Shown here: positions 1-64,000 of the stretch, one piece after another | Layout of the letters: the number at the start of each line of letters is the position of its first letter | Position numbering within the stretch: position 1 is the stretch's first letter | NCBI GenBank assembly: GCA_964355885.1 | Contig: CAYHFJ010000003.1 | Coordinates: 2,391 to 66,390 of the forward strand | DNA: 64,000 nucleotides | Origin: an uncultured Flavobacteriales bacterium | Lineage (GTDB): Bacteria > Bacteroidota > Bacteroidia > AKYH767-A > 2013-40CM-41-45 | Direction of reading: 5' to 3' | Made by a program: the position numbers and the translations under genes | Notes under the pieces: model-generated | Told to the model about the DNA's origin: nothing | Seen by the model: only the letters and a program-made list of their open reading frames with translations | Database searches by the model: none

Positions 1-2
1 GG

Positions 3-1031
3 ATTGATGGTTTAGCAAGTGATGATGATATGCGAATTGTAAAATTTGGTATCTCCTCCTACAGTTTTATATGGGCAACAAATTGGAATGGCCCTGATGG
101 AAACAGAGATAATGTAGATTTACTCACAGTCGATGCAGTAGGTAATGTCTACGTATCCGGTGAAATTGCTGCCTATGGCAGCATGGGGACAAACGTATCT
201 GTAGCAAAATTCAATGTGTTAGGTTTTTTTCAATGGAAACATCTAGTCACCGGAGGCAGTGGCTCTTCCGGTCAGCATGAAGTTAAACTGCTTGTTGATC
301 CAGCGCAAAATCCGGTATTGGTCGTACACAAATTAGATTTTTACAATGTAAATCCAGCTGCTGAAACTGACAGAATATTGGTGACAAAACTTAATCGCAA
401 TACTGGGGCTGAATTGTTTAAGACTTATCCCAACGATCCTGGGTATAGTAATCCAGGAATTAATGAAGCGCCGGTTTGCGCTTCCCTGGACCAATATGGA
501 AATGTTTATATTGGTGGATATGGTAATAATGGCGGCTTTGCTTCAAATGAAAGAAGATGGACAATAACAAAAGTAGATGGTGTGGATGGCAACCTAAGAT
601 GGGTTGAGGCCGGAAATACAATAAGGACAGAGGAGAATCAGGTAAATGATGTGTATGTTTCATCCGGTGGCGATGTATACCTTGCCATTACTGAAATTTT
701 TACAACACCTGATTTTGAAATCGTAAAATTCTCACAACCGGGTGGTGGCCTCAGACTTGCTTCAATAGCACCTCAGGAACAAATCAGCACAAGCAATGAG
801 GTAAGTATTTATCCAAATCCATCTTCGGACAAATTCACTTTTATGCACCCTTACCCAGGAGAGACAGCGGATGTTCTGATATTCGATTTGACAGGTAAAC
901 TTGTCAGGGAGTATAAAAACACATCTGACTCCTTTGAATTTGGAGAGGATCTTTCAACAGGAATGTATTATGTTACAATCGTCAGCGGACAAGAAAAGAA
1001 GACAATTAAAATTATTAAGGCAAAGGAGTAA
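3..1031 (+). CDS. Secreted beta-propeller repeat (SBBP-like) protein with T9SS C-terminal sorting domain; 5' end cut by the window edge
   Basis: The frame stays open back to nt 3 (IDGLASDDD precedes the listed Met). Recurring blade-like strings VGNVYVSGE, YGNVYIGGYG and GGDVYLAI. The last ~75 aa (VSIYPNPSSDKFTF...GMYYVTIVSGQEKKTIKIIK) fit the T9SS type-A CTD pattern. Confidence 0.7.
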   Translation: MDGLASDDDMRIVKFGISSYSFIWATNWNGPDGNRDNVDLLTVDAVGNVYVSGEIAAYGSMGTNVSVAKFNVLGFFQWKHLVTGGSGSSGQHEVKLLVDPAQNPVLVVHKLDFYNVNPAAETDRILVTKLNRNTGAELFKTYPNDPGYSNPGINEAPVCASLDQYGNVYIGGYGNNGGFASNERRWTITKVDGVDGNLRWVEAGNTIRTEENQVNDVYVSSGGDVYLAITEIFTTPDFEIVKFSQPGGGLRLASIAPQEQISTSNEVSIYPNPSSDKFTFMHPYPGETADVLIFDLTGKLVREYKNTSDSFEFGEDLSTGMYYVTIVSGQEKKTIKIIKAKE

Positions 1032-1051
1032 TTGAAGCCAATAACAAAGTC

Positions 1052-1087
1052 AAAAAAGCATCGGTTTGTGAACCGATGCTTTTTTTA
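1052..1087 (+). terminator. Rho-independent terminator after the first CDS
   Basis: Stem gcatcggtt (1058-1066), loop tgtg, stem aaccgatgc (1071-1079), then a T7 run. An A-run upstream makes it potentially bidirectional. Confidence 0.6.
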
Positions 1088-1597
1088 TAAACAATCCTGA
1101 AGATTTCCCTCTTAGCTTAGACACAAAAAAACTTTTCAACCAATCCATCTGATCTTTTAGGAATACCTATTCAGAATTCAGAAACCATTAAGAATCTGTC
1201 AGAAAAGAATTACTCCCTAACTTACCCCGCGAAGGTTCATATTTCAAATTCTCTTCCAACCAATATTAGATTTTTTTGCCTTGGGATAATACGATTAAGG
1301 CAATAAGAAAATGACAAAATTCATGTTTCTGATTACGTTATCATAAAAAGTAATTATGCTAAAAGTGATAACTTCGACAAAAGTTGTTCACAAAATCATT
1401 CTAAATAATCAGAAATCAAATGTGTCCGGCAATAATTATACGAAAACGTATAAATTGGGTGTCACCCTAAAATCCCGATCTCAAAAATATTCTTATTCCT
1501 TGAATATTTTTCAAAAACCATAGAAAATTCCGGGATAAAAGGGTGAACAATTAAGTACAAAAAAGCAACCAAGTGCAACTAAAAAAGAAAGCAGTCC

Positions 1598-2761
1598 ATG
1601 AATAAACTGGAAGAAATAATCGATCACGCAAAGGAATTGTCATTTGATCTTAACTTTTCCTATGCAAAAAAATGGAAAAAAGAAGCCGCTGACAGAATTC
1701 TGGTAGGCTATCTGCCTATTTATATTCCAAGGGAAATTATACATGCCGCGAACGGACTGGGAGTAGGTACGTTTGGAGCCGGTGACCATAAGCAAATTAT
1801 TAAAGGTGATGCCTATTACCAATCCTATATATGCCATCTGCCACGCGGAATTATCGAAATGGCCTTAGATAAAAGCTTTGATGAATTTGATGGCTTTTTA
1901 TTTCCGGCTATTTGCGATTGCGTCCGCAACCTTTCGGGAATGTTCAAATTAATAAAAAAGGGGAAATTCAATCGTTACTTTGATTATCCTCAAAATTTCA
2001 ACTATAAGATAGGTGGCACATTTTATAGAGAAATGTTAGAAATAATTATAAAAGATATGCACGCCATAAATGGTGTGAAGGTTACAACACAGAAACTCAA
2101 TCATGCCATTTCCCTATTTAACACTAACAGGCAGCTCATAGAAAAATTATACGATCAGCGGCAAAAGTATCCATGGCGTATATCCGCTGCCGATTTATAT
2201 CTTATTATTCGCGCCGGAATGGTAATTCCTGTTGAGAAACATAATCAAATTCTTATAGATACACTGGATCAGTTGCAGCTGGATTTAGGAGAGCCTCTGG
2301 ATAATATCCGTGTTATTCTCAGCGGATCATTTTGTGAACAACCTCCAATCGGACTAATCAAATCAATTGAAATGGCCGGATGTTTTATCGTGGATGATGA
2401 TTTTATGCTTGGTTCACGATGGATTCAGGGAGATATCAATGATCAATCAAAAGATCCACTCGATGAACTTGTGAAAGCTTTTTTATACCAAAGCGTGGCT
2501 TCATCCGCATTATATGACATAGTAAACCCGAAAGCGGAAAAATTAATAAATAAGGTAAAATCCAGAAACGCTGATGGGGTAATCTTTTGTGCGGCGAGTT
2601 TTTGTGATCCGGCTTTACTGGATAGACCAACACTTCAAAAAGCCTGTGATGAAGCAAATATAAACCACATTAATTTTCAGTTCCATGAAAATACAGGACA
2701 ATTTAAAGTCATTAAAGAACAAGCCGGCACCTTTGCTGATTCTATAAAACTATGGGTATAA
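1598..2761 (+). CDS. bcrC: Benzoyl-CoA reductase gamma-like subunit (HGD-D family, BcrC/BadD-like)
   Basis: 387 aa. HGD-D-type Cys-containing segments (YICHLPRG, AICDCVRN, GSFCEQPP, AASFCDPA). First gene of a four-gene set with lengths 387/438/481/279 aa and an order that mirrors BcrC-B-A-D (as I recall about 386/434/438/282 aa in Thauera). Confidence 0.6.
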   Translation: MNKLEEIIDHAKELSFDLNFSYAKKWKKEAADRILVGYLPIYIPREIIHAANGLGVGTFGAGDHKQIIKGDAYYQSYICHLPRGIIEMALDKSFDEFDGFLFPAICDCVRNLSGMFKLIKKGKFNRYFDYPQNFNYKIGGTFYREMLEIIIKDMHAINGVKVTTQKLNHAISLFNTNRQLIEKLYDQRQKYPWRISAADLYLIIRAGMVIPVEKHNQILIDTLDQLQLDLGEPLDNIRVILSGSFCEQPPIGLIKSIEMAGCFIVDDDFMLGSRWIQGDINDQSKDPLDELVKAFLYQSVASSALYDIVNPKAEKLINKVKSRNADGVIFCAASFCDPALLDRPTLQKACDEANINHINFQFHENTGQFKVIKEQAGTFADSIKLWV

Positions 2762-4068
2762 ACAAAGCTATGAGCAATCCTAAAGAAGCAATTAAAGAAA
2801 AAAGCATGATCATTCAAAAACAGATGCTAAGCAATCTGTTTAAAGAATTAGGTACTGCAAAAGAAACAGGGAAAAAAGTCGTCTATACTTTTGTTCCCGG
2901 AAATCTTACAGAAATAATTCTTGCTCTTGATCTCCTGCCCGTGTATCCTGAAATCAATGCCTTGCAATCAGGCATGAGAAAACAATCGGGGACGTTTATT
3001 AAAGATGCCGAAAAATATGGACATTCCGAAGATGTCTGCACCTATGTAAAATGCGATATCGGCATGATGCTCAATGGAAATATCGGGCCTACCGGAGAAA
3101 AGATTCCCGAACCCGACATTTTATTATTGAGCTATACAGGTTGTTTCACATTTATGAAATGGTTTGAAAACCTGGAAAAAATTTATCCGAATGCTGAAAT
3201 CATCATGCTTCATACGCCATATCAGGAGAACGGAGAAATTACGGATGATATGGTGGAATACATGACAAAGCAATTAAAAAACGACGTGATTCCAAGAATG
3301 GAAAAAGTGGCCGGAAAAAAACTGGATTATAAAAAACTATCCAAAATATTATCCAATTCAGCAAAAGCGGAAGATTACTGGGTCAAAGTACTAGAATCCG
3401 CGAAGCATACACCCTCACCTATTGATTCATATTTCGCAGGAGTGTATTATATGGGTCCTATTTTCTCCGCATTCAGAGGCACAGAAGAAGCCGTTGAGTA
3501 CTACAAGGAACTGCTCTCTGAGGTGGAAGACAGGATTGAAAAAGGGCTGGGACCGGTCACGCCGGAAGGTGAAATGAAAGAAGAAAAATTCAGGCTGGTA
3601 GTGGAAGGGCCTCCAAACTGGACCAACTTCCGGGAGTTCTGGAAAATATTTTATGATATGGGAGCAGTCATCGTCGCGTCGACTTATACAAAGGTTGGCG
3701 GTGTCTATGATCAGGGATTTCGTCATGACCCGGATCATCCATTGGAAACCATGTCAAGATATTGCATGGGATGTTACACTAATTTAAATCTGCCACAACG
3801 AGTGGACTTGATCGAAAAGTATATAAAAGAATATAAAGCAGACGGCTTCCTTATCAATTCAATTAAGAGTTGCAATTCATTCTCAGCAGGACAGTTGTTG
3901 ATGATGCGGGAAATTGAACAAAGGCTGAGTGTTCCTGTAGGATTCATTGAATCAGATCTTGTAGATCCCAGATATTTCTCCTATGCAAACATTAAGAACA
4001 GACTTGAATCATATTTTCAAATGCTGGAGCAAAGAAAATTAATTATGTCACAAGAAATTATAAAATAA
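2752..4068 (+). CDS. bcrB: Benzoyl-CoA reductase beta-like subunit (HGD-D family, BcrB/BadE-like)
   Basis: 438 aa. HGD-D-like segments VVYTFVPGNLTEIILALDLLPVYPE, DVCTYVKCD, YTGCFTFMKW and IKSCNSFS. Overlaps the upstream stop by 10 nt; an alternative in-frame ATG lies at 2770. Confidence 0.6.
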   Translation: MGINKAMSNPKEAIKEKSMIIQKQMLSNLFKELGTAKETGKKVVYTFVPGNLTEIILALDLLPVYPEINALQSGMRKQSGTFIKDAEKYGHSEDVCTYVKCDIGMMLNGNIGPTGEKIPEPDILLLSYTGCFTFMKWFENLEKIYPNAEIIMLHTPYQENGEITDDMVEYMTKQLKNDVIPRMEKVAGKKLDYKKLSKILSNSAKAEDYWVKVLESAKHTPSPIDSYFAGVYYMGPIFSAFRGTEEAVEYYKELLSEVEDRIEKGLGPVTPEGEMKEEKFRLVVEGPPNWTNFREFWKIFYDMGAVIVASTYTKVGGVYDQGFRHDPDHPLETMSRYCMGCYTNLNLPQRVDLIEKYIKEYKADGFLINSIKSCNSFSAGQLLMMREIEQRLSVPVGFIESDLVDPRYFSYANIKNRLESYFQMLEQRKLIMSQEIIK

Positions 4069-4084
4069 TTCATAAACTGAAGAC

Positions 4085-5530
4085 ATGCAGAAGTATTATC
4101 TCGGAGTTGATTTAGGTTCGACAACATCCAAAGCTGTAATCATCAATGACAAAGATGAAATTATTGGTCGTGGAATCACGAACACCCGTGCCAATTATAA
4201 TGTAGCCGCCGACATTGCACGAATGGAGGCTATATATAATGCCCGATTTTCCATACTCAAAAAAAAGCTTGACACTGAAATCCAACAGAAACCTGAGTAT
4301 AGAAAATACATTTCGGATCTGGAAAATGTATTTCAATACGAACAATTCAAGGTGAGACTGGACAATCTGGGAGAAAAACTGATTACTACCTGTGAAAGTT
4401 TTTTCAAAGACGAAGAAACGAGGTCAAAGATGGTTGAGCAACTAAGGAATATCAGAAGGGCTTTCAAACCCAAAATTAAATACGAATATTTATATAAAAA
4501 TCTTAGTGATAAAAATCAATTCTTCAGAGATATTGTATCGGAAAGATACAATGAAGAAGTCAATAAACTTGACTCAAGTTTTTTTGAACCCTTGATGACG
4601 GTATGGGACAAAAGTATTACACCTGCAGAAAACGAAATTATAAATTTTGATTTCAAGGCTTTGGTACATATGGCCATGAACGTCTTGAAAGAAAAATATG
4701 ACAATCTTCCTGATTTGCCACAGAATACAAAGATTGTAGATGATGATGATTTTGATGTTGAATTATATTTGCTCAAAGGTGAGTTCGATCATGTTTCCAG
4801 TTCACTCCGAACTCATGTGGATGAAATCACCGACATAGAATTTCAAATTGAAAACATGACAGGAACAGGCTATGGCAGGGCACTGTTGCCATTTCCGGCC
4901 GATTGTATCCGATCAGAAATCCTTTGTCATGCATTTGGTGCTCATGCCTTTTTCCCGAATACCAGAACGGTACTGGACATTGGTGGTCAGGATACAAAAG
5001 CCATTCAGGTGGATCAATACGGCCTGGTTACCAGTTTTCAAATGAACGACAGATGTGCCGCCGGTTGCGGAAGATATCTGGGTTATATAGCTGATGAGAT
5101 GAGTATATCATTGAATGAACTGGGACCTTTAGCTATGAAAGCGGAAAAAGAAGTAACCATCTGTTCTACCTGCACTGTTTTTGCCGGAGCGGAATTGAGG
5201 GAATTGACAAATCTTGGAGAGAAACGGGAAGATATTCTTGGTGGGCTACATAAAGCAATTGTCATGCGTGCGATGTCTTTGCTCGCACGTTCAGGAGGTG
5301 TGTTCAATGAATTTACATTTACGGGTGGGGTGGCACGAAATCTATCAGTTGTAAAGCATCTTACAGATCTGGTAAAAGAAAATTACGGCGATAAAATTAA
5401 AATCAATATTCATACTGACTCCATATTTATGGGAGCCATGGGTGGGGCTATGTTCGCCAGAAGAAACATGCAAGCCATTGTACCTTCCAACAAACAAAAT
5501 TCCGTTCAAGAAAAACCGGCAACCGCCTAA
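4085..5530 (+). CDS. bcrA: Benzoyl-CoA reductase alpha-like ATPase subunit (BcrAD_BadFG/ASKHA family, long form)
   Basis: 481 aa. N-terminal phosphate loop YYLGVDLGSTTSKAVI, DIGGQDTKAI, and a cluster-ligand Cys pair in NDRCAAGCGRYLG and CSTCTVFAGAE. A ~200-aa insertion after the first loop makes it the large ATPase partner. Confidence 0.65.
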   Translation: MQKYYLGVDLGSTTSKAVIINDKDEIIGRGITNTRANYNVAADIARMEAIYNARFSILKKKLDTEIQQKPEYRKYISDLENVFQYEQFKVRLDNLGEKLITTCESFFKDEETRSKMVEQLRNIRRAFKPKIKYEYLYKNLSDKNQFFRDIVSERYNEEVNKLDSSFFEPLMTVWDKSITPAENEIINFDFKALVHMAMNVLKEKYDNLPDLPQNTKIVDDDDFDVELYLLKGEFDHVSSSLRTHVDEITDIEFQIENMTGTGYGRALLPFPADCIRSEILCHAFGAHAFFPNTRTVLDIGGQDTKAIQVDQYGLVTSFQMNDRCAAGCGRYLGYIADEMSISLNELGPLAMKAEKEVTICSTCTVFAGAELRELTNLGEKREDILGGLHKAIVMRAMSLLARSGGVFNEFTFTGGVARNLSVVKHLTDLVKENYGDKIKINIHTDSIFMGAMGGAMFARRNMQAIVPSNKQNSVQEKPATA

Positions 5531-5548
5531 ACCATCAAAGTTGAGACT

Positions 5549-6388
5549 ATGGAAACTATTTTAACAATGGGTATCGATGTTGGAAGTAATTTCATCAAAC
5601 TAATTTTAATGAAATATTCCGATGAGCCGGAAATTCTGGACAAGCAAACTGAAAAGATCAGAAAGCGTGACCCCATCTTTGTTGCTGATGAGATGGTACA
5701 AACCATGCTTACCAAGCATAAATTAAAATATAATGATATAGCCTATCTCGCTTCAACGGGAGAAGGTGATTTAGTCAAAAAAAAACGTGGGCATTTTTAT
5801 GGAATGACCACTCACGCGAAAGGTGCTCACTTTCTGTTTCCCGAAGCAAGAACAGTCGTAGATATGGGCGCACTATTTGTCCGGGCTATAAAAGTTGGGA
5901 GTGATGCACGTGTGCTTGATTATAAAATGACAGGGCAATGCGCTTCCGGTTCAGGGCAGTTTCTGGAAAACATATCGAGGTATCTTGGATTATCAATTGA
6001 AGAAGTTGGAGAGGTATCCATCAGTTCGGACAACCCGGAGGTATCATCAGGCATTTGTGCTGTTCTGGCAGAGACTGATGTCATTAATATGGTATCCAGA
6101 GGAGTTAGCACTCCGAACATCATAAAAGGTATTCATCTTTCCATCGCATCAAGAATTGTCAAGCTGTTAAGTTCACTCAAATCAGATTCTCCTATCATTT
6201 TAACCGGAGGAATGGCCTTGAATACCGGGATGATTCAAGCTCTCAATGAAAACATTCAGGAAAGCAGTAAGAAGTTTGAAATTAAAGCTTCTCCGGATTC
6301 CATTTATGCAGGTGCTATTGGCGCGGCGATATGGGGTGGTTACCGTCATTACAAACTAATAGAAAAAGCCGAAGTAGGGAACCAATAA
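5549..6388 (+). CDS. bcrD: Benzoyl-CoA reductase delta-like ATPase subunit (BcrAD_BadFG/ASKHA family, short form)
   Basis: 279 aa. Motifs MGIDVGSNFIKLIL, MTGQCASGSGQFLE, SSGICAVLAETDVI and LTGGMALN. A second, non-identical ATPase directly after the first, as expected for the heterodimeric BCR electron-activating module. Confidence 0.65.
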   Translation: METILTMGIDVGSNFIKLILMKYSDEPEILDKQTEKIRKRDPIFVADEMVQTMLTKHKLKYNDIAYLASTGEGDLVKKKRGHFYGMTTHAKGAHFLFPEARTVVDMGALFVRAIKVGSDARVLDYKMTGQCASGSGQFLENISRYLGLSIEEVGEVSISSDNPEVSSGICAVLAETDVINMVSRGVSTPNIIKGIHLSIASRIVKLLSSLKSDSPIILTGGMALNTGMIQALNENIQESSKKFEIKASPDSIYAGAIGAAIWGGYRHYKLIEKAEVGNQ

Positions 6389-6395
6389 TTGACAA

Positions 6396-8132
6396 ATGAA
6401 CATACTTCAATCCAGTCAGAAATTAAGCAGCACTTTCCCGAATATTGCAAGCCTATTGAAAACTAATACACAGCGGTTTTCCAATAGAATAGTTTATCAG
6501 GAAAAGGTCAAAGAAAATTATGAAGGCATCAGCTGGACAGATATTTACAATGACATTCTGAATATCGCCGGTAATCTTAAACAACTGGGTTTTTCAAAAG
6601 GTGATAAAATGGTTTTTTATTCACCCAACAGAAAGGAGATGCTCGAACTGGAATTGGCGGTGATGTCCATAGGCGGTATTGCGGTTCCTATCTACGCATG
6701 GTTTTCGCAAGAAACCGCTGAACTTTTAATCCGACACTCTGAAGCGAAATACCTGGCGGTATCAGGAGAATATCAACTACGAAATCTTTCATCAAACCTA
6801 GGTTTAAATAAAATCATTGTTTTTGATCCAATCGAAAGTTACCCGGGTTTAGGAAGGCTGGAGCTTTTCACTCATCTCCTGGAAGAAAGAAGCGATTCTT
6901 CTATTTCACTCGACATTCATGCATCCCCCGATGACAATTGCCTGAACATGTATACCTCCGGTACCATGGGCATTCCTAAATGTGTACAATTGTCACACAA
7001 AAATATACTATCCCAACAAGCCGGTTTGGATGCACTTGGCTGGTGGAATATCAATGAGAATGATCGATTTCTATCCTATTTACCATGGCATCACAGCTTC
7101 GGAGGGATATTTGAGTTATTCAATGCTCTTTCTCATGGAGCGACCTATTCACTGGAATCAAGCTATGGAAAGAATGTAAATAGCATTATTGAAAACTGGA
7201 AAATCATTCAACCTACTGTTTTTTTTAGTGTACCCAAAATTTATCAAGCTCTTTTCGAAATATTAAAAGAAAACCCTGAGGTAGAAGCACAGTTTTTTCA
7301 TCCCGATTTAAAATTTGTTTTTACTGCAGCGGCAACCTTACCTGAAAGTTTAACTAAAGAATTTGAAAAAAGAAATATTCCAGTAATAGAAGGATGGGGT
7401 CTTACGGAAACATCTCCTTGTTGCACGCTCACTCATCCAGGAATAAAAAGATCAAAAGGTATTGTTGGTAAACCCATTCCCGGGGTGAGTATCCGGATCT
7501 CTGACGACAATGAGATACAGGTTATGGGACCTAACGTAATGAAAGGTTATTTTAAAAATGACGAAGCCAATAAAAATATTTTTACAGAAGATGGATGGTT
7601 CAGAACAGGTGATATTGGAGAAATTACGGATGAAGGAATAAAATTAATTACCCGTAAAGATCGCATTTTCAAACTATCCAATGGAGAGAAAGTTATAGCC
7701 ACAGAGATGGAAGCACTTATCATGGCAAAATGCCATTACATTTCTTTTGCTATTGTATCAGGCAGCGGAGAGGAATATCCAGTGGCCATATTATTTCCCA
7801 ATAAAAAATTGTTACAAAACCCAACCTATGAAATCTCGCCGGTTGAAGGATGTTTTTGCCCAAGAAATCTTGCGGAGTTGGGCAAATGCTTACATGGTTG
7901 TCTTCATGACGCCAATTGTGGTATAGGGCAAAAATTCTCAAAAATAAAATCAGCGATTATCATTGATGATGAATTAAGCATTGAAAATAGTACGTTGACG
8001 CCATCCATGAAAGTGGCTCCTAATAATGTAATGAATATTTATAAGGCACATCTGGAAAATTTACATGGCGAAAAAAATGAATTAAAAGAAGAAGTTTTCA
8101 TCATCCGTTTAGACACCGCCAAAACAAGATGA
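6396..8132 (+). CDS. AMP-forming acyl-CoA ligase (ANL superfamily, long-chain/ACSL-like architecture)
   Basis: 578 aa. Motifs YTSGTMGIPKCVQLSHKN, GWGLTETS, TGDIGEITDEGIKLITRKDRIFKLSNGEKV and C-terminal LTPSMKV. Confidence 0.8.
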   Translation: MNILQSSQKLSSTFPNIASLLKTNTQRFSNRIVYQEKVKENYEGISWTDIYNDILNIAGNLKQLGFSKGDKMVFYSPNRKEMLELELAVMSIGGIAVPIYAWFSQETAELLIRHSEAKYLAVSGEYQLRNLSSNLGLNKIIVFDPIESYPGLGRLELFTHLLEERSDSSISLDIHASPDDNCLNMYTSGTMGIPKCVQLSHKNILSQQAGLDALGWWNINENDRFLSYLPWHHSFGGIFELFNALSHGATYSLESSYGKNVNSIIENWKIIQPTVFFSVPKIYQALFEILKENPEVEAQFFHPDLKFVFTAAATLPESLTKEFEKRNIPVIEGWGLTETSPCCTLTHPGIKRSKGIVGKPIPGVSIRISDDNEIQVMGPNVMKGYFKNDEANKNIFTEDGWFRTGDIGEITDEGIKLITRKDRIFKLSNGEKVIATEMEALIMAKCHYISFAIVSGSGEEYPVAILFPNKKLLQNPTYEISPVEGCFCPRNLAELGKCLHGCLHDANCGIGQKFSKIKSAIIIDDELSIENSTLTPSMKVAPNNVMNIYKAHLENLHGEKNELKEEVFIIRLDTAKTR

Positions 8133-8133
8133 T

Positions 8134-9357
8134 ATGTTTGAAATAAAATGCAAAGAGAAGTTAAAGATATTGATGGACGGCTACTTCCAGTCATTCCTAA
8201 CAAAGGAAAAACCGGTAGCATGGTGTACCAGTGTGGGTCCGGCAGAGTTACTACGTTCTTTTGGATTCGAAGTTTATTTTCCGGAAAATCATGGTGCACT
8301 TTTAGGGTCCACCAGAACCGCGATGGATTTCATCCCAGCCTCAATCAAAAATGGTTATTCCAATCATATATGCTCCTACACTACAAGTGATATTGGAGCA
8401 TTCCTGTCTGGAAAGACTCCACTGGAAAAACACTATGGCCTATCTGCTGTTCCAACACCGGATTTGATCGTGTACAATACGAATCAATGCCGGGAGGTAG
8501 AAGACTGGTTTACCTTTTACGCGACACAATTTAATTGTCCTATTGCAGGAATTCATCCGCCAAGACATCTTAATGAGGTAAATCAAGATGTAATTGATTT
8601 AGTTGTGAAACAATTCAAATCAATTATTCCAATTTGCGAAAAAACTTCAGGAAATGAATTTGATATCGATCAATTCAGGGAGGTTCTGAGAATTAGCAAG
8701 GAAGCGACCTTGCTATGGAAAAAAGTATTAGAAACAGCAAGAGTGAGTCCGGCACCTATTTCATTCTTTGACGGCGTGATACATATGGGTCCTATCGTCG
8801 TTTTGAGAGGGCGGCAGGACGCTTACGATTATTATGCAGAGCTTCTTGCAGAATTGACGGAGTACAACAAAAACAAACAAGGATTTCTTGAAAAAGAAAA
8901 TAGTCGCATATTTTGGGAAGGAATGCCGATTTGGGGCAAACTAAGGATGATGTCGGATTTATTCAAAGAAAACAATGCCGCGGTAGTTGCCTCGACCTAT
9001 TGCAACAGTTGGATATTTGATGACTTTGACGAAAGGCAACCCTTTGAAAGCTCCGCACTGGCTTATACCCAATTATTTATCAACCGTAGCGAAAGTGTGA
9101 AAATGGAAATGCTGAAAAAATGGGTAGATGATTATCGTATTGATGGAATAGTCTTTCATGATACAAAGACCTGCTTTAATAATTCCAATGCCAAATTCGG
9201 AATGCCATTAAGAATAAAGGAAAAATATAAAATACCAACTTTGGTAATCGAAGGAGACCTTTGTGATTTACGATTTTTCTCCGAAGGACAAAGTATTACA
9301 AAAATCGAAACATTCCTTGAACAGATAGATGCAAAGAAACATACGGTTCAACAATGA
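8134..9357 (+). CDS. Orphan single HGD-D family protein (2-hydroxyacyl-CoA dehydratase / YjiM / double-cubane-cluster-protein-like)
   Basis: 407 aa. Family-typical segments PVAWCTSVGPAELLRSFGFEVYFPENH, NHICSYTTSD, NTNQCREV, ASTYCNSW and HDTKTCFNNS. The start lies 1 nt after the ligase stop, and its own stop overlaps the next start (ATGA). No second HGD-D partner gene is adjacent. Confidence 0.65.
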   Translation: MFEIKCKEKLKILMDGYFQSFLTKEKPVAWCTSVGPAELLRSFGFEVYFPENHGALLGSTRTAMDFIPASIKNGYSNHICSYTTSDIGAFLSGKTPLEKHYGLSAVPTPDLIVYNTNQCREVEDWFTFYATQFNCPIAGIHPPRHLNEVNQDVIDLVVKQFKSIIPICEKTSGNEFDIDQFREVLRISKEATLLWKKVLETARVSPAPISFFDGVIHMGPIVVLRGRQDAYDYYAELLAELTEYNKNKQGFLEKENSRIFWEGMPIWGKLRMMSDLFKENNAAVVASTYCNSWIFDDFDERQPFESSALAYTQLFINRSESVKMEMLKKWVDDYRIDGIVFHDTKTCFNNSNAKFGMPLRIKEKYKIPTLVIEGDLCDLRFFSEGQSITKIETFLEQIDAKKHTVQQ

Positions 9358-11204
9358 AAACTTCAGAAATACCGGATTATTCGAAATTTAAAATCGGCAT
9401 TATCGGAATGGGACCCGTAGGATCCATTTTGGCGATGCATTTTCAAGATGCAGGTTGCGAAGTAATTATATGCGATAAGGATAAAATTAAAATGAATGTA
9501 TTCCGAAAAGAAGGCGTTTTTTTCGAAGGCATCATTGACAAACACATAACCTTTAAAAATATCATCACTGATGTTAAGGAATTTTCAAAATACGAACCGG
9601 ATATTTTAATTTTTGCTTTAAAGAGTTATCAAACTAAAGAATGCGCAAATGATGTGTTCTCTTTTTTCAATGAAGAAAAACAAGTTGTCGTTAGTGCACA
9701 AAACGGAATTGATACGGAAAATATCCTTACAGATATTTTTGGGGAAAGTAATGTATTAAGAATGGTCATCAACTTTGCCGGCAACATCATCGCATCTAAT
9801 CGAATCCGATACACTTTTTTCATCCCACCAAATTATATTGCTTCCATCGATGACAGTAAAACAAAACTTGCAATAGCTATCGCTGAGAGCTTGAATAATG
9901 CACAAGCGGACACAGAAGCCATATCGTCTTTTGAAATGATTAAAAAAGTATGGGAGAAAACGATTTTAAATTCTTCTTTGAGTGCATTATGTGGAATCGG
10001 AAGGATGACAATGAAGGATGCCATGGAAATTCCGGATACGGTTGAAATTATACAACAAGTAATTGAAGAAGCTGTTGAAGTGGCTGAAAAGGAAAAAATT
10101 TATTTTGAAGATGATTTCATTCGTAAATGTATCCGGTATCTAAAAAAGGCCGGGAACCACTTCCCTTCACTGGCAGTGGATCTTATGAATAATCGCCCAA
10201 CTGAAATTGATTATTTTAATGGAAAGATTGTTGAATACGGCAGAAAGCATTATATCCGCACCGCGCTGAACCTGTCCTTCACCAATATGGTAAGGGCAAT
10301 GTCTCAAAAGAGTACGAATGCAATGTTACATGCAAGTCCGGAATTGATTTTTAAAAAAAAATCAGACGTTGTTTCAAATGGAGCAAAGCCTGATGGCAAG
10401 AAATCAAAAAACCAAGCGGCTTATCTGGGGGTTGATTTGGGTTCCGCCTTCATGAAATTTTGTGTAATTGATGAAGATGAGAACGTATTATTTCAAACAG
10501 CGATAAAAACATTGAACCGCGAAAAAGTAGCCTTTAAACATGTGCTTGATGCCATACATACCGAATACAACATTCAGTCAAGCTGCGCGACGGGTTACGG
10601 GAGAAAATATTTCGTGGAAGCTGAGATGGTAAAGACAGAAATTAACTGTGCCAATGCAGGTGTCTCGAAATACCTCAGCGGGAAAAAATGCATCATAGAT
10701 ATAGGAGGGGAAGACATTAAAATAATCCATTGCGATGAAAACAACAATGTTGACAATTTTTATTTGAACGATAAATGTGCTGCAGGTACAGGTTCCTTCA
10801 TCACTGAAATAGCTGAAAGAGCTGAAGTCAATGTGAAAGAGATGAGCCAACTTGCCCGTCAATCAGAATTCAAAAAGGAACTGAATAGTTTTTGTACAGT
10901 TTTCGCAAAGACAGAAATCATGAGTTGGCTTTTTGAAGGAGTACCCCTACCGGATATCACTAAAGGAATTTATATATCTATCGCGAATCGGGTGTCAAAA
11001 ATGCGTTTGGATACCAGCGTTCCTATCGTGATGATCGGAGGCGTTATTGCACATCACCCCTATCTTAAAGAAATACTGGAAAAACGATTGAATACATCTA
11101 TTCACATCATTGACCAGCCACAATTTGTTGCTTCCTATGGCGCTGCGATTATTGCCAAAGAAAAAGAGAAAATGAAAACTACAGAAGACACAGAAATTTT
11201 ATAA
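9354..11204 (+). CDS. Fusion protein: N-terminal ketopantoate-reductase-like (ApbA/PanE) NAD(P)-oxidoreductase, C-terminal BcrAD_BadFG-type [4Fe-4S] activase ATPase
   Basis: 616 aa in one uninterrupted frame. N-terminal part (nt 9354 to ~10300): KIGIIGMGPVGSILAMHF Rossmann loop, SAQNGIDTEN, WEKTILNSSLSALCG and SLAVDLMNNRPTEIDYFNG. A Lys-rich linker follows. C-terminal part (nt ~10416-11204): AYLGVDLGSAFMKFCVID, IDIGGEDIKII, NDKCAAGTGSFITE, NSFCTVFAKTEI and MIGGVIAHH. Confidence 0.75.
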   Translation: MKTSEIPDYSKFKIGIIGMGPVGSILAMHFQDAGCEVIICDKDKIKMNVFRKEGVFFEGIIDKHITFKNIITDVKEFSKYEPDILIFALKSYQTKECANDVFSFFNEEKQVVVSAQNGIDTENILTDIFGESNVLRMVINFAGNIIASNRIRYTFFIPPNYIASIDDSKTKLAIAIAESLNNAQADTEAISSFEMIKKVWEKTILNSSLSALCGIGRMTMKDAMEIPDTVEIIQQVIEEAVEVAEKEKIYFEDDFIRKCIRYLKKAGNHFPSLAVDLMNNRPTEIDYFNGKIVEYGRKHYIRTALNLSFTNMVRAMSQKSTNAMLHASPELIFKKKSDVVSNGAKPDGKKSKNQAAYLGVDLGSAFMKFCVIDEDENVLFQTAIKTLNREKVAFKHVLDAIHTEYNIQSSCATGYGRKYFVEAEMVKTEINCANAGVSKYLSGKKCIIDIGGEDIKIIHCDENNNVDNFYLNDKCAAGTGSFITEIAERAEVNVKEMSQLARQSEFKKELNSFCTVFAKTEIMSWLFEGVPLPDITKGIYISIANRVSKMRLDTSVPIVMIGGVIAHHPYLKEILEKRLNTSIHIIDQPQFVASYGAAIIAKEKEKMKTTEDTEIL

Positions 11205-11210
11205 CAACTT

Positions 11211-12476
11211 ATGGTTAAAGGATTCTATAATAATACGAAGGGAATCGGGATTGTTTTTGAAGATACCTATCTTCTGAACGGTGCAAGAACGGCATTTGGG
11301 AAATACTGCGGAACTATATCACAGGTATCTCCGATTGATCTTGGGATATTTGCCAGTATAGCAGCAATAGAAAAATGCGGTATTCAGGCGCATGACATCA
11401 ATCAATCGATCATAGCGAATATTGGGCAGAGCTGTGGAGATGCTTATTTTTTACCAAGGTTTATCTCTCTTTATTCCGGTGTTCCTATAAGTGTTCCATC
11501 CTTAATGGTACAGAGAATTTGCGGATCCGGATTTGAAACCATTATTACAGCTTCAGAACAAATAATGCTCCAGAAGGGAGAAGTAATTCTTTGCTGTGGC
11601 ACGGAGAACATGTCGCTTTCGCCTACTGTCAGCTTTGGAAATCGAATGGGATATCCACTTGGAAAACCTGTATTCAAGGACATGCTATGGGAGGCCCTTG
11701 ATGATACTGCCGCCGGATATCCAATGGGATATACCGCTGAAAACGTGGCTACAAAACACCATATAAGCCGTCAGCAATGCGATGATTTCGCGGCACTTTC
11801 ATTTGACAGAGCTATGCAAGCAAAGGTCAATAAATTATTTGAAGAAGAAATCACCCCGGTAAACTCAAGAACCTTTGAAATAGATGGACTTCAACCAAGG
11901 AAAGTTAAATTACCTTCCGGAGCCGGCGTTTTTCAGTCAGATGAACATGTGCGCCAAACCAGTCTTGAAGCATTGGCAAAGCTGCCAACGGTTTTTTCAA
12001 AAATCGGCGTTCTTACCGCCGGTAATTGCAGTGGAATAGTTGATGGAGCTGCCAGTGTGATAGTAGGCACAAAAAAATATGCAGATAAAAATAAAATTAT
12101 ACCACTATCCAGAATCGTGGCGGCTGCAAGTTGCGGTATTGATCCAAAGATGATGGGATTGGGCCCTGTTCCCGCAATACGACTATTGCTTGAGTTAACC
12201 GGACTGAAAATAGAGGATATCGGCTTGTTTGAAATCAATGAAGCATTTTCCGCACAGATCATAGGTTGCGAAATAGAGTTAAACATTGACAGAAATAAAT
12301 TAAATGTAAACGGAGGAGCCATTGCCTTAGGGCATCCCCTTGCAGCCACTGGTACCAGACTTTCGCTCACCATTTCAAATGAAATGAAAAGAAGAAATAT
12401 TAAATATGGAATTGCTTCAGCTTGTATTGGTGGCGGACAAGGAACAGCTATTCTCTTTGAAAATATAACTATCTAA
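11211..12476 (+). CDS. Acetyl-CoA C-acyltransferase (thiolase II family)
   Basis: 421 aa. Motifs VQRICGSGFETI (nucleophile Cys), NVNGGAIALGHPLAATG and ASACIGGGQGTAILFE. Confidence 0.85.
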   Translation: MVKGFYNNTKGIGIVFEDTYLLNGARTAFGKYCGTISQVSPIDLGIFASIAAIEKCGIQAHDINQSIIANIGQSCGDAYFLPRFISLYSGVPISVPSLMVQRICGSGFETIITASEQIMLQKGEVILCCGTENMSLSPTVSFGNRMGYPLGKPVFKDMLWEALDDTAAGYPMGYTAENVATKHHISRQQCDDFAALSFDRAMQAKVNKLFEEEITPVNSRTFEIDGLQPRKVKLPSGAGVFQSDEHVRQTSLEALAKLPTVFSKIGVLTAGNCSGIVDGAASVIVGTKKYADKNKIIPLSRIVAAASCGIDPKMMGLGPVPAIRLLLELTGLKIEDIGLFEINEAFSAQIIGCEIELNIDRNKLNVNGGAIALGHPLAATGTRLSLTISNEMKRRNIKYGIASACIGGGQGTAILFENITI

Positions 12477-12478
12477 AA

Positions 12479-13540
12479 ATGAAAAATCAGATTTATCAAT
12501 GGCAAATGACAGAACCTGGAAAGCTGTTTGAGTTGATAAAAATACAATTTCCGGAATTAAAAGAAGACGAAGCATTGGTAAAAATTGCCGGTTGTGGAGT
12601 ATGTCACACTGACGTGAGTTTCTGGCATTCAGGTGTGAAAACAAAACATGCCTTACCTCTAACGCTTGGACATGAAATTAGTGGAACTGTATTGGAAGGC
12701 CCTCCGGCATTGAAAGGAAAAAATGTGATTGTTCCTGCGGTTCTTCCTTGTGGTGAATGTGAACTATGCAAAAATGGGAGAAGCAATATCTGTAGAAACC
12801 AGAAAATGCCAGGCAACGATTTTCATGGAGGATTTGCATCCCATATTGTTGTTCCACATCGCTATTTGTGTACTGTTCCGGATGCGATATTGAAAAAATA
12901 TTCATTGGAACAACTGGCCGTTATAGCCGATGCAATATCAACACCCTATCAGGTAATTAAAAAGTCTGAATTGGAGAAAGGTGATCTTGCCATCATCATT
13001 GGAGTTGGTGGTGTCGGAGTTTATGGCGCCTTGTTGGCAAAAATCAAAGGAGCGAAAGTAATCGCCCTTGATATTGATGATAAAAAATTAAATAGAGCAA
13101 AAGAGCATAATATTGACGCGGTACTAAACACCAAAGGGTTGGAATTAAAATCCATCAAATCAAAAATAAGAGATCTGGCAAAGGAAATTGGAGCTCCTGA
13201 TTATTCTTGGAAAATATTTGAATTTTCCGGCACAAGGGCCGGCCAGGATCTTGCATTTAATTTAATCACCTATGCCTCCACTCTTTCCATTGTTGGATTT
13301 ACAATGGATAAGCTGGAACTGCGCTTAAGCAATCTGATGGCCTTCGACGCTAAACTTATCGGAACATGGGGTTGTAAGCCGGAGTTGTACCCGGAAGTAC
13401 TTGCACTCATCGCGGATGACAAACTAAAAATAGATCAGTTTGTACAAACCATTCCCATGTCAAAAATAAATGAAGTATTTCAAAATACACTGGAGCATCA
13501 TTACATTATGCGTCCGGTTTTAATTCCTGATTTTGTTTAA
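12479..13540 (+). CDS. had: Zn-dependent medium-chain alcohol dehydrogenase; by context 6-hydroxycyclohex-1-ene-1-carbonyl-CoA dehydrogenase (Had-like)
   Basis: 353 aa. Motifs GCGVCHTDVSFWH, GHEISGTV, structural Zn site CGECELCKNGRSNIC and IIGVGGVGVYG. Immediately upstream of the Oah-like gene. Confidence 0.6.
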   Translation: MKNQIYQWQMTEPGKLFELIKIQFPELKEDEALVKIAGCGVCHTDVSFWHSGVKTKHALPLTLGHEISGTVLEGPPALKGKNVIVPAVLPCGECELCKNGRSNICRNQKMPGNDFHGGFASHIVVPHRYLCTVPDAILKKYSLEQLAVIADAISTPYQVIKKSELEKGDLAIIIGVGGVGVYGALLAKIKGAKVIALDIDDKKLNRAKEHNIDAVLNTKGLELKSIKSKIRDLAKEIGAPDYSWKIFEFSGTRAGQDLAFNLITYASTLSIVGFTMDKLELRLSNLMAFDAKLIGTWGCKPELYPEVLALIADDKLKIDQFVQTIPMSKINEVFQNTLEHHYIMRPVLIPDFV

Positions 13541-13551
13541 AATAAAACTGC

Positions 13552-14667
13552 ATGAAAACATTAAACAACCACAATCTTATTGACACTACTTACACGGATA
13601 TTATTTATGAAAAAAAACCCTGCCTTGAATCAGACGGGAGTCAAGTTAATGGGCTGTTTAATGTATGGATATATCTAAATAACCCAAAGCAATTCAACTC
13701 TTACACCACAAGAGCGGTCAAAGAAATAATTCTGGCATTCAGGCAGGCATCCAATGACCGCAGTGTCGTCGCGGTAGTATTCACAGCGGTTGGCGACAGA
13801 GCATTCTGCACCGGAGGGAATACGAAGGAGTATGCCGAGTACTATTCAGGAAATCCACAAGAATACTCTCAGTATATGCGTTTATTCAATGACATGGTGA
13901 GTACAATTTTATTTTGTGAGAAACCGGTCATATGCCGGGTGAATGGAATGCGTATCGCCGGAGGGCAAGAAATCGGAATGGCGGCGGATTTCACAATAGC
14001 CACCGATTTAGCCAGATTCGGTCAGGCTGGTCCAAAACATGGAAGTGCGGCGATTGGAGGTGCCACTGATTTCCTTCATCTATTTGTTGGAATAGAAAGA
14101 GCCATGCAGTCGTTAACACTTTGCGAACCTTGGTCAGCACATCAGGCATATATGTATGGCCTTATATCCGAAGTAGTTCCTGCATTGAAAGTTGCCGGAA
14201 AGTTTATCCCCAATCCACTAGTTATATCCGATCGATGGATAGATGAATATGGAAAAATCATATTTGGCGCTTCAAAGACAGGAGAAGCACTTTCTAAAGG
14301 AAAAGAGGTAATGGCCATGGGTGAGATTGATCTTTCACTTCTGGATGAAGCGGTAAATAAATTAATAACAAAACTTCTTTATACATTTCCCAATTGCACC
14401 AATAAAACTATTAGTGAGTTAAGAAAAAAGAAGCTTGAACATTGGGATAAAAATAAAGAAAATAGCCGGGAGTGGCTTGCATTGAATATGATGACAGAAG
14501 CCAAAGCGGGTTTCAGAGCATTCAACGAAGGGCCTAAAGATAATCGCGAAGTTGACTTTGTTAAACTACGCCAATTACTTTCAGAAGGGAAAGAATGGAA
14601 TGATGAAATGATCAAAAATATATCTCCACAGTATAAAATGAAAAAGAATGAAATTGGAAAAAATTAA
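13552..14667 (+). CDS. oah: 6-oxocyclohex-1-ene-1-carbonyl-CoA hydrolase (ring-cleaving crotonase, Oah/BamA-like)
   Basis: 371 aa, the long crotonase form. QFNSYTT (nt 13690-13710) and GQEIGM (nt 13963-13980) correspond to the peptide stretches encoded by the standard degenerate bamA marker primers (QYNSYTT and GQEIGM, recalled from memory). Also AFCTGGNTKEY. Confidence 0.7.
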   Translation: MKTLNNHNLIDTTYTDIIYEKKPCLESDGSQVNGLFNVWIYLNNPKQFNSYTTRAVKEIILAFRQASNDRSVVAVVFTAVGDRAFCTGGNTKEYAEYYSGNPQEYSQYMRLFNDMVSTILFCEKPVICRVNGMRIAGGQEIGMAADFTIATDLARFGQAGPKHGSAAIGGATDFLHLFVGIERAMQSLTLCEPWSAHQAYMYGLISEVVPALKVAGKFIPNPLVISDRWIDEYGKIIFGASKTGEALSKGKEVMAMGEIDLSLLDEAVNKLITKLLYTFPNCTNKTISELRKKKLEHWDKNKENSREWLALNMMTEAKAGFRAFNEGPKDNREVDFVKLRQLLSEGKEWNDEMIKNISPQYKMKKNEIGKN

Positions 14668-15427
14668 ATTCGAATATCAACATAATGGCGAAGTTGCTCA
14701 AATAATTCTGAATGATGGTAAAGGGAATGTTCTTGACTCCATCATGATGGATGAACTATCATTCGTTTTACAAACTATCAAAGAAAAAAAAGAGGTCAAA
14801 CTTATTACTTTTGAAGGTTCCGGAAAACACTATTCGTATGGAGCAAGTGTAGAAGAGCACAAAAAAGATTCTGCACCAACAATGATTCGTTCGTTTCATC
14901 AACTATTTTATGCATTAAAACTTTTATCCATACCTACGCTTTCGAAAATTAGTGGAAATTGTTTAGGCGGAGGAATGGAGCTGGCAATTATGTGCAATTT
15001 TATTTTTGCCGATAAAACCGCCAAACTTGGACAACCAGAAATTATACTTGGTGTTTTCCCGCCCCCAGCCTCTATCATTCTTCCAGAAAAAATTGGCTTA
15101 GCCAGAGCGGAAGAGATATTGCTTACAGGTAAAATCTACTCTGCCGAAGAAACAAAAACCATGGGATTAGTAAATGAGGTTCTGGAAAACAAAGCGGCTC
15201 TGGACGATTATGCCGAAAATTGGATTGTCCAGCACATACTGCCTAAAAGTGCATCCTCTTTAAGGTATGCTGTAAAGGCATCCAGAATGAAATTTAATCA
15301 CCTTCTTACTAATTTTTTACCTCAACTGGAAGATTTATACTTAAAACAACTAATGCAAACAAATGATGCCAATGAAGGAATTAATTCCTTTCTGGAAAAA
15401 AGAAAAGCGGTTTGGGAGAATTGTTAA
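14648..15427 (+). CDS. dch: Enoyl-CoA hydratase family; by context cyclohexa-1,5-diene-1-carbonyl-CoA hydratase (Dch-like)
   Basis: 259 aa crotonase fold (FEGSGKHYSYGASVEE, GNCLGGGMELAIMCNFIFA). 20-nt overlap with the oah-like gene. Confidence 0.55.
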   Translation: MKLEKIKFEYQHNGEVAQIILNDGKGNVLDSIMMDELSFVLQTIKEKKEVKLITFEGSGKHYSYGASVEEHKKDSAPTMIRSFHQLFYALKLLSIPTLSKISGNCLGGGMELAIMCNFIFADKTAKLGQPEIILGVFPPPASIILPEKIGLARAEEILLTGKIYSAEETKTMGLVNEVLENKAALDDYAENWIVQHILPKSASSLRYAVKASRMKFNHLLTNFLPQLEDLYLKQLMQTNDANEGINSFLEKRKAVWENC

Positions 15428-15437
15428 ATCAACTATA

Positions 15438-17429
15438 ATGAAAAACATAAAAACAATAGGTGTAATAGGTGCCGGAAAAATGGGATCCGCCCTCGCGCAA
15501 AAATTTGCACAGGAAAATTTCAACGTCATACTGTGTGACCAAACCAATGTATTAGTAGAAACTGGATTAGGAAGTATAACAACTTCGTTTAATGAAGGTG
15601 TGGAAAAGCAAGTGTTCAGCAAGGAACAGATTACCGGATATTTATCTAAGCTGCATGGCACAATTGATCTGAAGGAATTACATGTTTGTGATTTAATAAT
15701 TGAAGCTATTTATGAAGATTTTAAAGCTAAATCGGAATTATTCAAAAGGCTGGAAAAAATTATTACTAAAGAAACAATATTAGCGACAAACACATCCTCC
15801 TTCTCTGTTACGGAATTATCCGGCGAATTAAATCACCCCGAAAGATTCATTGGATTACATTATTTCTACCATGCCGCCAAAAACCGGTTGGTGGAAATTA
15901 TTCCAGGGAAACTTACGAATCAGGAAACTTACGAATCCGCCAAAGCATTTTCTGTTCTATCGGGAAAGGATGCTATTATCAGCAAGGATTCATATGGCTT
16001 CATTGTAAACAGATATTTTGTACCATGGCTTAACGAAGCTACAAGAATGCTCGAAGAAAACCTGACAAACATCCCAACTATTGAAGATGTCTGTATTAAA
16101 GTTTTTGGCATAGGCATGGGTCCCTTTGCATTGATGAACGCAACCGGCATCCCGGTGGCATACCATTCGCAAAAAACATTGGAATCACTCGGATCGTTTT
16201 ATACTGTTTCAAAGAAATTAAAATCGCAATCAGATTCTAAACAAGAATGGAATCTGGAAGGAAAGATTTCCGAGGAAGTCAGTATAAGGAATACTGTTAA
16301 GGAGCGAATGTTAGGTGTAATTTTTCTGATTTGCTCTCAATTACTGGATGAAAAAGTATGCTCTGCAACCGACATAAACAGAGGCAGCAGAATTGGTTTA
16401 AAATGGAAGAAAGGGCCAGTGGAGCTAATGAGTCAGACCGGGGAAGAGGAAGTAAAACAATTAATTGGGCAGATTGCAAAGAAATATAAAATGGAGTTGC
16501 CAAAATCCATAGGAGAAAAATTTTGGCACATGGAATCAGTGACACTGGAAAAAAATAAAAACATTGCAGTTATCACGATGAATCAACCTGAAAATCTAAA
16601 TGCCTTATGTGAAAAATCAATGCAACAATTGCATGAAAATTTTTCATTGGCTGATAATGACGATACAATCGACACTATTTTTATAACAGGATCTGGAAAA
16701 ACATTTGTTGCAGGTGCTGATATCAAGTTTTTCATAAATAAAATTAAATCGAATCAAATTCAAGATATCATAGCCTTTACCCACTACGGACAAAAAATAT
16801 TTGATGCAATTGACAAATCACGTAAAAATGTTGTTGCTGTTCTCAACGGTCCAACTTTAGGAGGAGGCCTTGAATTAGCACTGTGTGCAGACATGATAAT
16901 CGCTACCCCTAAAGCGACTTTAGCCTTTCCAGAAACAGGAATAGGAATCTTTCCGGGATTATGCGGCACATACCGTGCTCAGAAAAAAATTGGTAAAGGA
17001 CTGGCAAAATATCTGGTTATGACGGGTAAAATGCTGAATGCAAGTGACGCCCAAACAATTGGGCTTGTGGACGCAATTGTTGATCCGGCAGAAGCTATGC
17101 TCTTTATGAATGGATCACAAAAGCTACCACGAAAAGAGTCTAAAAAGTTAACTGCCCAATGGGATACTATCCGTACTATTTTTGAGAACCAAACTATAAA
17201 CGAACTGATTGATGCTGCTGATTTAAGTAAAAATTCAGAAGTTATTACTAACATAGCACATATCCTGAAACAAAAAGCGCCTCTTGCGTTAAAGATTACT
17301 GAACAACTCATGGAAGAAAGTAAGCGGCCTTGCAGTGACTTAGAAAATATTCGAATGATATTCAGCACAGAGGATGCCTTGCTTGGATTAAGTAATATTG
17401 GAAAACAAGTACATTTTTCATCGAAATGA
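15438..17429 (+). CDS. Bifunctional 3-hydroxyacyl-CoA dehydrogenase (N-terminal) / enoyl-CoA hydratase (C-terminal)
   Basis: Start chosen at MKNIKTIGVIGAGKMGSALAQKF (ATG 15438), because the ORF-track start at 15363 overlaps dch. NTSSFSV lies in the dehydrogenase half. ITGSGKTFVAGADIKFF and LNGPTLGGGLELALCADMIIA lie in the C-terminal crotonase half. Confidence 0.8.
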   Translation: MKNIKTIGVIGAGKMGSALAQKFAQENFNVILCDQTNVLVETGLGSITTSFNEGVEKQVFSKEQITGYLSKLHGTIDLKELHVCDLIIEAIYEDFKAKSELFKRLEKIITKETILATNTSSFSVTELSGELNHPERFIGLHYFYHAAKNRLVEIIPGKLTNQETYESAKAFSVLSGKDAIISKDSYGFIVNRYFVPWLNEATRMLEENLTNIPTIEDVCIKVFGIGMGPFALMNATGIPVAYHSQKTLESLGSFYTVSKKLKSQSDSKQEWNLEGKISEEVSIRNTVKERMLGVIFLICSQLLDEKVCSATDINRGSRIGLKWKKGPVELMSQTGEEEVKQLIGQIAKKYKMELPKSIGEKFWHMESVTLEKNKNIAVITMNQPENLNALCEKSMQQLHENFSLADNDDTIDTIFITGSGKTFVAGADIKFFINKIKSNQIQDIIAFTHYGQKIFDAIDKSRKNVVAVLNGPTLGGGLELALCADMIIATPKATLAFPETGIGIFPGLCGTYRAQKKIGKGLAKYLVMTGKMLNASDAQTIGLVDAIVDPAEAMLFMNGSQKLPRKESKKLTAQWDTIRTIFENQTINELIDAADLSKNSEVITNIAHILKQKAPLALKITEQLMEESKRPCSDLENIRMIFSTEDALLGLSNIGKQVHFSSK

Positions 17430-18040
17430 TTTCTGATTCAAAAACATCAGCGCTAATTCTTGCGGCAGGAAACTCTTCCAGAATGAGAACCCAGAAAGCA
17501 CTTCTCCGATTTGAAGACGAAAACACTTTTCTCGAAAACACAATTGAAACTTATATTCGATTTGGAGTTGAACAGCTCGGAGTTGTCGTCTCTCCCCTAT
17601 TGGCACAACAAATCCCCACTAAAATCAAGTCGGCTTTAAGACATCCCAACGTTCTTCTAATAATCAATGAATCTCCTGAAAAGGGGCGATTCTCCTCTAT
17701 AAAATTAGGTCTTTCCGCCTTGAAAGATTGCGACTATTGTTTTCTGCAAAACATTGACAACCCTTTCATTGATCAATATTTACTAAACATAATTTACGAA
17801 TACAAAAATAAGGGTGGATATACAGTGCCCTATTTTAATGATAAAGGTGGCCACCCTATTTTAATTTCAAATAAAATTATTACATACATAAAAAGAACTC
17901 CTGACCACAATATAAATTTGAGACATCTGCTAACCCTGTTTCAAAAGGTTATTGTAAACACAGGCGACCATAAAATTCTCGCGAACATCAACTCACCACT
18001 TGATTATAAGTACTATTTTCAAACAGTAAAATTAACATAA
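17426..18040 (+). CDS. MobA/MocA-like molybdenum-cofactor nucleotidyltransferase
   Basis: 204 aa. Motifs ALILAAGNSSRM...KALL and KGGHPILI. ATGA overlap with the upstream gene. Confidence 0.6.
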   Translation: MISDSKTSALILAAGNSSRMRTQKALLRFEDENTFLENTIETYIRFGVEQLGVVVSPLLAQQIPTKIKSALRHPNVLLIINESPEKGRFSSIKLGLSALKDCDYCFLQNIDNPFIDQYLLNIIYEYKNKGGYTVPYFNDKGGHPILISNKIITYIKRTPDHNINLRHLLTLFQKVIVNTGDHKILANINSPLDYKYYFQTVKLT

Positions 18041-18042
18041 GC

Positions 18043-18573
18043 ATGCACTCCAAAGCCATAGAATTAATGTATCATGAGCATGATATTATTTTAAAGGCCA
18101 TCTCACAACTAAAACAAATCCTGTCAACTGATGATTTAGTTTCTGGTGCAGGAAAAATCCAGTGGTACATTAAATTCTTCAAAGAGTATGGGGACAACTT
18201 TCATCATCGTAAAGAGGAAGATATTCTTTTCAACATACTTGGGAGCAAAAACGAAATGCTCGCCGGTGGTTTAGTGGATGAATTAACAGATCATCATAGT
18301 CAATTTCGCCACGCCTTAGGCGAATCGGAAATATTCTTACAAAATTCCGACTTAAAAAACGCGAAGAAAACACTAATGGCCTACATGAACGACCTGACGG
18401 ATCACATTGGAGCAGAAAACGATGAATTATTTGTAAGCGCGGAAATGATACTGAATGAAAGCGAAAAAGAAAAGCTTTATTTCTTGTTTATGGATAGTGA
18501 TAATGAATTAAATACTGAAACAAAAAAAGATTTCGAAAATTTAATTTTGAACCCCCACTACATATATGAATAA
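18043..18573 (+). CDS. Hemerythrin-like (HHE cation-binding) domain protein
   Basis: 176 aa with spaced His/Glu motifs HEHD, HHRKEEDILF, DHHSQF and DHIGAENDELF. Confidence 0.6.
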   Translation: MHSKAIELMYHEHDIILKAISQLKQILSTDDLVSGAGKIQWYIKFFKEYGDNFHHRKEEDILFNILGSKNEMLAGGLVDELTDHHSQFRHALGESEIFLQNSDLKNAKKTLMAYMNDLTDHIGAENDELFVSAEMILNESEKEKLYFLFMDSDNELNTETKKDFENLILNPHYIYE

Positions 18574-19303
18574 GCGAATTGCAATTGTTACCGGAGCGGC
18601 TAATGGGATCGGGAAAGCCATTTCAAAAAGACTCACTTCCGAGGATTACTTTGTGATTCTTGCGGATATCAATAAAGCAGAAGGCAAAGATACTGAAATT
18701 GAATTAGGCACTGAAAAATCCCTGTTTATTTATTGCGACTGCAGCAATGAGAATAATGTGCTTCAACTCTTTCAAACGTTATATGATAAATTCAAAAGAA
18801 TAGACATTTTGGTAAATAATGCAGGAATTATCAGAGATAATATGATATGGAATATGCCGATTGAGGATTTTAACCTTGTCATGGATGTCAACCTGAAAGC
18901 AAGCTGGCTCATGTGCCGTGAAGCAGCCAAAGTTATGAAAGTCCAGAGGAGTGGCCGGATCGTAAACATCACTTCCCGCGCCTGGCTAGGCAATCGGGGG
19001 CAATCCAATTATTCAGCATCAAAAGCCGGAGTCATCGGACTAACACGAGTGCTGGCTCTTGAACTTGGTAAATACAATGTTCTGGTCAATGCCATTGCAC
19101 CAGGATTAATTGATACTCCATTAACACAAAAATTAGATAAAGAAGTTTTAGACAAACTAATAAATGCCCAACCAACAAATACTATGGGAAGGCCGGAAGA
19201 TATCGCTCATGTCGTTTCCTTCCTTGTATCAGACAAAACAAATTTTATTACAGGTCAAACTATTTATGTGGATGGTGGGAAAAGCATAGGAGCCGGAATT
19301 TAA
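18566..19303 (+). CDS. Short-chain dehydrogenase/reductase (FabG-like)
   Basis: 245 aa. Motifs VTGAANGIGKAI, NNAGI, YSASKAG and PGLIDTP. Confidence 0.85.
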   Translation: MNKRIAIVTGAANGIGKAISKRLTSEDYFVILADINKAEGKDTEIELGTEKSLFIYCDCSNENNVLQLFQTLYDKFKRIDILVNNAGIIRDNMIWNMPIEDFNLVMDVNLKASWLMCREAAKVMKVQRSGRIVNITSRAWLGNRGQSNYSASKAGVIGLTRVLALELGKYNVLVNAIAPGLIDTPLTQKLDKEVLDKLINAQPTNTMGRPEDIAHVVSFLVSDKTNFITGQTIYVDGGKSIGAGI

Positions 19304-19423
19304 TACAATGCCAATAAAATACCCGCTGGAGGAATAGTCCTATTGCTCTTAATCAGTTAAAAGAATCATAATAAATCAAAATAAATAATATCAGATACCT
19401 GATCATAGAATGGCAAATAAGAG

Positions 19424-22180
19424 ATGAAACATTTAAACCTGACAGTAAACGGTAAAGAATATCAAGTTCTTATCAAGGAGCATGAGATGCTTAGCTCTGT
19501 CCTTCGCGAGAAAATAGGTTTGACCGGAACAAAAATCGGATGTGAGCAAGGTAGTTGCGGAGCATGCACCATATTAGCCAATGATCAGCCGGTTTTAAGT
19601 TGTATCACTCCGGCATTACGATTCGAAGGAGCCAGTATTACTACAATAGAAGGGCTTTCCAATAATGGTAAATTGCATAAGCTGCAAGAAAAATTCGTGG
19701 AAAAAGGTGCCATTCAATGTGGCTTTTGTACTCCGGGAATGGTAATGACTGCCTTAGATTTTGTCAATCACAATCCAAAGCCTGACATTCAGGATATAAA
19801 AGAAGCACTTTCAGGAAACCTTTGCAGATGCACCGGTTACAAAAAAATCATAGAAGCGGTGGCAGAATTTGCCGCAGGAACAGAAGCACAATTACCTCCA
19901 GAAAATAAAGCACTTGGAGTCCCCAGACCAAACATTGAGGCGGTAAAAAAAGTACAAGGTATAGCGGAATATGCTGACGATATTAAAATTAAAAATGCAC
20001 TTCATTGCAAATTTCTGCGTAGTATATATCCTCATGCTCACATTGAGCACATTGATATATCTCTTGCAGAAAAACTACAGGGTGTACGGGCTATTTGCCT
20101 TGGTTCCGAGTTGCCTCAAAAATTTGGAGTGCTACCGATTTCACAGGACGAAACAGCCCTTGCCATCAACAAGACCAGATATATCGGTGAAATTGTTGCT
20201 GCCGTTGCCGCGGACACAGAAGAAATCGCGAAGGCAGCGTGTAGCCTTATAAAAGTCCGTTATAAACCATTAAAAGCATTCCTGACCATTGATGACTCCA
20301 TTAATGATGTCGGCGAAAACGAAAAAATTCATGCACATACAAAATTCAACAACAACATTCACAAAAAAGCCGAACTTCGATTTGGAGATCAGAAGAAAGG
20401 ATTAGAATCCGCGGAAGTTCGAAGTAAAATGAGCTTCGAATTTGAAGGAGTGAGTCACGCTTTTACCGAGCCACATGCCGCGACAGCCTATTGGGATGAA
20501 AATGGATTGACAATCATCACAGCAACTCAGGTTCCACATTATTTACATCGGGCTTTGTCAAAAGTGCTTGAAGTTCCTTTGTATAAAGTTCGGGTTATCA
20601 AACCATATATTGGAGGAGGTTTTGGTGGCAAGAGTGATCCTTTCCCTCATGAAATAATTATATCTCATCTTGCCAGAAAAAGCGGGAAACCGGTGAAAGT
20701 CAGATTTTCACGAGAAGAAGTTTTTTTGAGTAATCATGGAAGACATCCGTCAAAGATGACCGTTGAATTAGGAGCAGACAAGGAAGGTACACTTCAGGTT
20801 ATAGATGCTGATATTGACATTGACGGTGGTGCTTATGGAAGCTTTGGGGTGGTCACATCATACTATAATGGCGTGCTTTTACAGGCTCCTTACAAAATTG
20901 ACAATCTGGGATTTCGCACTTTCAGGGTTTATACAAACAAACCCCAATCAGGTGCCATGCGTGGACATGGAGCTGTAAACTCCCGTTTTGCTGTGGAGTG
21001 CATCATTGATGACTTAGCAGAAAAAATAAAAATGGATCCCTGCGAGATGAGAATGAAAAATTTTATCAGCTCAAACACCCTTACAGTAGGAGAATACAGA
21101 ATTACATCGAATGGAAGCAGGGAGTCTCTCGCGGCCGTGATGAAACAATCCGACTGGAAAAACAAATACAGAAAACTACCTTTTGGTCATGGCATTGGAG
21201 TTGGTTGCGGGTTCTTTATCAGCGGTAGTGCTTTACCAATTATAAGGAATGAATTACCACAATCTGTTGTTCATCTGAAAGTTGATTTTGATGGGAGGGT
21301 CATTATTTATTCCGGTACCAGCGATCTTGGTCAAGGAAGTGATACCATGCTTGCAATCGTCGTTTCAGAGGTGTTGGGAATAGACTTCGAAAAAATATTT
21401 GTTCTTGCCGGTGACACCATGCTTACACCGGTAGATTTAGGAAGCTATTCAAGTCGTGTGACCATGATGGCAGGCAATGCGGCTAAAATGGCCGCTGAAA
21501 ATTTGAAAAATGAAATTCTTTCAGCAGTTAGCAAACAAAAAAGTATCGCGGAGGACGAATTGAATTTTTCTGAAAACAGGGTATACTCCAATGACAAATC
21601 GCTTGACCTAAGCTGGAATGAAGCAATTGATATTGTGACAGCAAAAAGAGGAGCCATTACAGTTAGCGGTCACTACATTTCCCCTAAATTAGGCGGAAAT
21701 TTTAAAGGAGCAGGTGCAGGATTAAGTCCATCTTATAGCTTCGGAGCAGTGGTAGCTGAAGTGAAAGTTGATAAAGGCACCGGCTTAGTGAAAGTATTAA
21801 ATTTTTGGGGTGCTCATGACTGTGGGAAAGCGATAAACCCATTAGCCGTTGAAGGGCAACTGGAAGGTTCCTGGCATATGGGTCTTGGACAGGCCATGAG
21901 TGAACAAATGAAATACTTCAACGGATTAATTATGAATAATAATTTTCTTGACTACAAAATTCCCACTTCCCTTGATACACCCAATATACAGAGCACCATC
22001 ATTGAATCCATTGATCCTGAAGGACCTTTCGGTGCAAAAGAATGTGGTGAAGGCGCGCTACATCCTGCCCTGCCTGCCATTGCCAACGCTATCTACGATG
22101 CTGTAGGAATTCGCATTTTAAAATTACCAATAAGTTCAGAAGAAATATTAAAGCAGCTGAAAGAAAAACATTTACCATAG
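19424..22180 (+). CDS. Xanthine-dehydrogenase-family molybdoenzyme with fused [2Fe-2S] (gamma-like) and molybdopterin-binding (alpha-like) subunits; 4-hydroxybenzoyl-CoA reductase HcrC-HcrA-like
   Basis: 918 aa. N-terminal 150 aa: GCEQGSCGACT, CGFCTPGM and CRCTGY (two 2Fe-2S sites). Remainder: IGGGFGGKSD, SDLGQGSDTML and the active-site region GAKECGEGA. Confidence 0.75.
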   Translation: MKHLNLTVNGKEYQVLIKEHEMLSSVLREKIGLTGTKIGCEQGSCGACTILANDQPVLSCITPALRFEGASITTIEGLSNNGKLHKLQEKFVEKGAIQCGFCTPGMVMTALDFVNHNPKPDIQDIKEALSGNLCRCTGYKKIIEAVAEFAAGTEAQLPPENKALGVPRPNIEAVKKVQGIAEYADDIKIKNALHCKFLRSIYPHAHIEHIDISLAEKLQGVRAICLGSELPQKFGVLPISQDETALAINKTRYIGEIVAAVAADTEEIAKAACSLIKVRYKPLKAFLTIDDSINDVGENEKIHAHTKFNNNIHKKAELRFGDQKKGLESAEVRSKMSFEFEGVSHAFTEPHAATAYWDENGLTIITATQVPHYLHRALSKVLEVPLYKVRVIKPYIGGGFGGKSDPFPHEIIISHLARKSGKPVKVRFSREEVFLSNHGRHPSKMTVELGADKEGTLQVIDADIDIDGGAYGSFGVVTSYYNGVLLQAPYKIDNLGFRTFRVYTNKPQSGAMRGHGAVNSRFAVECIIDDLAEKIKMDPCEMRMKNFISSNTLTVGEYRITSNGSRESLAAVMKQSDWKNKYRKLPFGHGIGVGCGFFISGSALPIIRNELPQSVVHLKVDFDGRVIIYSGTSDLGQGSDTMLAIVVSEVLGIDFEKIFVLAGDTMLTPVDLGSYSSRVTMMAGNAAKMAAENLKNEILSAVSKQKSIAEDELNFSENRVYSNDKSLDLSWNEAIDIVTAKRGAITVSGHYISPKLGGNFKGAGAGLSPSYSFGAVVAEVKVDKGTGLVKVLNFWGAHDCGKAINPLAVEGQLEGSWHMGLGQAMSEQMKYFNGLIMNNNFLDYKIPTSLDTPNIQSTIIESIDPEGPFGAKECGEGALHPALPAIANAIYDAVGIRILKLPISSEEILKQLKEKHLP

Positions 22181-22181
22181 T

Positions 22182-23111
22182 TTGAAAATCATGCTTGAAG
22201 AAAACACATATTACAAACCGGCGACTTTATCGGAGGCCTTTAGTTTAGCGAAAAGTAATAAAGAAATATTTCGCTTCATGGCCGGAGGTACGGATTTCCT
22301 GGTAAATAAATTTCAGGGAACAGAATCAGCTCGATGCATCATTGACCTGACCGGGATTGCAGAATTAAAAAACATTAAAACAGAAGACGGATATCTGAAA
22401 ATCGGTTCCCTTATCCGGTTAGATGAATTAAAGAATATACCAGAAATAAAAAATGAATTTCCGGTTTTACTTGAGGCTGTTCAATCCATCGCCACTCCTG
22501 TAATCAGAAAAACGGCTACCCTTGGAGGAAACATACTCTGCGAAAACAGATGTACTTTCTTTAATCAGTCGGAATGGTGGCGTGAAGCCGTAGGATATTG
22601 CCTTAAATGTGATGGAGATATCTGTATCGCCACAGGAGGTAAAAAGGCCTGCTTTTCAAAATTTGTTTCAGATACTGCCCCAATACTGATAAGCATGAAT
22701 GCATTAATTGAAACCATAGAAGGAGAAAACGTTTCGATAAAACCATTAGAAAGTATTTATTCGGGCGATGGAACGAAGCCAAGAAACCTGTCAAAAAATA
22801 CGATTGTAAAATCGATTCATTTACCCTTACATCAACAATTCCGCTGCACTTTTACAAAGTTGAGACAAAGAGAAAGCATGGATTTTACCTCACTAAGCTT
22901 TGCAACGTCGATCACTAAATCAGGAAAAATAAAAATTGTTGTTGGCGGCGTAGATTCCAAGCCAATTGTGATAGATGGAACAGAAGACGATAACAAAAAC
23001 GAATTAATCAACCAAGCCGTTAAAAAATCCAAAATTGTTGATAATGATTTTTTCTCCAGAAATTATCGGAAAGAAATGATAAAGGTGTTTGGAGAAAATA
23101 GTTTCAAATAG
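22182..23111 (+). CDS. FAD-binding subunit of the XDH-family enzyme (CoxM/HcrB-like) with a Cys-rich insertion
   Basis: 309 aa from TTG 22182 (in-frame ATG at 22191). Motifs FMAGGTDFLV and ATLGGNI. Start is 1 nt after the upstream stop. Confidence 0.75.
   Translation: MKIMLEENTYYKPATLSEAFSLAKSNKEIFRFMAGGTDFLVNKFQGTESARCIIDLTGIAELKNIKTEDGYLKIGSLIRLDELKNIPEIKNEFPVLLEAVQSIATPVIRKTATLGGNILCENRCTFFNQSEWWREAVGYCLKCDGDICIATGGKKACFSKFVSDTAPILISMNALIETIEGENVSIKPLESIYSGDGTKPRNLSKNTIVKSIHLPLHQQFRCTFTKLRQRESMDFTSLSFATSITKSGKIKIVVGGVDSKPIVIDGTEDDNKNELINQAVKKSKIVDNDFFSRNYRKEMIKVFGENSFK
22539..22652 (+). other. Cys-rich loop in the FAD subunit (candidate extra [4Fe-4S] site)
   Basis: CENRCTFFNQSEWWREAVGYCLKCDGDICIATGGKKAC. 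Cys at residues 120, 124, 140, 143, 148 and 157, numbered from 22182. Confidence 0.55.
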
Positions 23112-23328
23112 AATAACTATTTAATATACCATCTATCATTCACGTATTATAAGTTCATGTAATATCTTTTTCTGCCCACCTCCTTCCAGTTTTGTTCAGA
23201 TTAATACAAGTTTGCATTGTTGATATAGATTTTTTAATTTTATATACATTTAAGTACAAGTTCTTCTGATAAAAATCATAAATGGAATAAATAATTCTGA
23301 TTTATTTGAAGTAATTTTAGAACATAGC

Positions 23329-24561
23329 ATGAAATATGACTCTATTAAAAATAAAGTAGTATCCGTTCATTCTTCTCCAAATCTTTTGCGGCAGAAAATG
23401 AAAAAGTATACCGAGCCCCAGAAAATTCAGGATCTTGGGCTCTACCCATATTTTAGGGTCATTGGATCGGAACAAAATACTACAGTTACTCTCGAAGGGA
23501 AGACAGTCCTGATGTTTGGTTCCAACAGTTATCTTGGACTGACAAATCATCCATACATCAAAGAGAAGGTAAAAGAAGCCGTTGATACCTATGGTTCAGG
23601 ATGCGCAGGATCACGATTTTTAAATGGAACCCTGGATATTCATATAGAGCTGGAAGAACGACTGGCAGAGCTGGTTGGCAAAGAAAGTGTGCTGGTCTTC
23701 AGCACAGGATTTCAGGCAAATCTTGGTATACTTTCTTGCTTGCTGGGGCGTCATGACTATATGTTACTCGACAGTTTAAATCATGCTTCCATTATTGATG
23801 GATCAAGATTATCATTTTCGCATTCCGTAAAATTCAATCACAATGATATGGAGGATTTGGAACTCCAACTTAAAAAATGCGATGCCAGCAAAATTAAATT
23901 AATCGTTGTGGACGGTATTTTCAGTATGGAAGGAGATATCGTTAACCTTCCCGGAATCGCAAAGTTAGCTGAAATGTATGGTGCCTCTGTGATGGTCGAC
24001 GATGCCCATGCCCTGGGTGTTATAGGAGAAGGCGGAAGTGGTACCGGCTCCCATTTCCGGCTCAACGATCAGGTGGATATTATAATGGGAACATTCAGTA
24101 AATCATTGGGATCCATAGGTGGTTTTGCCGCAGCAGATAAAGACACTATTAATTACCTGAAACATCATGCGCGCTCACTCATCTTTAGTGCGAGTATTTC
24201 TCCAGCCGGTGCTGCAGCAGCTTTAGCCGCGATTGATATTATGAAAATGGAACCTGAACGAATTGATGCTTTATGGCGCAATACCAATCATGCCTTGAAG
24301 GAACTAAAGCGATTGGGATTTGACACCGGCCAAAGTTGCACGCCAATCATTCCCATTTATATCCGTGATAACATGAGGACCTTTCGACTGAGCAAAATGT
24401 TGTTAGATCAGGGAATTTTTGTAAATCCAATAACAGCACCGGCTACAGCTATCGATCTCACACTTATACGTTTCAGTCTCATGGCAACACATACCCTGGA
24501 TCAAATTGACGAAGCAATTGAAAAGATTTATAACACTTCTAAAAAATTATCTATAATTTAA
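23329..24561 (+). CDS. PLP-dependent alpha-oxoamine synthase (serine palmitoyltransferase / cysteate-acyl transferase / KBL-like)
   Basis: 410 aa (alternative start MKKYTEPQ at 23398). Motifs SNSYLGL, DDAHALG and the PLP Lys in GTFSKSLGSIGGF. Confidence 0.8.
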   Translation: MKYDSIKNKVVSVHSSPNLLRQKMKKYTEPQKIQDLGLYPYFRVIGSEQNTTVTLEGKTVLMFGSNSYLGLTNHPYIKEKVKEAVDTYGSGCAGSRFLNGTLDIHIELEERLAELVGKESVLVFSTGFQANLGILSCLLGRHDYMLLDSLNHASIIDGSRLSFSHSVKFNHNDMEDLELQLKKCDASKIKLIVVDGIFSMEGDIVNLPGIAKLAEMYGASVMVDDAHALGVIGEGGSGTGSHFRLNDQVDIIMGTFSKSLGSIGGFAAADKDTINYLKHHARSLIFSASISPAGAAAALAAIDIMKMEPERIDALWRNTNHALKELKRLGFDTGQSCTPIIPIYIRDNMRTFRLSKMLLDQGIFVNPITAPATAIDLTLIRFSLMATHTLDQIDEAIEKIYNTSKKLSII

Positions 24562-24562
24562 A

Positions 24563-25690
24563 ATGACAGGGGTCTACATAGAGGAAGTTAAAGACAGAAG
24601 CGATTTCGGACATTTTATTAATTTCCCATATAAACTTTATAAGGGGAACAGGTACTATGTTCCCCCACTGAAATTTGATGAGGCTTCAACTCTGGACAAG
24701 AAAAAAAATCCCGCATTCGAGTACTGCGACGCTCGTCTGTGGCTTGCGAAGGAGAATGGAAAAGTTGTAGGCAGGATAGCAGGGATTCTCAATCATGCGT
24801 TCATTCAGAAATGGGGAAAGCGATACATGCGCTTTGGGTGGATGGATTTTATTCCCGATCCGCAAGTAGCTAAAAAACTTCTTGACAAAGTATCCGAATG
24901 GGCAAGAGAAAATAATTGCGAAGCAATCCATGGCCCTATGGGTTTTACAGACCTGGATCATGAAGGCATGTTGATTGAAGGATTTGAAGAAACCGGAACT
25001 CTTGCTACGATTTATAATTATTCGTATTACCCCCAATATATGGAACAGCTCGGGTATGTGAAAGATATCGACTGGAAAGAATTTAAAATAAAAGTTCCGG
25101 AAAAAGTTCCGGAAAAAGTTGAACGTCTTGCTACTGTGATTGAGAACAAATTTAACCTGAAGGTAGTAAAAGCAAAAAAAGCGAAAGAAATTTTAAACTA
25201 CGCATCACAAGTATTTGATCTGATTAATAAATCTTACGCACATCTGTATGGAGTAGTGGAATTGACAGATAAACAGATTACATATTACACAAAACAATAT
25301 TTCTCGTTTATTAAGACAGATTATGTATCATTGGTAACAGATTCCAATGATCGGTTAATTGCTTTTGCGATAACCATGCCTTCTTTATCAGTCGCGCTCC
25401 AAAAATGCAAGGGCAATCTTTTTCCATTTGGTATTTTTCATCTTCTGGGAGCTTTGAAGAAAAATAAATTGGCGGACATGTATCTGGTAGCCGTCCATCC
25501 GGAATGGCAAGGGAAAGGAATAAATGCAATTCTTATGCGTGAGATAACACGCAATTACATTAATAATGGAGTCGAATTTGCTGAAACTAATCCAGAGCTG
25601 GAAGACAATACTGCAGTACAAGCCATCTGGGATTATTATGAATGCCATCAACATAAACGGCGCAGATGCTATATTGGGTATTTGAGTTAA
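24563..25690 (+). CDS. GNAT-superfamily N-acyltransferase (375 aa long form)
   Basis: C-terminal acyl-CoA binding motif VAVHPEWQGKGINAILMRE. Start is 1 nt after the upstream stop. Confidence 0.6.
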   Translation: MTGVYIEEVKDRSDFGHFINFPYKLYKGNRYYVPPLKFDEASTLDKKKNPAFEYCDARLWLAKENGKVVGRIAGILNHAFIQKWGKRYMRFGWMDFIPDPQVAKKLLDKVSEWARENNCEAIHGPMGFTDLDHEGMLIEGFEETGTLATIYNYSYYPQYMEQLGYVKDIDWKEFKIKVPEKVPEKVERLATVIENKFNLKVVKAKKAKEILNYASQVFDLINKSYAHLYGVVELTDKQITYYTKQYFSFIKTDYVSLVTDSNDRLIAFAITMPSLSVALQKCKGNLFPFGIFHLLGALKKNKLADMYLVAVHPEWQGKGINAILMREITRNYINNGVEFAETNPELEDNTAVQAIWDYYECHQHKRRRCYIGYLS

Positions 25691-25696
25691 AAACAA

Positions 25697-26710
25697 ATGT
25701 CGGAACGAAAAAAAATATTGATTACAGGTGCCAGTGGTTTTATTGGAAGCCATCTTACTGAAGAGGCACTCGATGCCGGATATGAAGTTTATGCCGGAAT
25801 CCGAAAATCAAGCAGCAAACAATTTCTGAAAAATGATGCCATACAGTTTCTGGACATGGATTTATCTTCAGAAGATCAACTTGCAGAATTATTTAACAAG
25901 ACCTTTAAAGACCAGAAAGCATTTGATTTCATAATACATAATGCCGGTGTCACCGCAGCCAGAACTAAATCTGAATTTCATCTGGTCAACTTTGAATTCA
26001 CCAACAACCTGATAAACGCGCTCATCTCTTCCGGATCAATCCCTCAACGCTTTATCGCGATAAGTTCTCTTGCAGTCTATGGACCCGGTGATCCAAAATC
26101 AAAAACCCCTATCAGGTCTGACAGCTTACCTTCTCCCATTAGTGCCTATGGGCGCAGTAAAAGGAAAGCGGAACAATTCCTCGAAGGAATACAATCTTTT
26201 CCGATTCAGATTATTGAACCTGCTGCCGTATATGGCCCGCGTGACCGCGACTTTCTTTCCTACTTCAAAATGGTGAATAGTCATTTTGAACCTATGATCG
26301 GTACAAATGAACAACATCTCTCTTTTGTATATGTTAAAGATCTAGCGAAAGGAATTCTCCGGCTTTTATCAAAACCAATCATTCGGAAAAAATATCTGGT
26401 ATCAGACACTAAAATTTACAGCAAAAAGGAGCTTGGTCGGATCATAAGTGAACTATATAAAGTTAGAACGCTTCGTGTTCAGGTTCCTCTTTCACTTCTT
26501 TTACCAATAGCCTATTTCATGGAATTCATATATGGTATGGCCGGTACAAGACCCTTCCTGAATCCAGAAAAAATTCGTGAAATAAGCAGTTCAAACTGGA
26601 TTTGTGACAGTACTGATTTCTGGAATGATATTGAATCATTTCCGGAAACTGATTTAACTGAAGGACTCAGGATTACAGGTGAATGGTACCGTACAAATGG
26701 ATGGCTATAA
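25697..26710 (+). CDS. NAD(P)-dependent epimerase/dehydratase-fold reductase (extended SDR)
   Basis: 337 aa. Motifs ILITGASGFIGSHL and YGRSKRKAE (YxxxK). Confidence 0.75.
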   Translation: MSERKKILITGASGFIGSHLTEEALDAGYEVYAGIRKSSSKQFLKNDAIQFLDMDLSSEDQLAELFNKTFKDQKAFDFIIHNAGVTAARTKSEFHLVNFEFTNNLINALISSGSIPQRFIAISSLAVYGPGDPKSKTPIRSDSLPSPISAYGRSKRKAEQFLEGIQSFPIQIIEPAAVYGPRDRDFLSYFKMVNSHFEPMIGTNEQHLSFVYVKDLAKGILRLLSKPIIRKKYLVSDTKIYSKKELGRIISELYKVRTLRVQVPLSLLLPIAYFMEFIYGMAGTRPFLNPEKIREISSSNWICDSTDFWNDIESFPETDLTEGLRITGEWYRTNGWL

Positions 26711-26845
26711 AAATGCTGTCGAAAATAAATAGAAAAAAATCTCTTGTATAAGATGGCTTGAATAATTTCACGCAAAAAAAAACCACCTTCTATTGGTTGT
26801 CGAAGTGACATGTTCTGATGAGCTTGCACACCTAGAAATTCAATA

Positions 26846-29431
26846 ATGGAAATCAAAGTCTTAAAGCGCGAGAAAAAAATTATTCCACTAATTTGTATTC
26901 AATTGTTTGTATCATTTAATATATTGAGTCAATTGAATGGTGATTTTCGCAGCATTCAAAATGGTAATTGGTCCAACAAGGCCAATTGGGAAGAATACAA
27001 CTCCGGAAACTGGATTGCTCCTTCCTACCCGCCATCTCAACTCGATGGACAAATCTCTGTGCGTCATAATATACAAATCAGTGCAGATCAGGTGATGGAT
27101 CAGGTTATGATCGATACAGGTGCCTCCATTATCATTCAACCCGGTGTGACGGTCACGGTGACGAATAGCGTTTCAACTATTGAACTGTATGTTAAAGGAA
27201 AAGTAATTAACTCAGGAATGCTGTTTTTTTCACCATCCTCTATCATGTTGGCAGATTCAGGAGGAACTTACATTCACAACAGCAGCGTAGCTTCTTCAGC
27301 AGTATTAGATGCAACACAACTTCACGCTCAATCTTACTGGGTATATAGGGGAAACGGGACATTGGCTCCTCCCGTAACATTCAGCAACAGACATTACGGA
27401 CATCTGGTTTTTGAATCCACAGCCGGAAACTGGAACAGAACAATTAGCGGAAGCAACCCGGCTTCCTGTACGAGCCTGAGAATTGATCAGGGGGTGATGC
27501 TAATAAATAATTATACAGGTTTACTAACTATTCATGGTAACCTGTGTCTCGATGGCACATTGGTGAATGGTTCAGGTTTACAAAAAATTGTTCTTGATAG
27601 TAACACAGGACAACTAAGTGGATCCAACCTGAATAATTTTTTTGACACATTGATTGTTCAACTTACGGCAAGGTATTCACTGGAGAATACTATGACGACA
27701 TCCCCCTCTTCCACATTCACCGTTCTCGGATTTCTGGACTGTAAAACAAATAATTTGGTTGGCAACAGCAATGGAAGCACATTTTCACTCATGTCCGATG
27801 CGTGGTTAAAAACTTCGCATAGTGAAGGAATTATCGCTTCAATCTCCGGATTCAGCGCGAATAACTTCAGCGAAAACGCGAATTATGAATTTTCAGGAGA
27901 TGCAGATCAATTTGTAAATTTCTATTCCAGTTCCATGAAGAATTTAACTGTAAATGGCTCCATAAATTCAATGCATACTTTAAAAACTTCTTATATCACT
28001 ATTTCAGGAACACTGAATCTGATTGAAGGATTATTTTCTATTGATTCCAACACAATTAATCTATCAGGCACTCCGATTACCGGACAGTCACAAAACCTAC
28101 TTAGCACAACTCATTCCTCACTGCAATTTACAGGAATTGATACAGGAGTATATATTCCTTCTTCCATTTCCATTCTGAAGAATTTATATCTTAACAAATT
28201 ACAAAACAATATCAGCCAGCAAAACGATTTGATAATTATCCAGACTCTCTCACTACTCAAAGGGAATTTGGTGACAGGTGCATACTGTGTTCGTTTAGAA
28301 GGAGAGCTAAACAATTGTATTTTTGGCGGAACAGATTCCTCTTATATTGATGGCTGTTTAAGCCTAAAGTTACCGACAGGAGATTCAATCACATGCCTGT
28401 TTCCTATAGGCAAGAATTGGTTTCATCCTTTACAATTCAGAAATCTCACCACCATTGCCAATACTGAATTAAAAGCTGAAGTATATGAAACAATCCCAAC
28501 AGGCACATCTGACGGCATAAGTTTACAAGGAGTACAAAGCAACAGGTATTATAATATTAAAGCTATAGGAAACAATGGGATTACTGTTGTTGATGAAATA
28601 TCAATCATCCCAAACTCAGTTACGCCGGCACTTGATACAAATTCAAAAATCGGATTTTCAACTAATAATTCCGCATACTCATTTCATGGTATTGGAGGAA
28701 TTATAAATGCAAACAATATAACTTCAACACTTAACTTAAGTAGCTGTCAGCTAAACGATCTTTGTTCGTCCGATGGGAGTTATATTAGTATCGCTGATGC
28801 GGGGATCTCAGAAGGAATATTCATAGACACTAATTGTATTTCATTGCTCCGGTTGAAACTTTTTATACAAGGATTTTACAAAGGAAACGGAAGCATGAGA
28901 GCAACAATCGATCCATCTCTATTTCCATTCGTGTGTGATACAGTCATAGTTGAACTTCACTCTCCTGTCACTCCATTTGTTGTCAACTATTTATTCATAA
29001 GTACAGTGGATACTTCCGGAAATATTTCCATAGAACTACCATCGCAACTCTGGCAATCTTTTTACCTGGTTGTAAAACATCGTAATAGTCTTGAAATATG
29101 GAGTGCTATTCCCGTTCAATTCGATAGTCTTACTGTCACTTATGATTTTAGCGATGGATCGAATAAAACTTTCGGGAATAATACAATTGAAATAGATGCC
29201 GGGGTATACGCTATGATCAGCGGTGATTTTGCCGGTTATGCTATAAGCAATCCCGCTTGTCAGGACGGGTTAATTGACTCCTATGATTTTGCTGGGATGG
29301 AAAGTGATTTGTTTTCTTTTTCTACCGGCTACAGAACTTCCGATCTTACCGGTGATAATATCATTGACATCTCCGATTACAGCTTGCTGGAAAACAACAT
29401 AAATCAAGGGGTACAGGTAATTCGTCCTTAA
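26846..29431 (+). CDS. Large secreted protein of unknown function with a dockerin-like C-terminus
   Basis: 861 aa. Hydrophobic N-terminus IIPLICIQLFVSFNILSQ, Asn/Ser/Thr-rich. C-terminal DGLIDSYDF and DLTGDNIIDISDYSLLENNI resemble EF-hand/dockerin repeats. No T9SS CTD recognised. Confidence 0.5.
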   Translation: MEIKVLKREKKIIPLICIQLFVSFNILSQLNGDFRSIQNGNWSNKANWEEYNSGNWIAPSYPPSQLDGQISVRHNIQISADQVMDQVMIDTGASIIIQPGVTVTVTNSVSTIELYVKGKVINSGMLFFSPSSIMLADSGGTYIHNSSVASSAVLDATQLHAQSYWVYRGNGTLAPPVTFSNRHYGHLVFESTAGNWNRTISGSNPASCTSLRIDQGVMLINNYTGLLTIHGNLCLDGTLVNGSGLQKIVLDSNTGQLSGSNLNNFFDTLIVQLTARYSLENTMTTSPSSTFTVLGFLDCKTNNLVGNSNGSTFSLMSDAWLKTSHSEGIIASISGFSANNFSENANYEFSGDADQFVNFYSSSMKNLTVNGSINSMHTLKTSYITISGTLNLIEGLFSIDSNTINLSGTPITGQSQNLLSTTHSSLQFTGIDTGVYIPSSISILKNLYLNKLQNNISQQNDLIIIQTLSLLKGNLVTGAYCVRLEGELNNCIFGGTDSSYIDGCLSLKLPTGDSITCLFPIGKNWFHPLQFRNLTTIANTELKAEVYETIPTGTSDGISLQGVQSNRYYNIKAIGNNGITVVDEISIIPNSVTPALDTNSKIGFSTNNSAYSFHGIGGIINANNITSTLNLSSCQLNDLCSSDGSYISIADAGISEGIFIDTNCISLLRLKLFIQGFYKGNGSMRATIDPSLFPFVCDTVIVELHSPVTPFVVNYLFISTVDTSGNISIELPSQLWQSFYLVVKHRNSLEIWSAIPVQFDSLTVTYDFSDGSNKTFGNNTIEIDAGVYAMISGDFAGYAISNPACQDGLIDSYDFAGMESDLFSFSTGYRTSDLTGDNIIDISDYSLLENNINQGVQVIRP

Positions 29432-29653
29432 GCGGCAAAAGAAAATTTGTCTGAACATACTACGGCTCAATTTTTCGTATTATTCAAAATAAATTTTCAC
29501 CCTATATAATTTCCTTTTAGTTGATAATTAAAGAAATTTTAGAGATTATAACACTAATTCTAATCCGATCTTTTTTAATCCTAAAAATAACTACTTAAAG
29601 AATAATTTTTATTGTAATTTGGACTCACTTTAACTAATCAAAAATTTAATCCT

Positions 29654-31852
29654 ATGAAAAAACATTACATTAAAATTATTTCATCCTTTCTGAGTTTGTT
29701 CGTCGCCCTTGTCTTTCCGCTAACAGTTTCTTCACAAAGCAATCCTGTCGCGTTAAAGCCTGCAATCCAAATTAATCGTGTTATGACTGTTGAGAATGGT
29801 GTTGTGAGAATGGTTCATGACCCTGTCTCAGGAATGCTTTTATACTCCAATACCAGCGGGGATGTTTACGCGATTATCCAACCTCAGGGAGGTGCTGCTT
29901 ACGACTCACTAATCTACTCAGTAACCCATCACAGTGTTCAATACCTTCAGGGTATGGCAATTCATGATAGTACGCTGTATGTTTCCGGTAACAACAACTC
30001 AAATACCGCTTTTACTACCGGAATTATTGCCCGGGGAAAACTTCAAACTAACGGTAGTCGTACATGGGATACGTTAATGATCACAGATCCCTATCAGACA
30101 GGTGATTATTTTGATCATTTATTCAGCGGGTTAACGGTATCCCTTGCAGGCGATAGTATTTTTATATGCAGTGGAGCAAGGGGTGATCATGGCGAAGTTC
30201 AGGATCGCTATGGTGCTTACCCGAACTTACGAAATGTACCGCTGACATCAAATTTGTATGCACTCCCAACGCATGAGAGTACTCCGATTTTATTGCAGAA
30301 TGATTCTGTATGGCATACCACTAGCGTATATTTATATGCACGAGGAATCAGAAACACCTTCAGCATGGCTTTTGATGCCGATGGAAATCTATTTGGTGTA
30401 GAAAATTCCGGTGATCGCGATCATAATGAAGAGATGAACTGGCTGCGCCGTGGAAAACATTATGGTTTCCCGTGGATAATGGGAGACACTTACAATCCTC
30501 AGCAATTTCCAAGTTTTAACCCGGCCACTGATCTTCTGATCCCACATTTCAGCCGGACATGGCGTCAGGGATTCTGGAATAATGACCCGGGTTTTCCTGC
30601 TCCGCCCACTGGGTTGATATTTGAAAATCCAATACAAAATACAGGACCGGACTGTGATAAATTCCGCGATACAATTACCGGTGCTGTTAAAGACGCAAGT
30701 GATCTTGGCATGACTATCAGTACCTTTACAGCTCATCGATCTCCACTCGGATTAGTATTTGACAATAACCAAACTCTGCATCCGGCATACAGAGGTGATG
30801 GATTTATGTTGAGTTGGACTCAGGGCTATGATTCTTGCGGATGCACAACTGTTCCTGATACCGGAATCGGAACATTCGTTGACCCGAGCCAGGATTTGGT
30901 ACATCTTAATCTCTCTTATGATTCAACACTTGGAAATTTTCAAGTCAGCGCAACCCGTATTGTTGGCGCATTCAGCCATCCCATTGATGCGGTGATTGAC
31001 AGTAACGTGATCTTTGTGATCGAGAATGGCTATGGTAATACTTCCGGTTTATATCAAATCACTTTGCCGGTTTCACAAGCATGTCCGGTTTCTGTATCGG
31101 TCTTATATGCGGATACATGTTCAGAAGGTCCCGCAACCGCCATTGCTACACCTTCAGGAATTCCACCATACAATATAGAATGGTTTGATAATTCAGGACT
31201 GTCATTACAAACCACTACATCAACATACACATCTGACACGCTAGATTTATTGAGTACCGGAATCTATTATGTGATAGTAAGCGATTCTGCCGCCTGCAGA
31301 GACTCTGTTAACTTTACTGTGAGATCTGAATTAATTTTACAAGTAGATTCGGCGACAGCTACAACTTGTATCGGATGTTCAAATGGAATTATTTACTTTT
31401 CAATAGAGGGTGCTGCAGGTCAAATTCTATTATCGGCGAATCCCGCTGCAGGAACGTTTAGTAATGATTCCTTGTATAATCTACCTGCCGGAACTTATGA
31501 AGTGTGTGTGGAGGATGCAGATGGATGTATGGCTTGCGATACAATAACAGTATTAGAAGATCCAAGCAGTGTATCAAGCTTAACTAAAGCAGTATTAGAC
31601 ATTATTGTCTATCCTAATCCAGCTTCAGGACTTGTAAACATTCTCTTGAAAAATTCAAAAGGTACGGAAATAAAAGTTCGACTTTTAGATGTTGAGGGCA
31701 GAGAACAGAGCATTCGAATTCTGAAAATGCAGAACATGACTCAGGGGACAGAAATCAGTCTAAGCCTGGAAAATATCATTGCAGGGAATTACATACTTGA
31801 AGTGGTATACGATGGTAGTCTGCAAAGAGAAATGCTGTATATTCAAAAATAA
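29654..31852 (+). CDS. Secreted PQQ-dependent sugar/sorbosone dehydrogenase-like beta-propeller with SprB-like repeats and a T9SS C-terminal sorting domain
   Basis: 732 aa. Signal peptide. ARGIRNTFSMAFDADGNLFGVENSGDRDHNEEMNWLRRGKHYGFPW matches the GSDH-family signature. Cys-framed repeats (PPYNIEWFD...). C-terminal IVYPNPASGLVNILL...GNYILEVVYDG. Confidence 0.65.
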   Translation: MKKHYIKIISSFLSLFVALVFPLTVSSQSNPVALKPAIQINRVMTVENGVVRMVHDPVSGMLLYSNTSGDVYAIIQPQGGAAYDSLIYSVTHHSVQYLQGMAIHDSTLYVSGNNNSNTAFTTGIIARGKLQTNGSRTWDTLMITDPYQTGDYFDHLFSGLTVSLAGDSIFICSGARGDHGEVQDRYGAYPNLRNVPLTSNLYALPTHESTPILLQNDSVWHTTSVYLYARGIRNTFSMAFDADGNLFGVENSGDRDHNEEMNWLRRGKHYGFPWIMGDTYNPQQFPSFNPATDLLIPHFSRTWRQGFWNNDPGFPAPPTGLIFENPIQNTGPDCDKFRDTITGAVKDASDLGMTISTFTAHRSPLGLVFDNNQTLHPAYRGDGFMLSWTQGYDSCGCTTVPDTGIGTFVDPSQDLVHLNLSYDSTLGNFQVSATRIVGAFSHPIDAVIDSNVIFVIENGYGNTSGLYQITLPVSQACPVSVSVLYADTCSEGPATAIATPSGIPPYNIEWFDNSGLSLQTTTSTYTSDTLDLLSTGIYYVIVSDSAACRDSVNFTVRSELILQVDSATATTCIGCSNGIIYFSIEGAAGQILLSANPAAGTFSNDSLYNLPAGTYEVCVEDADGCMACDTITVLEDPSSVSSLTKAVLDIIVYPNPASGLVNILLKNSKGTEIKVRLLDVEGREQSIRILKMQNMTQGTEISLSLENIIAGNYILEVVYDGSLQREMLYIQK

Positions 31853-31950
31853 ACGATTGATCAGAATTAAAGAAACATTTCCGCTGACTAAGCCTACAAA
31901 AGCAGGACTGTGTTGATATATTGATTCAATCAGGGAAATGCCTCTACTGA

Positions 31951-31995
31951 ATGAAAAAGAAGGGTTGTCGAAATAGACTTACCCTTCTTTTTCAT
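31951..31995 (+). terminator. Perfect 15-bp inverted repeat hairpin downstream of 29654-31852
   Basis: atgaaaaagaagggt (31951-31965), a 15-nt loop, then acccttctttttcat (31981-31995). The T-run lies inside and after the 3' arm. Confidence 0.45.
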
Positions 31996-32073
31996 TTGTA
32001 CTAAATCATCTGAGAGATCTGATTATTCATTGTGTATTAGCATCCTCACACTATCAGCGGAATAGACACATAC

Positions 32074-32263
32074 ACCAAATCCAAGTGGGTTTCCGAAATA
32101 TAAACCCATCTTATGCAATAGAAGGCGAAGTATAGCCTGTCCAGATTTTTTTCGGGAAGCTGATCTGTTTGCATTAGATCGGTTTATCCCCACTTAGAAA
32201 TCACCTTTTGGGTGAGTGAAGCCAAAGCCAAGCTTTTCTAAAAATGAAAGGAGTTCGGTACAA
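32074..32263. repeat. Intergenic hairpin-containing repeat element, long copy
   Basis: accaaatccaagtGggtttccgaaatataaa (32074-32104) and the module ttttctaaaaatgaaaggagttcggtaca (32234-32262) recur at 33925-34027. The middle segment tgcattagatcggtttatcc also recurs. Confidence 0.7.
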
Positions 32264-32322
32264 CTGATTAGAAATCCAGAAAACGAAGGTTATATTCGAA
32301 TTCAAATTTTTGGATAATTAGT

Positions 32323-32364
32323 TGGTTTCCCTATTGAACAATTTGAAAAGCGAATATGAAACCA
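32323..32364. repeat. Possible third, degenerate copy of the hairpin core
   Basis: tggtttc (32323-32329), loop, aatatgaaacca (32353-32364). Shares the ggtttcc...aatatgaaacc arms with the copy at 33938-33967. Confidence 0.3.
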
Positions 32365-32466
32365 GGAATTAAATTATCGGTCCAGCTTTAGATTCTGCAA
32401 TAAAAAAATCGATGATGGTGAACAATATACATCAATTACACAAATCATCTCTGAATACAAATACAT

Positions 32467-32979
32467 TTATCCCGGATTGTAGGATGCAAGTTTATTCATC
32501 AAAGCTTTTCTTGCATTGTGTATTCTTACTTTTACAGTACCGAGTGGTATGTTGAGCTGTTCAGCAATTTCATCATACTTATATCCTCTGTAACTCATCA
32601 TGAAAGGAGTTCGATGTTTCTCACTAATCTCCGTCAGTGCTCTTTCAACATCCTTCATGATCAGATTCGACTCCCCGTTATTCTTATGAGTCAAGGATGT
32701 AGAATTTAAAAAATACTGCTCTTCAGTCGGGTCATTAAATATACCGGACTTCATAGCACGTCGGTATTTATTGATAAAAATATTTCGCATGATAGTATAT
32801 AACCAGGCCTTAATATTTGTTCCTGATTGAAACTTATCAGCATTCACCAGTGCTTTAAGCAAAGTGTCCTGAGTGAGATCGGCTGCCTCTTCTGAATCCT
32901 TTGTCAACTTAAGCGCAAAGAAATTCAACGGAGAAGTTTGTTCGATCACCAGGTCAGTAAATAGTTTATCAGAATTCAT
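32467..32979 (-). CDS. ECF-type RNA polymerase sigma-70 family factor
   Basis: 170 aa. Region 2: DLTQDTLLKALVNADKF...WLYTIMRNIFINKYRR. Region 4: YKYDEIAEQLNIPLGTVKVRIHNARKAL. Confidence 0.85.
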   Translation of the reverse strand: MNSDKLFTDLVIEQTSPLNFFALKLTKDSEEAADLTQDTLLKALVNADKFQSGTNIKAWLYTIMRNIFINKYRRAMKSGIFNDPTEEQYFLNSTSLTHKNNGESNLIMKDVERALTEISEKHRTPFMMSYRGYKYDEIAEQLNIPLGTVKVRIHNARKALMNKLASYNPG

Positions 32980-32982
32980 GGT

Positions 32983-33085
32983 CTTTTTGTTTAAGTTTTA
33001 TTAATAATTATTAAACAAATATAGTGATTATTTCACATATATCACTTTTTGTTTAAACTTTATTTTTTATTATTAAACAATATAA
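32983..33085. promoter_or_regulatory. Two direct copies of a ~40-bp AT-rich unit, each an inverted repeat TGTTTAA-N16-TTAAACA, immediately upstream of the sigma gene
   Basis: Copy A is 32983-33024 (arms 32988-32994 and 33011-33017). Copy B is 33045-33085 (arms 33050-33056 and 33073-33079). 31 of the first 36 positions are identical and the copies are offset by 62 bp. A further hairpin agtgat/atcact lies between them at 33023-33046. Confidence 0.5.
33016..33023 (-). promoter_or_regulatory. Candidate Bacteroidota-type -7 promoter box (TAnnTTTG) for the sigma gene
   Basis: The minus strand reads TATATTTG, ~37 nt upstream of ATG 32979. No clear -33 TTTG at canonical spacing. Confidence 0.3.
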
Positions 33086-33149
33086 CGTGCCACTAAATGG
33101 CTTTTTTGAGTAAAAACGCATTTATACAGTGAAATATCTGCCAGACACC

Positions 33150-33899
33150 CTACTTTTCTTTTCTAAAGTAGGAGGCTGTAAATATACCAGCGGAGCAAAG
33201 TGCATACTGAAAGGAAACCAACAGTACACCGGCTCCATATCGAATGCTTCTGCGAAAAGAGATGGAAGATCCTTCGGGAAAATATTTAGTCGGACAGGTT
33301 ATTTCAGCGATGTCGAAACCAAAATAAAAAATCTGAGCAACCATCTGGTTGTCAAAAACAAAATCATTGGAGTTTTTTAAAAAGGGTACCTTCTCAAGAA
33401 CCTTTCTGTGCATCGCTCTATAACCTGTGTGATATTCACTTAACTTCTGCCTCATGAGCAAATTTTGAATGAGGGTTAGTATCCGATTAAAAAAGTATTT
33501 ATAATAAGGCATTCCTCCACGGAGCGCGCCATTCCCCAAAATTCTTGAACCAAATACTACCGGATACAGGCCACTTGCTATTAATGAAGCCATTGCAGGA
33601 ATAAGCTGCGGGGCATATTGATAATCAGGATGGAGCATAATGATGATATCTGCCTTCAGTTCAAGTGCTTTTTGATAACAGGTTTTCTGGTTTCCTCCAT
33701 AACCCAGATTCTGCTGATGAACAATAATATTTTTTATGCCCAGTCGAGTAGCCACTTCAACGGTTGAATCACTACTGGCATCGTCAACAAGGATAACATC
33801 ATCCACAATGTCAAATGGAATTTCTGAATACACTTTTCGAAGCGTATGTTCTGCGTTATAAGCCGGCATTACTACAATGATCTTATTTCCGTTTAGCAT
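33150..33899 (-). CDS. Family-2 glycosyltransferase (polyprenol-phosphate sugar synthase / Dpm1-like soluble form)
   Basis: 249 aa. Motifs IVVMPAYNAEHTL, VILVDDASSDST and MLHPDYQY. Confidence 0.75.
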   Translation of the reverse strand: MLNGNKIIVVMPAYNAEHTLRKVYSEIPFDIVDDVILVDDASSDSTVEVATRLGIKNIIVHQQNLGYGGNQKTCYQKALELKADIIIMLHPDYQYAPQLIPAMASLIASGLYPVVFGSRILGNGALRGGMPYYKYFFNRILTLIQNLLMRQKLSEYHTGYRAMHRKVLEKVPFLKNSNDFVFDNQMVAQIFYFGFDIAEITCPTKYFPEGSSISFRRSIRYGAGVLLVSFQYALCSAGIFTASYFRKEK

Positions 33900-33924
33900 G
33901 TGCGTATGAATAAATCTGGCTTAT

Positions 33925-34027
33925 ACCAAATCCAAGTAGGTTTCCGAAATATAAAAATATGAAACCTGCATGAGATTTGGTTATACCGCCTAAGTTTTTC
34001 GGAAAATGAAAGAAGTTCGGAATACAA
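33925..34027. repeat. Intergenic hairpin-containing repeat element, short copy
   Basis: accaaatccaagtAggtttccgaaatataaa (33925-33955). Inner stem aggtttc (33938-33944) with gaaacct (33961-33967). Outer stem accaaatc (33925-33932) with gatttggt (33974-33981). Second module tttttcggaaaatgaaagaagttcggaataca (33995-34026). Confidence 0.7.
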
Positions 34028-34081
34028 AAACATTTAACTTGAATTAAGGATGGTACATGATTGAAAAATAACCTGAAAATG

Positions 34082-35995
34082 TCATTTTGCTTCAAGACTC
34101 CGAAGATAAGCCGGATCTATCTTCGCTCCAAGTTGAACAGCTTTTAACGCATCCTCATAAGCTTCCTGCTTCCGATCCAACTGAAACAAAATCATAGAAC
34201 GGTTCAAATAATAAATACCGGTTTCACGTATACTCAAAGCCTGATTGTAACAATTCAACGCTTCAGTATAATTACCCAATTTAAAATTAGCCTCTCCCGA
34301 GAAACTCCAGATCTCACCATTTGGATCAGAAGTCAGACTAAGATACCTGTTGAAATCCAATAATGCATCTTCATACTTGTTTGTACTTATCATAAGCATA
34401 GCCCGATTAGCGTATGTGGCCGCTGAATTTGCATCCAATTTCAAAGCCATATTCCAATCAAGCAATGCCAATTCAGGTTTGCCGATACTTGCGTAGGCAG
34501 CACCCCTGTTCTCATATGCCTTTATATTAATGGAACTTAATGCCAAACATTGACTGTAATCCTCGATGGCTCTTTCATATTCTTTATTAGAGAAATATAT
34601 ATTTCCCCGATTCACCCATGCATCCGGTTCCTTAGTGCCGAGACTAATCGCCTTATTGTAACATTCGAAAGCCTTATTAATATTTCCCGCTTTTTTGTAC
34701 AACAAGGCACGATTAACATAAGCACGACTACTTGGCGAAACCTTCAATGCCTGATCCCACAGTCTCTCACCATTTTTCCAGGTTGAAGCCTGAGTGTAAG
34801 TCATTCTCATTAAGAATAAAGAGACTATAACAAGAGTGATTAAAGCCGGAGAACTTAACTTACCGTTTCTTCCCTCTATCCACTTCTGGTAATAAAACCC
34901 GGGAATAAGAAAAATTCCCATTAAAGGTAAATAAGCATATCGATCCGCAATCACCGCATTTCCAACCGGAATCAGTTGTAAGACCAAAGAAAGGTTTACT
35001 AAATAAAACAAGATGGCAAAAGAAAATAATTTATTCGTCCGCAAACTTCGTAGAAAGATCAATACTAAAAGGACTACTACAATTGGAGCAATATAATATG
35101 CTGAAGGAATACCTTGTGAAAATTCCGGAAATGGATAGAAGGCACATAGGCCTACAGGATAAATAGTTTTGACCAGATACATCATCACTCCATAGCAGGC
35201 AAACAAAAAACGATCAGAGAACGAAAAGATCTGAGCAAAAACGGTGGCTCCTTCATTACTTTGCCCTTGCAAAGTCAGCAGTCCCATCAGGACAGACATT
35301 GCTAAAAAAGGGATTTTCTCAAAATATGTCCTGACTTTATTCAGTGTTCCCTTATAAAAATCAATAGAAAGCAACACGACAGGAAAAATAACCGCAGCAG
35401 GCTTTGACAAGAGACTCAGGACAAAAAACACAAAAACACCTCCCAGTAAAATAAAATTTCTTTGTTCCAGATAACGCGAATACACTATCATTCCACTTAT
35501 AAAAAACATGGAATATAAAAGATCCTTTCTTTCAGAAACCCAAGCGACCGATTCCACGTGCAGAGGATGTATTCCAAAAAGTAAAGCTACAATAAACGCC
35601 ATCCACAATTTTTGTTTGTTCAGGGCTAGAACAAAAATGAACACCAGCAGCGTATTAATAATATGCAAGAGTAAATTAACGATATGATAAGAAGTGGCAT
35701 CCTTACCCGAGATAGCATAATTTGAAGCAAGAGAAAGCATGGTAATAGGATGATAATTTCCTTGTACCGGATTGCTTACTATTTCCTGAAAATTCGATAT
35801 GGATGTAATACTTTGGTTATTCAATACGTAATCATCGTCATCCCAATTCACAAAATCTGCCTGAAAAACGGGAATATATGCAAATAGAATTGATACAATT
35901 AAGCTAAAAATAAACCATCTCCTGTGCTTCCGGCCAGGTAATTGGATGTCAGGATCAGAATTAATAATTAATTTCTTCTTCTTACCGGAAGCCAT
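34082..35995 (-). CDS. Polytopic membrane glycosyltransferase-like protein with C-terminal TPR repeats (TMTC/PMT-like, DUF1736-type)
   Basis: 637 aa. N-terminal FQADFVNWDDDDYVLNN, YHPITMLS and GIHPLHVESVAWVSERKDLLY, about 10 hydrophobic segments, then ~7 TPR units (AYVNRALLYKKAGNINKAFECYNKAI, and similar). Confidence 0.65.
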   Translation of the reverse strand: MASGKKKKLIINSDPDIQLPGRKHRRWFIFSLIVSILFAYIPVFQADFVNWDDDDYVLNNQSITSISNFQEIVSNPVQGNYHPITMLSLASNYAISGKDATSYHIVNLLLHIINTLLVFIFVLALNKQKLWMAFIVALLFGIHPLHVESVAWVSERKDLLYSMFFISGMIVYSRYLEQRNFILLGGVFVFFVLSLLSKPAAVIFPVVLLSIDFYKGTLNKVRTYFEKIPFLAMSVLMGLLTLQGQSNEGATVFAQIFSFSDRFLFACYGVMMYLVKTIYPVGLCAFYPFPEFSQGIPSAYYIAPIVVVLLVLIFLRSLRTNKLFSFAILFYLVNLSLVLQLIPVGNAVIADRYAYLPLMGIFLIPGFYYQKWIEGRNGKLSSPALITLVIVSLFLMRMTYTQASTWKNGERLWDQALKVSPSSRAYVNRALLYKKAGNINKAFECYNKAISLGTKEPDAWVNRGNIYFSNKEYERAIEDYSQCLALSSINIKAYENRGAAYASIGKPELALLDWNMALKLDANSAATYANRAMLMISTNKYEDALLDFNRYLSLTSDPNGEIWSFSGEANFKLGNYTEALNCYNQALSIRETGIYYLNRSMILFQLDRKQEAYEDALKAVQLGAKIDPAYLRSLEAK

Positions 35996-36053
35996 AGGTG
36001 ATTATGGAAAATGTATACATGCAAGACATAACAGGAATGAAATGCAAATAAGT

Positions 36054-39000
36054 CTATTCAACTACAAAGCGAGTGGTATAGGCTGCATTTCTATCTGTAA
36101 TACGGAGCAGATAAATTCCGGGAGCAAAATTCTTCACATGCAATTTCTCCGAATACTTTCCATTCAGAGGAAGGGCATCCTGGAACATTACCAATCGTCC
36201 GTCAACAGAATACGCATGAACATACGCCTTGTTTATTCCGGAAGAACTCCAGGAAATAGTAAGTGTTTCATGTACAGGGTTAGGATACAAATGAAATGAA
36301 GCATGAATCTCTCTTTCAATAGTACTGACATCAACATTTATCATCACAACATCGGATGCAAAGCAACCATTGGAATCAAGAACAGTGATCACGTACGAAC
36401 CTGTTGAATTCACAATGATTGTTTGGGTGGAATCTCCTGTTGACCATTGATAGTTCACATAGCCTGTACCCGGATTCAATGTAACCGATTGACCACTTTG
36501 AATGAATATGGTATCAGGACCGAGGTCAACAAATGGCGCTGGATGAATAGAAGCAATAAGTGCAATAGGCTGACTCGGACAGCGATCACCTGCAATCGCG
36601 TAGTAGGTTTGAGTCGCACTTAACACAGGAGTGGTAAATGTGGATCCTGTACCAATGAGAGTTCCACCTGTGGCCAGATCATACCACCTGACTGTATCAT
36701 TCGAGGAAGCAGTGAGTGTGACAGTACTTGTTCCGCAACCCGATCCATTTTCAACAATCAGAAATACACTATATGGAATAATGACAGCGGACACTGACCT
36801 TCTTATACTTCTGCATTGATCACCTGCTTCAACAAAATACACAGTCGTAGCAGAAATTGACGGCGTTGTGAATGAAGTACCCGTACCCACCTGTGTACCA
36901 CCAACAGCTGCATCAAACCAATAAATTTGTTCAGGTGATGTAGCCCCAAGAGTAAGCACCCCCGATCCGCAAGCTGAATCTGAAATTACCGATGGTGAAG
37001 CCGGCAATGCCAGAATCACGGCATTAACAGGTACACGTGAGCTATTACATCCAATTCCGGCATCAGCATAGAAGATGGTATTTGTCGTAATAGCAGGTGT
37101 GTTAAATGTAGTTCCGGTACCTAATAAATTACCTGCTGATGCTGAATCATACCAGTTAATTTGTTGTGAAGATACACCGGTCAATACAACACTACCTGAA
37201 CCGCATCTCTCACCATCGTTTAAAACTGGAGCTGAGGGGGGACTTGTGATAATGGCTTCGACACGCACTCTTGCACTTACACATACATCTCCAGCCTCTA
37301 CGTAATATGTCTCATTAGAAGAAAGAGAAGGAGTGGTAAAAGATGCACCCATACCGAGCAAAGATCCGCCCGTAGCATGTTCATACCAAAACAATGATTC
37401 AGGAGAACTTGCGGTAAGAGTTACAGTACCTTGCCCACAGCGCGATACATCATTTGCAATTGGAAGGGAAGCCGGAGGGGTAATAACAGCATTAACTGCA
37501 ACACGTAAACTTCTGCACAGATCTCCGGTTTCAACATAATAGGTAGTGGAAGTCGAGATAGAAGGGGTTATAAAGGAAGTGCCTGTACCAACCGGAGAAC
37601 CACCGGTGAAAACATCGTACCAGTAAATTTGTTCAAGTGAGGAAGCACTTAAAATTACTGTACCCGATCCGCATCGTGATGAATCAGTAGTCAGTGGAGG
37701 AGCAGGAAGATCCTGAATTGTTGCAATGACAGAAACTCTTGCACTATTACAACCTAAACCTGCATCGGCATAGAAAGTAGTTGTAACCGATATTCCAGGC
37801 GTATTGAAAACTGCACCTGTATCAAGCAAATTACCGCCTATCGCAGCATCATACCAGTTAATTCTCGTTGGTGAGCTACCGGATAAACTTACACTTCCAG
37901 AACCGCACCTTGTCCCGTCTGATAATGCAGGTGTAGCGGGTGCAGAACTGACAATTGCCTGAACGGGAATACGAACACTTATGCAGGTTGTTCCGGCTTC
38001 AACATAGTAAGTTGTTGTCGCGCTCAACATGGGAGTATTGTAGGTACTACCGGTAATTAATGGAGTCCCTCCGCTGGAATTGGCGTACCACCGGATTTGG
38101 AATGCAGAACCGGCTGTTAGTGTCACTGAACCTGTTCCACATCGAGAAACATCCGAAGCGTTTGGAGCCGGAGGAACAGGATCAATTATAGCTTGCACTG
38201 CGACTCGACTGCTGCGACATGTATTTCCCGTTTCTACATAATACGTAGTTGTTGAAGAAAGAGAAGGAGTGATGAAACTTGATCCTGTGAACAATAAGTT
38301 GCCTCCGGTAGCAGCATTGTACCAATAAATTTGTTCCGGTGAAGTCGCAGTGATCGTAACTGATCCTGTACCACAACGGGATACACTGCTTGCTACAGGA
38401 GCAGCGGGAGCACCAAGAATAATTGCTTGTACAGCTGTTCTTGTTAAACTACGACAATTATTACCGGCTTCCGCATAGTATGTAGTAGTGGAACTAATAA
38501 AAGGTGTGGTAAATGAATTACCTGTAAATAATGGTGTGCCACCACTGGCTGTGGAATACCAGTAAATCTGTTCAGGTGAGGAAGCCGTCAAAAGCACAGT
38601 GCCTGCACCGCATCGGGAAACATCAGCTGCAGAAGGAGGAGCGGGTTCAATACCAATGATGGCCTGAACAGGAACTCTTGCACTCCGGCATGAATTACCT
38701 GCCTCAATATAATATGTAACAGTTGCACTAATAACGGGTGTTGTATATGTATTACCGGTGCTTAATAAGATTCCACCTGTTGCCTGATCATACCAATAAA
38801 TGGTTTCAGGTGAACTTGCACTCAAAGTAACAGTCCCCTGACTGCAACGGGTGACGCTGAGGGTTGATGGTGTTGCAGGGATTGCATTGACTATCGCCTG
38901 AACAGCAATTCGTGAACTTCGACATACATTTCCGGTTTCAACGTAATAAGTTGTAGTGGCAGATATTGAAGGTGTGGTATAAGAAGTTCCAATGATGAGC

Positions 39001-42000
39001 AATGACCCTCCGGTGGCAGCACTATACCAGTAAATTTGTTCTAATGATGATGCAGTCAGATCAACAGTACCGATACCGCAGCGTGAACTATTTGAAACTG
39101 AAGGCGGAGCCGGAACACTATTTATAATGGCCTGAACAGGAGTGCGTGTTGCACTTGCACAACCACTAAAAGTTTCGGCATAGTAGGTTGTTGTGGTACT
39201 GATTGAAGGTGTGGTAAAGAAATTACCGGTTCCAAGCGGAGCTCCACCTGTCGCAGATGCGTACCATGAAATTGTTCCTGTTGAAGAAGCTGAAAGATTC
39301 ACCGTTCCCGTGCCGCAACGGGAAACATCAGAAGCCGTTGGAGCTGCCGGCGGGGATGTAATAATTGCCTGAACAGAAATTCTGTTACTGCGACAATTAT
39401 TTCCATTTTCCAGATAATAAGTTATTGTAGACGATATAACAGGAGTAGTAAATGTATTTCCGGTAGCCAGCAAAGTACCGCCACTTAATTGATCATACCA
39501 ATAAATTGTTTCAGTTGCTGATGCAGTCAATGTCAATGTTCCTGAGCCACAACGCGATGCGTTTGATGCAGAAGGAGCAGCGGGTATCGAGTTGATGATT
39601 GCCTGCACGGTTGTTCTTGCACTTCTGCAGTTATTACCGGTTTCAACATAGTAGTTTGTACTGGTGCTAATGGAAGGTGTTGTAAATGGATTTCCTGTAA
39701 AGAGAAGCGTGCCGCCTGTTGCCGCTGAATACCAATACAGTTGTCCAGATCCTGTAGCAGATAAAGATACTGTACCCGTCCCGCAACGACTCATATTAGA
39801 AGAAGAAGGTGCGGCAGGTATTGGATCAATAATAGCCTGAATGGCTTTTCTTGATGGACTTACACACCCGTTATCTGCTTCAACATAATAAGTTGTGGAT
39901 ACTGTGATAGATGGGGTTGTAAAATTTGCACCGGTGCCTAATACGGCACCTCCAATTGCCGCGGAATACCATCTTAAAGTTCCCGACCCGGTGGCTGTAA
40001 GTGATACGATCCCTGTTCCACAGCGTGTCACATCCGCTCCATTCGGCACCGCGGGTGTGGCACTGATAATGGCCTGAACAGCTATGCGTACACTGTGGCA
40101 ATTATCACCTGCTTCTAAATAATAAGTAGTACTTGAACTTAATGAAGGAGTTGTGTATGTAAGTCCTGTTGTAAGTAAAGCACCCCCACTTGCCGCACTA
40201 TACCAATAAACCGTTTCAAGAGATGTCGCTGTTAGCGTAACACTTCCTGTGCCACATCTTGATACGTCACTCGCAATCGGTACCGCGGGTATTAAATTAA
40301 CAACAGCCTGCACCGCGATACGGGAACTTCTGCAATTTGCTGTTCCTGCCTCCACATAATAGGTTGTAGTAGTTGAAATAGAAGGAGTCGAAAATGAAGA
40401 ACCTGTTTGTAGAAGTGTACCTCCTGTCGGAGCATCATACCAATAGATTTGATCCGGGGAAGTAGCATTAAGATTTACTATGCCGGTGCCACACCGTGAT
40501 ACATCAGGAGCAAGAGGAACTGGAGGAGCGGCAGAAATGACAACCTGAACAGCGGTTCTCGAACTGCGACACTGATCTCCTGCTTCAACATAATAAGTTG
40601 TTGATGAAGAAATAACAGGTGTAGTAAAAATAGAACCTGTATGTAATAGAATCCCTCCACTGGAAGCATCAAACCAATAAACCTGGCCTGTAGAGGTTGC
40701 AGTCAGGTCAAAGCTACCCGGTAAGCAATCAGAAATACCTGATGCGGTTGGTGCAGATAGGATTGGTTCAACAACAGCGACGCACCTGACTCTTGAACTG
40801 GGACAACCGGAATTGGCTTCCACATAAAATGTATCTGAAGCAGCAAGGCTCGGTGTATTGAAATTACTACCTGTTCCGAGAACTGATCCTCCGGTAGCGG
40901 AATTGTACCAGGACAATGTTCCGGAGCCGGTGGCGGAAAGTGCTACTACTCCGCTTCCGCAACGATGATTGTCTGCTGTCAATGGTTCGGCAGTTGAATT
41001 TATATATACATGTACTTCAACTCTAGGACTAGGGCAAACATTACCGGCTTCCACATAAAATACTGAATCATTCTGGATGATGTTCGTCACAAAAGTTGAA
41101 CCTGTTTCGAGCAAGGCGCCTCCAATCAATGCACCATACCAATGTATGGTGGCAGTATCAGTAGCTGTGAGTGTTGCAATGCCGGGACCACATCTGGTAA
41201 AGTCACTTGTGGCAGGGGTTGAAGTAATCGCCAGAATAGTTGCCGTTGCAGCTACAGGATTACTCGGACAAATCGAACTGCTTTGACTATAATAAATTGT
41301 AGTAGAGCTAAGGACAGGAGTGACAAGTGTGTCTCCAACACCCACTAAATTTCCTCCGGGTGCATCATACCAGAAAATGGAATCAGTGGAAGTTGCAATC
41401 AATGTAATTTCTCCCGGCCCGCATCTGCCTGTAGAGGTTGTCACAGGATCCGGTCCCTGAGAAACTACCGTAACAATAGTCGGATCAGAGATTACGGAAC
41501 AACCCTGATAAGTAACGGAAACTGTATAGGTACCAGCTAAGTCAGCTGTATAAGTTGATGTAGCCCCGTTAGCGAGATTTGAACCGTTTCTCTTCCATTG
41601 ATAAGCATAACCGGGATTATCCGTAGCAGAGAGTAATACACTGCCACCGTTACAAAAAGTTGTATTTCCTGTAACTGCAACCGGTGTGGCCAGTAGTGGA
41701 CTATAGGCTCTTCCGGGGGAACCTCCAACGCAACCGGCAAACCAGTTGGTTCCAAGGTTCAGGTTGCCTGTCGGACTAAGGAGTTCAAGTGTATAACCTC
41801 CGCCATCCGGACTGAGAGGCCATGGAGCCTGATCTTGATAAGTAAAAGACAGATATAGATTATCCTGGTAATCAAACACGCGAACCAGCTCTCCCCCATT
41901 TCCCAGATTAAAGCCCATCGCACCCAATTTGTTCGTGACCGAGGGATATTGTAAAGTGAAATTAGTAGTGTCTTCAACGAGTACGAGATATCCTCCTGCA

Positions 42001-44963
42001 GCGATTGAAGTACCGGTTGGAAATTGAAATACATGATTGTCCGCCTCATCACTAAATTTCCATCCGGAAATATTTAATGTATGTGTTCCATAATTATATA
42101 ACTCAATCCAATCACCTGAATTATTTGCTCCATCAGAATTATAGTTTACCTCACTGATTGTTAACTTAGGTGTCGCGGCTGAGCCGGTAAAGTAACAGGT
42201 TATAACATCGTTGGCTGTGAAGTTATAGGTTGCTGATTGATTATAATTATTTGATGAAATCACCACATTTGATCTCCAGTGATCAAAAGAATAACCCGGA
42301 TTCGGAATAGCAGTGATTGTTACCGGATTGCCATTGAAATAAATTCCGCTCCATGGATAAGAAGTCGGGGTAATGGTACTAATCTCAATCCTTCCTGATC
42401 CTGCGGGAGAAACCTGTAATGTTAATGTAACTTTCCCCGCGAGGCCAAAACCAGACTTGATAAAATCCCGCATAATTGTTGGCCTTGAATTAACAAAGCT
42501 TGTCATGCTGTTAATATTTGATTGCCATGTAGACATATTGCTTCCCCACTTGGCAAAATGTGCAGGCATATCAGCAGCCATTGAATCCTGAAATTGATGC
42601 AGTACACTATTATAATTCGAGGGTAAATAAATGGTATTGATCAGATCAGCATACCGATTAATAAAATACCTTTTGAATGTTGGATTACCCAACATCGCAT
42701 CGAACATTTCTGATGAATGACTAAACTCAATAGGATTCCTTGCCATCGAAAGCCGGTTGTCATTAACACTTCCTTTCAAACCAAAACCAAAATCTGTATC
42801 ATACAAAAGGTAGCGCCATTTTGAACCGGGAGCATTAGGTCTCCACATTTTAATATTGTTTGTCCATTCTCCTATCCAGTCACCATTGTTGATATAGGTC
42901 TCAGCAATAAAATAATCTGTATAATTTCTAATATCCAAAACAGTATTCATGTAATCATAATACTGCTGAGTACCCGTGTTTTGAGTTGTGGCATAATTAT
43001 ACATGGTCCAGAATGTAACGTCGGAACCATCTTCAACTTGAACAGATGAACCGCTCTCTCTGAGATAATCAATTTCACTTTTTTTCAATCCGAAATTTCC
43101 GGCCATCCAGTTATTATCATGCTTTTCATGTATGGTGTATACTCCCCAGAATTCCCCATTTAAAAACATAACGGCAGGCTCGGCAGCAAGATATCCGCTA
43201 TAGGTTGGTTTCATGATTCTTTCCATGAGTGCATCACGAAAATGAGTAACATTCCAATCCGTCCCTGAATTTCGAAGAACTATATTCTCATACTTTGTAA
43301 TAAAAGATTTATCCGGAATTAAAGGGTAATCAACTTCACTGGTACCAAACTTATCGCTGAGTTTAATCTCAAAACTTTTCTGTGCCTTTGCTCTGGAATA
43401 ATTTCCAAATATTTCTATTTCACTGTCAAACCGGACTACACGATTTTTTTGTTTGTCATAATATTCTACTGTTGCCGGTTTCTGCCAGGGCTGCCAAAAA
43501 TTAGCTCCTTTATATGGTGAAGTAGATTCCGCATTAGGCCCCAGAACATAAATACCTGTATTGTAATCCCATAAATTTAACGAATCGGTGGTGATCGTAA
43601 ATACCGGTAAATCGACATCCTCATTTATAAAATATGTGTTTGTTATAGTCAGGCTGGGTAAGTAACCAGACGCGAAGACACGAGCCCGAATAGTCTTTGT
43701 ACTTGACACAATGATTGAGGAAGAATACAAAGTTGAACTTGAAGTGGGGATGTTCCCATTCGTTGTATATCTGATTACTCCTCCGGGCGTGCTTGTTGAC
43801 AAAGAAATTGTACGGGTAGAAGAATAATATCCTGCCGATACTGAAAAAACAGGGGATGATGCATAACCGGTATAGCAGGATGAACTATTGTTTGAAGCGT
43901 CTGGAGTAGGAGTCCCGAAATAACACCAGGATGAGTTCCCGTCAGGTTTTCTTCCATAGGAATTATCCGCATCCATTGATGCATATCCTTTCTGGTCAAT
44001 AATGGTACCACCGGCATTCCGTAAGTACACGGTCTCTCCTGTTCGGCTTAATTTAAAATTCGCATTGTAATAATCAACCGCCGGAGATCTAAACCAGGAC
44101 GGAGGATTAGAATAAGTTACACCACTATTCAGCATTCCGAAAAATAAGTATGGAATAGAAGACATATCCGAGGAGCTTGCCGTGTTGTTATGAGTTTCAA
44201 CAGTCAGCACGTTAGTACCCGGGCGAATAATAGTTTTTAAAAATACCGGATCTACATAAAAGGAGTCAGGCTGACCACCTTGATACATCATTGCTTCATG
44301 AGAACCCGGAGCCAGATCATTCCATCTTGGCCTGGTTCCGATGATGCCAAGGTTGGCTCTTGCAATTTCCACTCCGTTGAGATAGGCCACAAAACCGTCA
44401 TCGTAATCCATCATAAATACTGCCTTCAATATCTGAGATGTATCCGCAATAGAAAAACTTTTACGCATGAAGACAGAAGTCGTCACAGCTATGGAGGTAC
44501 CATCATCACTATCCCCAAAACCAACTCCGCCAGTTCCTGATGACCAGGCCCCGTCACTGTAAGAAGTATTTCTCCAGTTGGTATCAACAGCTGCACTACC
44601 AACAATATATTTCCAACTGGAAAGTGCATTAACGCTCATCTCCCAATGATTAACCAATACGGAACTGTTGGAATCAGACGCAAAAACAAGAATCCGTTTG
44701 CCGGCGCCTAACGAATAGGAAGGAAAGGTGAAGCGATATGGCTTTGTGTTATCGTCCGTTAATCCATATCCGAGCAAATTCACTGCTGACCCGCCGGCAT
44801 TGTGCAGTTCGATCCAATCGTCATAGTCACCGTTTGAATTCTGAACTAAAGAAATGTTGGATGGGCAAATCTCATTGATGACAACCTGTGCATTCAGGTT
44901 TATCGGAGATCCCAAAATAATAAATGCTCCTGCAAACAGGAGATTGAGTAGAAGTGTTCTCAT
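36054..44963 (-). CDS. Giant T9SS-secreted surface protein: signal peptide, lamin-tail domain, CotH kinase-like domain, second lamin-tail domain, 21 Ig-like repeats, T9SS CTD
   Basis: Start set at MRTLLLNLLFAGAFIILG (ATG 44963), giving 2969 aa. LTD strings VVINEICPSN...YDDWIELHNAG and LTISEVNYNSD...GDWIELYNYG. CotH-like core roughly nt 42470-43610 (VLRNSGTDWNVTHFRDAL, RYLLYDTDFGFG). C-terminal HLYPNPVHETLTISW...GIYLLRITDRN. Confidence 0.8.
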   Translation of the reverse strand: MRTLLLNLLFAGAFIILGSPINLNAQVVINEICPSNISLVQNSNGDYDDWIELHNAGGSAVNLLGYGLTDDNTKPYRFTFPSYSLGAGKRILVFASDSNSSVLVNHWEMSVNALSSWKYIVGSAAVDTNWRNTSYSDGAWSSGTGGVGFGDSDDGTSIAVTTSVFMRKSFSIADTSQILKAVFMMDYDDGFVAYLNGVEIARANLGIIGTRPRWNDLAPGSHEAMMYQGGQPDSFYVDPVFLKTIIRPGTNVLTVETHNNTASSSDMSSIPYLFFGMLNSGVTYSNPPSWFRSPAVDYYNANFKLSRTGETVYLRNAGGTIIDQKGYASMDADNSYGRKPDGNSSWCYFGTPTPDASNNSSSCYTGYASSPVFSVSAGYYSSTRTISLSTSTPGGVIRYTTNGNIPTSSSTLYSSSIIVSSTKTIRARVFASGYLPSLTITNTYFINEDVDLPVFTITTDSLNLWDYNTGIYVLGPNAESTSPYKGANFWQPWQKPATVEYYDKQKNRVVRFDSEIEIFGNYSRAKAQKSFEIKLSDKFGTSEVDYPLIPDKSFITKYENIVLRNSGTDWNVTHFRDALMERIMKPTYSGYLAAEPAVMFLNGEFWGVYTIHEKHDNNWMAGNFGLKKSEIDYLRESGSSVQVEDGSDVTFWTMYNYATTQNTGTQQYYDYMNTVLDIRNYTDYFIAETYINNGDWIGEWTNNIKMWRPNAPGSKWRYLLYDTDFGFGLKGSVNDNRLSMARNPIEFSHSSEMFDAMLGNPTFKRYFINRYADLINTIYLPSNYNSVLHQFQDSMAADMPAHFAKWGSNMSTWQSNINSMTSFVNSRPTIMRDFIKSGFGLAGKVTLTLQVSPAGSGRIEISTITPTSYPWSGIYFNGNPVTITAIPNPGYSFDHWRSNVVISSNNYNQSATYNFTANDVITCYFTGSAATPKLTISEVNYNSDGANNSGDWIELYNYGTHTLNISGWKFSDEADNHVFQFPTGTSIAAGGYLVLVEDTTNFTLQYPSVTNKLGAMGFNLGNGGELVRVFDYQDNLYLSFTYQDQAPWPLSPDGGGYTLELLSPTGNLNLGTNWFAGCVGGSPGRAYSPLLATPVAVTGNTTFCNGGSVLLSATDNPGYAYQWKRNGSNLANGATSTYTADLAGTYTVSVTYQGCSVISDPTIVTVVSQGPDPVTTSTGRCGPGEITLIATSTDSIFWYDAPGGNLVGVGDTLVTPVLSSTTIYYSQSSSICPSNPVAATATILAITSTPATSDFTRCGPGIATLTATDTATIHWYGALIGGALLETGSTFVTNIIQNDSVFYVEAGNVCPSPRVEVHVYINSTAEPLTADNHRCGSGVVALSATGSGTLSWYNSATGGSVLGTGSNFNTPSLAASDTFYVEANSGCPSSRVRCVAVVEPILSAPTASGISDCLPGSFDLTATSTGQVYWFDASSGGILLHTGSIFTTPVISSSTTYYVEAGDQCRSSRTAVQVVISAAPPVPLAPDVSRCGTGIVNLNATSPDQIYWYDAPTGGTLLQTGSSFSTPSISTTTTYYVEAGTANCRSSRIAVQAVVNLIPAVPIASDVSRCGTGSVTLTATSLETVYWYSAASGGALLTTGLTYTTPSLSSSTTYYLEAGDNCHSVRIAVQAIISATPAVPNGADVTRCGTGIVSLTATGSGTLRWYSAAIGGAVLGTGANFTTPSITVSTTYYVEADNGCVSPSRKAIQAIIDPIPAAPSSSNMSRCGTGTVSLSATGSGQLYWYSAATGGTLLFTGNPFTTPSISTSTNYYVETGNNCRSARTTVQAIINSIPAAPSASNASRCGSGTLTLTASATETIYWYDQLSGGTLLATGNTFTTPVISSTITYYLENGNNCRSNRISVQAIITSPPAAPTASDVSRCGTGTVNLSASSTGTISWYASATGGAPLGTGNFFTTPSISTTTTYYAETFSGCASATRTPVQAIINSVPAPPSVSNSSRCGIGTVDLTASSLEQIYWYSAATGGSLLIIGTSYTTPSISATTTYYVETGNVCRSSRIAVQAIVNAIPATPSTLSVTRCSQGTVTLSASSPETIYWYDQATGGILLSTGNTYTTPVISATVTYYIEAGNSCRSARVPVQAIIGIEPAPPSAADVSRCGAGTVLLTASSPEQIYWYSTASGGTPLFTGNSFTTPFISSTTTYYAEAGNNCRSLTRTAVQAIILGAPAAPVASSVSRCGTGSVTITATSPEQIYWYNAATGGNLLFTGSSFITPSLSSTTTYYVETGNTCRSSRVAVQAIIDPVPPAPNASDVSRCGTGSVTLTAGSAFQIRWYANSSGGTPLITGSTYNTPMLSATTTYYVEAGTTCISVRIPVQAIVSSAPATPALSDGTRCGSGSVSLSGSSPTRINWYDAAIGGNLLDTGAVFNTPGISVTTTFYADAGLGCNSARVSVIATIQDLPAPPLTTDSSRCGSGTVILSASSLEQIYWYDVFTGGSPVGTGTSFITPSISTSTTYYVETGDLCRSLRVAVNAVITPPASLPIANDVSRCGQGTVTLTASSPESLFWYEHATGGSLLGMGASFTTPSLSSNETYYVEAGDVCVSARVRVEAIITSPPSAPVLNDGERCGSGSVVLTGVSSQQINWYDSASAGNLLGTGTTFNTPAITTNTIFYADAGIGCNSSRVPVNAVILALPASPSVISDSACGSGVLTLGATSPEQIYWFDAAVGGTQVGTGTSFTTPSISATTVYFVEAGDQCRSIRRSVSAVIIPYSVFLIVENGSGCGTSTVTLTASSNDTVRWYDLATGGTLIGTGSTFTTPVLSATQTYYAIAGDRCPSQPIALIASIHPAPFVDLGPDTIFIQSGQSVTLNPGTGYVNYQWSTGDSTQTIIVNSTGSYVITVLDSNGCFASDVVMINVDVSTIEREIHASFHLYPNPVHETLTISWSSSGINKAYVHAYSVDGRLVMFQDALPLNGKYSEKLHVKNFAPGIYLLRITDRNAAYTTRFVVE
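36545..41450 (-). repeat. 21 in-frame tandem coding repeats of ~234 nt (78 aa), Ig-like (CHU_C-associated type)
   Basis: Consensus SRCGTGTVTLTASSPEQIYWYDAATGGTLLxTGxSFTTPSISTTTTYYVEAGNxCRSSRVAVQAII, counted 21 times in the translation. DNA copies are diverged (roughly 60-65% identical by eye). Confidence 0.85.
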
Positions 44964-45269
44964 GTAAAAATCAGAAAGTCTAAAATATAGTGTGTTACTA
45001 AGGAGTTCGCCTATGTAAATGTAACAATAACACTTCATTTAGTCTCCAATTTTTGACGAATGCCCGCTTTGTCTTGGTGAATGAACTTCAATCAAAAGTA
45101 GCCAAAACCCTTATCTACAGCTGGGTACAGAGCTTTACATAATTTTATCACAAATGAATTGTGAACAACTTCTCAATGAAATAAGTATTTGCAATTAAAA
45201 ACAATATTCAATCCCATGTAAAAATTATTCTTCAACGAAAAAATGAGATTAAAGAAAATAAAATACAGC

Positions 45270-47213
45270 CTAGTATTCTCCTCCAGATGTACGGAGGTTT
45301 AAATTGGAATCCATTTCAAAAAAAGGCAATTTAACAGGCATAAATGCAGTATTTACGGTATCTGTAAGGGTTTTCATAAAAAGTACCAGATGCGATTTCT
45401 CTTCTTCGGTTAAGCCAAGAGAATCAGGAATCAGGGTTTGTTTTGGCACATCCAGCCCTATACCTTTGCCTCCACCCCTGTTATAGAATTCAACGACCTC
45501 TTCTAGTGTCTGAAAAACACCATTATGCATATAAGGCCCTGTAAGTTCTACATTGCGAAGGCTTGAAGTTTTAAAAGAACCATGGTAGATTTCCATCGGA
45601 ATGATGGCCTCTCTTCCGGAATCGTCATCCGGGACAGGATTTTCTAAATCAGCCACTCCGGGAACGCCTATCACCTCCATTTCAGATTCAACATATTCGG
45701 GTGGGACTGTACCATTAAACAGTGGCATAAAATGACAGGAAGCACAGTTTCCCTTTCCAACATAAATATTAAATCCATTCTTTTCTGCCGCTGTCAATAA
45801 ATCCGAATGACCTCGTATTGTTTTATCAAACCTTGAATTGAGTGCTATGAGAGATCTTTCATACTCAGCAATAGCCATTAGAATGGATCTGCCGGTAAGC
45901 AGTGTGTCTTCGGTATCCCGAAAGGCAGTTCGGAATAAATCAACGTACTCTCTGGAACGCCTTAACTTCAGGGCAACAGCTTTAAAATCCGCATGCATCT
46001 CATCGGGATTATTCAATACTTCACTCGCCTGATTCTCGAATGAAAATGACCGGCCATCATGAAACAATTTACGCTGAAGTACAGAGTTTAAAAGTCCGGG
46101 AGCATTCCTTTTAAGCATAGTTCCTTTTTGAAACGATCTGCTTACGGATAGTCCGTCAGCGAATGCCTTCACCGGATTATGACAGGAAGCGCATGCTCTT
46201 TCATTATTTGCAGAAAGCGCGGGATCAAAAAACAACAATCTTCCAAGTTCAACGACTTCACTGCGACTCATGAACGCTTTACCCGGAAGAAAAAAATAAG
46301 AATTAAAGGATCCGGGATCAAAGATGGATCGGATCTCAAGATTCACAGCGGTAGTATTAAAAAAATTATCCTTTACAAGAAAGTGACGGACTTTCCCCAA
46401 CACTTCAGAAGCAGGAATATAATAATCAGAATAGATTGTGAAATAATCAGGTTGATTCAATTTCTCCTGCTCTCTTAAAAACTTCTTTAGCCTATCAAAT
46501 TTTGGGGACAATTCTCTTTTCAATGTCTCAACCCACATGGTATCTGATCTGTACATCTCAGAAATTATTTCCTGAATAGAGGAAGTGAAAGCTATCGCTT
46601 CCGGGATTGCGTTCTTACAATGTGGCGTTTCAATGTTAGTCAGCCCAACAAGAAAAGTCCTGATGAGACCCAGCTGTGCCGCTTCAAATATTTCTCTTTG
46701 GGGGAATTCCACACTACTTATGGACTTTGGCCAGTTCTGCACAATTTTTAAAATACCATTTATTTCTTTTCTTCTTTCTCCGGCAGCAGAAGCCGAACTA
46801 TCAGTATAAATTAAACGTTCCAGAACCTGAAATCCATGTGGCAGATAAATAATTGATACCTCATCGTCCTCTTCAGGATAAGGAAGATCTGGCGGGTTGA
46901 GGGCGAGAGCGTCGCCGGGAAAAAAATGAATAATAAATGATTCGAGTTCCTTATAAACATCGCGTGAATCGAGAAAAGTATTTTTAAGTTTATCAAAGCT
47001 TTTTTGTTTAGGTTTGGCATCCGCGAGAGCCTCCATCTCCTCAAGCAAGGAAACCAGCACAAGTGATTTCTTAGTCAGAATATTTTTAAATACCTGCTCC
47101 TGCTCATTTACCTTAACCACGGAAGCATCAAAAGAAGAAAATGCAAACAAGACCATCGTAAGCAGAGGAAAAAAGTAAAGTACTTTACGCGGGATTTTTT
47201 TCTGAATCAGCAT
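45270..47213 (-). CDS. Di-haem cytochrome c peroxidase family protein (CCP/MauG-like) with a ~330-aa N-terminal extension
   Basis: 647 aa. Signal peptide. Two CxxCH motifs (ERACASCHNP and GNCASCHFMP) about 150 aa apart in the C-terminal half. PYMHNGVF near the end. Confidence 0.75.
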   Translation of the reverse strand: MLIQKKIPRKVLYFFPLLTMVLFAFSSFDASVVKVNEQEQVFKNILTKKSLVLVSLLEEMEALADAKPKQKSFDKLKNTFLDSRDVYKELESFIIHFFPGDALALNPPDLPYPEEDDEVSIIYLPHGFQVLERLIYTDSSASAAGERRKEINGILKIVQNWPKSISSVEFPQREIFEAAQLGLIRTFLVGLTNIETPHCKNAIPEAIAFTSSIQEIISEMYRSDTMWVETLKRELSPKFDRLKKFLREQEKLNQPDYFTIYSDYYIPASEVLGKVRHFLVKDNFFNTTAVNLEIRSIFDPGSFNSYFFLPGKAFMSRSEVVELGRLLFFDPALSANNERACASCHNPVKAFADGLSVSRSFQKGTMLKRNAPGLLNSVLQRKLFHDGRSFSFENQASEVLNNPDEMHADFKAVALKLRRSREYVDLFRTAFRDTEDTLLTGRSILMAIAEYERSLIALNSRFDKTIRGHSDLLTAAEKNGFNIYVGKGNCASCHFMPLFNGTVPPEYVESEMEVIGVPGVADLENPVPDDDSGREAIIPMEIYHGSFKTSSLRNVELTGPYMHNGVFQTLEEVVEFYNRGGGKGIGLDVPKQTLIPDSLGLTEEEKSHLVLFMKTLTDTVNTAFMPVKLPFFEMDSNLNLRTSGGEY

Positions 47214-47278
47214 GATTTTTCTGTCCGGAAATTCTTAAATTAAAGAAAACAATTTTATTGTCACTGCTGTGTGAAAAA

Positions 47279-48202
47279 TCAATGCATCCGCTCCCGCTTG
47301 ATGAGAAAGGGAAGTAGTACATGTTGATATCCTTCATGGATATCCGCCTCCACAAAATCAATTCTGAATTGTGCACATCGCAAGATTAATTCTTTTTTAT
47401 AATCAGACATGGCTTTTACGTAAGTTTCTTTGATTTCGTTAGAATGGACTTTAACTTCTTCCCCTGATTCTACATCAACGAACAGGTACGGACGATTATC
47501 AAATCGAAACTCCTCTTCTTTGCTTTTATCTGTTACATGAAAAAGTACAACTTCATGTTTGTTGTGCTTCAAATGCTGCAATGCGGCAAATAATTCCCCC
47601 GGATCTTCCGCACTCTCCATCATGTCACTGAATATAATGACAAGTGACCTTCTGTGGATTGTCTCCGCGATCTGATGCAAAGCCGCAGCGGCTGAAGTTA
47701 ATCTGCCTGTTTGAACCGGAGGACCTGCAATCAATTTCTCCAACTCCGCAAACATCATCTTATGGTGTACAGGATTAGATCGTGCCCCTGTATTCAATTC
47801 GACATGATCAGAAAATATGCTAAGGCCAACAGCATCCCGTTGCATCCGCATTAAATGTGTCAATGCGGCGGCGCAGTGCACTGAAAAACTTATTTTATTC
47901 AGAGTCCCGCTTTTCCCGACTTCTGGGAAATGCATGGAAGAAGAGTTATCAATTATTAACTGACAACGAAGATTGGTTTCTTCTTCATAGCGTTTGACAA
48001 ACACCTTATCTGATCTGCCAAAAAGTTTCCAATCAATGTGCTTGGTAGATTCACCGGTATTATATAAGCGATGCTCCGCGAATTCAACAGAAAATCCGTG
48101 GAAAGGGCTTTTATGCAGTCCTGTAATAAACCCTTCAACAACCTGACGTGCGAGCAATTCCAGGTGGCCAAACTGACGAATATCTGCTTGATTTATTGGC
48201 AT
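47279..48202 (-). CDS. DUF58 family protein (vWA-like, usually MoxR-associated)
   Basis: 307 aa. Motifs GLHKSPFHGFSVEFAEHRLYNTGESTKHIDWKLFGRSDKVFVKRYEEETN and IIFSDM. Confidence 0.75.
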   Translation of the reverse strand: MPINQADIRQFGHLELLARQVVEGFITGLHKSPFHGFSVEFAEHRLYNTGESTKHIDWKLFGRSDKVFVKRYEEETNLRCQLIIDNSSSMHFPEVGKSGTLNKISFSVHCAAALTHLMRMQRDAVGLSIFSDHVELNTGARSNPVHHKMMFAELEKLIAGPPVQTGRLTSAAAALHQIAETIHRRSLVIIFSDMMESAEDPGELFAALQHLKHNKHEVVLFHVTDKSKEEEFRFDNRPYLFVDVESGEEVKVHSNEIKETYVKAMSDYKKELILRCAQFRIDFVEADIHEGYQHVLLPFLIKRERMH

Positions 48203-48244
48203 AAATAATTATTGACTGAGATAATAAACTACCCTAAAAAAGAT

Positions 48245-48278
48245 CATAAAAAAAACCGGATGATACTATCCGGTTTTT
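48245..48278 (-). terminator. Rho-independent terminator of trxA
   Basis: Stem accggat (48255-48261) with atccggt (48268-48274). On the minus strand it is followed by a T9 run. Confidence 0.7.
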
Positions 48279-48292
48279 CCAGTTAAAGTCAT

Positions 48293-48613
48293 TCAGGAAA
48301 TCTGTGCATTCAATTTATTCGCAAGAACAGATTTTGGCACAGCACCTACTTGCTTGTCAACCACTTCACCATTTTTAAAAATGAGAAGCGTGGGAATATT
48401 CCTAATTCCAAAGTTGGTGGAGATGTTTGGATTAGTGTCAACATTCACCTTTCCTACAATGGCTTTACCATCATAATCCTTGGAAAGTTCTTCAACAATG
48501 GGTCCGACCATTCTGCAAGGTCCACACCATTCAGCCCAGAAATCCACCAATACAGGTTTATCAGATTTCAATACAAGCTCTTCAAAATTCGCGTCTGTTA
48601 ATTCAATTGCCAT
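48293..48613 (-). CDS. trxA: Thioredoxin
   Basis: 106 aa. FWAEWCGPCR active site. Confidence 0.95.
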   Translation of the reverse strand: MAIELTDANFEELVLKSDKPVLVDFWAEWCGPCRMVGPIVEELSKDYDGKAIVGKVNVDTNPNISTNFGIRNIPTLLIFKNGEVVDKQVGAVPKSVLANKLNAQIS

Positions 48614-48708
48614 TTTTTATGATTCTAAGTAATTAATAAATTTTCCCTTTGGTAATATACTCACAATAAACGACCCAAGATAGAATATATGCCATTCTTA
48701 CAGGCAAA

Positions 48709-51700
48709 TTAATTCAGTTTACACTCTAGACCTTTAATTGCGTTTAAACTGTCAATCAGACCTGTATTGACATGCACTTTGAGCCTTCTGGAGGGTAATT
48801 CAACGCCTAAGTTCTGGGTACTGTCAATTACATTGAATTTTACAACACAATTTCCGGGGGAATTGTTCAATAAATCGGTCATTTGATTTAACAATTCTTT
48901 GGAGACAGACTGTATGGGCATTTTAAGCGTCAGCGTTCTGGCCAGTTTGTCACTTACATCGGACAAATAATAAATAGTATTGGGGCGAACCTCAAATTGA
49001 TCCGAAGAATTGAATCTACTTTGAACTTTTGCTTTGACATAAATGAACGAACCTTCCACTAAGCATGCCTTCATATTAAAATAATCTTCGCCGAACAAAG
49101 CCATGCGAATCGTTCCGGTAAAATCTTCAATGCTGAAGGTGGCAAATGGCTTTCCCGTTTTACTCATACGATGATTTACTTCGGAGAGAATTCCAGCGAG
49201 AGTGACTTCCTTATTCTTCAATTTATCCGGCTCAGTAAGCTGATCGATACTATGTGAACAAAAAGTTTGAATCTCAAATCGGTAATCATCCAAAGGGTGT
49301 CCGGAAATATAGAAGCCTATGACCTCCTTCTCCCTTTTTAATTTCTCGATCGCGCCCCAAGGTTCACAATCCGCAAGATTTGGCACCGTGATATGATCCT
49401 GAGTGTCCTCACCGAACAATGAATTTTGCATGGAAGACTGCTGTGAGGACATGGCATTTCCAAAGCGGATAGCTCTTTCTATACCTGTCATGGGATCCTT
49501 TGAATCTCCTTCCAGATACTGTGCACGATGTACTCCTTCGAAACAATCCAATGCTCCGGATTGGGCCAAACTTTCAAGGCATTTTTTATTGACTCCCTTA
49601 GCACTCACTCTTCTGGTTAAGTCGAATATGCTTGTAAATGGTCCATTTTCCTTCCGCTCCGCGATCAACGAAATGACTGCACTTTCTCCCACCCCTTTAA
49701 TAGCACCTAATCCAAAACGTATCTGACTTTTATTATTCACCGCGAAATCGTAAACACTTTCATTCACATCCGGGCCAAGTACCGGCAAATTCATTCGTCG
49801 GCATTCTTCCATGAAGAATGTGATCTTATCAATGTTGCTTAGGTTGTGTGTGAGTACAGAAGACATGTACTCAGCCGGATAATGAGCCTTCAGGAAAGCT
49901 GTCTGAAAAGCGACAAAAGCATAACAGGTAGAGTGTGATTTGTTGAATGCGTAAGATGCGAATGCTTCCCAATCTGTCCAGATCTTTTCACAAATTTTAG
50001 GATCATGACCGTTCGACTTACAGCCATCCATGAACTGGGATTTCATTTTATCCAGAATTTCTTTCTGCTTTTTTCCCATTGCTTTTCGCAAGGTATCAGC
50101 ATCTCCTTTTTTGAAGTTCGCGAGTTTCTGTGAGAGCAACATTACCTGCTCCTGATAAACAGTAATTCCATAAGTCTCCTGCAGGTATTCTTGCATGACA
50201 GGTAAATCGAAGGAGACTTTCTGTTTCCCATTTTTACGCGCAATAAAATCCGGAATGTATTCCAGAGGACCCGGTCGAAAAAGGGCGTTCATGGCAATGA
50301 GATCCTCAAATTTGTCCGGACGAAGATCTTTCAGGTATTTCTGCATTCCCGCCGATTCAAACTGAAAGGTTCCATTTGTTTCTCCGCGCTGATATAACTC
50401 AAGCGTTTTGATATCATCGAGAGGAATTGTATCAATGTCAATTTTTACGCCATGTTTCTCTTCAATGAGTTTGAGTGAATCCCGAATAATCGTAAGTGTC
50501 TTTAGCCCGAGAAAGTCCATCTTTATTACTCCCGCATCTTCGATCACCCTTCCATCATACTGTGTGATGAGAAGTTCAGTCTCCTTAGAGGTGGCAACAG
50601 GTATAATATCAGTGAGATCCTTTGGCGCGATGATTATTCCTGCCGCATGTATACCCGTATTTCTTACAGATCCTTCAAGAATCAATGCTTCACGCAACAC
50701 ACTTGCAGCAAGGTCCTTCCCTTCATAAATTTTTCTGAGTTTTTTTACCTCTTCGATCTCATCACTGTTGAGGTTCTCCTTTTCACGCAAACTTTTCGGT
50801 CCGTCAATAGGTGCCTTCAGAACGCGATTCAATTCAATTCCCGGACGATCAGGAACGTGTTTCGCGAGGATATTGGATTCCTGCAAAGGGAGATCCATGA
50901 CACGTGCGACATCCTTGATGCTCATCTTTGCTGCCATGGTACCGTAGGTCACTATCTGAGCGACCTGATTTCGTCCATATTTATCTACTACATAATCAAT
51001 AACTTTTTGTCTGCCCGCATCGTCAAAATCAGTATCAATATCGGGCATGCTCTTACGATCAGGATTGAGGAAACGCTCGAACAGCAAATTGTATTTCAGC
51101 GGATCTATATTAGTAATCCCAATAGAATAAGCGACAGCGGAACCGGCAGCGGAACCTCTGCCCGGACCGACTAATACACCCAGTTCGCGTCCGGCTTTGA
51201 TGAAATCGGCAACAATTAGAAAATAACCGGCAAAACCCATTGTTTTGATAGTGAACAATTCAAAATTCAATCGTTCTTCAACTTCAGGAGTAATTTCAAC
51301 ATAACGTTTTCTTGCACCTTCCATAGTGAGGTGCATGAGGTATTCATCCTGCGAGGTAAAGTTATCCGGAAGGGAAAAGTGTGGTAATAAAATATCCTTT
51401 TTTAATTTTAAAGGCTCCACTTTACCAACAATTTCATTGGTATTATCTATTGCTTCGGGCAGGTCAGCGAATAAAACGGACATCTCATCCGTCCTCTTAA
51501 AGTAAAACTGGTCGTTATAAAAAGCAAATCGCTTTCCCCGGGAAGAATTCTCATCTGTGGAAAACTCCTTCATCGATGGAGTGCTTTGCTTTTCACCGGT
51601 ATTGATACATAAAAGAATATCGTGAGCGTTGAAATCATCCTGATTCACATAGTGAGAATCATTCGAAGCGATTACCTTAACATTATACTTTACAGCCCAC

Positions 51701-52299
51701 TTCAATAAAACCGCATTAACCTTGTTCTGCTCCGGAATATCATGGCGTTGTAATTCGATGTAATAATCCTCTCCGAAAAGATCAAGCCACCATTTAAATT
51801 CCTTCTCTCCTTCAGCCTCACTTTTATCAATGATCATTCTTGGAACAGATGCACCAAGACAACAAGTTGTAGCGATAAGCCCTTTATGATATTTTAACAC
51901 AAGCTCTTTATCAATTCTCGGGTATTTTCCGTAAAGCCCATCGATGAATCCTAATGAACACAGCTTGACCAGATTACTATATCCCTCTGAATTCTTTGCT
52001 AAAAATAGCTGGTGAAAACGGCGATCCCTATCTTCTTTCGTGAATTGTCTCTTATGGCGGTCCTCTACCAGATAAAATTCACATCCGACAATAGGTTTGA
52101 TCAAATTCGGATTATCTTTCGTATTGTGCTTGGAAGCCTCCGCAACAAATTTAAAAACGCCAAACATATTACCATGATCTGTAATGGCAAGAGCGGGCAT
52201 TTTATCTTCAACAGCTTTCTTGTATAAGCGGGAAATATCTGCAGCTCCATCCAACAATGAAAACTGAGTATGAACGTGCAGGTGTGAGAACGTAGGCAT
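48709..52299 (-). CDS. dnaE: DNA polymerase III alpha subunit
   Basis: 1196 aa. PHP domain FSHLHVHTQFSLLDGA, PDIDTDF and a C-terminal OB-fold region. Confidence 0.95.
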   Translation of the reverse strand: MPTFSHLHVHTQFSLLDGAADISRLYKKAVEDKMPALAITDHGNMFGVFKFVAEASKHNTKDNPNLIKPIVGCEFYLVEDRHKRQFTKEDRDRRFHQLFLAKNSEGYSNLVKLCSLGFIDGLYGKYPRIDKELVLKYHKGLIATTCCLGASVPRMIIDKSEAEGEKEFKWWLDLFGEDYYIELQRHDIPEQNKVNAVLLKWAVKYNVKVIASNDSHYVNQDDFNAHDILLCINTGEKQSTPSMKEFSTDENSSRGKRFAFYNDQFYFKRTDEMSVLFADLPEAIDNTNEIVGKVEPLKLKKDILLPHFSLPDNFTSQDEYLMHLTMEGARKRYVEITPEVEERLNFELFTIKTMGFAGYFLIVADFIKAGRELGVLVGPGRGSAAGSAVAYSIGITNIDPLKYNLLFERFLNPDRKSMPDIDTDFDDAGRQKVIDYVVDKYGRNQVAQIVTYGTMAAKMSIKDVARVMDLPLQESNILAKHVPDRPGIELNRVLKAPIDGPKSLREKENLNSDEIEEVKKLRKIYEGKDLAASVLREALILEGSVRNTGIHAAGIIIAPKDLTDIIPVATSKETELLITQYDGRVIEDAGVIKMDFLGLKTLTIIRDSLKLIEEKHGVKIDIDTIPLDDIKTLELYQRGETNGTFQFESAGMQKYLKDLRPDKFEDLIAMNALFRPGPLEYIPDFIARKNGKQKVSFDLPVMQEYLQETYGITVYQEQVMLLSQKLANFKKGDADTLRKAMGKKQKEILDKMKSQFMDGCKSNGHDPKICEKIWTDWEAFASYAFNKSHSTCYAFVAFQTAFLKAHYPAEYMSSVLTHNLSNIDKITFFMEECRRMNLPVLGPDVNESVYDFAVNNKSQIRFGLGAIKGVGESAVISLIAERKENGPFTSIFDLTRRVSAKGVNKKCLESLAQSGALDCFEGVHRAQYLEGDSKDPMTGIERAIRFGNAMSSQQSSMQNSLFGEDTQDHITVPNLADCEPWGAIEKLKREKEVIGFYISGHPLDDYRFEIQTFCSHSIDQLTEPDKLKNKEVTLAGILSEVNHRMSKTGKPFATFSIEDFTGTIRMALFGEDYFNMKACLVEGSFIYVKAKVQSRFNSSDQFEVRPNTIYYLSDVSDKLARTLTLKMPIQSVSKELLNQMTDLLNNSPGNCVVKFNVIDSTQNLGVELPSRRLKVHVNTGLIDSLNAIKGLECKLN

Positions 52300-52458
52300 G
52301 GAATTAAAATCGGAATAAAGGTTGGTGGAACTTGAGTTGTAAAGATAAAAATCCTGAGCGTTCTGGCAAGGAAAGAGTTTTCAGCAGAGACCTATGTTTT
52401 TCATCTTTAGGAAAGAAGGTTTTGAACAATAGCTCAAACCGGAGTCGGTTTCTTCTTC

Positions 52459-53664
52459 TTACAAAATCAGCTCCCTTGAATCAAAAGCATCACGTAATCC
52501 ATTTGCAACAAAAGTAAAGGCCATTGTAAGAAACATGATCGCAAGTCCGGGAAAAATTGCAAGGTGTGCATAAGCCGGAATGATAATATAGCCGTAATTC
52601 TCTTTAATCATGGCTCCCCAGGAAGGTGTTGGTGGTTGTGCTCCGATACCAAGAAAACTTAAACCGGCCTCAAGCAGGATAGCCGTGGAGAAATTAGCTG
52701 CGGCAATCACCAGAACCGGGCCCATTATATTCGGGAGCATGTGACTGGTCAGGATTCTACCTGCCGTAAAACCCATAGCTTTTCCGGCTGCCACGAATTC
52801 CAGTTCACGCACACTGAACAACTGCCCCCTTACGATCCGTGCGACATCAACCCACATTGTCAATCCAACAGCGATAAATACCTGTTCAAATCCCTTTCCG
52901 AGAACAAGTGTGATGGCAATAACCAGGAGAAGTGTAGGAATTGACCAAACAACGTTAATGAGCCAAACGATAGCCTGATCGACCTTCCCTCTGAAAAAGC
53001 CTGCTAATGAGCCTAAAAAGGTCCCAAGCAATAAAGAAATAACAACGGCAATCAGGCCTACTCCGAATGTGACTCTTGTCCCTGCCAATAAGCGGCTGAG
53101 AAGATCGCGTCCGAAACGATCTGTTCCAAACCAGAATGTTTGGGTAACAATATTATTTTGAATAAAGTCTTGTTGTAATTGTTCGATGTCACTTTTCGTT
53201 TGGCCTGATTCTGTTTGAATTCCGGAAGTACCTGGTTCTTCATCCGAGACAGGAACCTGATTGGAACCGTTCATTGCTACGGCAATATTCACACGATTAT
53301 CCGGCATTCCAACTGAACCCGAACCAACAAATTCATTATAAATTAAATCAGATCCTTCAAATCGATATGAGGTGACAGGGATAAAGTTGTAGCTATCTTT
53401 TACTCCAAGAAACAATCGTGAAAAAACAGAAGTTGTCTCCGTACTATTTGATTTTTTCAGCTTGATTAATTGTATCTCAGCACCGGGAGGCAGGTTCCCC
53501 AGTGCTAAATTCATTCGGTTCGCATTGGGTGTATTATCAGGAATAAAAAGGTAGCAAAAAAAAGAAATAAAAACAGCCGCAAGAATGATGACCAAACCGA
53601 ATACAGATAAACGATTTCGACAAAACCTTTTCCAAACTTTTCTTCCCGGTGATTCGTTATTCAT
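52459..53664 (-). CDS. ABC transporter permease (DppC/OppC-like) with an enlarged first periplasmic loop
   Basis: Start moved to MNNESPGRKVWKRF (ATG 53664) to avoid overlapping the upstream gene. Motifs FGTDRFGRDLLSRLLAG and EAA-type loop FVAAGKAMGFTAGRILTSHMLPN. Confidence 0.8.
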   Translation of the reverse strand: MNNESPGRKVWKRFCRNRLSVFGLVIILAAVFISFFCYLFIPDNTPNANRMNLALGNLPPGAEIQLIKLKKSNSTETTSVFSRLFLGVKDSYNFIPVTSYRFEGSDLIYNEFVGSGSVGMPDNRVNIAVAMNGSNQVPVSDEEPGTSGIQTESGQTKSDIEQLQQDFIQNNIVTQTFWFGTDRFGRDLLSRLLAGTRVTFGVGLIAVVISLLLGTFLGSLAGFFRGKVDQAIVWLINVVWSIPTLLLVIAITLVLGKGFEQVFIAVGLTMWVDVARIVRGQLFSVRELEFVAAGKAMGFTAGRILTSHMLPNIMGPVLVIAAANFSTAILLEAGLSFLGIGAQPPTPSWGAMIKENYGYIIIPAYAHLAIFPGLAIMFLTMAFTFVANGLRDAFDSRELIL

Positions 53665-53668
53665 TTCT

Positions 53669-54805
53669 TCAACGTGTGACTCTGCCTTTCCATTGGAATG
53701 TACCGAATGGGGCAATGGCACCAATCAGTACGATATAAATCCAGTAGAAAAACTGTACGGGTAAAAATAACCATAAAAGGGAACGCTTGTGAAAGAAGCT
53801 TGCCATTGAATTCAACAACAACAGTTCACAAATAAATATTAAGGTAATGGAGAGAATAAAAAGCATATTCATGCTCTCCTGAGTAATAATAATAGCGAGA
53901 GAAAGCAGCAGGAAAGCATGTGTGAGCCAGGATAAAGAGGCAATAACAATCGTAAACGGAGTGAGAGCAAAAGGAATTTTTCCTGCCCATCTTTTGCGCT
54001 GCTGAACAAACTCCTTTCTGCCGGAAGTGCCTTGAGTTGTGACAACCGCACCGGAATCCTTTAGAAAAAAAACGCGTTCAGGAGCATGCCTTGAAACTTT
54101 GAGGAGAAGCTGTGTATCATCACCACTGGCAATCGTTACAGGGGCATCGAATCCCTTAAGTTCTTCAAATATCGTTTTAGTAAACATCAGGTTGGCACCA
54201 TTACACATGACCGGCCGGTTTCGGGAAATACCGGCTGCAGCAATTCCAACCAATCCCATGAATTCAAGAGCCTGTGCTTTAGTAAACATGGATCTCCCCG
54301 AGTCAATACTGACAGGGCCGGCAATAAATAGTGCCTGTTGCTTGAGAAAATAATGCTGCATGGATTTTATCCATGTTGGTGGTACTATACTATCAGCATC
54401 AGTGAGAAGGATAAGATCATTTCGGGACTTGGAAATGGCAAATGTAATGGCGGCCTTTTTCGAACCGCCTTCTTTGCCCGTGAGTTTAATCAAATTGATA
54501 TTGAGCTCCGGGTGCTGTGAAATAAATTCAAGCACAATTTTAGCGGTTTCATCCTCTGAATGATCATCCACAACGAGAATCTCAAAATGAGTGAAGGGAT
54601 AATTCTGGATACTAAGGGCATTAAGACAAGCTAGAATATTTTTCTCTTCGTTGCGTGCGGAGATAATGACACTCAGATTTTTAAATGTCATTGAGGAAGT
54701 GGAATCCTCCTCCGGAATATTTTTCCAGGAAAAATAACACCACAAGATGAATGCAGAGAAACAAACTGAGAGAAAAACCAAAATACTGAAAACATGAATC
54801 ATCAT
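53669..54805 (-). CDS. Membrane-anchored family-2 glycosyltransferase
   Basis: 378 aa. Motifs SVIISARNEEKNI, ILVVDDHSEDET, LLTDADS and QRKRW. Transmembrane segments at both ends. Confidence 0.8.
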   Translation of the reverse strand: MMIHVFSILVFLSVCFSAFILWCYFSWKNIPEEDSTSSMTFKNLSVIISARNEEKNILACLNALSIQNYPFTHFEILVVDDHSEDETAKIVLEFISQHPELNINLIKLTGKEGGSKKAAITFAISKSRNDLILLTDADSIVPPTWIKSMQHYFLKQQALFIAGPVSIDSGRSMFTKAQALEFMGLVGIAAAGISRNRPVMCNGANLMFTKTIFEELKGFDAPVTIASGDDTQLLLKVSRHAPERVFFLKDSGAVVTTQGTSGRKEFVQQRKRWAGKIPFALTPFTIVIASLSWLTHAFLLLSLAIIITQESMNMLFILSITLIFICELLLLNSMASFFHKRSLLWLFLPVQFFYWIYIVLIGAIAPFGTFQWKGRVTR

Positions 54806-55785
54806 ACTTTTCTTCTTCCAAATTTAAACTCAAAAACAAAAAATATACCCAGCAGTGCAGGTAGTGCAAGGTTTAGCAGCCAAAGACAAAAACTCGCATT
54901 GATAACTCCCTGTAGGTTGCCTGTAGCCTGGCTGAAGAAAAAAGTCGCGATGGCACCTCGCACACCCAATTCAGTCAGTGCAAAGGTCGGTACTACAGAC
55001 ATGACAAGATAGGTAACTGCTATGAGCATTAATGCAGTAGGATACGTAAGTTCAACTCCGAACAATTTTAAAAGTATATAAAATTGTCCGGAGAACACAA
55101 GATATCTGAATAGGGAAAGAAGGAGAAGACGCCATAAGTCTTTGTTCGGAAAGGAAGAGAATACCTTCAAATACCTGTTCCAGTTTTCTGAAAAACGAAG
55201 TTTCCTGAAGAGAGATTGTGTCAAGGCAATGTTAAAAAAGAACAAGAGAGAACCTGCAGTTACGGTGAGCAGAAGTACAATAATGGCATTCTCCAGATAT
55301 TCAGGAATGGTGCTGTACAACTGCAGATAAATTATTGATGCCAGTGACCCAAAGATGAGTGTTATGATCAACTGACTAAAAGTCTCCAGTACTGTCACAA
55401 AAGTTGCTTCAATCCTGTTTGCCTCCCGAAGAAGAAAAACCCTTCCTGCATACTCTCCAATTCTGTTGGGTGTAAAAAAGCTGATTGTTATACCGGAGAA
55501 TACAGCTTCCAGAGAACGCAAGAAGCTGATTGATTCAAGGCGTCGCATTACAAATTGCCATTTTACCGCTTCGATTGACCAGTTAATGAACATCATCAAC
55601 ATGACCAAAATAAACCACCAAAAATTATCACCTTCCCTTAAGGTCATACCGGCACCGACCCACCAATCTTCAGTATTCTCTTTTACGAATACCCTTTTAT
55701 AAATGAACCAAAAGGCCAGAACCGCGATGAGCAGCTTTAAGCCTATCCATAAAGGATTGGATTTATTTTTCTTACTTTGTAGCAT
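54802..55785 (-). CDS. Lysylphosphatidylglycerol-synthase-TM-region (UPF0104, flippase-like) membrane protein
   Basis: 327 aa, polytopic. FFTPNRIGEYAGRVFLL motif. 4-nt overlap with the downstream GT2. Confidence 0.6.
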   Translation of the reverse strand: MLQSKKNKSNPLWIGLKLLIAVLAFWFIYKRVFVKENTEDWWVGAGMTLREGDNFWWFILVMLMMFINWSIEAVKWQFVMRRLESISFLRSLEAVFSGITISFFTPNRIGEYAGRVFLLREANRIEATFVTVLETFSQLIITLIFGSLASIIYLQLYSTIPEYLENAIIVLLLTVTAGSLLFFFNIALTQSLFRKLRFSENWNRYLKVFSSFPNKDLWRLLLLSLFRYLVFSGQFYILLKLFGVELTYPTALMLIAVTYLVMSVVPTFALTELGVRGAIATFFFSQATGNLQGVINASFCLWLLNLALPALLGIFFVFEFKFGRRKV

Positions 55786-55812
55786 AAATGAAGCTTACAA
55801 GTATACATAAAT

Positions 55813-56409
55813 TTGAACCTGTCAACTCATAGTTCCAAATCCACTTCTTTACAGGACCGTGTAATACTTGGAATAGATCCGGGTACTAGCATCATGGGTT
55901 ATGGTTTAATTTCCATTGAGGGAAAGCAATTGAAGTTAATTTCCTTAGGGGTGCTCCATCTAAGTAAGTTAAGTGACCAGGGACTCAAGCTCAAGACTAT
56001 ATTTGAAAAAACATTATCTCTGATAGAGGAATATAAACCTGACGACCTTGCCCTTGAGGCGCCTTTTTTCGGAAAAAATGTTCAGTCAATGTTGAAACTT
56101 GGAAGAGCTCAGGGCGTGGCAATGGCAGCCGGACTTTTCAGACAAGTACCCATTTTTGAATACTCTCCAAAAAAAGTAAAGCAGAGCATCACCGGTAATG
56201 GAAATGCATCCAAAGAGCAGGTCGCTGCAATGCTTCAGACCTTACTGAACTTTAAAGAAACTCCTCAGTACCTGGATGCCACCGATGGGCTGGCTGTCGC
56301 GGTATGTCATTATTTCCAAAACAGCAATACCATTGCCGGGGGTAAATCACACAGCGGATGGAAATCATTTCTCGCGGCCAATCCGGAGAAGGTCATGAAA
56401 GGTAAATGA
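55813..56409 (+). CDS. ruvC: Holliday junction resolvase RuvC
   Basis: 198 aa from TTG 55813; no in-frame ATG precedes the catalytic motif. Motifs ILGIDPGTSIMGYGLI and LALEAPFFGKNVQS. Confidence 0.85.
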   Translation: MNLSTHSSKSTSLQDRVILGIDPGTSIMGYGLISIEGKQLKLISLGVLHLSKLSDQGLKLKTIFEKTLSLIEEYKPDDLALEAPFFGKNVQSMLKLGRAQGVAMAAGLFRQVPIFEYSPKKVKQSITGNGNASKEQVAAMLQTLLNFKETPQYLDATDGLAVAVCHYFQNSNTIAGGKSHSGWKSFLAANPEKVMKGK

Positions 56410-56423
56410 AATCAAAATAATTT

Positions 56424-56819
56424 TTAAATAAATTTTTCACGAATTGCCTGCGCAATTTTCTCTAATTCATCACTTGCAATTTTCAGTTTCGGACTGGCGA
56501 AATTCATATCACTCACGCGATTCATAGGTATTAAATGAATGTGGGCATGGGGAACTTCAAGACCGATGACGGCAATACCAATCCTGCGGCAGGGGACAGC
56601 TTTTTTTACAGCGGCAGCAACTCTTTTAGCAAAATGCCAGAACTCCTTGTGGCTTTCATCATCGATGTCAAAAATGTAATCCACTTCCTTTTTGGGAATA
56701 ACGAGCGTATGTCCCTTTGCCAGAGGATTAATATCAAGGAATGCAAAAAAGTCCTGGTTCTCTGCGATCTTATAACAGGGAATTTCTCCACGAATTATTT
56801 TTGAAAAGATACCGGGCAT
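56424..56819 (-). CDS. HIT (histidine triad) family hydrolase
   Basis: 131 aa. GHTLVIPKKEV and HAHIHLIP triad. Confidence 0.9.
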   Translation of the reverse strand: MPGIFSKIIRGEIPCYKIAENQDFFAFLDINPLAKGHTLVIPKKEVDYIFDIDDESHKEFWHFAKRVAAAVKKAVPCRRIGIAVIGLEVPHAHIHLIPMNRVSDMNFASPKLKIASDELEKIAQAIREKFI

Positions 56820-56825
56820 GAAAAT

Positions 56826-57296
56826 TTATCTGGAGATTTCAACAATCTCGAATTGAATATGACCCGAAGGAATAACAATCTCAGCGATCTCTCCGACTTT
56901 TTTTCCCAGCAAACCCTTGCCAATTGGAGAAGTAACAGATATTTTACCCGCTTTCAGATCTGCTTCAGTTTCTGTAACCAAGGTATAGGTCATTTCCTGC
57001 CCATTGGTTTTGTTGCGAATACGCACCTTCGAAAGCATCAAAGCTTTTGATGCATCCAGTTTGCTATCATCAAGCAAACGGGCATTTGCAACGATCTCTT
57101 CCATTTTAGATATCTTCAATTCCAGGAGACCTTGCGCGTCCTTCGCCGCATCATATTCCGCATTCTCTGAGAGATCCCCCTTATCGCGGGCTTCTGCAAT
57201 AGCCTGAGATATTCGCGGGCGTTCCACCTTACGAAGTTGGTTTAATTCATCCTGTAAATTCTTCAGGCCTTCAGCTGTAAAATATTGTACTGTCAT
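56826..57296 (-). CDS. greA: Transcription elongation factor GreA
   Basis: Start set at MTVQYFTAEGLKNLQDEL (ATG 57296). Motifs AREKGDLSENAEYDAAK and a C-terminal FKBP-like domain. Confidence 0.9.
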   Translation of the reverse strand: MTVQYFTAEGLKNLQDELNQLRKVERPRISQAIAEARDKGDLSENAEYDAAKDAQGLLELKISKMEEIVANARLLDDSKLDASKALMLSKVRIRNKTNGQEMTYTLVTETEADLKAGKISVTSPIGKGLLGKKVGEIAEIVIPSGHIQFEIVEISR

Positions 57297-57321
57297 TTTT
57301 GTTTGATTTGAAAAACAGATA

Positions 57322-57361
57322 AAACCAAACAAGACTCCGTTTCCGGAGTCTTGTTTGGTTT
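57322..57361 (-). terminator. 18-bp perfect hairpin terminator after the PorV-like gene
   Basis: aaaccaaacaagactccg, loop tttc, cggagtcttgtttggttt. A T-run follows shortly after on the minus strand. Confidence 0.6.
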
Positions 57362-57381
57362 ACAAATATAAAGATCTTTTT

Positions 57382-58458
57382 TTATAAGGTAAACTTCCCT
57401 CCAAATGAATGTACCCCGTCAAAGGGGTCGGTTGCTCTGTAGGAGTAGTCAATACCGAATTTTTTACCGGATTTCCCAAGAGGAACCTCAATGGTAAGAC
57501 CTGCAGACAAACCTGTATAAACAGTTGTTCTGAGATTCTCATCAGTCAGACCATCCTCGTAAGTATACCCGGCACGCAGCATAAACATTTCACGGAAGGA
57601 ATATTCAAGACCTCCTGTAAATTGATCTTTAGAAAATGAATTAGAAACGAAACTACCTGCAAGGGTCAGTCTGTGATCTTTCATCATTTTAAAATCGTAA
57701 GAAGCTCCGATACTGAGAAGTGAAGGAATTTCAAAGCCGGCTGCACGTTGCTCCAGAGTGAGCTGATACCCGCCGGTTGTAGTAGCTCTGGTAGACAAAC
57801 CATCTCCTCCAAACTTGAGTGGAGTTCCGATATTTTTTAGTGCGATACCAAATTTGATATTGTCCTTTTCTTCATTATTTCCGGTCATGTACTGGATACC
57901 GGCATCAATAGCCAGTCCCTGAGCCCCTAGGTTAGAAATTTTCTCGTCAATAATTTTGAAGTTAACACCACCGTATATTGAATTTGAAAATGCCTTTGCG
58001 TAGGACAAACCTATATTAAGGTACTGAGGAGAATAGGTTCCCAGTACCGGCTCAGGAAGGTCATTGGTAGTGATGTCGATATCACCAAAATCCATGGACA
58101 TAATAGTAAGAGCGATTACTCCGGTTTCGCCAGCCTTTTGCGCGATTCCAAAAGAGTTAAGCGTAATTCCGCTTCCTTGAAGATAGTTTGTGTGACTGAA
58201 GAGCACTTCCGTTTTAAGGGTATGTGCTGTTCCCGCCACGTTCAGAAACTGGGCTTCCAATCCGCGTATCATTCCACTGTTTGCACCATTCCAACCGGTA
58301 GAACGTGCCCAGGGATTAATAAGCAATTCAGCTGCTCCGGCTTGTCCGGCTCGATCCGGGTTTCCAGCCAGAACAATTCCGGAAGGTGCCAGTAAAGCAA
58401 GCAGTGCAATTTTAATTATCTTTCCTGTATATGACTTTCTCATATGTATATTTTTCAA
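57382..58458 (-). CDS. PorV/PorQ-family outer-membrane beta-barrel protein (putative)
   Basis: 358 aa. Signal peptide. GQAGAAELLINPWARSTGWNGANSG...FLNVAG resembles the PorV/LptO N-terminal signature. Alternating beta-strand pattern. Confidence 0.5.
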   Translation of the reverse strand: MKNIHMRKSYTGKIIKIALLALLAPSGIVLAGNPDRAGQAGAAELLINPWARSTGWNGANSGMIRGLEAQFLNVAGTAHTLKTEVLFSHTNYLQGSGITLNSFGIAQKAGETGVIALTIMSMDFGDIDITTNDLPEPVLGTYSPQYLNIGLSYAKAFSNSIYGGVNFKIIDEKISNLGAQGLAIDAGIQYMTGNNEEKDNIKFGIALKNIGTPLKFGGDGLSTRATTTGGYQLTLEQRAAGFEIPSLLSIGASYDFKMMKDHRLTLAGSFVSNSFSKDQFTGGLEYSFREMFMLRAGYTYEDGLTDENLRTTVYTGLSAGLTIEVPLGKSGKKFGIDYSYRATDPFDGVHSFGGKFTL

Positions 58459-58484
58459 AGAGTATGTGTAATTCGTTGTGAAGT

Positions 58485-61400
58485 TTAGAAAGTATCAAGA
58501 TCAAGTGGACGAAGAGCACCAAACCATTTAATCGTTCTTTCACCAATTCCCGGAGCATCCACATGGATAAGATACAAACCACTGGCGATTGGAACACCAA
58601 CTGTATTTTTTAAATCCCAATCAACGGATGTTTCGAAGTTCGTTTTGGGATATGTCTCCCCGGCAGAATTGTTCCGGTCAGATGCAAGGACATCACGTTT
58701 CAATTTACGAACGATAGTGCCATTCGGTGAATAAATCGTGATGGTACATTTTCCGGGAAGGTTGACAATTTTTACTCTGTTGTCAAGCTGATTAGTTTCG
58801 TAACTTGAATAAGCATAGTATGGATTTGGAACAACATTGATAAGACTCAATGCATTCTTGGCCACATCCGTTTGTTTCATTTCACTCACAAGATCATTTG
58901 TGCTGAAACGATAGTATGGTAAGTAATTTGCAAAAGTCGCAGTAGAATCGCTGGTGTATTTACGGTATGGTCGAGTAACGCGAAGACGGACTTTTGCTGT
59001 AGTAGACAGTAAGGTCTGAGATGTTGCCAACAATGGAACACCAACCCACATGCAGTCTTTCCAAACATCACGCATTTTATTATAACCTGCCTGATTATTA
59101 GTTGCACCCCAAAGCTTAGCATGAATATGTTGACATCCATCGTAAGACGGGCCCCATTTACTTGTATCAGTAGCACTAGGCACGTCATACATGTTCTTTC
59201 TGCCAAATACATAAATAAAGTGCTTCCCTCCGGCAATAACTTCTTCATTTTGACCGAAAAAGGCTGAAGTAGGATTGAAGATCATATCACCGCCATTACC
59301 GTCCATAATTCCATTCGTTGGAGACATATAGGAATCTTCCCCGAACGCAATGTTAAGTCTTTCACCGGATTCAACGTCGATTGCATATCCAGGAAACCAG
59401 CTAAAACCCGAGTCAGATTCAGCTTGATGATTTTTGTCGATTGACGAGTGTTTACGAATAAAGCCTTTGGACTGAATCCCTTCAGCTCTTATTTTTAATA
59501 TTTGCATTTCAAATACCACACAACGGCTCCATTTGGATTTGTCAGGGGTTAGCACAATATCAACACTATTATACCATTGAAGGTTATCATTCTGTTGTGC
59601 GTTTGTTCCCAAAACTCCAACACCGGAAAATCCTATACCATCTTTATGTGCAGGGACAATTCCATCTTTAAATTCAGTAACACTTCCAGTTGTATCGTTA
59701 CTGACTAATTTGAAAGGTGCCCATGTGCCCCCAAGAATTTTTTCGAAGTATTGATTGCCATCAATAAATGTTCCAGAAGGAGCGGAAGGAGGTATAAAGT
59801 CAATCTGATCAGTCTTTCCCGAACGAATCCAATTCAAAATAGGAAAATCATCCATGTCAGGAACTCCGGTTAGCCACCTTAAGCTTGGATCTTCAAACTC
59901 AATGGTTCCTTCAATCATACCCTGTCCATTGACTGGCTCTTCACCTGGGGCAGTTACCTGATTAGCGGAAACATAGAACCCATACTTTTCGAAAACCTGA
60001 TCGTAAGGGAATTCAAAGGACTTAATAGCAGTATCAGTCCCATTCGTCAGCAAATTCAAATTCTTCAATACCCAACGCCCACCGGCATAAATTGAATCAC
60101 CTGTGAAAGTGACATTTGAATTAGCATTCACCTTCTTTGACATCACCACCTTGTATGGGCTTGCTGAACCAATAATAGATTTGATTATTACATCGGCTGG
60201 AAACTGCACAAAACCGGCTGTGAGGGATTGTCCCACTTTTATTTTTGAAATATCAGGCACATTTAAAATTGTGTCGCTATTACCACGAAGATCTCCATAG
60301 AACTTATTTGAAGTAACAGTATCGGTGAACCATAATTCATAATTTCCCGGAATCACTTTTACAGGATCATAGATTCGCACATCAATCGGCCCACGACCAC
60401 GAACATAGGTTGGATGCTGGATGACATTGCTTGGCTGAGAGCTATTAAATAAAATCTCGTTTACTTGTGATTGTTTCAAGTCAAGTGAACGACGATCAGA
60501 ACCGAGATTGTAACCATTACCAATACCTGTAATACGGGTAATCTCCGGACCGTCACCATAACTGGTATTCAAAACTAATCCTTCAGCTTCAGGGGCAGGA
60601 ATATGTGGAATACCTGTGAATATGTTTATGGCTTCACCAGAATTTCCTCGCCTTCCGGCGAGATAGGATTTACTCAACCCTTCAACATACGGATCAAAAA
60701 CGTCTTCATCCGGATTATATGCATAAGCAATAGCCATATAATAATATGTCTTATGATTAATAAGCGTTGGCTCGCCCGTCGCAAAGGCATCATTAGTGAT
60801 TCTGAATGTATGACGCAATCCCTTGTTCTCTCCATTCACTTCTTCGACAGGTGCAAATGCATTAATGTCAGGAAGAAAATACTGATTAGTGATACTCGAT
60901 ATACCGTTTTGAATGTCACACTGGAAAATCAAACGTGCTTTGTCAGGATCTTTCAGATCCGTTGCGGCAACTGATTCATCTTTCAATTGATAAACCTGAT
61001 AACCTTCAAATCGATAGTAAGATACTATGGAAGTAACCGCAGGATCTCTTTCAAAATAAAGTTCCCTGTAATTATTAGAACCTTGTTTATTAAGAATAGA
61101 GAAGATAAGTTCCTTATCCAGCTCACGGATCGCCAGTTCAGGTGCATCAGGACCATCGACAATCTTGAAACAGTTATCGAATAATATCTGAGCTTTATCA
61201 TCAGCAAGACGAACCAGCTTAACAGAAGCCAATGGCCCTCCAGAAGAAGTACGCGCCCAAACCGCGCCGGTAGTAATGAAATTTACAGCACCAGGCCTCA
61301 ATGTGAAAGAACCGGCGGACTGAAGAAAACGACGATCATTCGGATTATTAATACCACCGGTAGAGGTTGTCTGAACTTCTGACCATGGAAACAAACCTGT

Positions 61401-62720
61401 CACACCGTTAGTACCCCATCCCGTAGGATCTGTATCACCGGGGAACATGAAGTCACAAGTATCAGCACCGGCAGTCAAATGACCATCTCCTCCGTATACC
61501 AATTTTGTCCCGTCTTTCCAAACGCCACGCAGGTAATCATAGTAATGGGTAGCTGAGGATGGATTTCCTATATCACTAAAATCGTTATTGTAATAAACAA
61601 ACTTGGACATGATAATCTGTTCACCGGCCTCGTCGATAATATTATTTCTGTTATTATCCTTTCCATCCCCCGCATCGGCAAGCGGCCCTTCGAAGAAATC
61701 TATTCCAACGGCAGGAGGATTCAAACCATATCCCAATGCTCCATCGTCATCCGCATCTCCGTTGTAGCAATAGCCGAAACCGCGCTTAACATCACAACCC
61801 ACATAGTCATCAAGGTAGTTTCCCAGATCAGGGTCAATCCAGGATCCGAAATAAGTATCATTTAACTGAAGTGAAGAACGATTGATGATTTTATATTTAT
61901 AGAAAGTCATGTTATTAATTTCGTCATTGGTATTGAAACCAAATGCCTGAGCCTGAATTTCAACACCGATATTAAACGGACTTTCGGTTTCAGAGTGAAT
62001 ATTACCGGCATCATTAAATACCCACCAGATAGTTTGGTCTCCAAGTAGAAATTCACCGCACTCGGCCACACTGGAGAGATTGAATTTTGGGTAATCCCCC
62101 TCCTGGTAAGTGTATTTTCCATCCATGTTATAATCGAAAAACGGAGCCAGATATCTTCCCTGATTGAGAACACTGTCATTCCCTATGGCAGGCCATGTTT
62201 TGATCACTTCAGGGACAGGATAATCATCAACATTACCAACCGAGGCATAATATGCCACAAAATCTTTGACTTCAGAAAGAGTAATCTTCCAATGTTTATC
62301 GTAGGCAATACACACATCATTCCCAATAGTTGCATTTGTTGTGTCAAGAGGACCCGGCCAGAAATCACTTCCTGACTGGCGGTATGTTTGAGCTGCAACG
62401 CGCAGGTTTTGAGATGCATCTTTTCCTCCAATCCAAATGGCACCGGAGAACAAAGAATGCTTGCCTGAACCAAAAGGAACTTCATATTCAGCATTACCTA
62501 CCAGATCCCACCACATATCACCATTAATAAAGATCGGGCAACGAACGTTATTGATATCGAGGTCTGCCCTTGCTTTTGAAGGAGTACAGCCGGCAAAAAT
62601 CCGTTTTCCCTTGCTACCGGGAGAGGCGACCCTTTGTTGTCCCAGATTTTCACGCGCATGAGAAGTCATGGCTAATGAAAGACAAAAGAGAATGAGTGTT
62701 GCTTTTACAAATTTTTTCAT
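58485..62720 (-). CDS. 1411-aa secreted protein of unknown function with a T9SS-CTD-like C-terminal beta-sandwich
   Basis: Signal peptide MKKFVKATLILFCLSLAMTSHA. C-terminus NVVPNPYYAYS...CTITIYSPNGTIVRKL...ASGLYLIHVDA. No catalytic motif recognised. Confidence 0.5.
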   Translation of the reverse strand: MKKFVKATLILFCLSLAMTSHARENLGQQRVASPGSKGKRIFAGCTPSKARADLDINNVRCPIFINGDMWWDLVGNAEYEVPFGSGKHSLFSGAIWIGGKDASQNLRVAAQTYRQSGSDFWPGPLDTTNATIGNDVCIAYDKHWKITLSEVKDFVAYYASVGNVDDYPVPEVIKTWPAIGNDSVLNQGRYLAPFFDYNMDGKYTYQEGDYPKFNLSSVAECGEFLLGDQTIWWVFNDAGNIHSETESPFNIGVEIQAQAFGFNTNDEINNMTFYKYKIINRSSLQLNDTYFGSWIDPDLGNYLDDYVGCDVKRGFGYCYNGDADDDGALGYGLNPPAVGIDFFEGPLADAGDGKDNNRNNIIDEAGEQIIMSKFVYYNNDFSDIGNPSSATHYYDYLRGVWKDGTKLVYGGDGHLTAGADTCDFMFPGDTDPTGWGTNGVTGLFPWSEVQTTSTGGINNPNDRRFLQSAGSFTLRPGAVNFITTGAVWARTSSGGPLASVKLVRLADDKAQILFDNCFKIVDGPDAPELAIRELDKELIFSILNKQGSNNYRELYFERDPAVTSIVSYYRFEGYQVYQLKDESVAATDLKDPDKARLIFQCDIQNGISSITNQYFLPDINAFAPVEEVNGENKGLRHTFRITNDAFATGEPTLINHKTYYYMAIAYAYNPDEDVFDPYVEGLSKSYLAGRRGNSGEAINIFTGIPHIPAPEAEGLVLNTSYGDGPEITRITGIGNGYNLGSDRRSLDLKQSQVNEILFNSSQPSNVIQHPTYVRGRGPIDVRIYDPVKVIPGNYELWFTDTVTSNKFYGDLRGNSDTILNVPDISKIKVGQSLTAGFVQFPADVIIKSIIGSASPYKVVMSKKVNANSNVTFTGDSIYAGGRWVLKNLNLLTNGTDTAIKSFEFPYDQVFEKYGFYVSANQVTAPGEEPVNGQGMIEGTIEFEDPSLRWLTGVPDMDDFPILNWIRSGKTDQIDFIPPSAPSGTFIDGNQYFEKILGGTWAPFKLVSNDTTGSVTEFKDGIVPAHKDGIGFSGVGVLGTNAQQNDNLQWYNSVDIVLTPDKSKWSRCVVFEMQILKIRAEGIQSKGFIRKHSSIDKNHQAESDSGFSWFPGYAIDVESGERLNIAFGEDSYMSPTNGIMDGNGGDMIFNPTSAFFGQNEEVIAGGKHFIYVFGRKNMYDVPSATDTSKWGPSYDGCQHIHAKLWGATNNQAGYNKMRDVWKDCMWVGVPLLATSQTLLSTTAKVRLRVTRPYRKYTSDSTATFANYLPYYRFSTNDLVSEMKQTDVAKNALSLINVVPNPYYAYSSYETNQLDNRVKIVNLPGKCTITIYSPNGTIVRKLKRDVLASDRNNSAGETYPKTNFETSVDWDLKNTVGVPIASGLYLIHVDAPGIGERTIKWFGALRPLDLDTF

Positions 62721-62758
62721 CGTATCGCTAATCTTTTATGATTGGTGAAAATTAATGC

Positions 62759-64000
62759 TTAGAAATTAAGTTGTATTCCCACATGAATACGACGTGGAAG
62801 ATTGTAACTGCTTGGGTTATTCTGCGCGATCTCATACAGATCGATATAAGCCTGTGGACTCACCTGACTATTAATAGCAGGTTGAGCTCCCGGAGAAGTG
62901 AGATACCCGTCATCATCCGGATTTCCTGTGGCACGATACACCTTATTCACATTGACAGAATTCAGCAAATTAAGTATCTGAACATAGAAAGAGGCAAACA
63001 CGGCATGCCTTGACTCACCATCCATCTTCTTACCATATTTAATTTGAAAATCCTTGTTAAATTTGGCATCAATCTTAAACTGCCATGGAAGTCGCGATCC
63101 GTTAAGTGAACCACTGATCACAGAACGACCATTGGCGGCTGTTGTGAAATCCGCCTCAGGAGTAATATTTGATTTTCTTGTATAAGGTGTTCCTGAACCT
63201 GCGCGCAAAACCAAATTAGCTCCTGCATTTGAAAATATTTGCTTCCCCCATAGAATCGGGCCATTGTAATCTTTTCCACTCGCGTAGTGATAGTCAAAGG
63301 ATGTAACGAAGGTATGCCGCTGATCAAAATTCAGAGGCTTCGCTTCACGAAGATTCGTTTGCCCTTGCTGAGCAAGAATTCCTGAACTTGTATTTGGATC
63401 AGATCCTGTTCCATCAGCAAATTGTAAAGTGTAACTCACATTCATTCGGATATTGCTGGTACGGCGAAGGTCATATCCAAATGTCAAACCCTTCACTGTT
63501 CCAAAGTCAATATTTCCGTAGGTCGAATACGTAATCGGATGAGCAAACTGCACATTTATAATTTGTATCATATCACGCAATTCTTTATAGAATGCGGAGA
63601 TTGACAGTGCGGAACTTTTACTCAGTTTTTGCTGAAATGTAATTTCATAATCTGTTGTTTTCTCAGGTTTCAGGTCAGGGTTACTTACTGTGGCGGTTTG
63701 ACCACGAGCAAGACTGGAATACGTACCGGGATCGAATCGAATCAGATTGAGATTTTGAGGACGTTGAGTTAAAACATCATAGTGCGCGGCAAAGTATGCC
63801 TCATCAGAAATCGGGAACGAGAAAGCTACCCTAGGCATTACATTCACTTGCGGTGAGTAATCTTCAAAAATCTTTGTAGTAATACGGCTGTTCTGAGCGT
63901 CATCAGCATTTTTCAGAAAGGGTTGAATCCCTCCTGAAGCACCACCTGTACTTGTCAAAGCATCCAGATTGGTGATGGCATCACCATTCAGATTATACCA
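62759..64000 (-). CDS. TonB-dependent receptor-like outer-membrane barrel, C-terminal part (5' end beyond the window)
   Basis: The frame stays open to nt 64000. NPDLKPEKTTDYE motif and terminal ...HVGIQLNF aromatic residue. Confidence 0.65.
   Translation of the reverse strand, partial: WYNLNGDAITNLDALTSTGGASGGIQPFLKNADDAQNSRITTKIFEDYSPQVNVMPRVAFSFPISDEAYFAAHYDVLTQRPQNLNLIRFDPGTYSSLARGQTATVSNPDLKPEKTTDYEITFQQKLSKSSALSISAFYKELRDMIQIINVQFAHPITYSTYGNIDFGTVKGLTFGYDLRRTSNIRMNVSYTLQFADGTGSDPNTSSGILAQQGQTNLREAKPLNFDQRHTFVTSFDYHYASGKDYNGPILWGKQIFSNAGANLVLRAGSGTPYTRKSNITPEADFTTAANGRSVISGSLNGSRLPWQFKIDAKFNKDFQIKYGKKMDGESRHAVFASFYVQILNLLNSVNVNKVYRATGNPDDDGYLTSPGAQPAINSQVSPQAYIDLYEIAQNNPSSYNLPRRIHVGIQLNF

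Follow-up and report, generated by a model that had tools for sequence, protein, structure and literature searches.

The region at 1598-23111 of the window, by which we mean the whole 64,000-nucleotide stretch analysed, very likely encodes a chromosomal ATP-dependent (class I, Bcr/Thauera-type) pathway of benzoyl-CoA dearomatisation and ring cleavage of a Bacteroidota/Ignavibacteria type, as judged from its sequence. The core enzymes were assigned on the basis of curated profile scores and synteny: BcrC, BcrB, BcrD, Had and Oah exceed the equivalog cut-offs of their models, while BcrA, Dch, HcrA and HcrB have clear best matches below them. The cluster is not a rarity, and its distinctive part is a conserved three-gene block (6396-11204).

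Our ORF scan of the window found an unbroken run of 17 non-nested plus-strand ORFs in this region, two of which are two-domain fusions. The preliminary description had counted 19, a number that requires counting each of the fusions, 9354-11204 and 19424-22180, as two ORFs. The tight packing that it reported was confirmed, with gaps of 0-120 bp (the largest, 120 bp, at 19304-19423); successive ORFs overlap by 4 nt (ATGA) at 9354 and 17426, by 10 nt at 2752, by 20 nt at 14648 and by 8 nt at 18566. Its coordinates for the reductase (1598-6388), the dehydrogenase (12479-13540), the ring-cleaving hydrolase (13552-14667) and the dienoyl-CoA hydratase (14648-15427) were all correct. A perfect 15-bp hairpin with A/T runs on both sides (1052-1085, no strand assigned) is likely the terminator for the T9SS cargo gene upstream and the cluster's left boundary. 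A perfect 10-nt inverted repeat, AAAAATATTC-9 nt-GAATATTTTT (1483-1511, no strand assigned), lies about 90 nt upstream of bcrC and is a possible candidate operator.

The four-subunit ring reductase proposed earlier holds, with three of four subunits over the NCBIfam equivalog cut-offs. These are encoded, like all genes of the cluster, on the plus strand: bcrC (1598-2761; subunit C, HGD-D fold; TIGR02263, 451 bits, cut-off 421), bcrB (2752-4068; subunit B; TIGR02260, 701 bits, cut-off 487) and bcrD (5549-6388; ATPase subunit D; TIGR02261, 327 bits, cut-off 313). The ATPase/electron-activating subunit, BcrA (4085-5530), is a diverged protein of 481 aa (477-480 aa in relatives), of which residues 6-458 match Pfam BcrAD_BadFG; TIGR02259 is its top match, yet the score of 437 bits is below the cut-off of 578. 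It is highly improbable that this "reductase" is instead a 2-hydroxyacyl-CoA dehydratase, or some other archerase-type enzyme, in a cluster with no aromatic function. Dehydratases and reductases do have the HGD-D and BcrAD_BadFG folds in common, and BcrA does miss its cut-off, but the profile scores do not group the subunits with the dehydratases: against its 701 bits, BcrB reaches 200 with the HadB model and 96 with BzdO, and BcrC reaches 158 with HadC against 451 with its own. Moreover, equivalogs of Oah/BamA and Had share the operon with the reductase, a linkage kept across phyla. Because the own-model scores are far above those of the 2-hydroxyacyl-CoA dehydratase and Bzd-type models, the assignment of 1598-6388 as a predicted Bcr(Thauera)-type class I benzoyl-CoA reductase is supported.

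The enzymes acting on the dearomatised ring lie further downstream. The assignments of had (6-hydroxycyclohex-1-ene-1-carbonyl-CoA dehydrogenase, 12479-13540; TIGR03201, 442 bits, cut-off 339) and oah/bamA (ring-cleaving 6-oxocyclohex-1-ene-1-carbonyl-CoA hydrolase, 13552-14667; TIGR03200, 596 bits, cut-off 464) both stand above equivalog cut-offs, and the runner-up model for the latter, BadI, scores 116 bits. The next gene (14648-15427) is a probable dch, encoding cyclohexa-1,5-diene-1-carbonyl-CoA hydratase. The earlier identification was right in its coordinates and in the top match (TIGR03189, 210 bits; runner-up 142 bits), but the score is below the cut-off of 292.5; the position of dch after oah is kept in relatives. 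Also found, as had been stated, were a thiolase (acetyl-CoA C-acyltransferase, 11211-12476; TIGR01930, 370 bits, cut-off 241) and a bifunctional protein with an N-terminal 3-hydroxyacyl-CoA dehydrogenase and a C-terminal enoyl-CoA hydratase (15438-17429), a FadB-like ORF whose start is most likely at 15438 (MKNIKT...) rather than at 15363.

The 3' part of the cluster includes an hcr module, for an enzyme resembling 4-hydroxybenzoyl-CoA reductase. This part comprises a MocA-like molybdenum-cofactor nucleotidyltransferase (17426-18040), a hemerythrin HHE-domain protein conserved in relatives (18043-18573; PF01814, 55 bits), which may function in O2/NO sensing or Fe-S protection, a FabG-like short-chain dehydrogenase/reductase (SDR, 18566-19303), which in several phyla lies beside hcr or bcr genes, an hcrCA-type fusion of the gamma ([2Fe-2S]) and alpha (Mo) subunits (19424-22180) and an hcrB-like FAD/[4Fe-4S] beta subunit (22182-23111). 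As proposed earlier, the enzyme is 4-hydroxybenzoyl-CoA-reductase-like; it is closest to Thauera HcrCAB, though below the NCBIfam cut-offs: TIGR03194 (808 bits, cut-off 995) and TIGR03195 (211 bits, cut-off 405) are the best matches of HcrA and HcrB, respectively. Among PDB structures, the alpha part matches 1rm6_A at 574 bits (next structure, 351), the gamma part 1rm6_C at 154 bits, and HcrB 1rm6_B at 148 bits, with 5/5 Cys of the enzyme-specific Cys-rich insertion loop aligned. The hcr module is colinear with the cluster here, whereas the layout in relatives is divergent.

In the pathway that we propose, BcrCBAD would convert benzoyl-CoA to the cyclic dienoyl-CoA, which would be hydrated by Dch, oxidised by Had and opened by Oah/BamA to 3-hydroxypimeloyl-CoA, and the bifunctional dehydrogenase/hydratase and the thiolase would then shorten the chain. 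The Mo enzyme (the hcrCA fusion with hcrB, matured with MocA) would strip the para-hydroxyl group from 4-hydroxybenzoyl-CoA. The preliminary description regarded the set as complete and covering every step, which does not hold. No frame of the window contains the ferredoxin motif CxxCxxCxxxC[P/G/A], no acyl-CoA dehydrogenase family member (glutaryl-CoA dehydrogenase type) was detected among the ORFs scanned, a ferredoxin-reducing system is also absent from the window, and the ligase does not resemble benzoate-CoA ligases. The cluster is thus not self-sufficient: genes elsewhere must supply the low-potential ferredoxin, its reducing system and glutaryl-CoA dehydrogenase. Nor does the label "Thauera-type" fit the whole cluster, since the ORFs of 6396-11204, left unexplained at the time, lie outside the Thauera scheme.

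This block, between bcrD and the thiolase gene, consists of three genes. The first encodes an AMP-forming acyl-CoA ligase (6396-8132), which on its sequence appears to fall outside the benzoate-CoA ligase family. In NCBIfam it matches generic families best (PRK06187 at 224 bits; PRK12582 at 189 bits over the full length), and no benzoate-CoA ligase model is among its best 25 families. In the PDB, oxalate-, FadD13- and malonyl-CoA ligases come first; the 26 matches at E<1e-20 include no wild-type benzoate-CoA ligase, the only related ones being the malonyl-CoA synthetase/benzoate-CoA ligase chimeras 4gxq and 4gxr. In Bacteroidales-type variants its place is taken by a non-orthologous ADP-forming acyl-CoA synthetase. 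The second gene (8134-9357) encodes a lone HadB-like subunit (2-hydroxyacyl-CoA dehydratase alpha/BcrB superfamily), which scores 211 bits with the HadB model (cut-off 750) and 164 with BcrB, both far under cut-off, and matches PDB 3o3m_A at 156 bits with three Cys aligned. No gene for a beta partner is present in the cluster, and relatives have only three HGD-D genes per cluster. The third gene (9354-11204), translationally coupled to the second via the ATGA at 9354, encodes a fusion of an N-terminal ketopantoate-reductase (KPR)-family domain, D-2-hydroxyacid dehydrogenase-like, with a C-terminal HadI/HgdC-type activase (an ATPase with a bridging [4Fe-4S] cluster). The GxGxxG and K/N/E (Lys/Asn/Glu) motifs of the former and the NDKCAAGTG and CTVFA Cys of the latter are conserved. 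The nearest solved proteins to the KPR-family domain are Enterococcus 2ew2 and 3wfi, the latter of which we take to be D-mandelate dehydrogenase.

The fusion family occurs in at least 120 clusters, all in MAGs belonging to the Fibrobacterota-Chlorobiota-Bacteroidota (FCB) group. Among the loci compared, all picked via BcrB or via the closest relatives of the fusion, most of those from the FCB group have the block linked to bcrCBAD (62-72% and 44-61% identity). The block is kept, but unfused and rearranged, in Bacteroidales/Chlorobiota-type loci, with the ADP-forming synthetase in the ligase's place, and the bcr clusters examined in Planctomycetota and Thermoanaerobaculia lack it. We argue that the HadB-like and fusion genes have a real role, as both are intact, conserved at 44-72% identity, coupled and syntenic across orders.

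We tentatively suggest that the block may feed aryl 2-oxo or 2-hydroxy acids (Phe/Tyr) into benzoyl-CoA. It would hold all four functions of the clostridial 2-hydroxyacyl-CoA dehydratase route (from a 2-oxoacid via the 2-hydroxyacid and its CoA ester to the enoyl-CoA), and would turn phenylpyruvate/phenyllactate and their 4-hydroxy analogues into cinnamoyl-CoA and 4-coumaroyl-CoA, which the adjacent hydratase/dehydrogenase and thiolase would cut to benzoyl-CoA or 4-hydroxybenzoyl-CoA. If true, the cluster would be a module leading from Phe/Tyr (or phenylpropanoids) via benzoyl-CoA to aliphatic CoA esters. The three HadB Cys, the activase cluster motifs and the KPR motifs, all intact, speak for this reading, as do the nearness of the KPR-family domain to 2ew2 and 3wfi and the block's linkage to bcrCBAD. 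The hydratase/dehydrogenase and thiolase do not discriminate, because 3-hydroxypimeloyl-CoA breakdown already requires both. Known 2-hydroxyacyl-CoA dehydratases are alpha/beta heterodimers served by a CoA-transferase rather than a ligase; the single subunit and the ligase found here count against the suggestion, as does the lack of an aminotransferase gene in the cluster. Also against it, the sequence gives no substrate for the ligase, which could be a plain benzoate ligase. In its favour, a Flavobacteriales population (koll-22 MAG 18) reportedly co-expressed peptidases and peptide uptake systems (PMC8099898).

It is also possible, if doubtful, that the cluster is a complete, self-contained Thauera-type benzoate/4-hydroxybenzoate pathway in which the ligase is a benzoate (4-hydroxybenzoate) CoA ligase and the HadB-like gene and fusion are accessory or irrelevant. 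The ligase gene lies directly 3' of bcrD, variant clusters hold a CoA-activating enzyme in the same position, and the core enzymes are well supported. But the ligase resembles generic fatty-acyl, oxalate and malonyl-CoA ligases, the missing ferredoxin and glutaryl-CoA dehydrogenase argue against self-containment, and the conservation, coupling and synteny of the two other genes argue against irrelevance. Less likely is a role of the block in the lower pathway, in a reversed 2-hydroxyglutaryl-CoA dehydratase-type reaction (from glutaconyl-CoA via 2-hydroxyglutaryl-CoA and 2-hydroxyglutarate to 2-oxoglutarate) or with another aliphatic dicarboxylate. Such a role would suit a cluster without glutaryl-CoA dehydrogenase, a block adjoining the thiolase expected to release glutaryl-CoA, and the reversible ADP-forming CoA synthetase of some variants. 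However, the AMP-forming ligase works in the activating direction, and the route would still require a non-decarboxylating glutaryl-CoA dehydrogenase, of which none is present. The kinship of the KPR-family domain to 2ew2 and 3wfi also speaks against it: the D-mandelate dehydrogenase of E. faecalis, a ketopantoate-reductase-family D-2-hydroxyacid dehydrogenase, favours 2-oxoacids that are hydrophobic and branched at C3, among them 2-ketoisovalerate and benzoylformate (PMC4230899).

The T9SS genes, a CFB-type serine palmitoyltransferase in the window and the relatives of DnaE, all Bacteroidota MAGs, identify the host as a member of the Bacteroidota, as the preliminary description had it. Its other observations on the flanks were likewise reproduced: T9SS cargo with Por_Secre_tail domains (30-1031, 29654-31852 and 36054-45038), a PorV/PorQ-family barrel (57382-58458; 147 bits, cut-off 90), the core genes dnaE, ruvC, greA and trxA (48293-48613), and no integrase or transposase among the scanned ORFs of at least 110 aa. 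A chimera or binning artefact, with a proteobacterial aromatic-degradation island joined to a Bacteroidota contig, is extremely improbable. The colinear hcr placement differs from that of relatives, and the support from independent assemblies covers the left junction and not the right one (23112-23328). Nevertheless, two independent assemblies carry the same left junction (99.96-100% identity), GC is uniform (0.37-0.415 in the cluster, 0.36-0.46 in the rest of the window), every cluster gene has its best relatives in FCB MAGs, many of them on contigs of 0.1-3.6 Mb, and T9SS cargo genes flank the cluster in other genomes too.

Of the 80 best species-level matches, about 65 come from Bacteroidota, Ignavibacteria or allied MAGs that carry the same gene set (BcrB identity 70-84%), and none of the hits is an isolate. 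This set is syntenic in many independent MAGs, and the cluster is present in dozens of public FCB MAGs. A class I pathway has also been studied biochemically in the archaeon Ferroglobus placidus, and the earlier remark that the studied ones are proteobacterial is therefore not strictly right. The claim that the cluster would extend the known distribution is weakened by these dozens of MAGs and by a case published in 2021: the Flavobacteriales koll-22 MAG 18, from a nitrate-reducing, benzene-degrading bioreactor, reportedly expressed enzymes of anaerobic benzoyl-CoA degradation (PMC8099898). Like our host it is an uncultured Bacteroidota population, a likeness by description, not by sequence; the expression was stated at the omics level.

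Compared with Thauera aromatica bcrCBAD, dch, had and oah, the cluster shares the reductase order C-B-A-D followed by Dch/Had/Oah-type modified beta-oxidation, and the NCBIfam equivalog models of the Thauera steps are the top match for 7/7 window genes, five of which pass the cut-off. It differs in its Bacteroidota host, in the lack of a ferredoxin gene, in the divergence of BcrA and Dch (under cut-off), in the ligase/HadB-like/KPR-family-activase block inserted between bcrD and had, and in also taking in hcr-like genes, MocA, hemerythrin and SDR. Among solved class I reductases, the 3-methylbenzoyl-CoA reductase MbdONQP (PDB 9G87/9GAI) provides the best structural relative of BcrB (MbdO, its closest PDB match, 198 bits), and MbdQ and MbdP match the activase domain; in contrast to BzdNOPQ (PDB 8S02), the window subunits score as Bcr-type (BzdO model, 96 bits; BzdN model, 71 bits). 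With Thauera aromatica HcrCAB (PDB 1RM6/1SB3) the module shares the alpha match, the Cys-rich beta insertion and the gamma-type [2Fe-2S] domains, but gamma and alpha are fused here (918 aa), every part scores under the equivalog cut-offs, and the substrate is a predicted one. Relative to the clostridial HadBC and HadI with LdhA/HadA, and to the phenyllactate dehydratase FldABC with FldI, the block has a single HGD-D subunit in place of an alpha/beta pair (HadB model, 211 against 750), an activase fused to a dehydrogenase of the KPR rather than the D-LDH family, a ligase for the CoA-transferase, and a location inside a bcr cluster. It shares with them the HadB-like subunit with three aligned Cys, the HadI-type activase with both Cys motifs, and operon-linked D-2-hydroxyacid-dehydrogenase and CoA-activating functions.

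The aromatic cluster at 1598-23111 (+) is a lineage-typical variant, for the Fibrobacterota-Chlorobiota-Bacteroidota (FCB) group, of a known pathway that is common in public MAGs and represented so far only by uncultured organisms, and its most interesting content is a conserved, unannotated block of ligase, HadB-like and ketopantoate reductase (KPR)-family-activase genes (6396-11204). The class I reductase subunit set comprises two proteins of HGD-D, the fold common to BcrB, BcrC and HadB (C and B), and two BcrAD_BadFG ATPases (A and D), which are adjacent in the order C-B-A-D (1598-6388). We graded the core enzymes by NCBIfam equivalog models against their curated cut-offs. BcrC (451 bits, cut-off 421), BcrB (701, cut-off 487), BcrD (327, cut-off 313), Had (442, cut-off 339) and Oah/BamA (596, cut-off 464) passed. 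The respective models were also the top matches of BcrA (437 bits, in two stretches) and Dch (210 bits, next family 142), but at scores under the cut-offs (578 and 292.5); the Dch candidate is syntenic after oah in the relatives' loci. As far as profile scores show, the reductase subunits do not cluster with 2-hydroxyacyl-CoA dehydratases (HadB 200 and BzdO 96 on BcrB vs its own 701; HadC 158 and BzdN 71 on BcrC vs its own 451) and the crotonase does not fall outside the Oah/BamA clade (596 vs 116 for BadI, the next family). These were outcomes that the preliminary description had named as speaking against its reading, and the four-subunit enzyme appears separable by its sequence from the dehydratases and from Bzd-type reductases. 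The core of that reading, a Bcr/Thauera-type anaerobic benzoyl-CoA pathway, is supported by the equivalog scores. The nearest solved relative of BcrB is MbdO, a subunit of 3-methylbenzoyl-CoA reductase, in a PDB that holds MbdO and BzdO without the Thauera BcrB. Plasmid tblastn matches were all at 22-26% identity, with the majority annotated as 2-hydroxyacyl-CoA dehydratase family.

Judged from the encoded proteins, the cluster covers the whole stretch between benzoyl-CoA and 3-hydroxypimeloyl-CoA and also encodes the enzymes for one more round of beta-oxidation. The earlier wording that the pathway is complete and that every step is covered was too strong, because the window is without a ferredoxin (zero CxxCxxCxxxC[P/G/A] motifs in the six frames of its 64 kb, the donor gene thus not being encoded with the reductase), a ferredoxin-reducing oxidoreductase and a glutaryl-CoA dehydrogenase.

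At the 3' end of the cluster, the ORF at 19424-22180 carries a [2Fe-2S] gamma-type module (residues 3-150) fused to a Mo-binding alpha module. The alpha part matched Thauera HcrA (1rm6_A) at 574 bits, the next structure being at 351, the gamma part matched 1rm6_C at 154 bits, and the product of 22182-23111 matched HcrB (1rm6_B) at 148 bits. In this beta subunit, all Cys of the Cys-rich insertion are kept (LCENRCTF...YCLKCDGDICIA...KACF aligned with LCQDTRCTF...YCLKYKGDKCHV...DRCY of 1rm6_B). In 4-hydroxybenzoyl-CoA reductase this insertion houses an additional [4Fe-4S] cluster, with Cys of the loop as its ligands, a feature that sets the enzyme apart within the xanthine-oxidase family. Since all Hcr parts scored under their equivalog cut-offs (alpha 808 bits vs 995, beta 211 vs 405, gamma 176 vs 258), we label the enzyme at 19424-23111 only as Hcr-like, probably 4-hydroxybenzoyl-CoA reductase. 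The maturation of such a Mo enzyme would be consistent with the MocA-like nucleotidyltransferase encoded at 17426-18040, and a hemerythrin-domain protein (18043-18573) and an SDR (18566-19303) are the remaining members of this sub-module. The hemerythrin HHE-domain gene (+ strand) recurs beside mocA, SDR and hcr genes in many FCB relatives, at 33-52% identity; its putative role might be O2/NO sensing or scavenging, or shielding of oxygen-labile Fe-S enzymes. Overall, the curated-model scores and the synteny support the identities of the dearomatising reductase, Had, Oah and the Hcr-like enzyme as well as their conserved linkage.

The ORF map shows an unbroken plus-strand run over 1598-23111, with a maximum gap of 120 bp (19304-19423) and with the overlaps reported earlier, i.e., ATGA (4 nt) at 9354 and 17426, and 10, 20 and 8 nt at 2752, 14648 and 18566. 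We found 17 non-nested ORFs in place of the 19 first counted, a number obtained only if the two fusion ORFs (9354-11204, and the gamma plus alpha ORF at 19424-22180) each count double. The FadB-like ORF most likely starts at 15438 (MKNIKTIGVIGAGKMG), which is 10 nt past the dch stop and gives a length in agreement with homologues of 663-667 aa. GC content is even across the cluster (0.37-0.415). A promoter scan with a sigma-70 model, outside the coverage of which Bacteroidota promoters lie, stayed at chance level (68 vs 61), as did an intrinsic-terminator scan (14 vs 15), and the sole standout of these scans was a 15-bp perfect hairpin directly after the upstream gene (1052-1085). Rfam at the gathering threshold gave zero matches in the window. 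Inside the 566-bp intergenic region, about 90 nt 5' of the bcrC start, lies a perfect 10-nt inverted repeat (1483-1511; AAAAATATTC, 9 nt, GAATATTTTT), possibly a regulator binding site.

The surroundings agree with what had been described: T9SS sorting domains and a PorV/PorQ-family protein mark the flanks as Bacteroidota, the core genes dnaE, trxA, ruvC and greA are present in the window, and no integrase or transposase was found among its scanned ORFs of 110 aa or more. Taxonomic placement via DnaE, a proposed check, gave a 100% match on a 66.5-kb NCBI contig and a 92% match in MAG GCA_004295015.1; the named relatives are all uncultured Bacteroidota or Bacteroidia, with names that go no deeper than phylum or class. 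On one rival reading the cluster is an assembly chimera. Two other assemblies match window 1-10781 (99.96% identity, one indel) and window 64-4865 (100%), and as they reproduce the left junction, this junction is real; for the right junction, searching for exact copies of the serine palmitoyltransferase and HcrCA sequences gave no independent assembly. The longer match, locus L081, comes from a separate assembly of this organism at low coverage, in which the indel splits bcrA into calls of 232 and 261 aa; given the intact bcrA of 477-480 aa in relatives, the version in the window is the correct one.

A probably sphingolipid-related trio of genes lies directly 3' of the cluster and on the same strand (23329-26710, +); the products are a serine palmitoyltransferase of the CFB type (651 bits, cut-off 640), a GNAT-domain protein of 375 aa and a member of the NAD-dependent epimerase/dehydratase family. 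The window's GC maximum (0.44-0.46) coincides with a gene at 36054-45038 (-) for a T9SS cargo protein of 2994 aa, which combines a CotH kinase domain with lamin-tail domains and 21 CHU_C-associated Ig-like repeats. The gene at 45270-47213 (-) encodes a 647-aa member of the MauG/MbnH-like di-haem cytochrome c peroxidase family, about 320 aa of which are an N-terminal extension. Two ORFs had zero Pfam/NCBIfam matches (26846-29431, +, 861 aa; 58485-62720, -, 1411 aa), the larger of which directly precedes the PorV/PorQ-family gene (57382-58458).

The three ORFs at 6396-11204 are outside the Thauera scheme. The first (6396-8132) encodes a 578-aa AMP-forming ligase, whose top NCBIfam matches are generic (PRK06187, PRK12582) and whose top PDB matches are oxalate-, FadD13- and malonyl-CoA ligases. 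The second (8134-9357) encodes one HGD-D protein, which scored 211 bits with the HadB model (cut-off 750), with the BcrB model near at 164, and has three Cys aligned with the HadB Cys of 3o3m_A. It is the single extra HGD-D gene in the window and in relatives, and the heterodimeric alpha/beta pair of a dehydratase is absent from both. In the third (9354-11204), residues 358-600 form a HadI/HgdC-type activase domain that passes TIGR00241 (176 bits vs 125) and keeps the cluster motifs NDKCAAGTG and sfCTVFAkTE in comparison with 4eht_A, in line with an activator ATPase whose monomers each supply two Cys to a bridging [4Fe-4S] cluster. Residues 12-320 form a KPR-family domain, with GxGxxG and conserved Lys/Asn/Glu-containing motifs, whose nearest solved relatives are 2ew2 and 3wfi, both from Enterococcus, the latter of which we take to be a D-mandelate dehydrogenase. 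The ketopantoate-reductase family includes D-mandelate dehydrogenase as a D-2-hydroxyacid dehydrogenase (PMC4230899). The NCBI annotation of the fusion proteins reads only '2-dehydropantoate 2-reductase'.

With each GTDB species represented by one genome, a scan gave at least 594 BcrB relatives. The best 80 of these (66-84% identity) are all from MAGs, about 65 of them labelled Bacteroidota, Flavobacteriales, Chitinophagales/Saprospiraceae, Ignavibacteria, Chlorobiota, Calditrichaceae or Bacteroidales, followed by Planctomycetota and Thermoanaerobaculia at 66-69%. Some MAGs with the FCB-type cluster bear implausible deposited names (Bifidobacteriaceae, Gammaproteobacteria, Isosphaeraceae; loci L003, L006, L031 and L068), which makes the titles of records an unsafe guide to taxonomy. 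Grouping at 90% identity gave at least 120 clusters for the fusion-protein family, which are 57-73% identical to the window protein, and each named member among the matches listed is from an FCB MAG. Tblastn of all window proteins against the relatives' loci, with which context look-ups agree, revealed a common FCB layout with a divergent upstream arm (hcrB, hcrCA, SDR, optionally hemerythrin and XdhC genes, mocA) and another arm of bcrC-B-A-D, ligase, HadB-like, KPR-family-activase fusion, thiolase, had, oah, dch and fadB-like genes. The window is a colinear variant in which the hcr module is relocated downstream, and the divergent hcr/bcr layout of L085, the locus of the nearest fusion relative (73% identity), marks this colinear order as a local rearrangement. 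L085 also has a gene for an XdhC-type Mo-cofactor chaperone (554-1390) between mocA and the hemerythrin gene, a position without XdhC in the window. In loci of the Bacteroidales/Chlorobiota type, a stand-alone KPR-family gene precedes had (e.g., 15658-16617 in locus L065), the HadB-like gene follows dch, and an ADP-forming acyl-CoA synthetase takes the place of the AMP-forming ligase, a non-orthologous replacement at the same position. This synthetase after bcrD has 693-695 aa (CoA_binding, Succ_CoA_lig and ATP-grasp_5; 13546-15627 in L065 and 6250-8337 in locus L042). Planctomycetota and Thermoanaerobaculia clusters are arranged as had-oah-dch-bcrCBAD-SDR, with the extra block, thiolase and fadB-like genes absent within 10 kb. 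The synteny across FCB loci thus indicates that the extra block is specifically and persistently linked to bcr in FCB lineages, among loci picked via BcrB or via the closest relatives of the fusion.

We tentatively propose, as a possibility that we consider doubtful, that the block is an undescribed route into benzoyl-CoA from phenylpyruvate, phenyllactate and their 4-hydroxy analogues in Bacteroidota, Ignavibacteria and allied lineages. In the scheme of reduction, activation and dehydration that we infer, reduction of an aryl-2-oxoacid by the KPR-family domain would give the (R)-2-hydroxyacid, the ligase would convert this into its CoA ester, and the HadB-like subunit, primed by the fused activase, would carry out a ketyl-radical dehydration to cinnamoyl-CoA or 4-coumaroyl-CoA as a single-subunit, probably homodimeric dehydratase. 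The fadB-like enzyme and thiolase could then yield benzoyl-CoA or 4-hydroxybenzoyl-CoA plus acetyl-CoA, with subsequent dearomatisation by the Hcr-like enzyme and BcrCBAD. Such a scheme assigns a role to every gene and fits the peptide-scavenging lifestyle reported for a Flavobacteriales MAG (PMC8099898). A direct handover of NAD(P)H electrons from the KPR-family domain to the activase was rejected as chemically implausible, these presumably being hydride-transfer enzymes without flavin.

Our caution about this aromatic-acid route has three grounds. To our knowledge, no other dehydratase consists of a single subunit. The ligase could be no more than a benzoate ligase, although no wild-type benzoate-CoA ligase is among its strong matches. 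The fadB-like and thiolase genes are required by the lower pathway regardless. One rival reading, which we consider unlikely, puts the block itself in the lower pathway. Other rival readings are a purely Thauera-like pathway and, much less probable, a non-aromatic enzyme in place of the reductase. Literature searches turned up no paper in which benzoyl-CoA reductase is tied to the KPR/activase fusion or to a lone HadB-like protein, and none on 2-hydroxyacyl-CoA dehydratase, benzoyl-CoA reductase and ketopantoate reductase in combination. A sequence from phenylpyruvate via phenyllactyl-CoA and cinnamoyl-CoA to benzoyl-CoA exists only as a speculative proposal for a sulphate-reducing benzene degrader (PMC13416013). 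If the route from aromatic amino acids proves true, the block would define a new peripheral pathway, allowing oxygen-independent Phe/Tyr mineralisation in protein-scavenging FCB bacteria. One operon would then combine two ATP-driven radical enzymes of one superfamily, one of them with a new architecture of a single subunit plus an activase fused to a dehydrogenase.

Proteobacteria, Desulfobacterota and a few Firmicutes are the groups usually credited with anaerobic aromatic degradation, and uncultured Bacteroidota and Ignavibacteria are usually seen as degraders of polymers and necromass. A class I benzoyl-CoA cluster conserved across uncultured Bacteroidota and Ignavibacteria would alter this view, and the genes described here suggest that these lineages, with MAGs from lakes, groundwater, wastewater and bioreactors, are also capable of anaerobic mineralisation of aromatic rings. 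A 2021 study (PMC8099898) reported a dominant koll-22 Flavobacteriales MAG in a nitrate-reducing benzene bioreactor and its expression of enzymes for anaerobic benzoyl-CoA degradation, bcr genes have been assigned to Krumholzibacteriota, a lineage of the FCB superphylum (PMC10936416), and one of 49 MAGs with pathways for mineralisation of lignin-derived monomers was from Bacteroidota, a phylum 'rarely reported' for this function (PMC11704145). As the genes already occur in a great many public MAGs and their expression has been reported, presence of the pathway in the phylum is only modestly new, and to say that it extends the known distribution is an overstatement. On the whole, the observation in the preliminary description essentially stands and its core interpretation is sound, whereas 'complete' and 'extends the known distribution' go too far.

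In comparison with characterised HcrCAB, the Hcr-like enzyme matches all of the alpha, beta and gamma subunits of the xanthine-oxidase family, but its gamma is fused to alpha. The extra block shares with the clostridial 2-hydroxyacyl-CoA dehydratase pathway the same four functions (reductase, CoA activation, dehydratase-like subunit and activase). The clostridial pathway uses an alpha/beta pair and a CoA-transferase, whereas the block has one subunit and an AMP-forming ligase (an ADP-forming synthetase in the variants), with no family III CoA-transferase present.

Follow-up and report, generated by a model that had tools for sequence, protein, structure and literature searches.

A lone alpha-type HGD-D protein and its KPR-activase fusion partner in benzoyl-CoA reductase operons of uncultured bacteria

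The 64-kb window, by which we mean the whole stretch of DNA analyzed here, carries an operon in which bcrCBAD (1598..6388) lies directly upstream of genes for an acyl-CoA ligase, a lone HGD-D protein that we call HGDx, and a fusion of a KPR-type reductase with an activase (Table 1). BcrA excepted, the bcr products scored above the cut-offs of their models (TIGR02263, 451 bits; TIGR02260, 701 bits; TIGR02261, 327 bits). The ligase differs in type from benzoate-CoA ligases. No aromatic aminotransferase was found within the 64-kb window; a PLP enzyme at 23329-24561 that was considered for this role was rejected as a serine palmitoyltransferase (651 bits > 640).

Table 1. Positions of the genes and domains of the benzoyl-CoA reductase operon and its neighbors in the window.
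Feature	Position (nt)	Strand	Remarks
bcrC	1598-2761	+	class I (Thauera-type) benzoyl-CoA reductase
bcrB	2752-4068	+	class I benzoyl-CoA reductase
bcrA	4085-5530	+	437 bits, below cut-off 578
bcrD	5549-6388	+	class I benzoyl-CoA reductase
AMP-forming acyl-CoA ligase	6396..8132	+	578 aa; AMP-binding, AMP-binding_C_3; coupled to HGDx
HGDx, lone alpha/B-type HGD-D protein	8134..9357	+	407 aa, ATG start
KPR::activase fusion	9354..11204	+	616 aa; Pfam ApbA, ApbA_C, BcrAD_BadFG
KPR domain, NAD(P)H 2-oxoacid reductase family	~9390-10307	+	residues 13-318; ApbA/PanE
HadI/HgdC-type ATP-dependent activase domain	~10425-11156	+	residues 358-601
Thiolase	11211-12476	+	
Had	12479-13540	+	
Oah	13552-14667	+	
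Dch-like enoyl-CoA hydratase	14648-15427	+	
3-Hydroxyacyl-CoA dehydrogenase::enoyl-CoA hydratase fusion	15363-17429	+	
MobA	17426-18040	+	
Hemerythrin	18043-18573	+	
SDR	18566-19303	+	
4-Hydroxybenzoyl-CoA reductase-like molybdenum enzyme, gamma-alpha fusion	19424-22180	+	1rm6_A 5.7e-171; TIGR03194 best NCBIfam model
4-Hydroxybenzoyl-CoA reductase-like beta subunit	22182-23111	+	1rm6_B 3.4e-42

The HGD-D domain covers residues 34 to 398 of HGDx (Pfam, E = 4e-59). A preliminary description of this DNA had placed a third HGD-D gene one nucleotide past the ligase stop and overlap-coupled to the gene downstream, and the open reading frame, the Pfam match, and the junction letters all bear this out: the ligase stop codon TGA ends at 8132, a single T at 8133 precedes the ATG at 8134, and the HGDx stop shares ATGA (9354-9357) with the start of the next gene. 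One NCBI gene call (P0001, 394 aa) begins at Met14; we favor the start at 8134 because residues 1 to 13 are kept among homologues, with I4 in at least 90% of them. Searching with HGDx matched 7,613 HGD-D proteins at E ≤ 1e-10, the best 120 of which are all 68 to 100% identical to it. The gene is not a chance reading frame, given at least 120 homologues at this identity and conserved synteny in 86 loci. Nine cysteines are present, as first described (residues 6, 31, 80, 119, 135, 168, 290, 347, and 377), and the motifs AWCTS, HICSY, NQCRE, and KTCFN were each found. Current source annotations label these genes "2-dehydropantoate 2-reductase" and "benzoyl-CoA reductase subunit."

HGDx had also been credited with a private activase. 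An ATPase gene of its own does overlap HGDx, but its product is a KPR::activase fusion, the KPR part of which had been overlooked; the two domains are joined by a non-conserved linker. As in PanE/ApbA D-2-hydroxyacid dehydrogenases, the N-terminal 320 residues contain both ApbA domains (ApbA, 6.5e-21; ApbA_C, 2.6e-28) and a GxGxxG motif, and TIGR00745 scored 149.1 bits, above 141.35. The nearest solved KPR chains are Enterococcus proteins (2EW2 and 3WFI), the best at only 5e-22. HGDx-linked KPRs match one another at E values of 1e-35 to 1e-50, closer than they match characterized KPRs, and unlike PanE/ApbA they are fused to an Fe-S ATPase or an HGD-D protein. When 66 distinct fusion sequences were aligned, the KPR motifs GxGPVG, QNG, WEKTILN, PSLAxD, and TEID were invariant; they also occur in the KPRs of three loci with other gene arrangements (L087, L093, and L094). 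By comparison with Escherichia coli PanE, they would contain the catalytic Asn, Lys...Asn, Ser...Asp, and Glu motifs of the family. The activase motifs DLGS, NDKCAAGTG, and NSFCTVFAKTE were likewise invariant, and this domain scored 176 bits with TIGR00241 (above 125.4), its best PDB match being HadI (4eht_A, 1.7e-41).

Judged by sequence and modeled fold, HGDx is a catalytic alpha/B-type HGD-D protein that keeps the three [4Fe-4S] cysteines and the catalytic glutamate of its type. Its best solved relatives are the alpha subunit HadB (1.4e-44), then MbdO and BzdO. Neither beta-type chains nor DCCP appeared among its solved relatives at E ≤ 0.01, and beta-type and DCCP queries run against the open reading frames of the window did not match HGDx. 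The AF2 model (pLDDT, 91.5; pTM, 0.91) superimposes on HadB with a TM score of 0.90 to 0.92 and an rmsd of 2.0 Å, versus a TM score of 0.73 to 0.77 for DCCP. Cys80, Cys119, and Cys347, the predicted [4Fe-4S] ligands, are invariant in the family and align with Cys95, Cys128, and Cys380 of BzdO and with Cys84, Cys117, and Cys346 of HadB. Glu51, also invariant, aligns with BzdO Glu65 and HadB Glu55, while Tyr82 and Tyr289 align with Tyr97 and Tyr298, which bind the thioester in BzdO (residue roles in BzdO, including that of His131, are from PMC11971306); DCCP has Leu116 and Thr308 at the two tyrosine positions. The preliminary description had allowed for a degenerate paralogue lacking cluster ligands; HGDx retains all three canonical cysteines.

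HGDx is nevertheless set apart from its characterized relatives. It is about 26 to 30% identical to HadB, below the equivalog cut-off (NF052455, 210.8 bits against 750), and about 29% identical to BcrB (TIGR02260, 164 bits against 486.55; TIGR03191, 66.9 against 448.6). The motif that follows Cys347, F-N-N, matches neither HadB nor BcrB. Where BzdO has His131, Val is found in HGDx and HadB and Phe in BcrB and MbdO; the latter two share Gly at position 35 with HGDx, and MbdO also has Cys31, Cys135, and Cys168 of HGDx. Cys31 and Cys290 are invariant across the 86 family members and are missing in some lone relatives (P0248, P0249, P0251, and P0254), whereas Cys135, Cys168, and Cys377 occur in Bacteroidota-type members only (106 representatives). 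With F-N-N, Gly35, and the invariant Cys31 and Cys290, the active site differs from that of HadB, and its chemistry could differ as well.

The label "double-cubane/YjiM-like," under which HGDx was first described, does not hold. Sequence and fold are HadB-type, and NCBIfam NF040772 (double_cubane) scored 57.5 bits against a cut-off of 350. The seven-cysteine motif of DCCP, CX19CX18-19CX29CX166-170CX32-34CX32C, supplies six cluster ligands (PMC7317905). HGDx has Cys at positions C1 (within one residue), C3, C4, C5, and C7, but Glu51 occupies C2 and no Cys occurs between residues 291 and 346, where C6 would lie, so that the motif is absent. Counting ligands by alignment and model, as the preliminary description had proposed, yields the canonical three plus two vestigial DCCP/BzdN positions (Cys31 at C1 and Cys290 at C5) and not the six of a double cubane. 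An hhalign pairing of FEVYFPEN with FCVYVPEE, obtained with a truncated DCCP, was discarded as a register error from the shortened template; realignment with full-length BcrC as the first row, together with the AF2 strands and helices, put Cys31 at or beside C1 and Glu51 at C2. We also rejected a second cubane built on Cys31, Cys290, and a third cysteine, as no third cysteine covaries with them in the 106 representatives. Sequence comparison makes a second cubane in HGDx unlikely.

The lone state of HGDx is a family trait. We examined about 170 HGDx-related loci, 86 of them close and about 90 more distant, and BCR's own BcrC was the only beta/C-type HGD-D protein encoded beside HGDx or its relatives in them. 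In the window, exactly three open reading frames encode HGD-D proteins (BcrC, BcrB, and HGDx) and three encode activase-type proteins; nothing fused or adjacent to HGDx could serve as a second partner, and BcrC is the sole beta-type protein. A beta-type gene lay within 4.5 kb in 2 of 80 sister-clade loci (1 of the 20 with at least 4.5 kb on both sides), and the beta-type genes seen there are BcrC-like and come from bcr-type clusters. The partner subunit was likewise absent from the relatives' loci L087 to L095 and L098, while a control relative at 37% identity (P0258) shows the classical beta-alpha-activase arrangement.

All carriers of HGDx are uncultured and known from metagenome-assembled genomes or metagenome contigs. 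They are mostly Bacteroidota, and the module lies inside BCR operons of many Bacteroidota, Ignavibacteria, Calditrichota, and KSB1 genomes. Distance-based synteny counts were too low, since longest-ORF starts overlap the preceding gene and adjacency is under-counted; the order-based listing is the better guide. In most of the 86 close loci, bcrCBAD is followed by ligase, HGD-D, and KPR::activase in that order; where enough upstream sequence was available, bcrCBAD precedes HGDx in 48 of 53. Of the 86, at least 63 carry the KPR::activase fusion, and the three parts are separate genes in L093, L094, and L032. A locus from Myxococcota (L087) has the alternative fusion KPR::HGDx; here no CoA-activating gene was found within 10 kb, which counts against the reading we prefer below.

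Relatives at 38 to 55% identity also have no beta subunit; beside them recur KPR, activase, and an acyl-CoA synthetase of the AMP- or ADP-forming kind, in shuffled orders and in other fusions, KPR::HGD-D among them, and they also stand alone in loci without BCR genes. Among the well-flanked sister-clade loci, 14 of 20 have KPR and 11 of 20 an adjoining ADP-forming acyl-CoA synthetase (39 of 80 in the sister clade overall), whereas the window and all close loci have an AMP-forming ligase. On one 8.6-kb contig without BCR (L094), a ligase of the same architecture, 38% identical, lies beside the HGDx-activase genes. Two loci (L008 and L009) have bcrD-ligase-HGDx without upstream bcrCBA, and bcrC is absent within 8 to 10 kb at these and at L032. 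A variant of the BCR operon in the sister clade (L136) reads bcrCBAD, activase, HGDx, ADP-forming synthetase, KPR, Hcr-like gene. Genes resembling 4-hydroxybenzoyl-CoA reductase (4-HBCR) lie near HGDx modules in separate lineages, a minority of the relatives at 38 to 55% identity. The module of one locus (L105) is bordered by genes for a TRAP carboxylate transporter and an ACT-domain protein.

In the textbook view of this radical-enzyme family, the catalytic unit consists of two homologous subunits; to our knowledge, the only homodimers known in it are the functionally obscure double-cubane proteins. The closest comparison is with HadBC/HadI of Clostridioides difficile (PDB 3O3M and 4EHT) and the related HgdAB/HgdC, FldBC/FldI, and LcdAB/LcdC. 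Classical dehydratase systems of this kind rely on a CoA-transferase and a beta subunit, and their D-2-hydroxyacid dehydrogenase comes from a family other than KPR. HGDx resembles HadB in fold, cysteine ligands, glutamate, and thioester-binding tyrosines, HadB being its best match in both sequence and structure. Like the HadBC systems, it has one adjacent homodimer-type activase, nearest HadI, and a linked NAD(P)H 2-oxoacid reductase that would yield an (R)-2-hydroxyacid. Unlike them, it has no HadC-type [4Fe-5S] electron-store subunit; its reductase is a KPR-family member joined with the activase or, in other lineages, with HGDx; an AMP- or ADP-forming synthetase takes the place of a CoA-transferase in CoA activation; and the whole sits within the benzoyl-CoA reductase operon of uncultured, mostly Bacteroidota, bacteria.

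HGDx shares with BcrB, MbdO, and BzdO (PDB 9G87 and 8S02) the alpha/B-type fold, the cysteine triad of an open-iron [4Fe-4S] cluster, and the equivalents of Glu65 and Tyr97/298, and it shares an operon with a true BcrB. It differs from them in having no C/N subunit of its own and a single activase in place of the BcrA/D heterodimer. The arrangement of one HGD-D gene and one ATPase gene recalls DCCP/DCCP-R of Carboxydothermus hydrogenoformans (6ENO and 7YYL) and YjiM/YjiL, which makes a homodimer served by a homodimer the obvious model. Unlike DCCP, HGDx lies on the catalytic alpha-type branch and not on the DCCP/beta-like one, has acyl-CoA-binding tyrosines, and occurs together with a 2-oxoacid reductase and acyl-CoA synthetases.

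The KPR-type reductase domain is the strongest functional clue to the module. We postulate, with a probability of roughly 0.45, that HGDx is a single-subunit enzyme of the 2-hydroxyacyl-CoA dehydratase type, at the end of a route from 2-oxoacid through (R)-2-hydroxyacid and its CoA ester to enoyl-CoA. HGDx would carry one substrate-facing [4Fe-4S] cluster, bound by Cys80, Cys119, and Cys347 so that its fourth iron stays open, and would presumably be a homodimer that works without a beta/C-type electron-storage subunit. The homodimeric DCCP with its homodimeric ATPase offers a structural precedent (PMC9351452). The KPR domain would reduce a 2-oxoacid with NAD(P)H to the (R)-2-hydroxyacid, and the neighboring ligase would convert this to the CoA thioester. 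The activase part, as a homodimer, would hydrolyze ATP to inject one low-potential electron into HGDx, which would then strip the 2-hydroxyl by ketyl-radical chemistry to give the 2-enoyl-CoA, the electron being recycled.

The module probably feeds 2-oxoacids into benzoyl-CoA breakdown. The preliminary description had suggested a CoA-thioester substrate from the position of HGDx between a CoA ligase and beta-oxidation genes; HGDx does lie beside a CoA ligase inside a benzoyl-CoA cluster, and we judge such a substrate plausible. The likeliest substrates here would be the Phe- and Tyr-derived 2-oxoacids phenylpyruvate and 4-hydroxyphenylpyruvate. The hydratase/dehydrogenase fusion and thiolase of the operon could beta-oxidize the resulting cinnamoyl-CoA or 4-coumaroyl-CoA to benzoyl-CoA or 4-hydroxybenzoyl-CoA, which would pass to the neighboring 4-hydroxybenzoyl-CoA reductase and BcrCBAD. 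The aromatic context (BCR, Dch, Had, and Oah in the same operon, 4-HBCR-like genes beside HGDx modules of separate lineages, and the transporter and ACT-domain genes at L105) supports this reading, although the thiolase and hydratase/dehydrogenase genes fit the lower benzoyl-CoA pathway equally well. Against it, no CoA-transferase, classical D-2-hydroxyacid dehydrogenase, or beta subunit of its own accompanies HGDx, the window has no aromatic aminotransferase gene, and the HadB and BcrB model scores fall far short of their cut-offs. We put forward the aromatic substrate with the most reserve, more than we attach to the homodimer, the dehydratase chemistry, or the direction of the reaction.

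An alternative hypothesis, which we consider unlikely, is that HGDx is an ATP-dependent reductase that consumes ATP stoichiometrically and acts on an aromatic-pathway CoA ester, for instance removing a hydroxyl group reductively or reducing an enoyl or aryl CoA ester. Cys31 and Cys290 would then donate protons or hydrogen atoms within the acyl pocket, and KPR would reduce a keto group of substrate or product. The invariance of these two cysteines in 86 members, at C1 and C5, where the acyl pocket of BzdO lies (PMC11971306), is in its favor, as are the features shared with MbdO and BcrB (Gly35 with both; Cys31, Cys135, and Cys168 with MbdO), a post-Cys347 motif foreign to both HadB and BcrB, and the repeated company of 4-HBCR-like reductive dehydroxylases and BCR. 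The single activase gene, however, is what dehydratases have, and it is nearest HadI, while the ATPase of BCRs is a heterodimer; HGDx resembles HadB in having Val where BzdO has His131, KPR with an acyl-CoA synthetase is the upstream logic of a dehydratase route, and Cys290 and Cys31 are missing from some lone relatives.

ADP-forming synthetases normally work towards ATP formation, and for that reason flux through the module may run either way. In the reverse sense, HGDx would alpha-hydrate an enoyl-CoA of the lower pathway, such as glutaconyl-CoA, to an (R)-2-hydroxyacyl-CoA; release of the thioester would conserve ATP where the synthetase is ADP-forming, and KPR would oxidize the 2-hydroxyacid to a 2-oxoacid such as 2-oxoglutarate. 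In vitro, the dehydratases of this family work in both directions, ADP-forming synthetases are frequent neighbors in the sister clade, and the module keeps company with a lower-pathway thiolase and hydroxyacyl-CoA dehydrogenase. The AMP-forming ligase of the window and of all close loci is normally irreversible, however, the operon contains no glutaryl-CoA dehydrogenase or other acyl-CoA dehydrogenase, and the recurrent 4-HBCR-like linkage would be left unexplained, so that we regard this direction as quite improbable.

We think it still less probable that HGDx pairs with the neighboring BcrC to form a second BCR isoenzyme for another aromatic CoA substrate. Such a pairing would account for BcrC being the only beta-type HGD-D protein in the window and for the frequent position of HGDx behind bcrCBAD, and the identity to BcrB is compatible with it, but HGDx owns a separate activase, three loci have no bcrC nearby, the relatives at 38 to 55% identity stand alone in BCR-less loci, and the TIGR02260 score is far too low. 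A DCCP- or YjiM-like homodimer with an [8Fe-9S] double cubane that reduces a small molecule or other substrate is hardly credible: the lone gene with its single ATPase gene, cysteines at two of three distal-subcluster positions (C1 and C5), and Gly35 where Trp46 of BzdO fills the space of the lost subcluster (PMC11971306) would fit, but not the deviations at C2 and C6, the missing third covarying cysteine, the profile and fold scores, or the thioester-binding tyrosines.

A bolder reading, which we rate as rather unlikely, is that alpha-only HGDx homodimers represent a third archerase-dependent architecture, evolutionarily between double-cubane homodimers and the heterodimeric dehydratases and BCRs, with Cys31 and Cys290, two of three cysteines left over from the lost distal subcluster, placed in the acyl pocket for new chemistry. 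These cysteines would be hydrogen or proton donors in an ATP-driven reduction of aryl-2-hydroxyacyl-CoA, or ligands of a residual Fe-S unit. Together with KPR and the synthetase, HGDx would then make up a novel pathway by which uncultured Bacteroidota and other bacteria of sediment and groundwater convert aromatic amino acids to benzoyl-CoA anaerobically.

Our literature searches found no paper that links KPR with HGD-D or activase genes, none that unites benzoyl-CoA reductase, Bacteroidetes, and 2-hydroxyacyl-CoA dehydratase, and none for the structures 9G87 and 9GAI; "MbdO" returned unrelated acronyms only. The analysis corrects the routine annotation labels of HGDx and of the KPR::activase. 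It adds to the radical-enzyme family a widespread catalytic-type enzyme without an electron-storage subunit, one that gene order and two independent gene fusions tie to KPR and acyl-CoA synthetases. This raises the question of how an alpha-type cluster is reduced and holds its electron without a beta subunit, and that of which intermediates led from double-cubane proteins to the dehydratases and reductases. Because the module lies inside BCR operons, it may also reveal natural substrates that these abundant bacteria bring to anaerobic ring reduction, and we consider aromatic amino acids or aryl-lactates more likely than pollutants to be the substrates channeled there.

The ORF that encodes the lone HGD-D protein, here called HGDx, opens with ATG and specifies 407 aa, of which residues 34 to 398 match Pfam HGD-D (E = 4e-59). 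The start at position 8134 is supported because residues 1 to 13 are conserved in homologues. A single base separates it from the ligase stop codon (TGA, 8130 to 8132), as the preliminary description had stated, and the HGDx stop codon overlaps the next gene's start in an ATGA at 9354 to 9357. All nine cysteines (residues 6, 31, 80, 119, 135, 168, 290, 347, and 377) and the four motifs quoted for the protein were found. A phmmer search of every stop-to-stop frame in the window detected three activase-type ORFs and exactly three HGD-D ORFs, namely BcrC, BcrB, and HGDx, in agreement with the claim of a lone third HGD-D gene. The gene claimed as a private activase does overlap HGDx, but the activase is only its C-terminal part, fused to a ketopantoate-reductase (KPR) domain. 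With this one correction, the original observation is confirmed.

Features of the window around HGDx and beyond the aromatic cluster
Feature	Position	Strand	Remarks
bcrC, bcrB, bcrA, bcrD	1598-6388	+	Thauera-type class I benzoyl-CoA reductase (BCR)
bcrA	4085-5530	+	481 aa
AMP-forming ligase	6396-8132	+	
HGDx	8134-9357	+	lone HGD-D protein
KPR::activase	9354-11204	+	616 aa; ketopantoate-reductase (ApbA/PanE) residues 13-318, acyl-CoA-dehydratase-type activase residues 358-601
Thiolase	11211-12476	+	
Had, Oah	12479-14667	+	
Dch-like hydratase	14648-15427	+	
3-Hydroxyacyl-CoA dehydrogenase::enoyl-CoA hydratase fusion	15363-17429	+	
MobA, hemerythrin, SDR	17426-19303	+	hemerythrin-domain protein at 18043-18573
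Mo enzyme	19424-23111	+	4-hydroxybenzoyl-CoA reductase (4-HBCR)-like
Serine palmitoyltransferase, GNAT-domain protein, epimerase/dehydratase	23329-26710		past the aromatic cluster
T9SS C-terminal sorting domains	30-1031; 29654-31852		
Giant ORF	36054-45038	-	2994 aa

The genes from 1598 to 23111 form one densely packed cluster; we place its end at about 23111, since a serine palmitoyltransferase gene comes next. BcrC, BcrB, and BcrD passed TIGRFAM cutoffs; BcrA scored below its cutoff (437 bits versus 578 for TIGR02259). Residues 6 to 458 of BcrA span the 271-position BcrAD_BadFG profile, which implies that BcrA contains a large insert compared with ATPases of the BcrD type. The ligase does not belong to the benzoate-CoA ligase type; among solved structures, oxalate-, fatty-acid-, and malonate-CoA ligases are its best relatives. 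The Mo enzyme comprises a 918-aa fusion of the gamma ([2Fe-2S]) and alpha (Mo) subunits (1rm6_A, 5.7e-171), followed by an HcrB-like beta subunit (1rm6_B, 3.4e-42); homologues occur near the HGDx module in the fetched flanks of 13 of 86 related loci, as well as in Myxococcota and sister-clade loci. The hemerythrin-domain protein, encoded among oxygen-sensitive enzymes and also retained close by in several of the related loci, may function in O2 sensing or scavenging. The genes past the cluster, including the serine palmitoyltransferase (CFB type; 651 bits, above 640), probably belong to a cluster for sphingolipids or other lipids that has nothing to do with HGDx. The window also contains a giant ORF and two T9SS sorting domains, the latter fitting a Bacteroidota origin.

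Among solved structures, the best relatives of HGDx were HadB, the alpha subunit of 2-hydroxyisocaproyl-CoA dehydratase (1.4e-44), then MbdO (1.2e-32) and BzdO, which are alpha/B-type BCR subunits; no beta-type chain and no double-cubane cluster protein (DCCP) appeared at E ≤ 0.01. When BcrC, MbdN, HadC, BzdN, and DCCP were used as queries against the window, they matched BcrC and never HGDx. NCBIfam models gave 210.8 bits for HadB, 164 for BcrB, and 57.5 for double_cubane, each far under the cutoff. A confident AlphaFold2 model (pLDDT 91.5, pTM 0.91) superposed best on HadB (TM 0.90 to 0.92, rmsd 2.0 Å), compared with TM values of 0.82 to 0.90 for MbdO and BzdO, 0.73 to 0.77 for DCCP, and 0.71 to 0.79 for beta subunits.

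We aligned 86 HGDx family members with 55 BcrB sequences, HadB, MbdO, and BzdO. Cys80, Cys119, and Cys347 are invariant; they correspond to Cys95/128/380 of BzdO and Cys84/117/346 of HadB, which ligate the catalytic [4Fe-4S] cluster, with water or substrate on the fourth iron (PMC11971306). Glu51 aligns with BzdO Glu65, Tyr82 and Tyr289 align with Tyr97 and Tyr298, which bind the thioester oxygen (PMC11971306), and Val replaces BzdO His131, as in HadB. Together, these comparisons identify HGDx as a catalytic (alpha/B-type) subunit, nearest to the dehydratase branch.

The defining feature of the DCCP family is a 7-Cys motif comprising six ligands and a nonbinding seventh residue, Cys94 (PMC7317905). 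By profile alignment through BcrC, MbdN, HadC, BzdN, and DCCP, combined with model secondary structure, C1 maps to HGDx Cys31 (the same position or one residue off), C2 to Glu51, C3 to Cys80, C4 to Cys119, C5 to Cys290, and C7 to Cys347, and cysteine is absent at C6. Two of the three distal-subcluster positions of DCCP and BzdN are thus retained, Cys31 and Cys290, both family-invariant, whereas HadB, BzdO, and the BcrB of the window have no cysteines there. We found no third cysteine that covaries with this pair in 106 full-length representatives, and Cys135, Cys168, and Cys377 are confined to Bacteroidota-type members; Cys290, Cys31, or both are missing from some lone relatives. On these grounds, a double cubane is unlikely, and any extra Fe-S unit has a low probability. 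The acyl pocket of BzdO occupies the space left by the lost subcluster (PMC11971306); by analogy, Cys31 and Cys290 may line the substrate pocket of HGDx.

The close family of HGDx numbers more than 120 cluster representatives (68 to 100% identity). We annotated against the window proteins 80 loci from a scan that took a single genome for each species, all of them from metagenome-assembled genomes (MAGs; mostly Bacteroidota, some Calditrichota, KSB1, and Chlorobiota/Ignavibacteria), plus six further contigs. The order bcrC-B-A-D, ligase, HGDx, KPR::activase, (thiolase), had, oah, dch is nearly unchanged in these 86 loci. Judged by distance, the ligase lies immediately 5' of HGDx in at least 64 of 73 loci, KPR lies immediately 3' in at least 65 of 74 (activase-fused in 63), and BcrB, BcrA, and BcrD lie 5' in 48 of 53. 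One locus (L032) encodes ligase, HGDx, KPR, and activase as separate genes, with BCR absent within 8 kb upstream. In two Bacteroidota MAGs (L008, 1-8254; L009, 5815-8259), the operon opens with bcrD, ligase, and HGDx, and the 10 kb upstream contain no bcrC, bcrB, or bcrA; the two explanations are a split operon and a different use of the ATPase subunit. In several inspected operons (L001 to L006 and L008), a gene for a saccharopine-dehydrogenase-like NADP-binding protein sits between bcrA and bcrD (e.g., L004, 6243-7382), just 5' of bcrD in L008; the window does not have it.

An exhaustive search at E ≤ 1e-30 yielded 230 relatives (50%-identity representatives). Among the nearest of these, a Myxococcota locus (L087, P0241) encodes a KPR::HGDx fusion (728 aa) followed by activase, 4-HBCR-like Fe-S, FAD, and Mo subunits, XdhC, and MobA. 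Other arrangements are KPR, HGDx, and activase (L093); KPR, acyl-CoA dehydrogenase, HGDx, activase, and a window-type ligase (38% identity; L094); HGDx with an ADP-forming acyl-CoA synthetase (L089, L098); aminotransferase before HGDx (L095); and HGDx before activase (L088, L091). L092 encodes a KPR::HGD-D fusion (P0267, 4477-6783) that has lost all three ligand cysteines; in P0267 and P0247 these are Ser/Gly/Ser or Ser/Gly/Thr, with an activase-like gene next, and these sequences may represent a paralogue that lacks the cluster and serves a structural or regulatory function. No beta-type neighbor of HGDx was found in L087, L088, L089, L091 to L095, or L098, whereas the control P0258 (37% identity, classical residue pattern) shows the classical beta, alpha, activase order. 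Across the 86 close loci and the distant relatives, BcrC is the only adjacent partner-type subunit, and a real HGDx module without any other adjacent partner gene is well supported.

A metagenome scan with an alignment of non-Bacteroidota members recovered 80 sister-clade loci, whose HGDx is about 50% identical to that of the window. In the 20 with at least 4.5 kb on each side, activase occurs in 19, KPR in 14, AMP-forming ligase in 13, ADP-forming acyl-CoA synthetase in 11, and a beta-type gene in 1, where it is BcrC-like and within a bcr-type cluster. BCR operons occur in 4 of the 80 (L115, L136, L146, and L152), ordered bcrCBAD, activase, HGDx, ADP-forming synthetase, KPR, Hcr-like genes, and had-oah-dch. 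L136 (249-12032) is 74% (BcrB), 54% (HGDx), and 53% (KPR) identical to the window. These operons have an equal functional set after bcrD, but with non-orthologous or swapped genes and another CoA-activating enzyme.

The unit conserved across lineages is KPR, a lone alpha-type HGD-D protein, activase, and acyl-CoA synthetase. One lineage carries KPR joined to activase and another carries it joined to HGDx, a classical Rosetta-stone signal of shared function. The KPR domains have retained the NAD(P)-binding motif together with the family motifs QNG, W-x-K-x-x-x-N, S-x-x-x-D, and TE[IV][DE], which we take to be catalytic as in Escherichia coli PanE. Reduction of 2-oxoacids by enzymes of the KPR family yields D-(R)-2-hydroxyacids, and this is the stereochemistry that 2-hydroxyacyl-CoA dehydratases use. 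The activase part retains the ATP site and both cluster cysteines, and its nearest relative is HadI, the dehydratase activator.

Read most simply, the module would provide the 2-hydroxyacyl-CoA dehydratase route by means of non-orthologous enzymes. KPR would reduce a 2-oxoacid to the (R)-2-hydroxyacid; the ligase or ADP-forming synthetase, in place of the classical CoA-transferase, would form the CoA ester; and HGDx, activated by one ATP-driven electron, would convert it to 2-enoyl-CoA. A homodimeric HGDx could be served by a homodimeric KPR::activase, by analogy with the homodimeric complex of DCCP and its ATPase, DCCP-R, in which the ATPase cluster lies on the common twofold axis (PMC9351452). 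For the route to fit the window operon, its product would need a link to benzoyl-CoA. Phenylpyruvate would give cinnamoyl-CoA and 4-hydroxyphenylpyruvate would give 4-coumaroyl-CoA, which the hydratase/dehydrogenase fusion and thiolase could shorten to benzoyl-CoA, the BcrCBAD substrate, and 4-hydroxybenzoyl-CoA, the substrate of the adjacent 4-HBCR-like enzyme. HGDx modules repeatedly adjoin 4-HBCR-like genes in separate lineages, and one locus (L105) encodes a TRAP carboxylate transporter and an ACT-domain protein, all of which fit a para-hydroxylated aromatic substrate. Support is moderate for dehydratase chemistry and for the direction of the reaction, and weaker for the aromatic substrate.

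HGDx might instead be an ATP-dependent reductase employing the Cys31/Cys290 pair, given that its active site is unlike that of HadB and that it shares Gly at position 35 with BcrB and MbdO. The module could also run in reverse, from enoyl-CoA through 2-hydroxyacyl-CoA to the acid plus ATP and on to the 2-oxoacid (e.g., glutaconyl-CoA to 2-oxoglutarate), a direction that ADP-forming synthetases favor; however, the window operon has an AMP-forming ligase and no acyl-CoA dehydrogenase. That HGDx is an alternative catalytic subunit pairing with BcrC is disfavored because HGDx has an activase of its own and because relatives occur alone in loci that lack BCR genes. The initial "double-cubane/YjiM-like" label is disfavored by the sequence and structure tests, with alpha-type best relatives, an incomplete 7-Cys motif, and a fold closer to HadB than to DCCP.

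Source annotations call the module genes "2-dehydropantoate 2-reductase," "benzoyl-CoA reductase subunit," and "2-hydroxyacyl-CoA dehydratase." In the searchable literature, we found nothing on KPR-linked HGD-D systems and no paper tying together benzoyl-CoA reductase, Bacteroidetes, and 2-hydroxyacyl-CoA dehydratase; for benzoyl-CoA reductase paired with Ignavibacteria or Flavobacteriales, only a few metagenome papers came up. The enzyme family and its chemistry are already known. The novelty lies in an alpha-only architecture with KPR fusions, a synthetase replacing the transferase, and the C1 and C5 cysteines kept, together with the fixed place of the HGDx module in the BCR operon of uncultured bacteria.

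Follow-up and report, generated by a model that had tools for sequence, protein, structure and literature searches.

Why should a ketopantoate-reductase-like domain and a [4Fe-4S] activase ATPase be made as one polypeptide, and what reaction would such a protein serve? The question is raised by a 64,000-nt stretch of a contig from an uncultured Flavobacteriales bacterium, here called the window. In it, the initial annotation had described one uninterrupted 616-aa frame joining an ApbA/PanE-type oxidoreductase, a Lys-rich linker and a complete BcrAD_BadFG activase, a fusion of which its author knew no described example. Two readings were offered: (a) together with the neighbouring ligase and HGD-D genes, the protein forms a compact route from a 2-oxoacid via a 2-hydroxyacyl-CoA to an enoyl-CoA, or (b) the NAD(P)-binding domain serves electron entry or regulation of the activase. 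The features of the locus, all on the + strand, are:

1598..6388, +: BcrC, BcrB, BcrA and BcrD of a Thauera-type class I benzoyl-CoA reductase (BCR; TIGR models)
6396..8132, +: AMP-forming acyl-CoA ligase with a Cys-rich C-terminal domain at ~7656-8108 (domain matches, Cys motif)
8134..9357, +: solitary alpha-type HGD-D protein, presumed catalytic partner of the activase (PF06050, 201 bits)
9354..11204, +: fusion gene, 616 aa, with KPR-family dehydrogenase, linker and [4Fe-4S] activase ATPase (ORF, domain matches)
9390..10307, +: KPR/ApbA-PanE-type domain, residues 13-318, putative NAD(H) 2-oxoacid reductase (Pfam ApbA and ApbA_C, TIGR00745)
10308..10421, +: variable, probably disordered linker, residues 319-356, with a T5A9 run (identity, pLDDT)
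10422..11162, +: acyl-CoA dehydratase activase ('archerase') domain, residues 357-603 (BcrAD_BadFG, TIGR00241)
11211..17429, +: thiolase, Had, Oah, Dch and a 3-hydroxyacyl-CoA dehydrogenase/enoyl-CoA hydratase fusion (TIGR03201, TIGR03200, TIGR03189, domains)
17426..23111, +: MocA-like cytidylyltransferase, hemerythrin-like protein, SDR, and 4-hydroxybenzoyl-CoA-reductase-like gamma-alpha fusion and FAD subunit (cluster end)

The frame and its three parts were borne out. The ORF at 9354..11204 (+) opens with an ATG and runs without interruption for 616 aa, and by Pfam and NCBIfam matches residues 13-318 form the ApbA/PanE domains and residues 357-603 a complete BcrAD_BadFG activase, on either side of a 38-aa, Lys-rich linker (residues 319-356). 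The linker contains a T5A9 homopolymer (10349-10362), and an indel in such a run could in principle join or break frames. Its mean pairwise identity among homologues was 16%, compared to 64-66% for both domains, and pLDDT fell below 50 at residues 321-349 of the predicted structure. The fusion ATG overlaps the stop codon of the HGD-D gene (ATGA at 9354-9357), which suggests that the two genes are translationally coupled. The same homopolymer, and the split forms found in other phyla, are what one might expect if the single frame were an assembly or sequencing artefact joining two genes. However, the linker DNA was identical in three assemblies, the window and the independent assemblies ENA ERZ4201063 (L086) and Logan SRR24858484 (L087), and more than 120 homologue clusters (90% identity), each of 600-650 aa, have both domain sets. 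The linkers of these fused homologues are 29-43 aa long and unrelated in sequence, and the fused forms group as a coherent clade. Because the linker DNA recurs in other assemblies, the architecture is shared by so many clusters, and the domains are conserved while the linker varies, the fusion gene is real and widely conserved; we give an artefact practically no chance. The 616-aa product is in fact already on record from a 66.5-kb NCBI contig, and the architecture is common, with hundreds of database entries labelled '2-dehydropantoate 2-reductase'. In agreement with the initial annotation, literature searches found no described fusion of a PanE-type dehydrogenase with an activase.

PanE and activase are adjacent separate genes in Zixibacteria, Fidelibacterota and Deferrimicrobium, and roughly half of the lineages encode the PanE domain as a protein of its own. 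Both the split form and the commonness of the fused one had escaped the initial annotation. Trees built for PanE and for the activase are congruent and imply no fewer than two events of fusion or fission; the fusion thus arose, or split, at least twice. Since the split genes are adjacent, the fusion derives from an older operon. We regard it not as a new catalytic principle but as a 'Rosetta stone' in which two neighbouring genes, coupled in translation, have been joined; it would fix stoichiometry and perhaps dimerisation.

The N-terminal part matched ApbA/PanE profiles (PF02558 and PF08546) above cut-off, a match on which the initial annotation had made its proposal depend: Pfam ApbA covers residues 14-154 (75 bits, cut-off 22.2), ApbA_C residues 195-316 (99.3 bits, cut-off 22.7), and NCBIfam TIGR00745 apbA_panE scored 149.1 bits (cut-off 141.35). 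Every motif that it had named was found, unchanged across an alignment of 21 homologues, namely G18-x-G20-x-x-G23, N117-G-I and T283-E-I-D-Y-F-N-G in this domain and, in the activase, the DLGS loop and both cluster Cys. N117, K202, S272 and E284 are also invariant in this alignment and line up with motifs that 2EW2 and 3WFI carry, 'LLNG', 'YRK' and 'PSM...TEIDY'. The catalytic residues of E. coli KPR are N98, K176 and E256; in the 1KS9 match, where query residues 197-315 pair with chain residues 171-287, the offset sets K202 on K176. Full conservation of these residues is as would be expected for a working dehydrogenase. Among solved structures, two Enterococcus KPR-family proteins, 2EW2 (82 bits) and 3WFI (65 bits), come closest, while the true ketopantoate reductase of E. 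coli, 1KS9, reached 23 bits. A role as a true 2-dehydropantoate 2-reductase in pantothenate synthesis was rejected, with every equivalog model far under its cut-off (NF005092, for instance, scored 112 with a cut-off of 500, and NF005091 109 with one of 252) and the locus being one of aromatic catabolism. As in 3WFI, beta-2 ends with an Asp (D41), which suggests use of NAD(H). Enterococcus and Lactococcus KPR-family enzymes are NADH-dependent D-2-hydroxyacid dehydrogenases (10.1101/2024.01.05.573888).

The C-terminal part matched Pfam BcrAD_BadFG (residues 358-601, 131 bits, cut-off 31.5) and NCBIfam TIGR00241 CoA_E_activ (176.1 bits, cut-off 125.4). The DLGS (D361-L-G-S), DIGGED and GGV motifs, C475 and C514 are invariant in the 21 aligned homologues, and the two Cys align with Cys127 and Cys166 of HgdC in the PDB alignment. 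HadI (4EHT, 143 bits), MbdQ and HgdC (1HUX) were the top PDB matches. Family, ASKHA phosphate loops and the Cys pair together mark the domain as an activase, predicted to hold a [4Fe-4S] cluster that bridges a dimer. Given that the two domains are physically fused, that the fusion recurred at least twice and that the neighbourhood lacks a ferredoxin gene, the NAD(P)-binding domain could be imagined as a built-in electron entry or redox sensor controlling the activase, with no metabolic role. This was reading (b), and it was not supported: a flavin or FeS site for passing from hydride to single electrons is absent, the substrate-side residues N117, K202, S272 and E284 are invariant, and the domain is a free protein in so many lineages. 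We consider it very improbable.

The initial annotation had correctly placed an AMP-forming ligase (6396-8132) and an HGD-D protein (8134-9357) next to the fusion but had missed that all three lie in an operon for the anaerobic breakdown of benzoyl-CoA. TIGR02263, TIGR02260 and TIGR02261 matched the Bcr genes over their cut-offs, with TIGR02259 at 437 bits and BcrB (2752-4068) at 701 bits. Downstream, TIGR03201 and TIGR03200 scored over their cut-offs, TIGR03189 gave 210 bits, and thiolase and 3HCDH+ECH domains were found; these genes together are the lower benzoyl-CoA pathway plus beta-oxidation. The next gene past the cluster, at 23329, encodes an unrelated serine palmitoyltransferase. Operon carriers are Bacteroidota and related phyla (FCB-group bacteria). 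The order BcrCBAD, CoA ligase, solitary HGD-D, PanE plus activase, then Had, Oah and Dch recurs in 20/21 related loci, which span at least six phylum-level groups. HGD-D directly precedes PanE/activase in all loci but one, L089, where it lies upstream of PanE with the activase, ACD and a transporter between them and where a sodium:solute symporter joins the module. BcrCBAD was not seen in L089 beside the module and Had/Oah/Dch, but an N-run cuts the region and the absence is therefore unsafe. In L010 and L013, loci with a different BCR type, HGD-D is 53-55% identical and thus does not co-vary with BcrC.

The HGD-D protein is nearest the HadB alpha subunit, both in a profile comparison of sequences (206 bits) and in predicted fold (Foldseek TM 0.87-0.89), ahead of BzdO/MbdO, DCCP and beta subunits. 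Its cluster Cys C80, C119 and C347 align with the ligands of HadB and BzdO, and the PENH glutamate is retained. Against equivalog models it scored 211 bits for HadB (cut-off 750), 164 for BcrB (TIGR02260, cut-off 486.6), 67 for TIGR03191 (cut-off 448.6) and 57.5 for DCCP (NF040772, cut-off 350). Assignment as the catalytic subunit of a class I BCR (BcrB/BzdO) was rejected on the TIGR02260 and TIGR03191 scores and on the presence of the genuine BcrB. DCCP was also rejected, the C6 position being Asn, the spacing 31/80/119/290/347 departing from the motif and NF040772 being under its cut-off; the resemblance is partial (C1- and C5-like Cys). Two features of HGD-D had gone unnoticed in the initial annotation. 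One is the missing partner: no second HGD-D gene besides BcrB and BcrC, and so no beta subunit, was found in the 21 related loci or the window. The closest relatives outside the cluster do have a beta gene, and every 2-hydroxyacyl-CoA dehydratase characterised to our knowledge is an alpha-beta heterodimer. The other is a set of family-specific Cys, C31, C135 and C290, of which C31 and C290 are invariant in 121/121 homologues and C135 is usually kept (Val in L089). They lie on or adjoin double-cubane ligand positions, with C31 and C290 at or beside C1 and C5; these two are also close to the cluster site. BzdO Trp46, which fills the lost sub-cluster site, is replaced by an invariant Gly, and at C6 there is an invariant Asn (N317), a residue shared with all catalytic alpha/O subunits. 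Such extra Cys would not be expected of a plain dehydratase.

These features raise the alternative that HGD-D and the activase form a compact ATP-dependent reductase, BCR-like or DCCP-like, in place of a dehydratase. The substrate of a homodimeric HGD-D with an extra FeS site would be a benzoyl-CoA analogue (e.g. hydroxylated benzoyl-CoA) or some other compound of the pathway; its reduction would leave a ketone for the KPR-type domain to reduce in turn, and the ligase would be the (hydroxy)benzoate-CoA ligase of the pathway. The Cys positions and the Gly fit this proposal, as do the module's fixed place between BcrCBAD and Had/Oah/Dch, the lack of visible BcrCBAD in L089 (subject to the N-run) and the BcrB and HadB scores (164 and 211 bits), by which HGD-D is nearly equidistant from both. 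HGD-D is moreover solitary like the homodimeric DCCPs, also paired with one activase (PMC7317905). Against this stand the Asn at C6, the loss of C135 in L089, the sub-threshold DCCP and BcrB scores, the HadB-like predicted fold and the conservation in the PanE domain of S272, a carboxylate-binding Ser. The KPR-family enzymes known to us also take 2-oxo acids as substrates rather than CoA esters bearing a ring ketone. We consider such a reductase unlikely, at clearly lower odds than a dehydratase.

What activates the substrate? No family III CoA-transferase occupies this position; an AMP-forming ligase or ADP-forming acyl-CoA synthetase is there instead. Whatever its type, the CoA-activating gene lies directly upstream of HGD-D, except in L089. 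The ADP-forming enzyme replaces the ligase in four loci (L004, L005, L011 and L089), taking its position in three and lying directly downstream of HGD-D and activase in L089. Because the enzyme class was swapped, it is the function that selection maintains. The Cys-rich C-terminal domain of the ligase also occurs as a free-standing ORF. Searched against solved benzoate-CoA ligases, the ligase gave no match at E<=1e-20 except MatB chimeras, and by these searches it appears to lie outside the clade of canonical benzoate-CoA ligases. Its top solved relatives are dicarboxylate activators (oxalate, malonate), at a weak 100-120 bits or so. This affinity, the reversible ADP-forming synthetase in four loci, the lack of ferredoxin and glutaryl-CoA dehydrogenase genes in the cluster and a three-subunit 2-oxoacid:ferredoxin oxidoreductase within the L004 cluster would suit a module acting on 2-oxoglutarate/(R)-2-hydroxyglutarate. 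It would join the glutaryl/glutaconyl-CoA end of the pathway to 2-oxoglutarate, possibly in reverse, and 2-oxoglutarate would then feed an oxidoreductase reducing the BCR ferredoxin. However, most loci carry the effectively irreversible AMP-forming ligase, NADH-linked 2-hydroxyacid dehydrogenases favour reduction, neither glutaconyl-CoA decarboxylase nor non-decarboxylating glutaryl-CoA dehydrogenase is linked, and the PDB similarities are weak. We regard this as improbable, more so than the reductase.

We therefore favour reading (a), in which ligase, HGD-D, PanE and activase form a self-contained route from 2-oxoacid through (R)-2-hydroxyacid and its CoA ester to enoyl-CoA, with a probability of about 0.5. 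The PanE domain would reduce a 2-oxoacid with NADH to the (R)-2-hydroxyacid, the ligase (in some genomes the ADP-forming synthetase) would make the CoA thioester, the activase homodimer with its bridging [4Fe-4S] cluster would use ATP to drive a single priming electron, and HGD-D, presumably a homodimeric dehydratase, would remove water by ketyl-radical chemistry at its own [4Fe-4S] cluster. Genes for all four functions adjoin one another in a constant order in 20/21 loci of at least six phylum-level groups. This reading is favoured by the PanE catalytic residues and the family-level but not equivalog-level match of that domain, the HadB likeness of HGD-D with its cluster Cys and glutamate, the linked CoA-activating gene that persists across a change of enzyme class, the distance of the ligase from solved benzoate-CoA ligases and the congruent trees. 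In addition, the closest HGD-D relatives outside the cluster adjoin AMP ligases, and one adjoins a LarA-type 2-hydroxyacid racemase. As the module is locked into an operon of BCR, Dch/Had/Oah, beta-oxidation and 4-hydroxybenzoyl-CoA reductase, phenylpyruvate and 4-hydroxyphenylpyruvate are the most economical and likeliest substrates, a guess from context. Dehydration would yield cinnamoyl-CoA and 4-coumaroyl-CoA, which the hydratase, dehydrogenase and thiolase of the operon would shorten to benzoyl-CoA and 4-hydroxybenzoyl-CoA; the 4-hydroxybenzoyl-CoA reductase genes needed by the tyrosine branch accompany the cluster in most loci. The synteny thus points to an undescribed feeder route into the benzoyl-CoA operon, possibly from phenylalanine and tyrosine, and if so, proteolytic FCB-group bacteria would have an anaerobic route for both amino acids. 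On the other side, the cluster has no conserved aromatic aminotransferase (the candidate in the window is the serine palmitoyltransferase), HGD-D has no beta gene and bears the extra Cys, the ligase could be an unusual benzoate-CoA ligase, leaving the module without its own activating enzyme, and the fusion couples the first step, 2-oxoacid reduction, to an accessory of the third, dehydration, skipping the thioester step between them. Peripheral pathways are usually variable, and the invariant position of the module could mean service to the core benzoyl-CoA pathway.

More tentatively, the solitary Cys-enriched HGD-D, the PanE-linked activase and the Cys-rich ligase domain (also free-standing beside HGD-D) may together represent an unrecognised type of ATP-driven FeS radical enzyme, an integral and obligatory part of benzoyl-CoA degradation of the FCB type. 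One possibility is a homodimer retaining part of the double-cubane site, and then the first physiological CoA-ester reaction for the DCCP-like branch; the other is the key enzyme of a new anaerobic route from phenylalanine and tyrosine to benzoyl-CoA via aryllactyl-CoA dehydration.

How does the module compare with known systems? With Enterococcus D-mandelate dehydrogenase and Lactococcus lactis PanE, the N-terminal domain shares the two-domain fold family, the catalytic Asn/Lys/Glu, the 'PS..DL....TEIDY.NG' motif and the Asp at the end of beta-2, at only ~25-30% identity; unlike them, it is fused to, or in an operon with, an activase. The class I BCRs (BcrCBAD, BzdNOPQ, MbdONQP) draw on the same HGD-D and BcrAD_BadFG families, here in the same operon, but have two of each gene where the module has one, and the BcrB, BcrA and BcrD equivalog models score far under their cut-offs. 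The one-HGD-D, one-activase arrangement resembles DCCP/DCCP-R of Carboxydothermus hydrogenoformans and YjiM/YjiL of E. coli. DCCPs carry the 7-Cys motif CX19CX18-19CX29CX166-170CX32-34CX32C, six Cys of which ligate [8Fe-9S] (PMC7317905), and the window protein matches C1, C3, C4, C5 and C7. Its C6 is Asn, however, NF040772 falls short, and fold and sequence are nearer the catalytic alpha/O-type subunits; unlike DCCP it is linked to a CoA ligase, so a CoA-ester substrate is likely. A close parallel is the C. difficile (R)-2-hydroxyisocaproyl-CoA dehydratase system (LdhA, HadA, HadI, HadBC), whose ldhA-hadA-hadI-hadBC layout appears in L027, together with the related phenyllactate system of Clostridium sporogenes (FldH/FldA/FldI/FldBC). 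The same four roles are present: D-2-hydroxyacid dehydrogenase, CoA activation, ATP-dependent [4Fe-4S] activator and HGD-D catalytic subunit. HadI and HadB are the top matches of activase and HGD-D, and the three cluster Cys are held in common. In the window, however, the dehydrogenase is of the KPR/6-PGDH-like family and fused to the activator, not of the 2-Hacid_dh family; an ATP-dependent ligase, AMP- or ADP-forming, replaces the CoA-transferase; the beta subunit and acyl-CoA dehydrogenase/ETF are lacking; and HGD-D has two to three extra invariant Cys. The setting, too, is a benzoyl-CoA degradation operon of FCB-group bacteria, in contrast to the fermentation operon of the Firmicutes.

The fusion gene lies within a co-directional, tightly packed cluster (1598-23111), a context that the initial annotation had not taken in.

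1598-6388 (+): BcrC, BcrB, BcrA and BcrD, a Thauera-type class I benzoyl-CoA reductase (BCR)
6396-8132 (+): AMP-forming acyl-CoA ligase
8134-9357 (+): HGD-D, a solitary alpha-type protein of the dehydratase family
9354-11204 (+): fusion of a ketopantoate reductase (KPR)-type dehydrogenase (PanE) and an activase
11211-17429 (+): thiolase; Had and Oah, both equivalog-level matches; Dch; 3-hydroxyacyl-CoA dehydrogenase/enoyl-CoA hydratase protein
17426-23111 (+): MocA, hemerythrin-like protein, SDR and 4-hydroxybenzoyl-CoA-reductase-like subunits

We compared 21 related loci (handles beginning with L) from Bacteroidota, Ignavibacteria, Calditrichota, Zixibacteria, Marinimicrobia/Fidelibacterota, Deferrimicrobium and one unclassified MAG. 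The order BcrCBAD, CoA-activating enzyme, HGD-D, PanE/activase and Had-Oah-Dch is kept, with one exception, wherever the contig reaches, and HGD-D lies 5´ of the dehydrogenase gene in all 21 loci, directly so except in L089. The real finding is this invariant four-gene insert (CoA-activating enzyme, HGD-D, dehydrogenase and activase, here called the module) in an otherwise textbook operon; the fusion itself is a modest surprise. A genome scan with the single fusion protein returned no loci and an alignment-based scan was needed, in which 65 of 80 loci were ordinary activases because the scan patterns are activase-generic. L089 (Zixibacteria, CP070766.1) encodes, at 4235-14091, HGD-D, a divergent activase, an ADP-forming synthetase, a sodium:solute symporter, PanE, Had, Oah and Dch, and no BcrCBAD was found in the 4 kb upstream of its module. 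A run of N cuts the N-terminus of HGD-D there, so L089 proves nothing about the absence of BcrCBAD and was dropped as an example of a module without it.

To our knowledge, class I BCR pathways have been studied almost exclusively in Proteobacteria. A distinct, highly syntenic version of the pathway is shared by Bacteroidota, Ignavibacteriota, Calditrichota, Zixibacteria, Marinimicrobia/Fidelibacterota and Deferrimicrobium, and this FCB-type/Deferrimicrobium version always has four extra genes. We found no description of the module or of its link to benzoyl-CoA metabolism in the literature on BCR, PanE/KPR, dehydratases or Bacteroidota.

Several neighbours were noted in passing. The protein at 15363-17429 has an N-terminal 3HCDH and a C-terminal ECH domain, the reverse of the FadB order, and the ORF as listed shares 65 nt with Dch, so its true start is probably later. 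A hemerythrin-domain protein (18043-18573), possibly a sensor of oxygen or iron, or a protectant, sits inside this anaerobic cluster and is conserved in L002, L003, L006, L011 and L082. One 918-aa protein (19424-22180) combines the gamma (2Fe-2S) and alpha (Mo) subunits of the 4-hydroxybenzoyl-CoA-reductase-like enzyme, which are separate genes in L084 and L085. The class I/II aminotransferase after the cluster (23329-24561) was rejected as a phenylalanine transaminase: it scores above the equivalog cut-off for the CFB-type serine palmitoyltransferase of sphingolipid synthesis, is not syntenic elsewhere and has no bearing on the finding. Together with T9SS tails in the window, it points to a host from Bacteroidota. 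No weight was given to a HisC-like gene in L013 or to a tryptophanase in L001, each a single-locus neighbour; the latter (122-1021, tryptophanase/tyrosine-phenol-lyase family) lies directly 5´ of BcrC in one Flavobacteriales MAG and may be a coincidence. Farther along the window are a 2994-aa T9SS-sorted surface protein with 21 CHU_C Ig-like repeats plus CotH and lamin-tail domains (36054-45038, -) and a 1411-aa ORF with zero Pfam matches (58485-62720, -).

The initial annotation had read 9354-11204 as one uninterrupted frame, and it is indeed a single ORF of 616 aa, with three Pfam domains far above the gathering thresholds: ApbA (residues 14-154), ApbA_C (195-316) and BcrAD_BadFG (358-601). 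NCBIfam models likewise recovered the proposed ApbA/PanE-type N-terminal part (TIGR00745, 149.1 with a cut-off of 141.35) and the C-terminal activase (TIGR00241, 176.1 with a cut-off of 125.4), and every motif that the initial annotation had named (GxGxxG, NGI, TEIDYFNG, DLGS and two Cys) was recovered and shows no variation across 21 aligned homologues. In the alignment with the HgdC activator (1HUX), the activase cysteines C475 and C514 match Cys127 and Cys166, which ligate the bridging [4Fe-4S] cluster. The concern that a frame error in the linker had joined two genes was justified, since the linker contains a T5A9 homopolymer. However, DNA across the linker is identical in two other assemblies from different accessions, the identical 616-aa product is also recorded from an NCBI contig of 66.5 kb, and the protein database contains, at 90% identity, more than 120 clusters of proteins of 600-650 aa that combine the two domain sets. 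The mean pairwise identity of 21 homologues is 64% for the dehydrogenase part, 66% for the activase part and 16% for the linker (29-43 aa), the signature of two functional domains on a flexible tether. The identical linker DNA, together with so many fused clusters with conserved domains and a variable linker, effectively rules out an artefact. In the AlphaFold model pLDDT falls below 50 at residues 321-349; with a mean pLDDT of 74 and a pTM of 0.46, its inter-domain geometry is not reliable.

As the initial annotation had supposed, the fusion appears undescribed: we found no publication on it in the literature on BCR, KPR, 2-hydroxyacyl-CoA/phenyllactate dehydratases or Bacteroidota. In sequence databases this architecture is frequent; at NCBI and JGI it bears the name '2-dehydropantoate 2-reductase', and hundreds of entries so called are misannotated. 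At 50% identity the full-length architecture has 3 representatives among 1.84 billion proteins; it is one family, numerous but narrow.

The dehydrogenase domain passes the family model, yet no ketopantoate-reductase equivalog model of NCBIfam was matched. Among solved structures it is nearest to 2EW2 of E. faecalis (82 bits), then to 3WFI, the D-mandelate dehydrogenase of E. faecium (65 bits); E. coli KPR scored 23 bits. A preprint summarising Wada 2008 and Chambellon 2009 (10.1101/2024.01.05.573888) describes Enterococcus/Lactococcus 'PanE' as NADH-dependent D-2-hydroxyacid dehydrogenases misclassified as KPR. Residues N117, K202, S272, D276 and E284 are invariant, and beta-2 ends in an Asp, as it does in 3WFI, a feature that points to NADH as the likely cofactor. 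The activase domain is closest to HadI (143 bits), followed by MbdQ, HgdC and DCCP-R. The initial annotation had also considered that the NAD(P) domain might be an electron entry or regulatory device for the activase. The conserved catalytic residues and the existence of split forms contradict this, and the domain has no cofactor to split a hydride; we give the idea very little credence.

These split forms, with a dehydrogenase of 315-324 aa and an activase of 252-269 aa, occur in L009, L012, L013, L014, L015, L084, L085 and L089; the two genes are adjacent in all but L089, and some overlap. The split dehydrogenase family has ~350 members. Neighbour-joining trees of the dehydrogenase and activase halves are congruent: one clade, from Bacteroidota, Ignavibacteria and Calditrichota, is fused throughout, and the other is mostly split, with the fused L010 and P0242 nesting beside the split L013. 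The congruent trees and the split forms indicate that a KPR-type dehydrogenase was already associated with HGD-D and activase before the fusion arose, and that fusion or fission took place at least twice. The fusion joined translationally coupled neighbours in a Rosetta-stone event; no new domain was invented.

No benzoate-CoA ligase of known structure is a strong relative of the ligase. In four loci an ADP-forming acyl-CoA synthetase (CoA_binding_2, Succ_CoA_lig, ATP-grasp_5) substitutes for it, and this non-orthologous replacement indicates that CoA activation beside HGD-D is the function under selection. The C-terminal domain of the ligase (7656-8108, residues ~421-571) carries a family-specific Cys motif, KC...EGCFCPR...C-x3-C, that is absent from related ligases (L058). 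It persists as its own ~150-aa ORF between HGD-D and the fusion in L004, L005, L011 and L008, in copies that have lost the catalytic 'TPSMK' loop and kept the cysteines. The L008 contig ends short of the position of the CoA-activating gene, so that ligase replacement together with a free domain is seen in the other three.

L004: ADP-forming synthetase in the ligase position, 6016-8157; free-standing C-domain, 9519-9989
L005: ADP-forming synthetase in the ligase position, 1503-3701; free-standing C-domain, 5028-5468
L011: ADP-forming synthetase in the ligase position, 6106-8256; free-standing C-domain, ~9517-9948
L008: free-standing C-domain, 1218-1541
L089: ADP-forming synthetase just 3´ of HGD-D and activase, 6298-8388

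In a profile comparison HGD-D scored highest against the HadB alpha subunit (206 bits), followed by MbdO (152), BzdO (108), the double-cubane cluster protein (DCCP, 36) and HadC (20). Its predicted fold (pLDDT 82) gave TM values of 0.87-0.89 to HadB, 0.81-0.84 to MbdO/BzdO, 0.77 to DCCP and 0.64-0.71 to beta/N subunits. The three cluster ligands C80, C119 and C347 (BzdO C95, C128 and C380) and the PENH glutamate are kept. We know of no characterised 2-hydroxyacyl-CoA dehydratase that is not an alpha-beta pair, and the nearest relatives of HGD-D outside the cluster (32-37% identity) are such pairs, in beta-alpha-activase trios beside AMP ligases; the trio of L058 also adjoins a LarA-type 2-hydroxyacid racemase and an SDR. 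No beta-subunit gene to partner HGD-D was found in the window or in any of the 21 related loci. HGD-D is unlikely to be an alternative partner of BcrC, because it keeps 53-55% identity where the BCR type shifts to ~31%.

HGD-D also has extra cysteines: all 121 sequences keep C31 and C290, and 119 of them keep C135 (Val in L089). The double-cubane ligands of BzdN are C36, C73, C100, C263, C293 and C327 (PMC11971306). In an alignment with a BzdN-like beta subunit that matches the published Cys spacing, C290 coincides with ligand position 5 and C31 is at most one residue away from position 1. Position 6 is taken by an invariant Asn, which is the case in all catalytic subunits; BzdO Trp46, which fills the gap left by the lost sub-cluster, has an invariant Gly35 as its counterpart. 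HGD-D was rejected as a DCCP because the model score was 57 versus 350 and the 7-Cys motif was not matched. HGD-D may still hold an additional metal site, perhaps a built-in relay replacing the beta subunit or the remnant of a second sub-cluster. The missing beta subunit, the extra cysteines near double-cubane positions and the Cys-rich ligase C-domain surviving as a free ORF keep alive the explanation that HGD-D and the activase act as a compact reductase that depends on ATP and is part of the ring pathway proper, which we nevertheless consider unlikely. In the window BcrC (1598-2761, Thauera-type) only a three-Cys pattern (C79, C106, C331) is present; a double-cubane cluster, as in BzdN, is unlikely there since the C1, C5 and C6 ligands are missing.

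We favour, at a probability of about 0.5, the route from 2-oxoacid to enoyl-CoA that the initial annotation had put forward. The dehydrogenase domain would reduce a 2-oxoacid to the (R)-2-hydroxyacid with NADH, the CoA-activating enzyme would convert this to the 2-hydroxyacyl-CoA, and HGD-D, as a radical dehydratase with its ATP-dependent activase, would form the enoyl-CoA. This order fits the natural thermodynamic direction of an NADH-linked 2-oxoacid reductase and an AMP-forming ligase. The four roles do stand side by side as proposed; the lack of a beta subunit, the additional cysteines and the Cys-rich C-domain fit the route poorly. The sole clue to the substrate is the operon, whose other enzymes use benzoyl-CoA and 4-hydroxybenzoyl-CoA and which also encodes a hydratase/dehydrogenase, an SDR and a thiolase. 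On this basis aromatic substrates, phenylpyruvate and 4-hydroxyphenylpyruvate, are a tentative suggestion. Phenylpyruvate would yield cinnamoyl-CoA and 4-hydroxyphenylpyruvate 4-coumaroyl-CoA, and one round of beta-oxidation would take these to benzoyl-CoA and 4-hydroxybenzoyl-CoA. Arylpyruvate substrates would account both for the 4-hydroxybenzoyl-CoA reductase that accompanies the cluster and for the occurrence of the cluster in proteolytic FCB-group bacteria.

L004 encodes, between Oah and Dch (16948-19582), a three-subunit 2-oxoacid:ferredoxin oxidoreductase with a VorB-type alpha subunit above the cut-off, a candidate electron donor system for BCR; the window's cluster shows no ferredoxin gene. 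Its location inside the cluster would suit a module that links 2-oxoglutarate and 2-hydroxyglutarate, possibly in reverse, and feeds a ferredoxin-reducing 2-oxoacid oxidoreductase. Such a link would neatly provide the electrons for BCR but is at odds with the AMP-forming ligase of most loci, and we regard it as quite improbable.

If the module does feed arylpyruvates through aryllactyl-CoA to cinnamoyl-CoA, proteolytic anaerobes, which are abundant in sludge, sediments and groundwater, would have a new means of mineralising aromatic amino acids that does not depend on the phenylacetate/phenylglyoxylate route. A beta-less HGD-D with extra conserved cysteines also bears on how this family of radical enzymes evolved between double-cubane proteins, reductases and dehydratases (PMC11971306, Fuchs et al. 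2025), and the module is worth cloning for specialists in anaerobic aromatic metabolism or FeS radical enzymes.

The clostridial systems Ldh/HadA/HadI/HadBC and FldH/A/I/BC comprise the same four roles (dehydrogenase, CoA activation, radical dehydratase and ATP-dependent activator), and it is this correspondence that favours the 2-oxoacid-to-enoyl-CoA route. Compared with the HAD systems, however, the module draws its dehydrogenase from another family and fuses it to the activator, activates with CoA by means of a ligase, and has a catalytic subunit that is beta-less and enriched in cysteine.
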